DNA of 34,984 nt from a virus. Taxonomy: Duplodnaviria > Caudoviricetes. Shown in pieces: positions 1 to 34,984 of the stretch. The notes under the pieces are model-generated. The model had not been told where the DNA came from. It worked only from the letters and a program-made list of their open reading frames with translations, and searched no databases. Every line of letters starts with the position of its first letter. Position 1 is the first letter of the stretch. Where the stretch lies: the IMG/VR virus record IMGVR_UViG_3300015370_000008, positions 1 to 34,984 of that record; one strand, written 5' to 3'. The translations under genes and the position numbers were made by a program.

Positions 1-123
1 AATCAAAGTATCATCCAACTCAAACCGATTTGAAAACCAGACGGACTTGGTTGAGTTTTCCGGGAATCCTGTAAACCTGTGATTTTTGATTTCCCAGCCG
101 ACCACGCACTTTTTTAGAAAATG
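1..123. repeat. Terminal direct repeat (assembly overlap of a circular contig), left copy
   Basis: 1-123 is identical to 34862-34984, and a minus-strand ORF reads through the junction in frame. Confidence 0.95.
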
Positions 124-645
124 TGGGAAAATTATATTGCTGAACTTGTCCGTCCTTAAAGTCGATTTAAAACGATTATGGAAAACTATATCCTCAGAGA
201 TACCACGGCTGTACAGATAACCCAGGACATTAGATCGTTGATCGTCAATATCCCAGAGCTCCAAATACTGTTTCATGAAATCAAGATCTTGAGCCGTTGA
301 TCTTTTAGATACTCTGACAAAATGATTAGGGTTAACCTTCGGCCGATTTTTCCAACCCAGCCATTTTCGCAACTCAACCCGAACCTTGCCCAGACTAAAA
401 TTATACTCGGCTTGTACAAAATCAATAATAGTGCCGCTGTCTACAACAGATTTAGGACCCCGCTTGAAATAAATATAATACCCCTTCTCCCCAACTGAAA
501 CGACAATCTGTTCCTGATCGCGTCTCATAACTGACGATTTTTTAGTCGTCTTTTTGAGATCAACACAAAAACCCCTTGAAGCTGCAAATTCACAGAGATC
601 AATTTTTGTCTTAAAGAGTTCAAGCTCCTTTTTTTCGTCGTCCAT
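1..645 (-). CDS. DUF3991/TOPRIM primase-like protein, N-terminal part (continues at 34861..34556; about 316 aa in total)
   Basis: Missed by the ORF track because it crosses the junction. My translation from ATG 645: MDDEKKELELFKTKIDLCEFAASRGF...SGTIIDFVQ...YLYSRGIS...NIIFPHF...VVGWEIKN, typical of plasmid DUF3991-toprim proteins. Confidence 0.8.
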   Translation of the reverse strand, partial: MDDEKKELELFKTKIDLCEFAASRGFCVDLKKTTKKSSVMRRDQEQIVVSVGEKGYYIYFKRGPKSVVDSGTIIDFVQAEYNFSLGKVRVELRKWLGWKNRPKVNPNHFVRVSKRSTAQDLDFMKQYLELWDIDDQRSNVLGYLYSRGISEDIVFHNRFKSTLRTDKFSNIIFPHFLKKCVVGWEIKNHRFTGFPENSTKSVWFSNRFELDDTLI

Positions 646-819
646 AATAATATAAAAAACATATTTATATAAGAAAAATAAAAATGTAATAATATAAAAA
701 TATAAATATAGACAAACTTAAAATGCATTGATAAGGATCAATTACAGCAATAAAATAAATTGTAATATAAAAAACATAATATTTAACTTTATATAAAACT
801 ATTAATATATAAAAATGAG
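646..819. promoter_or_regulatory. Very AT-rich divergent intergenic region with repeated (A)ATATAAAA motifs; candidate parS/centromere and par promoter
   Basis: Motif copies at about 649, 691, 764, 791 and 807, directly upstream of parA, where type Ib centromeres usually lie. Confidence 0.45.
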
Positions 820-1407
820 GTGAATATGAAAATCGCTGTTTACAACTTTAAGGGCGGCCAGGGCAAGACCGTTATTAGTTTAAATTTAGCGCTAACATTG
901 GGTTATGGAGTAGTCACAAACGACGTTGTTGCGCCGATACAAAAGATACTCGCAACAGAGGATTTTGTAAAATTGGATAGGGATAGTGTTTTCCCTCAAT
1001 TCCCTGCGGATCTTGATCTTATCTTCGACCTGGGCGGGTATATTGACGATCGTGGAGTCAGCGCATTGCACCAGGCCGACTGGGTTCTTGTTCCAGTTTT
1101 AAACGAAATGGTTGATATCCAGGTTGCAATCAACTCTATTAATGAGTTTAAAAAGCACAACAAAAACATTGTTGTGTTAGCAAACAAGCTTGTAAAAGGC
1201 GATTTTGAAGAGATAAAAGAGGTAGTTGACAACTTTTTTGATCTGCCGGTCTTGCCCATCAAAAAATCAAAAGCTTTACCGAATATCTTTGTCGATAAAA
1301 AATCTGTCAGGGATATGGTCGCGGAGGGCGGACTTAAGCGCTATCATTATGAAGAGGTATCCAAACAATTTGACGATCTAATCAGCTTTATCACAACAAA
1401 AAATTAA
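820..1407 (+). CDS. parA: Short ParA/ParF-type partition ATPase (start may be ATG 826)
   Basis: Deviant Walker A NFKGGQGKT, Walker B-like LIFDLGG, ADWVLVPV; no N-terminal HTH (type Ib). Confidence 0.9.
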   Translation: MNMKIAVYNFKGGQGKTVISLNLALTLGYGVVTNDVVAPIQKILATEDFVKLDRDSVFPQFPADLDLIFDLGGYIDDRGVSALHQADWVLVPVLNEMVDIQVAINSINEFKKHNKNIVVLANKLVKGDFEEIKEVVDNFFDLPVLPIKKSKALPNIFVDKKSVRDMVAEGGLKRYHYEEVSKQFDDLISFITTKN

Positions 1408-1414
1408 GGTAAAC

Positions 1415-1672
1415 ATGGTAGAAAAAAAGAAAAGCTTGGGTGATTACAGTCTCGACAATCCTGAAAATGGATTATTAAAAGTTAAAGGCAAGGCAGGCAG
1501 GAAGGACCGCAAAGAGCGGGGTGTTGAATACGTCTCGATAGCTCCCCAAATCAAAGCGAGCACAAAAAAGCTATTGGCTCAAGCCTTGGCCGGTGATTTT
1601 TACGGCAAAACCCAAAATCAGATTGTAGACGAAGCGATCGTCTACTATATCGAAAACTATGCAAACAATTAA
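1415..1672 (+). CDS. Probable ParG-like centromere-binding protein (RHH-like C-terminus)
   Basis: 85 aa immediately after parA; basic flexible N-terminus, then a strand-helix-helix pattern (VSIAPQIKASTKKLL...TQNQIVDEAIVYYI). Confidence 0.55.
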   Translation: MVEKKKSLGDYSLDNPENGLLKVKGKAGRKDRKERGVEYVSIAPQIKASTKKLLAQALAGDFYGKTQNQIVDEAIVYYIENYANN

Positions 1673-1943
1673 ACTCTCCAAAGATCAAAAAGAGCTCATA
1701 GCCAATAGACTGATAACGAACAACTGGAAAGACCTGCTTGAATCTGGTTTCACCCAGGGCGCTATCAGTGAATTCTTTAGCCCTGACAGCCTCAACTGGA
1801 CATTAATAGAGGACTATTACAACGGGGATTACACTGAAGTGATCCCCCAGGTCAAAACTGCCCTTAAAACCAAAATCAAACTCTTAAGATCTGATTATCT
1901 CAAAGCGATCAAAACGCTTAAGAAAGAATATATCAATAGGTAA
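1659..1943 (+). CDS. Hypothetical protein
   Basis: 94-aa ORF overlapping the upstream gene, in the same operon. Confidence 0.6.
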   Translation: MQTIKLSKDQKELIANRLITNNWKDLLESGFTQGAISEFFSPDSLNWTLIEDYYNGDYTEVIPQVKTALKTKIKLLRSDYLKAIKTLKKEYINR

Positions 1944-1946
1944 ATC

Positions 1947-2453
1947 ATGGACATGGAATTTTTGGAAAGTGTAATAAGTTTATCAAAAGAGATCGTAAAC
2001 TTAAGGAATGACACTAAAAAACTTGAATCAAAATATGAACAGTCGTTTAAAAACATAAATATCAGAAAAGGTTTGAGATTATCAATTGAGGCTGTTGAAA
2101 AGGCAATTGAGTATGATTTACAAGAAAATGCCGAGGATGAAAAAATACTCCTGAAAAAGCTTTATGAATTGATAAACCCAACAAAACAGACCACCTACCA
2201 ATATGCAGTATCCAAATTAACTTTTAAAGATAAGCTGTTTCTTGTTATTGAAAAATAATTTCAAGAGAACGGCACAATAAGTGTTTACAGCATAGAAGAA
2301 GAGTTAAAGGAAGCAGAGGAAAGACATAACCAATCACTGATTGATGATCTCGGTTGTATGGTTACAAAACGTGAAATTAAACATGACATCCGCGATCTTA
2401 GAAAACAGTTATTGCGGGATTTAGATATGCTGTTACGTATAAACGACATCTAA
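1947..2453 (+). pseudogene. Coiled-coil hypothetical gene interrupted by an in-frame TAA at 2256-2258
   Basis: The same frame stays open for 64 more codons after the TAA (FQENGTISVYSIEEELKEAEERHNQ...LRINDI*). Confidence 0.55.
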
Positions 2454-2500
2454 CAAGCGTTTTATAATTTTTATTATACACACAAACCTGATTTTTTTCA

Positions 2501-2550
2501 ATCGTGACCGGTCTTTTTCGCTTGACAAAATGACCGGTCACGATTATTTT
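2501..2550 (+). promoter_or_regulatory. Sigma70-like promoter with TGACCGGTC(A) operator sites
   Basis: TTGACA at 2522-2527, 17-nt spacer containing TGACCGGTCACG, TATTTT at 2545-2550; a second site ATCGTGACCGGTC at 2501-2513. Confidence 0.7.
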
Positions 2551-2603
2551 CAATATAATTTATAAATTCACTGTTGATCAACATCGGAATCGGAAAAAGT
2601 TTC

Positions 2604-2783
2604 ATGGCTGAAAATAATCAATCAAAACCAAAAACAAATACTGAAAGAAAAGCTCTTGAGCGTGAGCGTAAAAAAGCCCTTGGATATATTCGTCGTGATG
2701 TGTGGGCGCATCCCGACGACTGGCCTACGCTTAGAGTGTTGGAAAAAAAATTACAAAAAAAGAGAGAGAAAACAAAAAAGTAG
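2604..2783 (+). CDS. Small basic putative DNA-binding regulator (RHH/DUF3018-like)
   Basis: Pattern TNTERKALERERKKALGYIRRDVWAHPDD; flanked by operator-bearing promoters on both sides. Confidence 0.6.
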   Translation: MAENNQSKPKTNTERKALERERKKALGYIRRDVWAHPDDWPTLRVLEKKLQKKREKTKK

Positions 2784-2812
2784 TTGACAACGTGACCGGT
2801 CACGTTTAATAT
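2784..2812 (+). promoter_or_regulatory. Sigma70-like promoter with perfect 18-bp palindromic operator AACGTGACCGGTCACGTT
   Basis: TTGACA 2784-2789, palindrome 2789-2806 filling the 17-nt spacer, TAATAT 2807-2812. Confidence 0.75.
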
Positions 2813-2852
2813 TAAATCATACATTAACACAAAACCTCAACCGGAGATAAAA

Positions 2853-3332
2853 ATGGATTACAAAATGATCAGAGGCCCGATAGCAGAAGCAAGATGCAAA
2901 AATAAAAGTACTTATGGCAGTCCTCTTTATTGCGACTGTGGATGCCAGACACCCCGCGAAGATGACCCAAAATATAATATTGAAGGGGTTACAGTTGGAG
3001 AAAAATATGAAGAAGGCTATGCGGATTATCGATTGATGAGAGATGGCAAGTGTGTTGGTAGTGTAAACACACAATATAGTGCAATCTTTTTAGATGGTAA
3101 TGAATATCTTGGAGTAAAACCGGTATCCCCTTTGATGGTATTTGTTGAGCAAGCTTTAAAATCAAACCAAAAATCAAAAAATGAAAACTCTGGAAGTACG
3201 CTTGCAGAAACATATGCTCAAGAAAAGATGTTAGAAAAAGCTGAACTTACTGAACAAGATAGGCTTAATGAAGATCATCCTGGTTATTGCCCCAAATGCC
3301 ATACTTACTGCTATGGAGATTGTGAGGCTTAA
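2853..3332 (+). CDS. Hypothetical Cys-rich (probably metal-binding) protein
   Basis: GGAG RBS; motifs CDCGC and C-terminal HPGYCPKCHTYCYGDC. Confidence 0.75.
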   Translation: MDYKMIRGPIAEARCKNKSTYGSPLYCDCGCQTPREDDPKYNIEGVTVGEKYEEGYADYRLMRDGKCVGSVNTQYSAIFLDGNEYLGVKPVSPLMVFVEQALKSNQKSKNENSGSTLAETYAQEKMLEKAELTEQDRLNEDHPGYCPKCHTYCYGDCEA

Positions 3333-3371
3333 TAAAACCGCACACAGCCGGGCAAATCCCGGCCAAACGTT

Positions 3372-3391
3372 CCCCGTTTTACGGGGTTTTT
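3372..3391 (+). terminator. Rho-independent terminator
   Basis: CCCCGT-ttt-ACGGGG followed by TTTTT, preceded by a second hairpin GCCGGG-caaat-CCCGGC (3347-3363). Confidence 0.7.
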
Positions 3392-3427
3392 CAAATTCAA
3401 TTTTTAAACTCAAACAAAAGGAACAAA

Positions 3428-3709
3428 ATGGCACATAAAAACAAAATCGACACAAAAGAAATTAAGGAAATTTACGACAGACTGCAAGAACGGGAGCATA
3501 TTCCGCACAATCCAGTCGTCGTTTACTACCCTGAAAACGACGAAATCGCGCTCGAATCCGATCTTTATGATTATGAAGAGGGGATGATTAGATGTTCAGA
3601 AGATGCGTTTTTAGATTATCTTTATGAAGCTGAGGGCTCTTTAGATAACGATGAAGAGGTTGAGCAGTTAGTAAAAGATTTGTTCCTCTCTCAATCCGGA
3701 GAACTCTAG
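3428..3709 (+). CDS. Acidic hypothetical protein
   Basis: AAGGA RBS; very D/E-rich 93 aa; followed by hairpin GCCGGA-gcaa-TCCGGC. Confidence 0.7.
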   Translation: MAHKNKIDTKEIKEIYDRLQEREHIPHNPVVVYYPENDEIALESDLYDYEEGMIRCSEDAFLDYLYEAEGSLDNDEEVEQLVKDLFLSQSGEL

Positions 3710-3750
3710 CCAAACCAGCCGGAGCAATCCGGCTTAACGAAGAGATAAGA

Positions 3751-3963
3751 ATGAAGTTAATTAAACGGATGATGCGTAAGCCCAGGTTAAAAGTGGTTGG
3801 AGATTCAAGGAAAGGGCTAGGCTACGGCTTGGATGTTATGGAGGGCAAGGTTTATGTTTCCATAGACGGCTACGAGATACATTTTGATAGCAGCGAAGAT
3901 ATAGAAAGCTTGATAAAAAATATCAATGATATGCAAATTACGTATTCCGCAAGACTACGATGA
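3751..3963 (+). CDS. Hypothetical protein
   Basis: 70 aa; ATGA overlap with the next ORF. Confidence 0.6.
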   Translation: MKLIKRMMRKPRLKVVGDSRKGLGYGLDVMEGKVYVSIDGYEIHFDSSEDIESLIKNINDMQITYSARLR

Positions 3964-4154
3964 AAACATTTTACGAATTAACGCGCGGCTGGCAGTGGCG
4001 GCGGATTAAAGCAACCCTGGGCAAAAAATTTGAGGGAATCAACCAGGTGGTTGACCAGGCCAGGGAGCGGGGCGAAGATCCCCGCGACGTCATGCAGGAT
4101 CTTTGTTTTTTAACGAACCCCTATTTCGGGATTTACAAGCCCAAACAGAAATAA
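3960..4154 (+). CDS. Hypothetical protein
   Basis: 64 aa, translationally coupled to the upstream ORF. Confidence 0.6.
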   Translation: MKTFYELTRGWQWRRIKATLGKKFEGINQVVDQARERGEDPRDVMQDLCFLTNPYFGIYKPKQK

Positions 4155-4203
4155 TTGTGTTTATAAGAGCTGTTATAACTACAATCAAAACTATAAAGGA
4201 CAA

Positions 4204-4448
4204 ATGGCTGAAAAAAGAATAAAATTACGCCTACATGCAAAAATGGACATGGTGCGCTTATTAGGAGTGAAGAGATTGAGCCTGCAAGTAAAGATAATAT
4301 AGAAGGATACTTTATATATAGTTTTAGCCGTCCTATAGATAAGGAATCCGTTAATATTCACAGTTTTGGTTTTGTGGCATCAATTTACTCATGTCCTATT
4401 TGTGGTTATATGGAATTTTATGATTTAGAAACTGAAGGTGTGCTATGA
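4204..4448 (+). pseudogene. Zinc-ribbon protein gene with a frameshift in an A6 run near its start
   Basis: AAGGA RBS and ATG 4204. The -1 frame gives KNKITPTCKNGH...YSCPICGYMEFYDLETEGVL*, whose TGA overlaps the ATG at 4445. Confidence 0.65.
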
Positions 4449-4666
4449 GCACCAAGTCTACTGATTCACCAAGGCCTACAAGAGTGAAAAGTCAGTCTTC
4501 TATTGTAATTAGATTCCATGAACGTGTGGTCAGACTAGAAGAAAAAGTTAGATCTTGCGCTACAAGAGAAGAGGTGAAGGATATTGTTTGGGATCGTATA
4601 AAGTGGATAATTGGGCTTATCGTAGGCAGCATAGGAATAATCCTGGCAGCAATAAAGTGGTTATAA
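4445..4666 (+). CDS. Small coiled-coil protein with C-terminal transmembrane anchor
   Basis: RVVRLEEKV...ATREEV followed by hydrophobic WIIGLIVGSIGIILAAIKWL. Confidence 0.7.
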   Translation: MSTKSTDSPRPTRVKSQSSIVIRFHERVVRLEEKVRSCATREEVKDIVWDRIKWIIGLIVGSIGIILAAIKWL

Positions 4667-4684
4667 CTCTGTTTATAGAGCGAA

Positions 4685-5188
4685 ATGAAAGAAGATGATA
4701 TTTTTATTCAATTGCTTGAATATGGTGTTGAAGTTGGAATTGAAGGTACAAGCAGTGAGGAAATGATTTATTGGGCTAGGGAAAGAGGTCTAATTGTTGA
4801 CTACAGAAAATTTGAAAAAGATTCAGAAGAATGGGTAAAGGGGATCAGGAAAGAAAGACTCTTGAACAGACTATTCGAAGAAAGCTTTATTCAAACAAGG
4901 ATTCCTAGTCATGGGACTGGGCATGTCCGACATACATTAAGCGGCGAGTACAGATCTAGGTTGTTGGAGTATTACGAACTGCAGGAAGCAAGAAAGGCGT
5001 CAAAAGATGCAAATAGAAACTCGATGTTTGCAATAGGTATTGCCATCATCTCATTGATTGTATCAATTGGGGCATCTGTCATAAATATGTATAAACCTAT
5101 GGATGTAAACCAAAACCAGATTAATCAGGTTGTTAGCGAATTTAAGTCATTAAAGAAATGCATGGTTAAAGTACATGAGGGCAACTAA
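4685..5188 (+). CDS. Hypothetical membrane-anchored protein
   Basis: 167 aa; one predicted TM helix (FAIGIAIISLIVSIGASVI) after ELQEARKASKDANRNS. Confidence 0.75.
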   Translation: MKEDDIFIQLLEYGVEVGIEGTSSEEMIYWARERGLIVDYRKFEKDSEEWVKGIRKERLLNRLFEESFIQTRIPSHGTGHVRHTLSGEYRSRLLEYYELQEARKASKDANRNSMFAIGIAIISLIVSIGASVINMYKPMDVNQNQINQVVSEFKSLKKCMVKVHEGN

Positions 5189-5250
5189 ACAAAACCGATA
5201 AATTAACTCTGTGTAAATAACGGATATTATACCAATAAAGTGAGATTAAT

Positions 5251-5772
5251 ATGTCAACGGAAATACTAAGTTTCATCGCTTCTATTGTAGGTTCGTTGGC
5301 TTGGCCAGCAGTCGTGTTGATTCTTTTGGGAGTTATTTTTAAAAATGAAATTAAGGAGCGCATTTCCAACATCGAAGGAATCGAATTCAAGTACAAAAAT
5401 ATAATTATAAAATTAGTTAATAAAACACTTGAGAAAAACGAACAAATATTACCGACCCCAAAAGGGCTGAGAGAGGTAAAGCCTCAATTAACAGGACCTC
5501 CAGAAAAAGAAGTAAGAAAAGTATGGAAAAGAGACATTGAACCGTTCCTGCAGTCACCAGAAAAAATACCACATCAGTACTCAGAATACTTTGATAATCT
5601 TTCCAACACCGGCAGTGCTATTATGAATGTAGGAATAGCCTATTCGGATGTTTCAAGTGCAACAAACTGGATATCTCAAACCGAAACTCTCAAACAAAGA
5701 GCTAAAGACGAAGGTTGGTCAATCTTAAGAAAAGACGAAGACTGGACAATTACAGGGGAAATTGAAGAATAA
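5251..5772 (+). CDS. Hypothetical protein with N-terminal TM helix (LAWP motif)
   Basis: 173 aa; SLAWPAVVLILLGVIFK. Confidence 0.75.
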   Translation: MSTEILSFIASIVGSLAWPAVVLILLGVIFKNEIKERISNIEGIEFKYKNIIIKLVNKTLEKNEQILPTPKGLREVKPQLTGPPEKEVRKVWKRDIEPFLQSPEKIPHQYSEYFDNLSNTGSAIMNVGIAYSDVSSATNWISQTETLKQRAKDEGWSILRKDEDWTITGEIEE

Positions 5773-5823
5773 GGCAAGAAAATTGTGTCTATAATCCTAC
5801 GTATACCAATAAAAAAACGATAA

Positions 5824-6114
5824 ATGGATAGTATATTAAGTGGTTTTTGGGTGGAATTCTGTAAGGTTGACATCGTATGTCATGCGGGAAGTCCAAATTG
5901 GCTTGGATGGATCGTTTTGGGGTTTGCTGGTCTGATCGCTTTTATTATTATTCATGCTTTAATCTCGGCTATCAATGGATTAGACCCAGACCCTCCAGAA
6001 CAACCACAGAAAAACGCTGTCGGCTTTGGATGGCTGTTCCTGGGAAATACCATATGGTTTGTTATCTGTGTTATAGTTGCTGTGACAGTAGGTTTGATTA
6101 TAACATTACTTTGA
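5824..6114 (+). CDS. Small two-TM membrane protein
   Basis: Two hydrophobic stretches separated by DPDPPEQP. Confidence 0.65.
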   Translation: MDSILSGFWVEFCKVDIVCHAGSPNWLGWIVLGFAGLIAFIIIHALISAINGLDPDPPEQPQKNAVGFGWLFLGNTIWFVICVIVAVTVGLIITLL

Positions 6115-6211
6115 ATTTTGGCTATTAAGCTAGGACTCGTTAATTGGAGGTACACAACTTGAAACCAATGGGGATTATGCTATTTTTATAACCACACATA
6201 AAGAGGTGTAA

Positions 6212-6466
6212 ATGGAAGAATGCTATATATCTAAAGATAATGATATTGGCAGTTTGGTACGCCAAAGAGCGAATAACAAAGAGGAGTATTTTGTCAAAGA
6301 TCTTGGGAATGACACCTTTGTTATAACAAACAATAATAATAACCTTGAAATAACAATCCAGGAAAACAGCAGTGTATGTTTTTCAGGAGAGAAAAAGGAT
6401 ATCGAAAAATCGTTTGAAGACATATTTTGGAACTTAAAAGATAAAATGGTACTTAAACAGACCTAA
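6212..6466 (+). CDS. Hypothetical protein
   Basis: GAGGTG RBS; 84 aa. Confidence 0.65.
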   Translation: MEECYISKDNDIGSLVRQRANNKEEYFVKDLGNDTFVITNNNNNLEITIQENSSVCFSGEKKDIEKSFEDIFWNLKDKMVLKQT

Positions 6467-6608
6467 AAACATTCAAAATCACTTATGAAAGATCATTCTC
6501 AGGTGGTCCCAAAAATCACTATTGTTTTTGATGCTCCTGGAAGTGCGAAAAACCAGAGGCATCTTTTTTAGTTTTACGGTCCCAATATTCATATGATAAA
6601 AGGTGACA

Positions 6609-6779
6609 ATGGATGAAAACCTCAAAATTGAGCTTAAAAAAACCTTGAACGCCATTAATACGCATATAGAAGATCAAAAGAAAGGGCTAAAAAGGCGAAA
6701 TCTATTAAATATAATGCAAGCTATCACAATACTCATTCTCAGCGCGATTCTTGTTTTGCAAATAGCAAATATTATTTAA
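6609..6779 (+). CDS. 56-aa protein with C-terminal TM helix (below the ORF-track cutoff)
   Basis: AGGTGA RBS; MDENLKIELKKTLNAINTHIEDQKKGLKRRNLLNIMQAITILILSAILVLQIANII*. Confidence 0.55.
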   Translation: MDENLKIELKKTLNAINTHIEDQKKGLKRRNLLNIMQAITILILSAILVLQIANII

Positions 6780-6792
6780 AAAACCTAATGAT

Positions 6793-7470
6793 ATGACCAA
6801 TACAGCTATATATGTGCGAGTTTCCAAGTCGGACGGCTCACAGGATGTACAAAGACAGATCGATGATCTAAGGGCATTTTGCGAGCTTAACAAGTGGAAC
6901 GTTGCAAAGATCGTCAAGGAGAATGTTTCCGGGCGGAAAAAAAATAGACAGGGAACTGTTGAGTTGATCAATCTGGCCAGGGCGAACCGGATTAAGAAAG
7001 TCTTGGTTCATGAAGTTTCCCGCCTGGGCAGGAATGCGGCCGACGTTTTTCAGACCGTTGAGGCCCTCTGTGAAGCTAAATGCAGCGTATATGATTATCA
7101 GCAACGGCAGGAAACCCTGGATAACAACAATCAAAAAACGGTCTATGCAACCATCATTTTGCCTCTCTTGGCCGGATTTGCCGAACAATGGAGCAATGAC
7201 CATGCGTACAGAATCAGATCAGGATTAAATCGGGCTGTAAAAAACGGAAAAACGTTAGGAAGGAAACCGGCGGAAAAGCTCAAGAATGAAGATAAAGCCG
7301 TTCAGCTACTAATAAAGGGAAAGACCATTGCAGATATTATGAAAGCCTGTAATATCGGGAAATCAACGGTTTTGCGTATCCGCAAAAAGAACGGCTTTGA
7401 AGGGGAACGCCGGATCAGATCCGGCAATGGTTTTGAAGTGGTGGAGCAATTGCAGATAATGTCAAACTAG
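6793..7470 (+). CDS. Serine recombinase (resolvase/invertase family) with C-terminal HTH
   Basis: Catalytic motifs YVRVS, ENVSG and VSRLGRN; GKTLGRKP arm; HTH TIADIMKACNIGKSTVLRI. Confidence 0.92.
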   Translation: MTNTAIYVRVSKSDGSQDVQRQIDDLRAFCELNKWNVAKIVKENVSGRKKNRQGTVELINLARANRIKKVLVHEVSRLGRNAADVFQTVEALCEAKCSVYDYQQRQETLDNNNQKTVYATIILPLLAGFAEQWSNDHAYRIRSGLNRAVKNGKTLGRKPAEKLKNEDKAVQLLIKGKTIADIMKACNIGKSTVLRIRKKNGFEGERRIRSGNGFEVVEQLQIMSN

Positions 7471-8927
7471 TACGATATCAATTGATCACATGCTGATTCG
7501 ATTACTGTTGTATTATGGGTTGTGTCAGCGTTAATAATTTCCACAATCACGTCTTTATTGTCAGACTGCCGTACAGCACAAAAATTTAGCACATCTCCAC
7601 TTGTATCCGTTGATGACGCTTTAAAAGTGTTTGGTTTAACTTTATAGTCGATAGTCCTCGGTATCGTTGCAAATACCGGAACCAATTCCGTACTGGATTG
7701 GTTAAATACATTTTCTCGGCTAATTACTCGTGGAGAAAGTACTTCGCTGTTTTCAGAATACATGTAAAGATAATTCTCTGTTGCAGCGATCTGTAAACCA
7801 GGGGCATGGTGTTCTGAGTATGACAAGTCTATTCTTGATAAATCTGTTGATGCATCGCCAATACTGTAAAGCTCATCATCGCAAATCAAAATTTGCTTGT
7901 TACCAGTTGTCAAATTTTTGCAACTAGACAACGGTTTTTGAGTAGATTTTTTGTAGTAAACCCCATTTTCACCATCCAAATATCGATAATATGCTATTTG
8001 CTGAGAGTAGCGAGGTGTTACACTGCCGCCAGTCGTTGAGTATCTAATAAAATCATCATCCATTCCGCCACGCTGGACAATAAATCCATTGCCGCTTGTC
8101 ATGAAAAAATGATTATCTGTTGCGTTTGCGTTCCAGTTGATTCCGCGATCAGTATCCGGGTAGTTTAGATCTAGATCGTTCGTGCTGTCGCTTGTTACGT
8201 AATTAACGACTGTTCCTGTGTCTATGATCATTTCACCATTTTCATGGATAGCGAATTGTTCGACTCCTGATGCAATGTCCGCTGTTACATCTCCTGTGGT
8301 TGTACTTAGCGCCCGGCTTGCCGTTGCGTCCGGAAGCGTTAACGTTCTCAATTTGTTGTCCGGGGTGCGGAAATAGATTTTACCTCCAACTTCAACAAAA
8401 TAATCAGCATTGCCCAAATTTGAGGATTTTACCGGAACAATGGGCAGCTCAACGGCTGAGTTGTCCGGTCGAACGAACGCTGTTGTTGTATCTCCCGATG
8501 CGTCCCGGAGTTGTACTGTTTTGATGACCGAATCTCGAACTCTATACGCTGCGGTGACTGTTTTACCCGCGCCGCCTCCTATATTAATGGGTTTCATTAC
8601 ACCGTCTTTTTTAACGTAAAACCCATGTGTGGACTCTGTAGTCGTTGACAGTGATTTATTGAGGGCAGCAGAGCTAGAGTTGTTGATAATAACAGCAAAG
8701 TCGACTCCGGCCAGATCTATAGATGTGACCTCCGCTGATTCCATTGTTCCCGTGTCGTCTGTGCCTCCGGTGTCATCTCCATCACCTGGCGTTGTTCCAT
8801 CTCCGGTTGTCGTGCCGGTGTCTGAGTCGTCGTTGTCGCTAGTTGATTGACATCCTGCAAATGCAAATAGCAGGGCAATCAATATTATGATTAGATGCAG
8901 TTTTTTCATGATTCTTCTTTTGATCAA
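7467..8927 (-). CDS. Large lipoprotein (start probably 8909)
   Basis: Signal MKKLHLIIILIALLFAFAGC with lipobox, D/T/G-rich linker, beta-rich body. Confidence 0.8.
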   Translation of the reverse strand: MIKRRIMKKLHLIIILIALLFAFAGCQSTSDNDDSDTGTTTGDGTTPGDGDDTGGTDDTGTMESAEVTSIDLAGVDFAVIINNSSSAALNKSLSTTTESTHGFYVKKDGVMKPINIGGGAGKTVTAAYRVRDSVIKTVQLRDASGDTTTAFVRPDNSAVELPIVPVKSSNLGNADYFVEVGGKIYFRTPDNKLRTLTLPDATASRALSTTTGDVTADIASGVEQFAIHENGEMIIDTGTVVNYVTSDSTNDLDLNYPDTDRGINWNANATDNHFFMTSGNGFIVQRGGMDDDFIRYSTTGGSVTPRYSQQIAYYRYLDGENGVYYKKSTQKPLSSCKNLTTGNKQILICDDELYSIGDASTDLSRIDLSYSEHHAPGLQIAATENYLYMYSENSEVLSPRVISRENVFNQSSTELVPVFATIPRTIDYKVKPNTFKASSTDTSGDVLNFCAVRQSDNKDVIVEIINADTTHNTTVIESACDQLISY

Positions 8928-8958
8928 TGTTGAAAAAAACTGTAAAACTTACAGTGTA

Positions 8959-9426
8959 TTATGCTTTGGCGTTTTGGATTTCGTCAATGATTTCCTGTTT
9001 TTTCGCAAGTCGGGCTTTCTGAAATGCGTCAAATTCTGGCTGATCGATCTCTTCCAGATTAAGCCGGGCAAGCATAAACGGGAGTTCATATTTCGGAAAA
9101 TCGTTCTGATTTAGATATTCTTCTATTAACTTCTTTTTGATACCTTTATCGCCTTGCGCCGATATGAGTCTTTTTGTTCTTGCGGCTACTTCTTCTTTTT
9201 TGGCCTCAGCTGCTTTCTCGGCTTCTATCTGCTCTTTTGTTTTAGCGATGTATTCCCATGGCTCACCCTCGGCTATTTTATGCGCCCAGGATTGAGCGGT
9301 AAACTGGAAATTCTCGTCAGGGCCGTTATGTCTTCGATATAGCTCCTGTTCGGCTTTGCCGATTTCTGCCTGGATTTTTGGTTTAGAATCAAATCCGGGG
9401 TAGGTGTCTTTTTGTATTGTTATCAT
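8959..9426 (-). CDS. Probable tail fibre assembly/accessory protein
   Basis: Coupled (ATGA overlap) directly downstream of the fibre gene; call rests on position only. Confidence 0.45.
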   Translation of the reverse strand: MITIQKDTYPGFDSKPKIQAEIGKAEQELYRRHNGPDENFQFTAQSWAHKIAEGEPWEYIAKTKEQIEAEKAAEAKKEEVAARTKRLISAQGDKGIKKKLIEEYLNQNDFPKYELPFMLARLNLEEIDQPEFDAFQKARLAKKQEIIDEIQNAKA

Positions 9427-11198
9427 AGTTTTAAGCAGTTAAAACGTTGGATTGATGTTGGACGGGTTTGAGACGCTTCTCGGGGGGTGCCGTACCCATT
9501 AATTGCGTCTTCAATTGCGTTGGCAGCGATATACTCATTATATGTGCTAACGCCGTCTGCAATCATATCAATTCTGATAGCATCTGGAGTTCCGTTGTTT
9601 GCTACTATTAGCTTCCCGGTGCCATCATTGATGGTTATTTGTTTCCAGTGTCCTTGGTATGCATCCATCTGCTTCGACACCCCCGAATTACCCCCCATAT
9701 CAATAGTCAGATCACCCGATACAGCCACATTAACAGGAGCGCCGGTTTCGGAGTCGAACATGAATACACTGTTGTTGTCTGCTGAGTTGCGGACGATTTT
9801 GCCGATGATTGTTGTTTTGGGAGGATCATCAGCGTAGTAGGGTATATCGTTATTGCTGTTCATGATCCTCGACCACAACTTAAACTTAGCTTTCAGATAC
9901 GCGTCCGTAATATTTGACAGTTCATTAGTCCCTGTAGAAACATAATTCCCCGCTGTTAGCGTCGCTGAGCCGGTCGGACTTTCACGGGTGTGTCTATCGG
10001 GGTCAACACCTTCAGGCCCTCCAAAATGCGACGCATAACGTTTAAAATAACCCCCTTCAGGCGCAACAAAAAATTTATAATAGAGAGAGCTGGTAGATGG
10101 ATTGTAAACAGGCGCGGTGCCCACATCCACCAAGCCGCCGTAGGCTTTCCATGCGTCAATCATCAGCGTCCATTCGTCGTTCACGCCAGATTCAGCAATT
10201 CCGTGATAAGAAAAGCCTGTAAAGTTCGGGATAATATATGGGTGTATAATACGGTTTGGAAAATCGAACTCAGTTGGTCTGCCACCTGAATAGATTTCTT
10301 CCCCGTTAAGAATAATCCGGTTGCCCTCCCCTCTGTTTTTGACATATTGCTGATTATTTAGCTCAGCGTCAGTCGGTATCATACCGGCTTGAAGGGCGAT
10401 GAGTTGAGTGATTGTTTTATCCGTTATAAATTCGCAGATTCCCCCGGCACCACGGACAAAAATATCAAACGGCACACCCCCGCCCTTGTTACCAAGCGGG
10501 ATTTGGAAATGCCTGTCTGTTGTAATTTTTGGGCGGTTATATGTCTCCGGGAATTCAAGAGCGGCGGTCATGGTTTCAATTCCTGCAATCATCGTCCAAT
10601 CGCCTGTTTCTAGCGTGCGGGTTGCGCCGGACTTACGTTTGAATGTTTTGGTAGTAAAATCGTAGTAGGCAAATTTAGGACTGTCAGCGTAATAGTTGAC
10701 TTGTGCTTGTGGTTTCACAACCATGTCCGGTTGTGCGGACTCTAGAAATTCGATCCTCGGTTCCTTTTTAACCGCAATAAACTTTGCAAAATCGGTTTTT
10801 GCGGGGATAGTGGATTGATATTGCCCGGTGTAGAGTATTGGAAAATGATCATCATCAAAAATCAACTCATCATAAGCGGGCAGGTTTAACGCTTCTATCA
10901 CCCCGGTGTCCTGGTTGGCGTACCAGATTTGAAATGTAGAACTGACAGCAACCGCTTTGTCCGGGAACGTTAAACGGTTAAATGTTTTGGTAGTCGGGTT
11001 GTAAAACTCTACGACAATATCAACCAGGCTTGCACCATTCCACGATCCGTCAATCAACCGTGAATGACCGTTTTGAATATACAATATCCAGTTCAATAAA
11101 TGTTGATTCCGATAATAAGCGTCCTGCCAGTCCTCGGACTCGTATTCCGGCATAACCAGCCCGAATTCACTGTCCTGCTTTTCTGTGAGTGTTGCCAT
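9423..11198 (-). CDS. Tail fibre / receptor-binding protein
   Basis: Follows the J- and I-like genes; C-terminal collar-like motifs GVSKQMDAYQGH and PREASQTRPTSI. Confidence 0.7.
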   Translation of the reverse strand: MATLTEKQDSEFGLVMPEYESEDWQDAYYRNQHLLNWILYIQNGHSRLIDGSWNGASLVDIVVEFYNPTTKTFNRLTFPDKAVAVSSTFQIWYANQDTGVIEALNLPAYDELIFDDDHFPILYTGQYQSTIPAKTDFAKFIAVKKEPRIEFLESAQPDMVVKPQAQVNYYADSPKFAYYDFTTKTFKRKSGATRTLETGDWTMIAGIETMTAALEFPETYNRPKITTDRHFQIPLGNKGGGVPFDIFVRGAGGICEFITDKTITQLIALQAGMIPTDAELNNQQYVKNRGEGNRIILNGEEIYSGGRPTEFDFPNRIIHPYIIPNFTGFSYHGIAESGVNDEWTLMIDAWKAYGGLVDVGTAPVYNPSTSSLYYKFFVAPEGGYFKRYASHFGGPEGVDPDRHTRESPTGSATLTAGNYVSTGTNELSNITDAYLKAKFKLWSRIMNSNNDIPYYADDPPKTTIIGKIVRNSADNNSVFMFDSETGAPVNVAVSGDLTIDMGGNSGVSKQMDAYQGHWKQITINDGTGKLIVANNGTPDAIRIDMIADGVSTYNEYIAANAIEDAINGYGTPREASQTRPTSIQRFNCLKL

Positions 11199-11854
11199 TA
11201 AAATCTAACTCCAAATGATTTGCCAAAGGCAATGGATAAAGAGACCGTTTCGTCGGCTGTGTATTCCGTGATAACTGTTGTGCCCGGTTCGTAACCTACC
11301 GGTTTGGTTGCTCCCGGTTCCCATGTGCCAGGCATCAGACCGAAAGTTTTTCCAAAAGGTTTTTTACCGAAGCCGCCGAATGTACGAGGCGGCAAAACCT
11401 GGGTGTGAAACTTAGTCCTTGCCGGTTTTACCACGTTTAAAAAATCAATAATTCTGTCAATTCTGCTATCATCCCAGGTTAATCTGATCCGCAATGCAAA
11501 CCAGGGGTATAGGTGAGCTACCGGGGTATCACGCAACGCCTGAACCTCCATGTAGTCCAGATCAAACATGCTTTGAGTCAGCATGATTCCGGGGCGGGTG
11601 CCGAGTTTATCCGTATATAGGTTATAATGTATGATAAAATTACGCCTGACAGCGTCTGCGATATCCGGTTTTAAGGGCAACTCGTCCCACAAAATATCAA
11701 CAGATGCTTCCGGGCAGGTGCCGACGTGGCAGAGATCAAAAATCTTATTGATTTGAACAATAGTAAATTGCCAGCAAGCCAGAAAAATATTTTTAAAATC
11801 CCTGATGGTCTTATTTGACAGCCACCAGGGTAAACTAATTTGTAAAAGGCTCAT
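11198..11854 (-). CDS. Baseplate wedge / tail protein I-like
   Basis: LPWWL start, GTRPGI and LNVVKPART motifs; located after J. Confidence 0.65.
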   Translation of the reverse strand: MSLLQISLPWWLSNKTIRDFKNIFLACWQFTIVQINKIFDLCHVGTCPEASVDILWDELPLKPDIADAVRRNFIIHYNLYTDKLGTRPGIMLTQSMFDLDYMEVQALRDTPVAHLYPWFALRIRLTWDDSRIDRIIDFLNVVKPARTKFHTQVLPPRTFGGFGKKPFGKTFGLMPGTWEPGATKPVGYEPGTTVITEYTADETVSLSIAFGKSFGVRF

Positions 11855-12938
11855 AAGTCATGTTTGGAACAAAATATTTACCAATCTGTAAAACAGAAAA
11901 AACCGGGTCACTGCGCATGGCCCTGTCATCTAGGGTGGTGATGGTTTCCGAGAGATAGTCAAAAAGTAACGAACTCTCATAGTTAGTCCGTCGTGGTAAA
12001 ACAGATGCAAAATATTCACTGATAGCAGCACTTACAGCAATTTCCGAGTATTCAGCGTCAATCATTAATGCAATGTCAAGGGTTTGAGCCACGGCCGCAA
12101 GGACAACCGCTTTATCCCCAAAAATCAAAACCTCGTCAATTGCCGCTTGAGCTTCGGCGGTCACGGACCCGTCAAGCGGTCCCGCACCGTAAATAGTATA
12201 ATATTGGATGCCGTCTTCAGTGACATCGTCGAGTGTGGCCACGGTAACGGCGGCTACAGCAGTCAAAATGTTAATGTAAAACAACTCCATGCCCGGCCTG
12301 ATTTGTTGACCTTTCACCGATAGTATCCGGGCTCTGGTTTCCTCTTCCGTTTCCGGGTTGGCACCAGGCTGTTTGGGTGTGGTGGACAGATTGCTGATGG
12401 AGATCACCGGCAAAGACTCTTCACATTCAGTTATGAGTCCAGCCCCGACGTTATATCTCAACCCGACTTCGAACGCTTCGACGTCGATCAAAACCGTTTC
12501 CTCGTTATCCGTGAACTCGTATAAAACAAGCGTTTTAAACCTGCGCGGGTTGTTCTCAGATACATAAAAGACCGTTCCGGGGTCAATCGTCAGATCCGCG
12601 GGGTCCTTGGTGATCGTCAAGGTGTGAATGGCTTTGATGCCAAGGAATTCAGGGAGGACATGATCAATTCTGTCCTGATTCAGGAATTCACCCGTTTTGT
12701 ATGTCGTATAGATCTGGGGGATTAAAAGCCGGTAGAGGGCGAGGCAGAAACTATAGGGCGCACGCATGATAACAGTGTAGATCGTAAAAAATACAGAATT
12801 CCTTGTCTGTGCCGCTTTTTCCCAGATTGTCCCAGCTGCAGCGTTTTGCAAAACAGTGTCAAAGGCTGTTTCGTCTTGGATATCGAGTTGATTCAAAATC
12901 AAATCAACGGTCTCACTAGGCATTTGTGGTGCTGTCAT
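11835..12938 (-). CDS. Baseplate J-like protein
   Basis: VEAFEVGLRYNVGAGLI and PGANPETEEETRARI, typical Baseplate_J motifs. Confidence 0.85.
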   Translation of the reverse strand: MTAPQMPSETVDLILNQLDIQDETAFDTVLQNAAAGTIWEKAAQTRNSVFFTIYTVIMRAPYSFCLALYRLLIPQIYTTYKTGEFLNQDRIDHVLPEFLGIKAIHTLTITKDPADLTIDPGTVFYVSENNPRRFKTLVLYEFTDNEETVLIDVEAFEVGLRYNVGAGLITECEESLPVISISNLSTTPKQPGANPETEEETRARILSVKGQQIRPGMELFYINILTAVAAVTVATLDDVTEDGIQYYTIYGAGPLDGSVTAEAQAAIDEVLIFGDKAVVLAAVAQTLDIALMIDAEYSEIAVSAAISEYFASVLPRRTNYESSLLFDYLSETITTLDDRAMRSDPVFSVLQIGKYFVPNMTYEPFTN

Positions 12939-13296
12939 CCTCTAGCCTCATTAATATATGTACTGGTATGGGATCAGTCGGCGGGTCGTGATCCTGACAG
13001 CTAAACAATAGTTTTTTAGCTGAAAAATCATACTTAATATCTATGGTGTTGAGCACAATGGTTCTATAGTGCAGGTTTTCGATTTCCTCCTGGAGATCTA
13101 TTAATAACCCCGGCACATTCCCGGCGTCGCAGTTGATCAATGATTGGGTATAGACGGAACTCCTGATTGATATTCTGTACGATTGATGCACAGCCCCGGC
13201 GTTTTCCACCGTCAACGGTTCGAGGCCGTAGTCATCCAGCGTAATGCCAAGGTTGATCGAGTCCCATTTTAGATCGATGATATCCATTGTAATCAA
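12916..13296 (-). CDS. Baseplate W/gp25-like (sheath initiator) protein
   Basis: Size and position before J; IDLKW...ITLDDYGLEP resembles the HP1-type equivalent. Confidence 0.5.
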   Translation of the reverse strand: MITMDIIDLKWDSINLGITLDDYGLEPLTVENAGAVHQSYRISIRSSVYTQSLINCDAGNVPGLLIDLQEEIENLHYRTIVLNTIDIKYDFSAKKLLFSCQDHDPPTDPIPVHILMRLEDDSTTNA

Positions 13297-13475
13297 TCAA
13301 GTTTAAGTTGCGGATGACTCCCGCCGTAGCTACAAGAACCAGTGGAAGAGGTGGTCCCTTTCTCTTTGATCTCCTCGAATATTGCCTCTAACATTTTAAT
13401 TGCAGACGTGGGCACATTGGTTATTCCGGATTTTTCCTTATAGCGTGCTAACGCTCCTTCTGCTGTCATGGTCAT
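13293..13475 (-). CDS. Small baseplate/spike-tip candidate
   Basis: 60 aa, coupled to the spike gene; ends GSCSYGGSHP (Cys/His). Confidence 0.45.
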   Translation of the reverse strand: MTMTAEGALARYKEKSGITNVPTSAIKMLEAIFEEIKEKGTTSSTGSCSYGGSHPQLKLD

Positions 13476-14092
13476 AGTTTTACCTCCTTACCCAGTTTTA
13501 CGTCGGAAAAAAAATCGTCTAGTCCCGGTTTAACAACAGTATTCCAGGCGGTTTGAGCGCTTCCCAGGTTAGTAAGCGGAGCCCCCAGGTTGCCGGAACT
13601 GGCAGCTTGGACAACCAGGTCCCAGATATCGATCAGGGACTCTTTCAATTTGAGGGCTAAAACCGCGAAATCCTCCCCCGAGCCGATTGTCATTTTACTG
13701 AGCGCGTTGAGTTCGACCTCATCGGCTCCGGTCAACCGGAAAACCCCCTCTTTGGGTTCAACCTGGTGTTTTTCATATAACACCCCCATTAAAATGGCTG
13801 TGTTGGCCTGCCAGAACGGAAACGATAGAACACAGGTATCACCGACGCGGGGAATGTCCACAATGTGCCTGGCAACCCGCAAAATCTCAACATTAGGTTT
13901 AGCTTTTTTGGTCCGGTCTATTGTCAGATCTGAATCCAATATATGGATGTCCATGCAGCAAACCGGCATGGACCTGGTATGAGTCCCCGATTTCTCGTGA
14001 ATTTTGATCACCTTGGCGTATTGAACCGTATGATATCCACCCAGGCCGGGAAAACATCTGACCATCAATTTTCTGAAATCGGGGATTCTCAT
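13472..14092 (-). CDS. Baseplate spike gpV-like protein
   Basis: OB-fold-like IPRVGDTCVLSF...AILMGVLY. Confidence 0.65.
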   Translation of the reverse strand: MRIPDFRKLMVRCFPGLGGYHTVQYAKVIKIHEKSGTHTRSMPVCCMDIHILDSDLTIDRTKKAKPNVEILRVARHIVDIPRVGDTCVLSFPFWQANTAILMGVLYEKHQVEPKEGVFRLTGADEVELNALSKMTIGSGEDFAVLALKLKESLIDIWDLVVQAASSGNLGAPLTNLGSAQTAWNTVVKPGLDDFFSDVKLGKEVKL

Positions 14093-14105
14093 AATTTAAA
14101 AATTG

Positions 14106-14819
14106 TCAAATACTCGTTTCCAGCCCTAAAAACATTGATTCATCCTCTGAATCAAATTCAACGGAATCAACAATCTGCACTTTGCCCCGCCAGGTAATAG
14201 GGACAAAGGGGGACATTTCCGGGAAAATCTTAAATTCAAGCCCTTTCTCGGGGTTTTCCTCAAGAAAATATTCGGTACCCAATTCAACCGGATCAACGGG
14301 GAGTTTTCCCGGTAATATATAAAGTTTGTTATTCAGCAGGTCGAAATGGTACCGCCAGTCAGTCACTTTGTAGATGATCATGATTTGATCCAGGGCATTG
14401 CGAACGGTGCCCAGAAAAATCAAATTTTGGCGTTTGTAAACCTCTTTATCCGTCCTGATATCCAGGGTTAACCCATATTTAGACGTGATTTTGGTTAATG
14501 CCTCCTTAAATGACAACCGGGTGCCGTGGTCGTTAAATCCATCGTTAAGAATGTAATAACAGGGATCAATCCCCAAGCATTCGAACAGGTGGGGCGTGAT
14601 CTGGTTGCATTCCAAAATTCTTAGGCTGCATTTTTCCTTGAGCTCATTCTCAAACCCCAGGGAAAGGAACGCTGTTTCAGCTATATCAATGGGCTCATCA
14701 ATCGAAAATTCCGCAATTGTCGGGCGTTGCCGTTCCATCATGATATTGTACGATTTCAAGAGGTATGCACATTTACTATTGTCGATTCTGGCTGTGATTG
14801 CCGGGTGTTTTAGTCCCAT
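14106..14819 (-). CDS. Baseplate hub gpD-like protein
   Basis: Position before the spike; SFKEALTKITSKYGL...GTVRNALDQI pattern. Confidence 0.5.
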   Translation of the reverse strand: MGLKHPAITARIDNSKCAYLLKSYNIMMERQRPTIAEFSIDEPIDIAETAFLSLGFENELKEKCSLRILECNQITPHLFECLGIDPCYYILNDGFNDHGTRLSFKEALTKITSKYGLTLDIRTDKEVYKRQNLIFLGTVRNALDQIMIIYKVTDWRYHFDLLNNKLYILPGKLPVDPVELGTEYFLEENPEKGLEFKIFPEMSPFVPITWRGKVQIVDSVEFDSEDESMFLGLETSI

Positions 14820-15358
14820 AATGATTTTAGCATGTTATCAATAGTTTTCAGGATGGTGTTGATTTTCGATGCTTCAACCTCCGCCTGGTTGTCCTTCAAA
14901 TTCGTTGCCGTTGGTGTTTGTTCGCTGTCAGTCCCGTCTGACAGTATAGGCGGATTTTGCATGGTTTCTTTTTCCTGGGATGTTTTATATTGTTTGATTT
15001 TCATGCTGACAATAATGAGATCCTCTTGCACTTCAATGGTTCTCTCAACGATTTTACCGTACATAAAACTGATCTGTTTCAGGTATCGGTGTTCTATCCT
15101 GTGGATGGCTTTGGATCGGTACAGCTGGTCAAAAGCCCTAAGTTTTGTGGCTTTGGTGATATCAGGGTGCCAGTTGTGCCAATCCGACGCCTGTTTGCTG
15201 TCATACAACCAGGCAACCACGTTGACCCCGTCACAAACGTCCTCTGTCGTATCCTTTTCCAGGTGCGAGGATTCCGTGAGCGAGACGAGTTTAACAAACT
15301 CGATATCCCCGATTTTGAAAAACGGGGGATCATTATCAAAAATTCCAATGCTAACCAC
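14810..15358 (-). CDS. Tail tube initiator (gpU-like) candidate
   Basis: Directly after the tape measure gene; call rests mostly on position. Confidence 0.4.
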   Translation of the reverse strand: MVSIGIFDNDPPFFKIGDIEFVKLVSLTESSHLEKDTTEDVCDGVNVVAWLYDSKQASDWHNWHPDITKATKLRAFDQLYRSKAIHRIEHRYLKQISFMYGKIVERTIEVQEDLIIVSMKIKQYKTSQEKETMQNPPILSDGTDSEQTPTATNLKDNQAEVEASKINTILKTIDNMLKSLWD

Positions 15359-15395
15359 ATTAATATATAAAAAAAAATTAAATATAAAAAACAGG

Positions 15396-17348
15396 TTAAT
15401 TCGTCAGTGCTGCATTGCGCAGAGTACGTTTAAACGAGCGTTCACGGGTGTTTAAACTGCCTATTTGATACGTTGTCTGCATACTGTACGGGGCAGTTTG
15501 CCCCTGGGCCTGTGGTTGCTGCCATCTGTATATATATTCATCGGCCGCTTTGGTCATGGCGGACGCGCTTGATTTTTTCCGGGGCGGCTCATTCTCGTCA
15601 GAACTGAACGGGTTAAGGTCCGAAAGGGAAAAATCTTTAAAAAACCCGAATTTGTCGATGATTGAGGATATTGTTTCAAGCGTGGTCTCAATGGGTGTAT
15701 AGATAAAATCGACAAAAACGGAACCAAAATTTTTGATCGAATCAAAACTGAATCCGGAATCCCACATATCTTTGAATGAGGTTACAAGTTTAGGGATTTT
15801 ACCGATGAGCCCCAGAACCATTTTAAGCGGGTTAATGATCAAAAGATCGATCCCTGCGCCTATTACGCTTGAAATCGTTTCAATATCGATTGACACCCCC
15901 TCAAAAATGCTTGTTCCCTCGGTTAAACTATCCCACAGGGATGACCATTCGCCGATTAGATCAAAAACAGTCTCTTTTAATCCGGTGATCGAGGGCTCAA
16001 GATAGTCCATCACCCCGCCTATGGTTTTTGAAACAAGCCCGGTTTTCTCTTCCAGTTTGTAAAGCCCGTATGCAACCCCGGCCACGGCACCGGCCACCAG
16101 AATCAACGGGCTGGTAAACGCTGTAACAGCCAGGGAAGCCGCCCCCATGATAAGCTTTATACTTCCCATGGCGGCAGTCAGACTGATAAACCCGGCAACA
16201 CCGGTTGCAATGGTTTTGGTGATATAGCCGTATTCCTGGGAGAACTCCCGCACGCTGGTTGATGCCTCCCCGAACCATTCCACCAGGGGCAGAATCAGCG
16301 GTTTGAGGCTGTCCAGCGTTTCAGAAATTGAGTTTGCCGTTTCCGAAAGGGCGCTTTTCCACTTAAAAGAGAACCGGCTTTTCATAAGGGCGGCCATGTT
16401 GTCCAGCGTTCCGGTGGTTTTAACCTCGTTGGACATTGAATCGAGCATGGCCAGAACGGATTCAGATCCGGCGTCCTCCCATTGGGTCCCGAAAATACCG
16501 GAACCGGCTTTTAACATGTCCGATTTGGAGAGCCCCTGCATTTTGCTTGAGATCAACCCAAATGCTTCGGTTATCCCGATCTCGTCGTTTTGTATCCGTT
16601 CCGAGAGACCGGACAAGCCTAAAATGTCAAATGCGTCAACCGTGGATTTATCCCCGGCAAACAGGCGTAACCGGGCCTCTTTGATAGCATCGGCGGATTT
16701 ATCGATATTCCAGGAGTTATCCAGCCCGGCCGAAATCATGGAAACGGTTTGTTGCAGGTTAAACCCCGCCTCTTTGAACTGTACGGCATATTCATTCAGG
16801 CTTTCCAGGAGCTCCCCTTTTCTGTCTCCCCCCTGGTCTAACAGGTAGGCGACCGAATCGCCGGATTCCCGGACGGAAACGCCGTATGTTTTCATCAGAG
16901 ATACCTGGGCGGATAAGACCCCCTCTTCATCATCAAACTTCTGTGCCAGTAAGCCGGTTTGAAACGCGAGGGTGTTCAGATCCTCCCCGGTGGTTTTAGA
17001 TTGGCGGGATACCGTTTTTAAGAGTTCAGCGGATTTGGTGACGCTCCTTAACCCCAGGGCGGCGTTAAGCTCATAGACATCGTCTTTAAGCGTTTTGAAT
17101 TCCTGGTCGGTGGAACGGGTGGAATCTTTAAGCTCTTGGAGGGCGTCGTCCTGATCCGAAATGACTTCAAGCAGTGAAAAAGCGGCAAGACCGGCCCCGG
17201 CGACCATCATGCCGCCGTCTCTGATATCGTTCCAGCTGGATTCAATATCCTGTTTGAGCGTGTTAAACTCGCTCTTGATCGAGTTAACGGCAGCTTTGAC
17301 CGACTCATTCTTAAATAATCCGATTCCGATTTTAATTGAGTCAGGCAT
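15396..17348 (-). CDS. Tail tape measure protein
   Basis: 650 aa, helical; ELLESLNEYAVQFKEAG...WNIDKSADAIKE and IFGTQWED motifs; hydrophobic central region. Confidence 0.9.
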   Translation of the reverse strand: MPDSIKIGIGLFKNESVKAAVNSIKSEFNTLKQDIESSWNDIRDGGMMVAGAGLAAFSLLEVISDQDDALQELKDSTRSTDQEFKTLKDDVYELNAALGLRSVTKSAELLKTVSRQSKTTGEDLNTLAFQTGLLAQKFDDEEGVLSAQVSLMKTYGVSVRESGDSVAYLLDQGGDRKGELLESLNEYAVQFKEAGFNLQQTVSMISAGLDNSWNIDKSADAIKEARLRLFAGDKSTVDAFDILGLSGLSERIQNDEIGITEAFGLISSKMQGLSKSDMLKAGSGIFGTQWEDAGSESVLAMLDSMSNEVKTTGTLDNMAALMKSRFSFKWKSALSETANSISETLDSLKPLILPLVEWFGEASTSVREFSQEYGYITKTIATGVAGFISLTAAMGSIKLIMGAASLAVTAFTSPLILVAGAVAGVAYGLYKLEEKTGLVSKTIGGVMDYLEPSITGLKETVFDLIGEWSSLWDSLTEGTSIFEGVSIDIETISSVIGAGIDLLIINPLKMVLGLIGKIPKLVTSFKDMWDSGFSFDSIKNFGSVFVDFIYTPIETTLETISSIIDKFGFFKDFSLSDLNPFSSDENEPPRKKSSASAMTKAADEYIYRWQQPQAQGQTAPYSMQTTYQIGSLNTRERSFKRTLRNAALTN

Positions 17349-17351
17349 AAT

Positions 17352-17555
17352 TTACCATTTGGGGATCATTGCCGCCCTGTCCTCGGCTTGAAACCGCAAA
17401 GCCTGGGAAAGAGCAAGTTCATACTCGTTATCATTAAGAGCATCCGGATTACTTGCCAGGTTATACCGTTTGATAAGCCCGTCGGAATACTCTTTTTCAG
17501 TCAACTCTCTATCGTTAGCTCTCCGATAGATGCGCCGTTTTTCCTCAAGAAAGGG
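17352..17555 (-). CDS. Tail chaperone frameshift extension (E'/T-like)
   Basis: The -1 frame is open from slippery C CCT TTC (17555-17549) to TAA 17352: PFLEEKRRIYRRANDRELTEKEY...IPKW*. Confidence 0.55.
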   Translation of the reverse strand, partial: PFLEEKRRIYRRANDRELTEKEYSDGLIKRYNLASNPDALNDNEYELALSQALRFQAEDRAAMIPKW

Positions 17556-17824
17556 GTTAGTAATTTCATCACCTCCCTTTCTACGGATAGATTATCCGGT
17601 GAGTTAATGATTTGCAGATACTGTTCACGCTGGACGGGGTCAACTGCGTTCAATGTCCATTTGCGAGAGCAATCCAGTTCAGGCATTTTTGACATATCAT
17701 TATAAAAATCGGCAATGTCACTGCGGGTAAAACGAAACATAAATTCGATTGTCTCGCCACCGAACGATATCGGCAGTTTTGCGCAACGGGAATGATTGAG
17801 TATATTTTCAGTCGAGTTTGTCAT
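17501..17824 (-). CDS. Tail assembly chaperone (gpE/G-like)
   Basis: 107 aa between tube and tape measure; has an overlapping -1 frame extension. Confidence 0.65.
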   Translation of the reverse strand: MTNSTENILNHSRCAKLPISFGGETIEFMFRFTRSDIADFYNDMSKMPELDCSRKWTLNAVDPVQREQYLQIINSPDNLSVEREVMKLLTPFLRKNGASIGELTIES

Positions 17825-17999
17825 GAATCACCTCTATAATATCTTCGGCGTTATCGGAGACCGTTTCATAGGCGTCTGTCCAAAGATCTGAAACGTCCTC
17901 GGCGTCGAAATCGCCACTTGTGGAAAAAAACAGGAAAATCACGGAAATTAAGAGCGCAGAGCCTAAAAGAGACAAAAAACCGCTTGCAATTTTAAACAT
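17808..17999 (-). CDS. Small single-TM protein
   Basis: N-terminal hydrophobic helix and acidic tail; sits in the slot where HP1-like phages carry lysis genes. Confidence 0.55.
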   Translation of the reverse strand: MFKIASGFLSLLGSALLISVIFLFFSTSGDFDAEDVSDLWTDAYETVSDNAEDIIEVIHDKLD

Positions 18000-18000
18000 A

Positions 18001-18453
18001 TCAGATACCTCTCAATGATGGTTCACGGTTAACAGACTTACCCATGATGTAACATTCCCCCACCAGGCAGGGAATGTCAAAATTAAGCTCGCCCCCGGCA
18101 ATCATATCCATGGTTGGGATTTTGATCAGGGGGGCAATGTTTTCAAACGTGATTTCAAACGGGACCAAAGCTGCGCCCGTGTATGTGTTCGGGGCAGCAT
18201 GAATATTGATAAAATCCAGCGGGAGAATATCAGCCCAGGAACCCCCGGCAATAGCAAGGGGCAGGAATAGGGCTATCAGAGTTTCCGTTTTGATTGAGAT
18301 CGTCAATTTAGGGTCCACCCTCACACGGGAGCGCACCCCGTTTTTAACGGTGATATAGTCGGGGATTTCACAGGCTACTTTGGTTAAATAGATAAACTCA
18401 CCTGTGGCCCCTACAACGCGGACGTTGTCTTGTGTGTACAGTGTCGGTTTCAT
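18001..18453 (-). CDS. Tail tube protein (HP1/DUF2597-like)
   Basis: 150 aa directly after the sheath; AIAGGSWADILPLDF resembles HP1-type tubes. Confidence 0.65.
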   Translation of the reverse strand: MKPTLYTQDNVRVVGATGEFIYLTKVACEIPDYITVKNGVRSRVRVDPKLTISIKTETLIALFLPLAIAGGSWADILPLDFINIHAAPNTYTGAALVPFEITFENIAPLIKIPTMDMIAGGELNFDIPCLVGECYIMGKSVNREPSLRGI

Positions 18454-18493
18454 GGTATTTTAATATAAAAATTATTATTAAATAAAAACAAAA

Positions 18494-19780
18494 CTATTCG
18501 CTGGTAGGCGCTGAAATGGTGACGGTGCCGCCCCCGTGTTTGATCCGGTTTTTGTCGGTGACACTAAACAGGAATTCTATTCCCCCTTCCGGCGTCCAGG
18601 AACCGACAATTGTAAAATCCGTGATCTCAGGCTGAAGGGAGCCCCCCGGCTTTTTCATAATTCTCAAGCCCTTTCCGGCTATTAAAGCGGCCGCCTTTGC
18701 TCCGGCTTCATTTTTATCAAAAGAATCGTCATTAATCAGGTCAAAACCAAAATGCCTGATCTGCCTTTTACATTTATTCAGTACCCGCCTGGTTGCCATG
18801 GTTTTGACGGTATCCCCGGCCGGAAACATAACATTGTCATCATTGATATGAACCTGGGTTTTTCGTTCCGGGAATCGTTTCAAAAACACAAACCGCCCGG
18901 AATCCAGTAGGGAGAAGTGAGTCAGGGACAAATCCGGATCGACATCAACGTTTTTGAGTTCCCCGTCGATCACTTTTCCGGCGCTGGAATGCACTTTTGT
19001 TTTGGAGATCCGGCCGGTATAAGCCCCGAGGTGATTATCCTGAGTATAGGGCGCTACAATTGACATGGCGTTACAGTTGTATAGATCAAACTCATCGTCC
19101 GCCCTCATGCAATAATCGTCCGGATGTTCCTTGAGGTAAGCCCCGGCTAAAAATGTGAATGTCGCTTGAGTGCTGGTGATTGTGCAAGAGGTGTCTGTTC
19201 TGGCAGTCACAACAAAGCGGCCGAACAGTTGACTCGAATCCTCGGCCCTGGTGATCAAGATCTCATCGTCCACGGCAACTTTGTTTGCGGCCGGCAGCGG
19301 AATGACCAATGATCCGGAACCCTGAACCGCTTCAACCCCTGTAAGATCATATATATAGGATTTACGGTATTGCAGCACAAATTCAAAATCTTTTTTATTA
19401 AGTGCTTGGGCAGTGTAAGCATTTTTGACAGCGTCAGCAAAAGCCTTGTCAGCGTCATGAAAAATGGTGATAGTGCTGACATCATGACCGTCGGCAACGG
19501 CTTTGATATGATCGGCGATCAATGCGGCGGTCATTTCAACGGGATTAATACAATAAACAACCCCCCAAAACTGGCTGTTGCTGTTCAACTGTACCGTTTC
19601 CAGTTGGTCAGCCAATTCCCCGGCTCCATAAACAGACTCACAGTCTGTTGTGATGTCCAACAGGCTAAACCCCCTCAATGTTGCATGACCGGCGATAAAT
19701 GCCTGTTTGTACTCGATACTCTCCGGCGGTTCGGCTCCCCCCGTAGTTAGTTCATCAATGTCGATGCCTGTAAGTGTCAT
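18494..19780 (-). CDS. Tail sheath protein (HP1/DUF2586-like)
   Basis: IDELTTGG...IEYKQAFIAG start; LGAYTGRI, LDSGRFVF and RRVLNKCKRQIR motifs. Confidence 0.75.
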   Translation of the reverse strand: MTLTGIDIDELTTGGAEPPESIEYKQAFIAGHATLRGFSLLDITTDCESVYGAGELADQLETVQLNSNSQFWGVVYCINPVEMTAALIADHIKAVADGHDVSTITIFHDADKAFADAVKNAYTAQALNKKDFEFVLQYRKSYIYDLTGVEAVQGSGSLVIPLPAANKVAVDDEILITRAEDSSQLFGRFVVTARTDTSCTITSTQATFTFLAGAYLKEHPDDYCMRADDEFDLYNCNAMSIVAPYTQDNHLGAYTGRISKTKVHSSAGKVIDGELKNVDVDPDLSLTHFSLLDSGRFVFLKRFPERKTQVHINDDNVMFPAGDTVKTMATRRVLNKCKRQIRHFGFDLINDDSFDKNEAGAKAAALIAGKGLRIMKKPGGSLQPEITDFTIVGSWTPEGGIEFLFSVTDKNRIKHGGGTVTISAPTSE

Positions 19781-20016
19781 TTTTTATCATCCTTTTTTGT
19801 GGTGTCCTCTTTGATGTCGGGCACGTCTACAGATGCGGAGTCAGTTGTTTTGGTTTTTGACTTTTGCTCCGGCTGAGGTTGACCGGCCAGGTGTTTATTA
19901 GCCTGCTCAAGGTCTCCGTCGAACTGGATCAACGCTTTTTTGCAGTCCATTCGGGACTTGTCCGGGACCTCATCTCTCAACTTCATAACCAGATCAGGAT
20001 CAATTTGTCGTACCAT
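19777..20016 (-). CDS. Stand-alone EF-Ts N-terminal (UBA-like) domain protein
   Basis: IDPDLVMKLRDEVPDKSRMDCKKALIQFDGDLEQANKHL resembles EF-Ts [38 protein letters not shown]. Confidence 0.7.
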   Translation of the reverse strand: MVRQIDPDLVMKLRDEVPDKSRMDCKKALIQFDGDLEQANKHLAGQPQPEQKSKTKTTDSASVDVPDIKEDTTKKDDKK

Positions 20017-20017
20017 C

Positions 20018-20299
20018 TCACCCCCCTAAAACGTGGTTTTTAAAAACATAAAAAGCAGTATACAAAAACATAAAGAAAAACCCGGCAAAACAGACGATCA
20101 AAAACGTTCCATAGGAGATATCCTGTATAGGCTGAAATTTGCCGTCAAAGAGCGTTTCAGGCTTGTTTTGCCAAACTTTATAAAAGACACAACCCAGGGA
20201 TACAGTCACCGTAAAAAGCGTAACTGTGACAATCTCAGTCATCCAGGCAACGCCGGTGAAAAGAAGCGCAGCCAGTGCCGCCAGTGCTGGAATTGGCAT
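20018..20299 (-). CDS. Small multi-TM membrane protein (holin-like size and topology)
   Basis: 93 aa with 2-3 hydrophobic segments. Confidence 0.6.
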   Translation of the reverse strand: MPIPALAALAALLFTGVAWMTEIVTVTLFTVTVSLGCVFYKVWQNKPETLFDGKFQPIQDISYGTFLIVCFAGFFFMFLYTAFYVFKNHVLGG

Positions 20300-20359
20300 A
20301 GTAAAAACCTAATAAAATAAATATTATATAAATATAAAATAAATATAAAATAAATATAA

Positions 20360-21205
20360 TTATTCTTTTTTAGACTCAATCGGTTTAACACAGAACGTTG
20401 TCAACATATCCGGGTCTGAGTCCTCGTCCAGGTATTCGCCCAGGTCAAGCCCTGAATTTTGCAGGGCAACCTTAAAATTGTCGTCATCATGCGGATCAAC
20501 ATCCAACAGCCAGATGGCAAACAGATCATAGTTTTTAAAATGTTTGGAATTGGTGACAATGCTGTATTCCAATTCATACGGCGGCCGGGCTCCCTCCCCG
20601 TATGTTTTGACGCAATACTCCCTGAAATCAGGAAGTTCCAGGTTTCCAACCGGCAGCGAACAGACAATATCGCCGGATTTAACGTCCCCTTTTTCATCCG
20701 ACAAACACCCCCGGCTGTCATACTCTTTGCCTAAAATCGGATGTTTGGCTGATAACAACCGGGTGTTTTCGGTGGAGTCCCCAACATAAACAAGATCCGG
20801 GTACTCTTTATGAGGATGGGCACCGGTGGAAAGGTTGTAATCAGACAACCCGAGAAAATCTTTACCCTTTTTTATAAGGCCAGGTTCTTTGGGTTTGCCC
20901 TCAACGGCCGGTTGATTCCCGTCGACTTTGGCAACTTCAACCGCTTTGGCAGCGTCCGAGGTTGTATCATCGGTTAGATAATTGGTTACGGCGTCACCCA
21001 GGGCAGTGACATCCCCGATGGACAACCTGGCGGCTACGGATGCGGCAAAACCATCCTGTTGTTTTCCGGGGCGAAACTGCATGGAGATCCCCCAGGCGAT
21101 GAATCCGAAAAGCAGCACGCCGACAAACCCCAGGATTTTCAGTTTATTGAGATCCTTAATCCGCGAGCTCGTGTTTGATTTTGGTGTTGTTTTGAGTTTT
21201 GCCAT
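20360..21205 (-). CDS. Membrane-anchored protein with possible C-type lectin (FGE-sulfatase-like) fold
   Basis: N-terminal TM; FREYCVKTYGEGARPPYELEY and terminal FCVK resemble the YC..G.RLP..E.W and GFRCV motifs. Confidence 0.55.
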   Translation of the reverse strand: MAKLKTTPKSNTSSRIKDLNKLKILGFVGVLLFGFIAWGISMQFRPGKQQDGFAASVAARLSIGDVTALGDAVTNYLTDDTTSDAAKAVEVAKVDGNQPAVEGKPKEPGLIKKGKDFLGLSDYNLSTGAHPHKEYPDLVYVGDSTENTRLLSAKHPILGKEYDSRGCLSDEKGDVKSGDIVCSLPVGNLELPDFREYCVKTYGEGARPPYELEYSIVTNSKHFKNYDLFAIWLLDVDPHDDDNFKVALQNSGLDLGEYLDEDSDPDMLTTFCVKPIESKKE

Positions 21206-21206
21206 T

Positions 21207-22400
21207 TTAAAACCTCCCTATTTGACGTGGGCGAGTGTCCAGAGCCGCGACAATATCAGACTGAATAAACGCACGTTTCCAGGTTGTCACCGGAAGTATA
21301 CAAAAATTGTAATTGATGTGGGGTAGCTCGCTCATGGTATCAACCACGATCCCCGCGTCCTGCGAATAGCTGGCTTCGACTGCTTTGACGTGCGGGTACC
21401 CCAACCAGAACTTTTTTAAAAGTTTGGTTTTAACTTTTGAGGGCTTGTAGGGCCTGACAAAAGTATCAAAACTTAATCCTCTGTACCTGTAATGTCTTGC
21501 AAGCATTAAATCGGGGCAAATTTTACCGATCGATTGATGATTCCAGATTGTCCCCGGGGACCCAAGAGCGTCTTTAAGTTTGGGATTTGAGTCCGTAAGC
21601 TCTAACGGCTCATAGTCCTGAAACGTGGAGGCAATACAACGAGCGGCGGCCAACACCGGCAGTTCCCCGGCGTCCTCTTTTGTGATGTAGCCGGGATCGT
21701 CTGTCTTAACGTTTAGAATCGGAAAAAACAGATCCGCTTCCAAATCCCTTACCTGGATGTTTTCAATGTCGGGAACAACGAATTTAAGAAAGGCTTCCAG
21801 GTGTCCAAATGAGTTGCGAACGTCGGAAACCTTGGCAAACACACGGGCGGGTTTTGTTAAACCCTCTTTCGTGATGTACTTGCCGCGTTCCCTGAAACAT
21901 TGTTTAATTTTATCGATGGGACTGTTTTTCACGTCCGAGATCTGGCAGGATGCCAACAACAACGACAGCACACCCCCAAAACCGGACCCGGTAAAAATGT
22001 CATATTGGTTGATATCATCCAGATAATTCAGGACCGAGATTGCAGACATATCACCAATTGAGATTGACAAAACTTTTTTCCGGCCGGAAACGGGAGCGGG
22101 TGCCGACGGGATCTCTGGCAGGGATGATGACCTGACTTGCACAGGAGGAACAAAAGCCGGGGTTGAGGCGTTATCGGTTTGGTAGTCGTTAACATCGCCT
22201 ACGTGCAAAAATGCACGTGTACCAACGAGTTGATCAGGAAAGGTGATAACTGCCTCAAGCCCGATAATCTCACAGGTTGGTTGTTTAAAACCGGGCTGTT
22301 TTATCGGAATCCAAGCCATTAAATCAAGTTTTGCCTGTTCTTCCGTTAATTCAAACCTGTAAACCTTTGGAACCTTGATAGTTTTTTGGAAAATGATCAC
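21207..22400 (-). CDS. Patatin-fold protein with degenerate catalytic motifs
   Basis: KKVLSISIG (DGGG position), YDIFTGSGFGGVLSLLLA (GTSTG position), AARCIAS (AARATSA position). Confidence 0.65.
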   Translation of the reverse strand: MIIFQKTIKVPKVYRFELTEEQAKLDLMAWIPIKQPGFKQPTCEIIGLEAVITFPDQLVGTRAFLHVGDVNDYQTDNASTPAFVPPVQVRSSSLPEIPSAPAPVSGRKKVLSISIGDMSAISVLNYLDDINQYDIFTGSGFGGVLSLLLASCQISDVKNSPIDKIKQCFRERGKYITKEGLTKPARVFAKVSDVRNSFGHLEAFLKFVVPDIENIQVRDLEADLFFPILNVKTDDPGYITKEDAGELPVLAAARCIASTFQDYEPLELTDSNPKLKDALGSPGTIWNHQSIGKICPDLMLARHYRYRGLSFDTFVRPYKPSKVKTKLLKKFWLGYPHVKAVEASYSQDAGIVVDTMSELPHINYNFCILPVTTWKRAFIQSDIVAALDTRPRQIGRF

Positions 22401-23044
22401 TTTCGACCTCCAAAATTTATATGTTTTAGAATTCGTTGTTTTGCGAGGTTAATCAAAATGGGCGGATAGCTTTTTGCAATCCCTAAAATACTACGATCCG
22501 GGGTTTTAACTATCCATTGATGTTTACGAGATATCCCCCGCTTTTCTTCCTCCCGGCGGATTATGGAACCGGCGGTGCCCTGGTTAAAACGACTCATCAG
22601 GTATTTTTGGGAGCCCTTGAAACCGAGCTCCTTTAATCTCTTGGCTTGCTGCCTGGTAGCCGGTTGTTTTCTGCTTGTTTTATTATCCGGCAGATCGGAG
22701 GCGTTGACGGTCTCTTCCAGCCCGTAATGATGTTTTACGAGAATTTTATCCTTGATGATGATTAAAACGCTTTTAGCAGTCGTCAGCATATTGAACCGTT
22801 TATCGCTCCCCCCTTTAAGGGCTTTTGATAACATTTTCTTTTTGCCACCGTCCGCCCTGGGGTCATATTTGGAACCGTCCAGGTTTTGTTGATCTTTAAT
22901 CCGGGTACGTTCCAGAGACAGCAGTTTTCGGCCGAGGTCCCCGTGGATCCATTTCATTTTATTTTCCGGTACCAGCTCAGCCGCTTTTTTCAAAACGCGT
23001 TCTATTCCGCGTAAATCAACATCAATATCAGTTCCGCCAGCCAT
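22397..23044 (-). CDS. Virion morphogenesis / tail completion protein (P2 gpS-like)
   Basis: RIKDQQNLDGSKYDPR, HHYG, PATRQQAKRLKELGF, PDRSILGI. Confidence 0.85.
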   Translation of the reverse strand: MAGGTDIDVDLRGIERVLKKAAELVPENKMKWIHGDLGRKLLSLERTRIKDQQNLDGSKYDPRADGGKKKMLSKALKGGSDKRFNMLTTAKSVLIIIKDKILVKHHYGLEETVNASDLPDNKTSRKQPATRQQAKRLKELGFKGSQKYLMSRFNQGTAGSIIRREEEKRGISRKHQWIVKTPDRSILGIAKSYPPILINLAKQRILKHINFGGRK

Positions 23045-23475
23045 CAGATCCCCCTGGGTTTGTCCTCTTCAACTTCCTTGTATTTGACACCAAACAATTT
23101 GATTGTCTTTTCAAAATCGTAGTCCTCCCCATCTGCCAGCGGTACCAGTTTCACAGACTCCCTAAATTTATAATCGATCACCAACAGACAGGTTGTATCT
23201 GTTAGGGTCTCCCAGGTGTCGATTGTGTATTCCTCATCTGCGTTACCGTTGACCCCGTGCCATTCCTGCAAATAGATTTCAACGGGGATGACATCACGAA
23301 ACTTGTGGAGCTCCATTATTTTAATACTGGCCTTGTATCGTCTGGACAACCTGTAACCGACCTCAAGACGGCTGTAACTTAAAACCTCATATTCAGAAGA
23401 ATCTATCGAAAACAGGGACTTTTTAAGATTGGCATTTTCAGATATATAGTTTGCAAGGGCGTCTCTTCGGAACAT
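23044..23475 (-). CDS. Tail completion protein (P2 gpR-like)
   Basis: Position L-R-S; RYKASIKI and FRESVKLVP. Confidence 0.6.
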   Translation of the reverse strand: MFRRDALANYISENANLKKSLFSIDSSEYEVLSYSRLEVGYRLSRRYKASIKIMELHKFRDVIPVEIYLQEWHGVNGNADEEYTIDTWETLTDTTCLLVIDYKFRESVKLVPLADGEDYDFEKTIKLFGVKYKEVEEDKPRGI

Positions 23476-23477
23476 TG

Positions 23478-23876
23478 CTAAAACTCCCCGAAAGTGGTGC
23501 CGGATATACCGATAAACCCGGTAATCATCGATAAAAACTCTAGTGACTGGTTGATCAAAATGTTCTTGCGAGCTCCCGTTTCAATCGTTTCAACATCAAA
23601 ATCCATGTCTTTCATAATGTGCGGTAATAAGAGCGCTAATGTATATCCATAACGCGCCTGGTTGAGGAAATCCGTTTCCTCTTCGGACAAACTTAACCCC
23701 TCGTCAATCTCAATGTATGCCATGGCTTCCAGGTCAAAATTGCTTTTAATCTTGTATTCAGCCAGTTGAGCAAGGGGTTCGATAATTTTAGGGTCCGTAT
23801 TGCGCAACGATGAATTTGACTCGATCAGGACGTCAATATCGAACACCGGCCAGTTAGGGGGTGATTTAATTGCCAT
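23478..23876 (-). CDS. Head completion/stabilization protein (P2 gpL-like)
   Basis: Follows gpM; NWPVFDI start and ARYGYTLALLL. Confidence 0.6.
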   Translation of the reverse strand: MAIKSPPNWPVFDIDVLIESNSSLRNTDPKIIEPLAQLAEYKIKSNFDLEAMAYIEIDEGLSLSEEETDFLNQARYGYTLALLLPHIMKDMDFDVETIETGARKNILINQSLEFLSMITGFIGISGTTFGEF

Positions 23877-24666
23877 TTTCCTCTAATTCACCAGGGGCGA
23901 GCCTTAACTGATTCTCTGCAATGGTATCAGTCTGTAAATCAGACTCATCTTGCGGAACAGTCGGCTCGCCTGCGGGGTGTAGTTGCTCATACCGTTTTGT
24001 CAAACGATTGAGCATGGTTTGAACTTTTGCCTCCGGATAAACCTGAAGCGATTTAGCACAGGATTCAATCGCCTCCCTGGTTGATTCCGGGCTATTCTTT
24101 TCGAACGTGTCCAGGAGTTTAGCGTTCAGTTTCCAGATTTTATGTTCAAGCACCGGGTTAATCCGGTCCTTTTTCTCTCCACAACGTAGACGGTTCAAAG
24201 AGCGGTCAAGATACGGACGCTTCCCGTTAAACCCTTTTTGCGCCTGGTGCCTGACCCAGGATTCAATCGAGTCGTGGAAAAACTCGGTTAACGATCGCCT
24301 GAAATCCTCCGGGCAGTGTTGTCCTGACTCGATTGCGGCCGGGCAGAAAATTGAAAACTCTTCGATCTCTCCGGAATCGATCAGCCAGACGATAAACCAA
24401 GACACGATCTGATTCGGGGTTTTATTGCCCGAGCGCACCCATTGAACAGCGTGGCCACGATAAACAGCAAGGCGACTTTGCTTGTAGTTATTGCGGACTT
24501 CGTAGTCCTGCAACGTCTCAATGTGCTGCAAGTCCAGTTTTAACCGCTCATAAAGTTGATTGCGTTCCGCCGGTTTGCCGGACGGTGCAATTGTTTTATC
24601 ATGCGAATCCGGCCTGTAACCCGCTTTGTTAACTCTTTGCCTGTGTAAATTCGCTAATGAAACCAT
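23866..24666 (-). CDS. Terminase endonuclease subunit (P2 gpM-like)
   Basis: MVSLANLHRQRV, LKLDLQHI, VWLIDSGE, AIESGQHCPEDFRR, AKVQT. Confidence 0.85.
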   Translation of the reverse strand: MVSLANLHRQRVNKAGYRPDSHDKTIAPSGKPAERNQLYERLKLDLQHIETLQDYEVRNNYKQSRLAVYRGHAVQWVRSGNKTPNQIVSWFIVWLIDSGEIEEFSIFCPAAIESGQHCPEDFRRSLTEFFHDSIESWVRHQAQKGFNGKRPYLDRSLNRLRCGEKKDRINPVLEHKIWKLNAKLLDTFEKNSPESTREAIESCAKSLQVYPEAKVQTMLNRLTKRYEQLHPAGEPTVPQDESDLQTDTIAENQLRLAPGELEENGN

Positions 24667-24667
24667 T

Positions 24668-25918
24668 TTATGAAGCTGTTAAAGCATAATCGATATCATC
24701 GATGTCGATATACTCGATGTTTGTATAAAACGCCATCAGGTCAAAGTTTTCAACCGCTGGCATGGCATTTAGACTGTTGTAATCGATCAGGGCAAGTTCA
24801 TTCGGATCGTTCACTAGGTAACGCCTTAACGAGTTTTTTTGAGTGTACCAACTCAGGTTTTTCCAGGTTGTCACACAAATCGAATCGGAGGGGAAAAACG
24901 GGACCATGTAAGCCGGTAAACCGCCGTAACTTTTTGTTAGTTGTATGATATCCTTTGATTCGCTCGGGATATCTCCCCATTCTCCAAAAATTTTGGACTC
25001 TTCGTGCTGTACGATCCCCTCACCAACCATCAGCACCAGATTATTGCCGTTACGAAGCCGGGGCGGAATCATGAATTTAATGTCGGCTGCAGCCTGGCTG
25101 AGATTTTTAAAATCAGGTCTGAATGTCCAGTTAGCTGTTGGAGCTGCGACCGTTGGAGCTGCAACGGCAGGGGTACCAGAGGCGGACGTATGGGTTTTGA
25201 TACAAAAAAACTGTGTGCTATCCGAAACAACAGCGTCACCTACAACGTAGGCTGTAGCGTCAGCCCAATCGCCCTTGTTGGTTACGGTTTTGAATTTGCC
25301 TATAGTGACCCTACCACTGCCGGCGATTTGTCCCTCGGATACATAATTCGAGGGGTTAGCAATACGCAATTGCTCCGGCCAGCCGATGTCGACGTCTTTA
25401 AGATCGTTGGCCGGGTCTGTATTGTCGGCTCTGCTTGTGCCGTTCCAGGCAATGAACATTCGGTCACAGGCAATCTTGGTGATTTTGAGTTCCTGAAGAA
25501 TCTGCCGAAAATTCGGAAAGCTGGCATATTCATCGATTTTATCCCAGTCCGTCCTGATATCGTGTTCGTACCGGGTGAGCTCAATTTCTAGGGGATATTC
25601 GGACGATCCTACCAACGCCTTACGTTTAACCGTATCGGTTACTTTTGTCCGTTTGGTGATCGGAGACCCCAGGTCAGAATAGAGTTTACCGGTCTTCAGG
25701 TTGTTAACCGTAAAGTGATTAATACGCTGCATAAATTCAGTCGATTCCTGAATCTCTTTTAGCAACTGTTGAAAAAGAGTAGGGATAACACTGAATTTTT
25801 GTGAAACGTTCTGTACACCATTGGCACGCGCAACAGCCGCCATATATGAGGAAATTTGTTCTTCCCCTGTTAAAATACGTCTTTGCTTGCGATTGCTTGT
25901 TTTTTGAGATCCAGCCAT
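24668..25918 (-). CDS. Major capsid protein (P2 gpN family) with an internal CBM5/12-like insertion
   Basis: KFSVIPT, IQESTEFMQRIN, IACDRMFIAWNGTS, LKDVDIGW, GGLPAYMVPFFP, TWKNLSWYTQ. Confidence 0.93.
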   Translation of the reverse strand: MAGSQKTSNRKQRRILTGEEQISSYMAAVARANGVQNVSQKFSVIPTLFQQLLKEIQESTEFMQRINHFTVNNLKTGKLYSDLGSPITKRTKVTDTVKRKALVGSSEYPLEIELTRYEHDIRTDWDKIDEYASFPNFRQILQELKITKIACDRMFIAWNGTSRADNTDPANDLKDVDIGWPEQLRIANPSNYVSEGQIAGSGRVTIGKFKTVTNKGDWADATAYVVGDAVVSDSTQFFCIKTHTSASGTPAVAAPTVAAPTANWTFRPDFKNLSQAAADIKFMIPPRLRNGNNLVLMVGEGIVQHEESKIFGEWGDIPSESKDIIQLTKSYGGLPAYMVPFFPSDSICVTTWKNLSWYTQKNSLRRYLVNDPNELALIDYNSLNAMPAVENFDLMAFYTNIEYIDIDDIDYALTAS

Positions 25919-25928
25919 TTATAGCCCC

Positions 25929-26810
25929 TTATGCTAGGTATTTATCATCTTTGGAATTTTCATTGTCGTTGAATTCTCCGGTTACGTCGGCAATGTCATC
26001 GCCTAAATCGGTACCGGCGATTATTTCCAGATTGGCGATGCGGTCGGAAAGTTTTTGATTAATCTCTTTTAACTCTGTGATGCCGTCCAGCTTGGAACCA
26101 AAGTCCTCAATGACAGTCAGGACTCTGCCTAGTTTTTCATCCTGTGCCAGGTCTTCGGTATCGGTTTCCTCTTCCTCTCCCCCGCCTGTATCGGAATCGC
26201 TCAAAAATTTTGCTTCCAGCGCTGAGAGACGTTCGTTAAACGTTTTAATGTCGTTATCACTCATTTTTTTACCCTTTAAGATGTTTAAGATTTGCTGTAA
26301 CTTCCCGTCAGAGCCGGAATTGTCAGATGGATTGTTCCGATCGGACAACAACGTTAATTCTTCGCATTTTACCGGCTCTGTAAGAAGATGGTCCCCGGTA
26401 CGTTCTGAAAGATGAAATTCTTCAAGTCCCAAACAGGCCGGGCGGGTTGTTGCGGCTAATCCATACAGATAGGTTGCGCCGGTTTTTGGGAATTTTAAAT
26501 GGAGCTCGCCGGAAAAGAAAATGCCGTTCATATCACGCGAGAGTTGCACCAAATCGGCAGTTGCGGCCAACCTCGCGAAGACCGCCTTAACGCCGGATGG
26601 TGCAACTCCCTCCTTGGTTTCCCAAACCTTGCCAAAATAAGATAAATAGTCGCGGTGCTCCCAATTAATTTTGGCCGTGTAGACGTTGCGATCGTACGTT
26701 GCGGCGCAGTCAGTGACCATTTTATCAGTAACGTCCCGACCGTCTATCGTTTGCCCGGACGTCATGATCAAAATCCAGTCGGTGATCAGGTTGTTTAGTT
26801 TGTCAGACAT
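25929..26810 (-). CDS. Capsid scaffolding protein/protease (P2 gpO-like)
   Basis: TSGQTIDGR, YTAKINWEH, TYLYGLAATTRPACLG. Confidence 0.9.
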   Translation of the reverse strand: MSDKLNNLITDWILIMTSGQTIDGRDVTDKMVTDCAATYDRNVYTAKINWEHRDYLSYFGKVWETKEGVAPSGVKAVFARLAATADLVQLSRDMNGIFFSGELHLKFPKTGATYLYGLAATTRPACLGLEEFHLSERTGDHLLTEPVKCEELTLLSDRNNPSDNSGSDGKLQQILNILKGKKMSDNDIKTFNERLSALEAKFLSDSDTGGGEEEETDTEDLAQDEKLGRVLTVIEDFGSKLDGITELKEINQKLSDRIANLEIIAGTDLGDDIADVTGEFNDNENSKDDKYLA

Positions 26811-26812
26811 GG

Positions 26813-27376
26813 CTAGAACTCCCCTCCAAAATTAAAAAACAAACCGTTGAAACCGGCGTCAACAACATTCCCGTCAACATGCAGCGCGCAGTTTTTATAC
26901 ATCAGGGACCCGGATATAAACAGGGTATCAGTAAGCTCATACAGCAACGAGGCTGTCGCAGATAGACCAGCATTGTAAGCCGAGTATGTATCTGTTGTGT
27001 CTACCGAAGTCATAAAAAAAGCGGGACCAACAGCCCAGAATATCCGCACATTGGCGGCCAGATCCAGAATTGAAACAGTTTCGGCTGATAAAATATGAGA
27101 CTGGATAGTATTCGATGTGTCGTCAGTATGGCGGGAGTTAGCCAGGGAGTAAGAAAACCGCCAGTTTTCAAGACCCTTTGCTTTTGTGGACAGGGCAAAC
27201 GTTATATTTGCATCAGGAACAAAATCAGGTTGTCCTGGACGTGTAAACAATGAGACTCCACCATATATCTGATCAGCTAACAAATTTGTCTGATAAATGA
27301 TCACTACAAAAAACGCTAAAATAAAAATCATCTTCATTATCATTACCATAAAAGGTTTACGACAGCACAAAACCAT
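26813..27376 (-). CDS. Outer-membrane beta-barrel protein (Ail/Lom/OmpA-like moron; true start probably 27349 or later)
   Basis: Signal peptide, alternating amphipathic strands, C-terminal FFNFGGEF (terminal Phe). Confidence 0.75.
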   Translation of the reverse strand: MVLCCRKPFMVMIMKMIFILAFFVVIIYQTNLLADQIYGGVSLFTRPGQPDFVPDANITFALSTKAKGLENWRFSYSLANSRHTDDTSNTIQSHILSAETVSILDLAANVRIFWAVGPAFFMTSVDTTDTYSAYNAGLSATASLLYELTDTLFISGSLMYKNCALHVDGNVVDAGFNGLFFNFGGEF

Positions 27377-27422
27377 TCAACCAGAATAAACAATAAAAAT
27401 AGGTTTTTTTCAAGAACTTTCG

Positions 27423-27446
27423 GGTTGGATTCCCAACCTTTTTTTT
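27423..27446 (+). terminator. Hairpin plus T-run just upstream of the terminase gene
   Basis: GGTTGG-attc-CCAACC followed by T8. Confidence 0.5.
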
Positions 27447-27499
27447 ATTGAAAGCTATAAAAATATTAATATAGATTAATAACGATCTATTGTTTAACC

Positions 27500-29035
27500 A
27501 TGCGGGGGAAATTGGGCAAAGAATACAATCTAATAGAAGTAACGCAAAAACGAATCGGGGCACTCGTCAACAAAGATAAAAAGAGTAAATCCGATTATGA
27601 AGAGATTGAAGCCCTCGCCAGTCTGCTTAAAACACTGGAAAAAACAGAGATTGAGAAAATCAAGGCGGACAGTGGAGGCAAACGGGGCAAACGTACAGGC
27701 AGCAAGAAGGGCAAGCGAAATGACATTACAAATGTCAAATGGGACGAGATAAAAAAGCCCGAATTTTTCGAGTATCAAATCCGGTTTATAAAATCCCGAC
27801 ATCGGTTCCACTTTTTACTAAAAAGCCGACAGATAGGTTTTAGTTGGGCATGTGCCTGGAAGATCATAGAGCTGATGATTGAGAGCAAGGGCAATAACTG
27901 TGTTGTTATTTCAGCTTCAAAAGCTCAGGCATTTGTAATCAGAGATTACATCGTTGTATTTTGCGCCGAAAACCTGGGAATCGAAGTTGATGCCGGGGGC
28001 GATGAAATCAAGTTCACAAAAGACGGTAAGCCCTGGTCAAAATGCAGATTTAGAGGATCAAACAGTTGGACAGGGCAGTCATACAGCGCCCACTTATTTA
28101 TCGATGAATGTTTTTGGGTACCGGGATTTGATAAGGTCGAAAAAGCAGCTCGACCGATCGCCATGCACGCCAAATGGACAAGAACCTATTTTTCAGCCCC
28201 GTCGTTTAAGTCGCATCCAGCGTACAGAATGTGGATGCCCGATGATATTGAGGATTTTATACTAGATGCTGAAGGACCCGACGGTTGCTACCGGGAGATT
28301 ATAGATTTAGAAACAGCCATTGCCCAAGGGTTTAATCTGCAGACAAAAGAGCAGATACAAAAAGAGTACAAGGATGATTATGCTCAACTGTGTGGCTGTG
28401 AGTTCGTTGACGACAATGACTCAGTTTTCCCTTGGACAAAAATAGAACATCTGATGAAAGATACAAGCGCCTGGGACTGGAAAGAGCTTAGGGAATCCCC
28501 ATCCTGGGGCGGTTCAGATCCGTCTTTAAGAGGGGATGACGCAGCCTTCGGTTTGGTGTCTCCCCCGACGCCGTTAAGGAAAAAATATAAAGTCCTGATC
28601 ACGGAAACCTGGAACAACGTCCATTTTGAGGGAGTTTCAAACGGAATCAAAGAGCTCACGGCCGATTTTAACATGACACAATTTGCCCTCGACTATAACG
28701 GGCTGGGTGAGGGATTTCTGGCAACCGTTGAAAAATGGTTCCCCCATGTTTGCGGGCTTTGGTACTCCAATCAGATAAAAAACGAAATCGTCGGCAAGGC
28801 AAAGGACATTTTTGACCGGGGATTGATTGAACTGCCGATCGATGATTATGAATTGGCTAACGCCCTGGTCAGGATAAAACGCAAGCCGACCAAGTCGGGG
28901 CACGCTCTGACTTATGAAAGCGATCGCATAAAAAAGACCGGGGATCATGCCGACAAAGGCTGGGCGATCATTAACGCCCTGTCATTTCACGAATACACCG
29001 AGGAACTTGGCACCTCAATATCATTTATAAGCTAA
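27500..29035 (+). CDS. Terminase ATPase subunit (P2 gpP-like), lacking the N-terminal HTH
   Basis: LKSRQIGFSW Walker A, SASKAQA, LFIDE Walker B, GSDPS...DD nuclease, GDHADKGWA. Confidence 0.93.
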   Translation: MRGKLGKEYNLIEVTQKRIGALVNKDKKSKSDYEEIEALASLLKTLEKTEIEKIKADSGGKRGKRTGSKKGKRNDITNVKWDEIKKPEFFEYQIRFIKSRHRFHFLLKSRQIGFSWACAWKIIELMIESKGNNCVVISASKAQAFVIRDYIVVFCAENLGIEVDAGGDEIKFTKDGKPWSKCRFRGSNSWTGQSYSAHLFIDECFWVPGFDKVEKAARPIAMHAKWTRTYFSAPSFKSHPAYRMWMPDDIEDFILDAEGPDGCYREIIDLETAIAQGFNLQTKEQIQKEYKDDYAQLCGCEFVDDNDSVFPWTKIEHLMKDTSAWDWKELRESPSWGGSDPSLRGDDAAFGLVSPPTPLRKKYKVLITETWNNVHFEGVSNGIKELTADFNMTQFALDYNGLGEGFLATVEKWFPHVCGLWYSNQIKNEIVGKAKDIFDRGLIELPIDDYELANALVRIKRKPTKSGHALTYESDRIKKTGDHADKGWAIINALSFHEYTEELGTSISFIS

Positions 29036-30072
29036 TGCAAACCGAAACGGAAGCCACACAAGACCAATCGGCCCTGATATTCACATTTGGAGATCCGGAA
29101 CCAGTAATTGAGGACGGGCTTGAGGATATTTTACAGACCTTCTGGCATATCGACGGGGAATACTACCTGCCGCCGGTGTCATTTGATTTGCTGAATAAAA
29201 TATTTAACAAAAACCCGGCCCTACAATCCGCAATCCACGCACGCAAACGCTCGTTTATCTCAACCTATAAACCGAATAAATACATATCCAGAAAGGTGAT
29301 GGAACGGGCGTTTATAGATTTTGATATTTTCGGCAACGCTTTCCTGCGTATACGCCTGGGCGGCTTACGAAATCTTAGACGGCTTGAGCACTTACCGACC
29401 AGGCCGACCAGGATCGGAGAGAAGAAGATTTACCAGCTCAGGGATTTTGACGATCCGCTGGAATTCGACAAAGAGGAAATCATACACATAGACGAGTATA
29501 ACCCCTCATCATCAATATACGGGATGCCGGAACATGTCGCCATCATCGGGCAGGCAGCCCTGGCCACCGAAAGCGTAAAATTCAGAACAAAATATTTTGT
29601 GAACGGTGCCCACATGGGTTATTTGCTCCATATTCACGATCCTAAATTCACAAAGGAAGAACAGGGAAAAGTACAGGAACAGTTGAAAGCCAAGAAGGGC
29701 GCCGGTAATTTCAATTCCATGTTGATAGTAACCAGGACCCAGGGCAAAGACGGTGAAAACAAAGTTGAATTAAAACCGGTCGGTGAAATCACGTCAAAAG
29801 ATGAATTCAGGAATATCATGGAGCTCACAACCGCCCAGGTTTTAATGACCAAACGGGTACCGTTGGCCATGATGGCCGTGATGCCAGGCAAAGCAAATTT
29901 TGGCTCACAAAAAGACGCCGTCAACAACTATGCAGTCAACGAAATAGCACAAATACAGGCGGATTTTGCTGAAATGCTTAATCCACATTTGCCGCCGGAT
30001 GGGCAGGTCGAATTCTCTGATTTCAGGGATTTGATTGCATCCAAAACCGAAAGCGCCCAGGCGGTTAGCTAG
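29035..30072 (+). CDS. Portal protein (PBSX family, P2 gpQ-like)
   Basis: FTFGDPEPV, YYLPPVS, IYGMPE, YFVNGAHMGY, KGAGNF, KDEFRNI. Confidence 0.93.
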   Translation: MQTETEATQDQSALIFTFGDPEPVIEDGLEDILQTFWHIDGEYYLPPVSFDLLNKIFNKNPALQSAIHARKRSFISTYKPNKYISRKVMERAFIDFDIFGNAFLRIRLGGLRNLRRLEHLPTRPTRIGEKKIYQLRDFDDPLEFDKEEIIHIDEYNPSSSIYGMPEHVAIIGQAALATESVKFRTKYFVNGAHMGYLLHIHDPKFTKEEQGKVQEQLKAKKGAGNFNSMLIVTRTQGKDGENKVELKPVGEITSKDEFRNIMELTTAQVLMTKRVPLAMMAVMPGKANFGSQKDAVNNYAVNEIAQIQADFAEMLNPHLPPDGQVEFSDFRDLIASKTESAQAVS

Positions 30073-31202
30073 TGAGCAATTTTTAATTGATCGAATGCTT
30101 TGTAATACGAGGGACCAACCGGGATGATTGAACCGTTTACCATTTTAAGTGATCGAACCCTTTTCCCTCTGAACTCGCAGATCTTGGACGGATTGACGCA
30201 ATGGGAGCGATGGACACGGGTTAAAAAGGACTCATCGAAAAACATGGAAACATCTGAAATCGATAACTCGATTCTTGTTGAATTGAGCTTGCCGAAATCA
30301 ACAAGAATTGCCCTTCCGTCCGCTTTGACGGAAATAACGGAATTCCGGTCATAACCCAGGGTACAGATTTTTTTAAATAGATCTGAATTAATAACAAAAC
30401 GCAAATTACCAACAATAAAACGCACCTGCTCAAAAATCGCCAGGGCGTAGTTTTTTGACAGGGAGTTTTTACACCGAAACATAAACGTATAATCGTTATA
30501 ATCGCCGGTTGTATAGATCAAAAAATCATTCAACTGCGTGGCGGATCTGCCACCGGCAACCCATTTTTGAAACGTGTTTTCCAGGAGTTTACGATCAGTC
30601 TGATAGTGTTTCAGAACGTCATTAAAAAAAACGGCGGGGTGGTTGATAGATTCAGTTTCAACGAGAGTGTCAAAAACAGCTTTTGCAAGCACGTCAACAG
30701 ACGAATAGATCGAAAAATTACTTGCAAAATGCTTCAATTTCTTCTGTATTTCTTGACCTGCCATAGCCTCATTTAGCGCACAGTATGTCCTCAGACAGGC
30801 AGTAATTGACGTGTATAGGTGCTGACTCAGCAAATCGCCCTTTTCGATAAAATTATCAATTGCATAATCCATGATCACTTTGGACGCAGGGATGTCGCCG
30901 GGGTGCCCGGTAATCACAATAATCCGTGTCAGCACGTCGTTAAGGGAACCACGAATAAAACGAACCAGGTCAAGCCCTGCGTTTTTGGACTCCATGACGA
31001 CGTCTAACAGGATGAGCTCAAATTTGCATTTTTCAAGTTTTCGCCTTGCTTCGTACGCAGAATAAGCGCTTACGAAGTTAATTTTATTTTTTTGGAAAGT
31101 ATAGTTCCGAAAAATCATCTTGATCATGCGATGAAAATCGGGAATATCGTCAACAATCAAAATATTCCAATAGTTCATGTTAACAAGCCCTTGCATGTTC
31201 AT
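30069..31202 (-). CDS. Orphan response regulator: REC + central domain + LytTR DNA-binding domain
   Basis: ILIVDD, phospho-acceptor LLDVVME, ITGHPG, IEK; C-terminal FLTRVHRSHCVN...IPVGPSY (LytTR). Confidence 0.85.
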   Translation of the reverse strand: MNMQGLVNMNYWNILIVDDIPDFHRMIKMIFRNYTFQKNKINFVSAYSAYEARRKLEKCKFELILLDVVMESKNAGLDLVRFIRGSLNDVLTRIIVITGHPGDIPASKVIMDYAIDNFIEKGDLLSQHLYTSITACLRTYCALNEAMAGQEIQKKLKHFASNFSIYSSVDVLAKAVFDTLVETESINHPAVFFNDVLKHYQTDRKLLENTFQKWVAGGRSATQLNDFLIYTTGDYNDYTFMFRCKNSLSKNYALAIFEQVRFIVGNLRFVINSDLFKKICTLGYDRNSVISVKADGRAILVDFGKLNSTRIELSISDVSMFFDESFLTRVHRSHCVNPSKICEFRGKRVRSLKMVNGSIIPVGPSYYKAFDQLKIAH

Positions 31203-31678
31203 GCAGAAATCGAAAAAATACGATGATTATAAACAAATGAAAACATTGAAGAAAAAAAGCGAGGCTTACATGTTCATGATTTAATAGGAAATTTATATTG
31301 AAGTAGGTATCGGCTTGTATTATACAATATCCCGGTTCCATACCCAATATAAAAATCAACCACGGAAAAATTTGAATTATTAATCAACTGATTTTAAAAC
31401 CTGATCGAACACGATCAAAAAATTTGACAAGCTTTCCAGCTTTGGGCAAGAATAACTCAGACAAATCATTCGTCCGATTGTTTTTCATTTTGCTTGGTCC
31501 TTCCAAAGGGGACGCCGGGAGTAGTGACCCACGAGCAAAAAACAATATGGGCCGAATGGCTTGGGTACCTTTTTGGACTTGTGAATTCACTACTCACAGG
31601 TGCGACTTTGGCGCTTCCCTTGTCATTCGGTTCGCCCGGTGCATGGGAAGCGCAAAAACCTCGTGCTAGGAGCGAACC

Positions 31679-31975
31679 ATGAATTGTCCATATTGCCGAT
31701 CAAAACGATACGTTGTTGTCAAAACCAACCCCGACGAGGACGGCCAGTCCGGCGAGATTGTTCAGCAGTGTCTTGAATGCTATGAAATCTCGGTTTTCCA
31801 TTACTCTAAGATCAGAGGCGTAAAGTCCCGAAAACAGGACGAAATAAAGGGACTGGTAATGGCATTGCGCAAAGTCCTTAATGACAACGATCCGGACGAA
31901 CTTGAACGTTTCAACGATCGACTGCGAAAAGTGAGCAAGAACCCCGAGTTCTTTTCACGCAGGAGGTCAGTATGA
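31679..31975 (+). CDS. Ogr/Delta-like zinc-finger transcriptional activator candidate
   Basis: AGGAG RBS; MNCPYC...QCLEC; P2-like context. Cys spacing differs from canonical Ogr. Confidence 0.55.
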   Translation: MNCPYCRSKRYVVVKTNPDEDGQSGEIVQQCLECYEISVFHYSKIRGVKSRKQDEIKGLVMALRKVLNDNDPDELERFNDRLRKVSKNPEFFSRRRSV

Positions 31976-33084
31976 TGGTTATACAAACGGCAGATCGCAA
32001 AGAAACCCTGATCTATGACAAAAACGGTAAAAAAGTGGAAAAGAAACTTCAAGACTACGAAATCAGCAAACCAAGCCAACTGACAATATTTGAGTTTCTG
32101 GACGAAGAGAACTATTCAAATACAGTCGATATCTTTGACCTGGTACCCAAGTTTCTCAACAGAAACCCAAGAAGCAATACCGGCCGGTTGGAACCCATCA
32201 AAAAATACCCTGTCATTAAGATCAACGGGAAGGATTTACGATTCCAGGTAACAATTACTCCCGCAACAATAGAGGTTGAAAACGGTGTATTCAGAGACCT
32301 ATTCCCCACGATCCGGGAGGAAGTCGTCGAGCTGGGGATTCGAAAACTTGCCTTCAGTGGCCAGGGCAAATATTTTGACAAAAAAGCAGGGGCTCTTTTT
32401 ACGGTCACACAACTGCACAAACTCCTGAAAGAGCATAAGCGGGGGTATGACAAATCGGATATTATGCAAGCCATAGAAGTTTTAAAAAAAACCACGATTG
32501 ATATCAAATGCCTGGATGATGACGCATTTCCCCGAATATCTGTAAACTATGTCAGTGACAGTTATACACAGACGTTGGCAGCTTACAACAAAGGTGTTAA
32601 CGACTCAAAGTGTTTTGTAATTTTTAATTCCATGGTGACAGATTCTATCAACCAAAAAACACTGAGAATGTATAATTATAAGATGCTGATGCAGTACAAG
32701 AACATCATTGCCGATCATCTTCATATGAGAATCACCAGAAACATGAAATATGCCGCTTACAATGGCAAGGAAAATGTTTTCCGGATTTCGCAAAGCACGC
32801 TGGAACGGGATACAAACATGCCGATTTATGAAAATTACAGGGATAACAAACGACAGGTTATCACCGCTCTGAATAAGATGAAGGAGTGCGGATCGGTTGA
32901 AGAGTACTGGGGAGAAGATGAGAAGGAAGGGAAAAAAACCATAAACACAATGTATTACCTCAGAATATCAAAAAACTTTTGTGATGAGATAATACAAGCA
33001 AATCAAAAGATCGATAACGCAAGAACTCCGGCAGAAAAGATTGAACATAGAATTAACATACTGAAAAAACAAGGAGTACTATAA
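31972..33084 (+). CDS. repA: Plasmid replication initiator, IncA/C RepA-like
   Basis: QLTIFE...YSNTVDIFDLVPKF, REEVVELGIRKLA, AGALFTVTQL, CFVIFNSMVTDSI...YNYK match IncA/C RepA motifs as I recall them; iterons follow directly. Confidence 0.85.
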   Translation: MMVIQTADRKETLIYDKNGKKVEKKLQDYEISKPSQLTIFEFLDEENYSNTVDIFDLVPKFLNRNPRSNTGRLEPIKKYPVIKINGKDLRFQVTITPATIEVENGVFRDLFPTIREEVVELGIRKLAFSGQGKYFDKKAGALFTVTQLHKLLKEHKRGYDKSDIMQAIEVLKKTTIDIKCLDDDAFPRISVNYVSDSYTQTLAAYNKGVNDSKCFVIFNSMVTDSINQKTLRMYNYKMLMQYKNIIADHLHMRITRNMKYAAYNGKENVFRISQSTLERDTNMPIYENYRDNKRQVITALNKMKECGSVEEYWGEDEKEGKKTINTMYYLRISKNFCDEIIQANQKIDNARTPAEKIEHRINILKKQGVL

Positions 33085-33142
33085 ACCTGTTGAAAACCTG
33101 TTTAAAACCTGTTGAAAACCCTGTGCAAAAACTGTTGAAAAC
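33083..33142. repeat. Five tandem ~11-bp repeats AAACCTGTTGA (DnaA-box-like)
   Basis: Seen directly after the repA stop; TGTTGAAAA and TGTGCAAAA are 2-mismatch variants of TGTGGATAA. Confidence 0.6.
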
Positions 33143-33150
33143 GAACATAC

Positions 33151-33397
33151 CCCTAGTCGTGATTCTTCGCAGGAGCAAAATTTGCCTAGCAAAGGACCAA
33201 AAAATCGAACATATAAAGCCCCCACCCTAGTCGTGATTCTTCGCAGAAAGCCCCCACCCTAGTCGTGATTCTTCGCAGTAACCCCCCACCCTAGTCGTGA
33301 TTCTTCGCAGAAAGACTTTTACCCTGGTCGTGATTCTTCGCAGTAACCCCACCCTAGTCGTGATTCTTCGCAGTAACCTAGTCGTGATTCTTCGCAG
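33151..33397 (+). repeat. Iteron array (oriV): 7 copies of ~22-bp CCCTAGTCGTGATTCTTCGCAG
   Basis: Copies start at 33151, 33225, 33257, 33289, 33322, 33352 and 33376; the core spacing of 30-33 bp is about 3 helical turns. Confidence 0.9.
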
Positions 33398-34149
33398 TAA
33401 AAACCACGAATAAGCAGTCAAAACAGCCCAATAAAGGCAATTTACAGCAGCCTAACCATATCTTTATTTTTATCCCTTTATCCCTTTAGGGAAACACACA
33501 CAAACAAATGCAACAGGAATAAACCTGCCGTAAAATCCATCTGGGCAAAAAAAAATTTGCCGCTTAGAGCGGCCTGGACAAAATGCCTTTGCTGGCCACC
33601 TATCCCTCTCACTCAACCCACGGGCAGTAGGAATCAATAGTGCTCGTTGCACTCGCCTAAATACAATATTCTTTATGGAGTCAGCTAAACGCTGACAATT
33701 ATACAACTGAAATGTCGTGTTCGCTACGCTCACCATTTAAACAATTAACAAAGGGCAGCAGGGAAGAAGAAAGTTCAAGAACTGTTCCGATCTCTTTAAT
33801 ACCACCTAATAAAATGGACTCCCCCGCCACCGCACGGGTTTTGAACCTTTTTGTTAAAAATTCCGGTTGTAATATCGGGCAGAATTGAGGAATCTTTGCT
33901 TTAAGTAATTAGTGAAGGTTGAACTAATGCGGGAATTACCAAAAAATTCGAAAAACTATAAAAGTTGGTTTTATATAAAATTGCAGATAATAGAATAATT
34001 ACAATGAATATAAAAACAGGCTTATAAGCTATCAATGTTGAGCTTAAGGTTTATTGATTCCCGTTTTTACCAAAGCGATCAGACATAAGTTAAATATTGG
34101 AAATTACCGCAAAAAACAAAAATAACACGCAAACAACTAATATTATAAA

Positions 34150-34563
34150 ATGACAGGGAAGAGAGAAGAAGCAATAAGTATGATCAAAAGTGAAAGTTTT
34201 ACGATTGCTGATATATCAAAAAAAACCGGTGTTCCGAAATCAACTCTCAGGTATTGGAGTGATAAACTATCCGCAAAAATACCAACCGCCAGGTCAACAA
34301 AAAAAGAAAAAGCGGAACAGATGATTATAAATGGCTATTCAAACACCGAAATAATCAAAAATTTAAAGGTTCCGGCGTCAACACTATACGATTGGATAAA
34401 AAAAGAATCCTGGGGCGTTATTGAGCCCTTGGGAAAGGCAAAAAAACGATTTTGCTTGTTAGTGAGTCGGGAAGATAAAACAAGAAAGGAAATAAAAGAA
34501 TTGGAAACTCTTGCAAACGTAATAGAAACGCTGACACGTGCGGAGGCTTTAAAAACTACATAA
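34150..34563 (+). CDS. Tandem-HTH protein resembling the N-terminal domain of P2 gpP terminase
   Basis: Two HTHs (VPKSTLRYW, VPASTLYDW), then KESW...RFCLLVSREDKTRKEIKELETL, resembling gpP RDGW...RLTQLIIKPQKTGGDFKEIDLL. Confidence 0.7.
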   Translation: MTGKREEAISMIKSESFTIADISKKTGVPKSTLRYWSDKLSAKIPTARSTKKEKAEQMIINGYSNTEIIKNLKVPASTLYDWIKKESWGVIEPLGKAKKRFCLLVSREDKTRKEIKELETLANVIETLTRAEALKTT

Positions 34564-34861
34564 TTTTAGAAGCCCTGAGATCATCATTCCAGTCGTTTGA
34601 TTTGGGCTTGAGAATGATCGGAGATCTGTTATCATTCAGACCCACCAGAATATTTTTAATAGCATCCGTGTATTTGATCCCTTCATTATCATTATTGAAA
34701 GCGGTAATAATGTTATGTCGCGGGAAGCTCTTGATTGCCATACTAATCATATTTTCAGATTCTGGACCCCAACCGCCTGCCGTGGCCAGGCACCAGGCAT
34801 GATCAAAAAATTCAGGAAAGAGAGCATAAAACGAAAGCGCTTCGATCCCGGCTTCAGTTAG
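34556..34861 (-). CDS. DUF3991/TOPRIM primase-like protein, C-terminal part (joined to 645..1)
   Basis: TOPRIM motifs ILTEAGIEALSF, ATAGG, IITAFNNDNEG, PKSNDWNDDL. Confidence 0.8.
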   Translation of the reverse strand, partial: LTEAGIEALSFYALFPEFFDHAWCLATAGGWGPESENMISMAIKSFPRHNIITAFNNDNEGIKYTDAIKNILVGLNDNRSPIILKPKSNDWNDDLRASKIM

Positions 34862-34984
34862 AATCAAAGTATCATCCAACTCAAACCGATTTGAAAACCA
34901 GACGGACTTGGTTGAGTTTTCCGGGAATCCTGTAAACCTGTGATTTTTGATTTCCCAGCCGACCACGCACTTTTTTAGAAAATG
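34862..34984. repeat. Terminal direct repeat, right copy
   Basis: Identical to 1-123. Confidence 0.95.

Follow-up and report, generated by a model that had tools for sequence, protein, structure and literature searches.

The question raised by this locus is how a phage with a P2-type head might persist in its host when no integration module can be recognised in its genome. The window, that is, the whole stretch of 34,984 nt that was analysed (IMG/VR record IMGVR_UViG_3300015370_000008), is a circularly assembled groundwater phage genome; its record class is direct terminal repeats, 100% complete, and the unit circle is 34,861 bp. The first-pass annotation had described a circular 34.9-kb element, which the exact 123-bp terminal repeats and the complete record class confirm, and had read it as a P2-headed phage-plasmid, a reading that is supported by the gene content, the iterons, a second complete genome and the precedent of Burkholderia phage KS14. 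The features are collected in Table 1.

Table 1. Features of the window, in order of position.
Feature	Coordinates	Strand	Basis
Terminal direct repeat (assembly overlap)	1..123, second copy 34862-34984		100% identical; G001 repeat equally long
DUF3991 + TOPRIM protein, 5' part (316 aa, spans origin)	1..645	-	Pfam DUF3991; 42% to G001 orthologue
ParA-type ATPase	820..1407	+	CbiA/AAA_31, phrog_164
Candidate ParA partner, 85 aa	1415..1672	+	Position only; no family match
Small protein, common with integrated prophage in G080	1659..1943	+	phmmer E 6.5e-17
Two sigma70-like promoters flanking 59-aa ORF (2604-2783)	2505..2812	+	Spacers hold palindrome GTGACCGGTCAC
Small serine resolvase/invertase, 225 aa	6793..7470	+	Resolvase + HTH_7; 26% to G001 counterpart, same position
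Predicted lipoprotein (cargo)	7467..8927	-	Lipobox-like N-terminus by eye; weak NF050142
Likely tail fibre	9423..11198	-	N-terminal ~150 aa common to G001, prophages, tail cassettes; position
Baseplate block (I-, J-, W-, V-, D-, U-like)	11198..15358	-	Baseplate_J, phrog_4011; 47-71% to G001
Tape measure protein	15396..17348	-	PhageMin_Tail E 6e-17
Tail chaperone + tube	17501..18453	-	Chaperone vs K139 E 5e-4; tube by position, 69% to G001
HP1-type contractile sheath	18494..19780	-	DUF2586, phrog_907; HP1/K139 matches
Small hydrophobic holin-like protein, lysis slot	20018..20299	-	By eye and position; no family match
Membrane-anchored 281-aa protein, lysis slot	20360..21205	-	Weak G001 counterpart
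Patatin-like protein, lysis slot	21207..22400	-	Weak CBASS_lipase E 0.007; 26% to G001
S, R-like, L-like completion genes	22397..23876	-	Phage_tail_S; R, L by position and orthologues
gpM	23866..24666	-	Phage_term_smal E 4e-15
gpN major capsid	24668..25918	-	~60-aa CBM_5_12-like insert at aa 208-268
gpO scaffold/protease	25929..26810	-	Phage_GPO E 3.5e-28
Outer-membrane beta-barrel-like cargo gene between O and P	26813..27376	-	By eye; no family match
gpP large terminase without N-terminal HTH	27500..29035	+	Profile and sequence comparison
gpQ portal	29035..30072	+	phrog_68 E 7e-77
REC-DUF3369-LytTR response regulator (cargo)	30069..31202	-	Domain matches; absent from G001
Zn-ribbon protein	31679..31975	+	Weak profile match E 0.04; G001 counterpart E 6e-4; position
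RepA, iteron-type initiator, IncA/C RepA family	31972..33084	+	Plasmid-record matches, predicted fold
Short repeats resembling DnaA boxes	33082..33141	+	Kept in G001
Seven 20-bp iterons, spacing 74, 32, 32, 33, 30, 24	33153..33397	+	Repeat search
Pyrimidine-rich non-coding block, 3' of iterons	33450..33495	+	Conserved in G001 alignment
Free-standing gpP N-terminus homologue (HTH + helical hairpin)	34150..34563	+	PF06056 over cut-off
DUF3991 + TOPRIM protein, 3' part	34556..34984	-	Pfam Toprim_2 E 2e-9

The second complete genome, G001 (36,167 bp, with terminal repeats), comes from the same assembly and is collinear with the element. Contigs and reads of other runs were compared over 24600-33080, which is 8.5 of the 35 kb. 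In run X1 a single 34,757-bp contig is identical to the element over this interval, and its offset puts the contig ends inside the iteron array, so that the contig would span the element's ends; in run X2 TerL to repA are joined on one contig, and in run X3 contigs join the portal to the regulator and the regulator to repA (runs X1 and X2 may be the element's source data). The check for chimerism between rep and virion genes therefore comes out in favour of one molecule, with the junction spanned in three runs and the same junctions present in G001. No chromosomal flank was found among the records compared over the same interval. To find further members, viral contigs were scanned for RepA, for the sheath, J and TerL and for tandem iterons, and G001 alone was returned; three viral-contig loci with a weak 59-aa TerL match were met, of which L020 was inspected and set aside. 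A metagenome scan gave two loci, the element and G001, both in one assembly; a RepA scan of genome contigs and a J search in plasmids gave no match, and a capsid search found only the element's own protein. The RepA alignment of 84 rows is too diverse for a locus scan.

The virion gene set is complete by Pfam/PHROG and reference comparison. P2-family Q, P, O, N and M are present with divergent P and O operons, and the Pfam matches (portal, Terminase_6N/6C, Phage_GPO, Phage_cap_P2 at E 7e-64, Phage_term_smal and Phage_tail_S) uphold the proposed Q-P/O-N-M-L-R-S head; L and R, which have no family match, are assigned by position and by orthologues in G001 plus a related prophage (L) or a tail cassette (R). 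The capsid protein scores 171 bits against TIGR01551, under the 220 cut-off; its fold from a two-row alignment (pLDDT 33) was set aside. In trees of 13 rows, a small taxon set, a branch made up of the element and G001 lies outside six cultured Peduoviridae references (support 100/99 for TerL, 94/89 for portal, 98 for capsid), and in none of the TerL, portal and capsid trees do they fall inside the cultured group. In the element as in G001, the helix-turn-helix of the terminase N-terminus is encoded by a gene of its own. The predicted complex of this protein with the TerL N-terminus scores 0.06 (mark 0.32) and is uninformative either way; a search for the P2 cos gave a best match of 14/19, the same as shuffles, and KS14 itself scores just 14/19.

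The tail is of another type. Its best reference matches are Haemophilus phage HP1 and Vibrio phage K139, not P2, and the claim of a contractile HP1-like tail stands on the DUF2586/phrog_907 sheath, baseplate J and tape measure; baseplate names other than the J-type matches are given by position. A sheath tblastn among phages found no match, the HP1/K139 sheath being too distant for tblastn. The element shares with HP1 and K139 the sheath, J, gpM, gpO and S types and the tail gene order, whereas both of these phages integrate, and their early genes include CI, Cox and a Rep of the nicking type.

In place of such an early region the element has a plasmid-type replicon. RepA has matches in 1,284 of 72,556 plasmid records, all below 60% identity (27-32% in the best 30 of the 1,284), one of them typed IncA, and in 0 of 50,697 phage records. 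It is about 29% identical to IncA/C RepA over 88% of its length (E 1e-34) and clusters apart with four environmental proteins at 50-58%. Its model (pLDDT 91) has RctB, pi and RepE54 as top Foldseek matches, and the protein is predicted to adopt the two-winged-helix fold of RepE/pi/RctB initiators. Seven iterons compare with 0 expected in 100 shuffles; the array (spacing 65, 32, 32, 32, 30, 24 in G001), the short boxes and the downstream block, likely an unwinding element, are all kept in G001. A repA with seven iterons was thus correctly noticed. The label "IncA/C-type" holds at the level of the RepA protein family, and iterons lie downstream of repA in both, but the iterons differ in sequence from those of the examined IncA plasmid and number seven against at least 12 in the IncA/IncC replicon; the element also lacks conjugation genes. 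Searches likewise bear out the serine resolvase (Resolvase/HTH_7) and the TOPRIM protein (DUF3991 + Toprim_2); in the suggested pair of parA and partner, ParA is confirmed by Pfam and phrog_164, the partner is assigned by position only, and no parS was recognised. The Zn-ribbon protein is likely an Ogr/Delta-type late activator, and the promoter/palindrome unit, which was not found in G001, is a candidate operator/repressor.

Profiles for integrase, gpA and HTH_3 (PF00589, PF05840 and PF01381) found nothing in either genome at E<=0.1, with controls positive in 14/14, 2/14 and 14/14, as the first-pass annotation had proposed for integrase, gpA and CI; among 29 queries from relatives only ParA matched at E<0.01. 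Absence of gpA, int and C/Cox sets the element apart from what is typical of Peduoviridae, although these genes are not universal there, KS14 being without them. Nor was an endolysin recognised by Pfam/PHROG among 49 chosen ORFs or with nine endolysin queries, or a holin family by Pfam/PHROG. With no endolysin, holin family or CI recognised, the lytic cycle and its switch are left unexplained by the gene content. The patatin-like protein lacks the usual nucleophile motif, and the Atlas leads for the 281-aa protein are all below 0.9 (low-score Lcl_C/adhesion). PADLOC on 15 cargo ORFs gave two partial weak matches, which were rejected.

Relatives of the tail are found in chromosomes. Four prophages (G080, G084, G078 and G089) and two tail cassettes (L023 and L024), all in MAGs from the phylum of Ca. 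Lambdaproteobacteria, carry the same set of tail genes as the element, in the same order and with 22-51% identity. The cassettes differ in having neither head genes nor Rep, and such head-less chromosomal cassettes are the closest relatives of the element's sheath. Judging from these relatives, the host likely belongs to the same phylum. RepA finds a match in 1 of the 88 genomes of that phylum; the matching protein is 25% identical and lies on a contig of 3.5 kb that also has ParA, with no link to the capsid fragments of the same genome. In the prophages gpP has its full length, and visual inspection of two of them showed a peptidase where gpO would be; the capsid insert sits at the same loop in the element and related prophages. 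Because the element's head genes group in the tree with cultured Peduoviridae and not with these prophages, "sister group" applies to the tail only. The prophages also carry an integrase (three of four over cut-off, one weak), CI and CII, a TOPRIM primase-like protein (2/4) and ParA (3/4). Since they share the tail and have integrase, CI and CII, a module swap is supported, and the element's early module does differ from theirs; as to replacement of the whole of it, no gpA match was seen in the four and ParA is already present in three. A literature search returned no match on SAR324 prophages/tailocins or phage-plasmids, and its matches for Lambdaproteobacteria prophages concerned inoviruses; nothing was returned on the P2 terminase with closed circular DNA and cos, and no title among those on phage-plasmids and Peduoviridae pointed to an element of this kind.

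The concept itself is not new: KS14, a P2-like phage, was shown in 2010 to be a plasmid prophage. It was isolated as a plasmid from lysogens and encodes Rep, ParA and a serine recombinase but lacks a tyrosine integrase (PMC3091744); the 2021 phage-plasmid catalogue places it in the VP882 community (PMC7969092). KS14 (Peduoviridae, Kisquattuordecimvirus; 32 kb, plasmid state by miniprep) resembles the element in its P2-family head, in its gene order (O/P-Q followed by rep, by parA and by the partner) and in its small serine recombinase. It differs in its 251-aa RepB, which has no detectable similarity to RepA, and in its tail, which is P2-type; it further encodes a repressor, a complete lysis cassette and a CHC2 protein of 923 aa, and its gpP retains the N-terminus. 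Identity between the head proteins of the two is about 30%, these proteins lie on separate branches, and the Kisquattuordecimvirus traits (RepB, P2-type tail, lysis genes) are not shared. Zymomonas pZM36 (about 1 copy per cell) and Haematospirillum NZ_CP014526 are likewise circular plasmids of 33-36 kb with P2 head genes, parA and no annotated integrase, but they combine tails of the P2 type with annotated lysis enzymes and with toxin-antitoxin pairs, and have no RepA homologue. As for the P1, N15 and SSU5 groups, we take the P2-family capsid and the 35-kb size to argue against membership. The element is, on its sequence, a separate deep-branching lineage with a replicon other than that of KS14.

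Taken together, these comparisons make it probable that an element with a P2-family head, an HP1-type tail and an iteron replicon persists as a low-copy plasmid prophage and not in integrated form, because plasmid origin and partition genes are present and no integrase was found. Plasmid life does not follow from ParA by itself, since three of the four integrated relatives have it; nor does the argument that a plasmid would supply circular monomers to the terminase distinguish the element, since P2's own gpA replication yields monomer circles. RepA would bind the seven iterons and host DnaA the adjacent boxes, the downstream block would be opened and theta replication would follow; ParA and its partner would segregate the copies and the resolvase would split dimers. 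Upon induction, the Ogr-like protein would activate the operons of O and P. Cleavage and packaging of unit-length DNA would fall to gpM/gpP, and the free-standing gene likely provides in trans the helix-turn-helix that gpP lacks. The lineage likely arose by exchange of an int/CI/CII module for a plasmid replicon.

The element could instead be a cryptic, lysis-defective or non-lytic plasmid with an intact virion operon, which would leave the cell with the aid of a helper phage, if it leaves at all. An endolysin is found in 0 of 2 complete genomes, the slot between S and sheath holding the patatin-like and two membrane proteins; three of the four integrated relatives have an endolysin-like ORF there (by eye), and for pZM36 the available part of the description gives phage genes and no particles. 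However, every ORF of the head and of the tail is open, with tail genes 47-71% identical between the element and G001, the fourth relative (G084) likewise shows no endolysin in this slot, and a lysis enzyme may simply be unrecognised, so we consider this unlikely. It is quite unlikely that the element is a lytic or carrier-state phage in which RepA serves as replicative initiator only: no CI was recognised and the X1 depth is 147 (a value without host reference), but ParA with its partner, the resolvase and the iterons are maintenance functions present in both genomes, and KS14 provides a precedent for plasmid life.

An excised prophage that integrates via its serine recombinase would account for a phrog_95 "integrase" match (E 1e-24). 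Serine integrases, however, are 450-600 aa long (Lynch 2010), and the protein here has 225 aa, Resolvase and HTH_7 only, and a DNA invertase as best PHROG; with no chromosomal flank among the records compared over 24600-33080, this is very improbable. That phage and plasmid were joined in assembly might be suspected from the lower GC of the early region (35-41% vs 42-53% in most of the virion region) and from the origin of both complete genomes in one assembly; since the diverged G001 is syntenic, with the same junctions, and contigs of three runs span portal to repA, a chimera is largely refuted and hardly credible.

Beyond the plasmid prophage itself, a more far-reaching proposal would combine lysis exit without a classical endolysin, a terminase recognition subunit acting in trans (gpP being a fusion of small-terminase-like module and motor), a CBM on every capsid subunit and a relative's tail domesticated as a head-less tailocin-like particle, in a new family-level phage-plasmid lineage of the Lambdaproteobacteria phylum; this remains tentative, and a minority share of our confidence goes to it.

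P2-like phage-plasmids have been in print since 2010; what is new here is a RepA only distantly IncA/C-like and without match in phage records, a separate terminase helix-turn-helix gene, tail-sharing integrated prophages, the lack of a recognisable endolysin, and a sheath whose kin are head-less cassettes. With gpP naturally split, it can be tested directly which part of the terminase is responsible for recognising cos in P2-like phages. P2-type heads appear to have adopted a plasmid way of life at least twice, and the replicons are unrelated, KS14 having RepB and the element an IncA/C-family RepA; one tail lineage is found, within a little-studied groundwater group, in three states: as integrated prophage, as likely plasmid prophage and as head-less chromosomal cassette.

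The window, which is the entire virus record, has a 123-bp terminal repeat at its ends. From 129 listed ORFs, 49 non-shadow ORFs were taken for a Pfam and PHROG scan, which finds head-side families (portal, large terminase, gpO, P2-family capsid, gpM, and S), tail families (DUF2586 sheath, tape measure, and baseplate J), and maintenance-type families (ParA, a small serine resolvase, and DUF3991/TOPRIM); the names of L, R, tube, and several baseplate genes rest on position and orthology. The P2-type head, contractile tail, ParA, resolvase, and TOPRIM protein of the first-pass annotation are thus recovered. So is the lack of an integrase, gpA, or CI-type gene: no tyrosine integrase, gpA, or HTH_3 family is found (E<=0.1) in the window or in G001, a second complete genome of the same lineage, and when 29 early, lysis, and replication proteins of relatives are compared with the window, ParA is the sole match at E<0.01. 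The window is a real phage with a P2-family head, and it likely lives as a plasmid.

A P2-like phage-plasmid had been put forward as a novel concept, but the Burkholderia phage KS14 is already a plasmid prophage. According to its report (PMC3091744, Lynch et al. 2010), this P2-like phage has no tyrosine integrase; its genes include those for RepB, ParA, and a serine recombinase resembling invertases, and 5 resistant isolates yielded it as a plasmid. In its record, rep and parA come straight after the portal gene, the same arrangement as in the window. The window works like KS14, yet it lies outside the KS14 genus. (KS14 and P88 are members of a loose VP882 community in Pfeifer et al. 2021, PMC7969092.) Zymomonas pZM36, which is maintained at ~1 copy (PMC5930841), and a Haematospirillum plasmid likewise combine P2 heads with parA and lack an annotated integrase.

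RepA has no family match in Pfam, PHROG, or NCBIfam and no match among 50,697 phage records. It is matched by 1,284 of 72,556 plasmid records, the best 30 at 27-32% identity and including one IncA plasmid; a profile search gives 1,014 cluster representatives, and the 4 nearest proteins are 54-58% identical (local alignment). Its structure model (pLDDT 91) resembles the iteron initiators RctB, pi, and RepE54 (best E 3e-8, TM ~0.4). The 7 iterons of 20 bp (0 in 100 shuffles) lie downstream of repA, as do those of the IncA plasmid, but the iteron sequences differ. RepA is therefore a member of the IncA/C RepA family, but with another iteron sequence and 27-32% identity to the best plasmid matches, the replicon itself is not IncA/C. 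The proposed IncA/C-type iteron replicon stands as to RepA family and downstream iterons, but not as to the replicon; the window is not an IncA/C plasmid. G001 retains the 7 iterons at nearly the same spacing, with short DnaA-box-like repeats and a non-coding block downstream. In one MAG (G086), contig C67 (L073) has a distant RepA-family gene adjoining ParA, and C98 and C100 have P2 capsid fragments; these short, unlinked contigs are a possible further phage-plasmid.

A phage/plasmid assembly chimera, the concern raised at first pass, is all but ruled out by the collinearity of G001 and by contigs from three sequencing runs (X1, X2, and X3) that bridge the virion genes and the repA side. G001, which is 36,167 bp long and 100% complete with terminal repeats, encodes a ParA and a resolvase of its own, positioned as in the window; the two records stem from a single assembly and so are independent genomes, not independent samples. 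Six runs contain part of the window sequence, 5 of them labelled groundwater metagenome, and 4 were aligned to window 24600-33080 (8.5 kb). In X1 this segment sits at 26113-34593 of a single 34,757-bp contig, whose ends, by arithmetic from the aligned 8.5 kb, map to ~33349 and 33244 of the 34,861-bp circle; lying within the iteron array, they imply that the contig would cross the window's ends. X2 (3.2 Mb) joins TerL to repA, and its depth spread (16-1066) is as amplified DNA would give. X3 contigs span both flanks of the regulator gene; chimeric joins also occur in this run. X1 and X2 may themselves represent the source data.

Features of the window and related loci
Feature	Location	Remarks
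parS candidate	648-773	TAATATAAAAA x3 in AT-rich DNA, upstream of parA
Candidate operator/repressor unit	2505-2812	TGACCGGTC(A) x3 + 59-aa ORF
Lipoprotein	7467-8927	cargo
Lysis slot	19777-22400	patatin-like protein, membrane-anchored protein, holin-like ORF, 79-aa protein
Capsid gpN	24668-25918	insert at aa 208-268
Beta-barrel-like protein	26813-27376	cargo
REC-DUF3369-LytTR regulator	30069-31202	cargo; full-length 32% homologue in G084
RepA	31972-33084	370 aa
Iterons	33153-33397	
Free-standing HTH ORF	34150-34563	PF06056 above cut-off
HTH counterpart	G001:529-834	
gpO-gpN fusion and TerL	G071:C13:28092-32718	684-aa fused ORF; TerL 464 aa
Head-less tail cassette	L023:9456-18334	
Head-less tail cassette	L024:9452-21070	

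Between the window and G001, identity is 22-36% for head proteins, 47-71% for tail and baseplate proteins, 58% for RepA, and 42% for the TOPRIM protein; conservation of tail and RepA far above the head genes suggests head-module exchange or faster change. The candidate parS repeat is not found in G001, and no counterpart of the candidate operator/repressor unit, in which 2 of the 3 repeat copies occupy sigma70-like spacers flanking the ORF, is found there. No endolysin is recognised in the lysis slot of the window; the matching slot in 3 of 4 MAG prophages has an endolysin-like ORF (by eye). The patatin-like protein lacks the usual serine motif, the 79-aa protein has a weak EF-Ts N-terminal match, and 3 of the slot's proteins have G001 counterparts.

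The P2 terminase prefers closed circular monomers as its packaging substrate. A 1985 study by Bowden and Modrich, cited in PMC7552001, reportedly concerns circular packaging. In the window TerL, the N-terminal ~60 residues of gpP are missing and are not encoded in an upstream frame. A separate ORF corresponds to a free-standing gpP N-terminal HTH and hairpin; it matches 171 phage records, and most of the 15 matches listed are annotated terminase. The equally placed ORF of G001 matches a profile built from 6 gpP N-termini (E 2e-9). Both genomes combine a free HTH protein with a TerL without HTH, and the free protein probably serves terminase in trans. The N-terminal segment is kept in 4 of 5 MAG TerLs (3 by profile, 1 by eye); the exception, G071, also has gpO and gpN fused. 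The capsid carries a ~60-aa insert, defined against the solved structures 7oz4 and 7jw1, that is CBM_5_12-like (E 4e-4, below cut-off) and would be displayed on the surface. The G001 capsid also has a CBM_5_12-like insert; 5 of 5 aligned MAG capsids have another insert at that loop, longer in the prophage capsids.

In midpoint-rooted trees of 13 rows (the capsid tree by a quick method only), the window and G001 form a separate branch for TerL, portal, and capsid. A well-supported TerL and portal branch unites them with 6 cultured or plasmid P2-like references, and the MAG prophages fall outside it. The window tail is HP1/K139-type, and its nearest genome matches are 2 chromosomal contigs, one labelled Ca. 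Lambdaproteobacteria, a class that NCBI places in Pseudomonadota and whose GTDB name is SAR324. Among 88 genomes of the Lambdaproteobacteria phylum, the one phylum surveyed, the sheath is found in 8, the P2 capsid in 7, and a distant RepA in 1; G002 and G089 have 2 sheath loci apiece. Two MAGs, one Ca. Lambdaproteobacteria, have tailocin-like contractile tail cassettes (L023 and L024) without a head, embedded in chromosomal host genes; neither cassette has a tape measure match, and neither genome (both incomplete) has a capsid or RepA match. The sheath tree places the pair as the sister group of the window and G001 (SH-aLRT 94), a relationship that the J tree does not recover.

Four prophages from MAGs of this phylum (G080, G084, G078, and G089) have tail or completion genes of the window type. 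An integrase is present in each (3 above cut-off, 1 weak), as are a CI-type HTH and CII; ParA is found in 3, a large TOPRIM protein in 2, and a full-length gpA match in none of these loci. The flanks examined of G080 and G089 carry host genes; G084 and G078 reach a contig end. G080:C81, G084:C46, and G078:C328 combine integrase with ParA and a small partner, possibly a dual lifestyle, and in G080 and G089 the expected gpO position is occupied by a peptidase-like ORF (by eye). A small early gene is common to the window and G080 (E 6.5e-17). Together, these tail-related prophages with int/CI/CII and the shared early gene support a swap in which int/CI/CII would have given way to RepA, iterons, and resolvase, and the homology points to a host in the Lambdaproteobacteria-phylum group.
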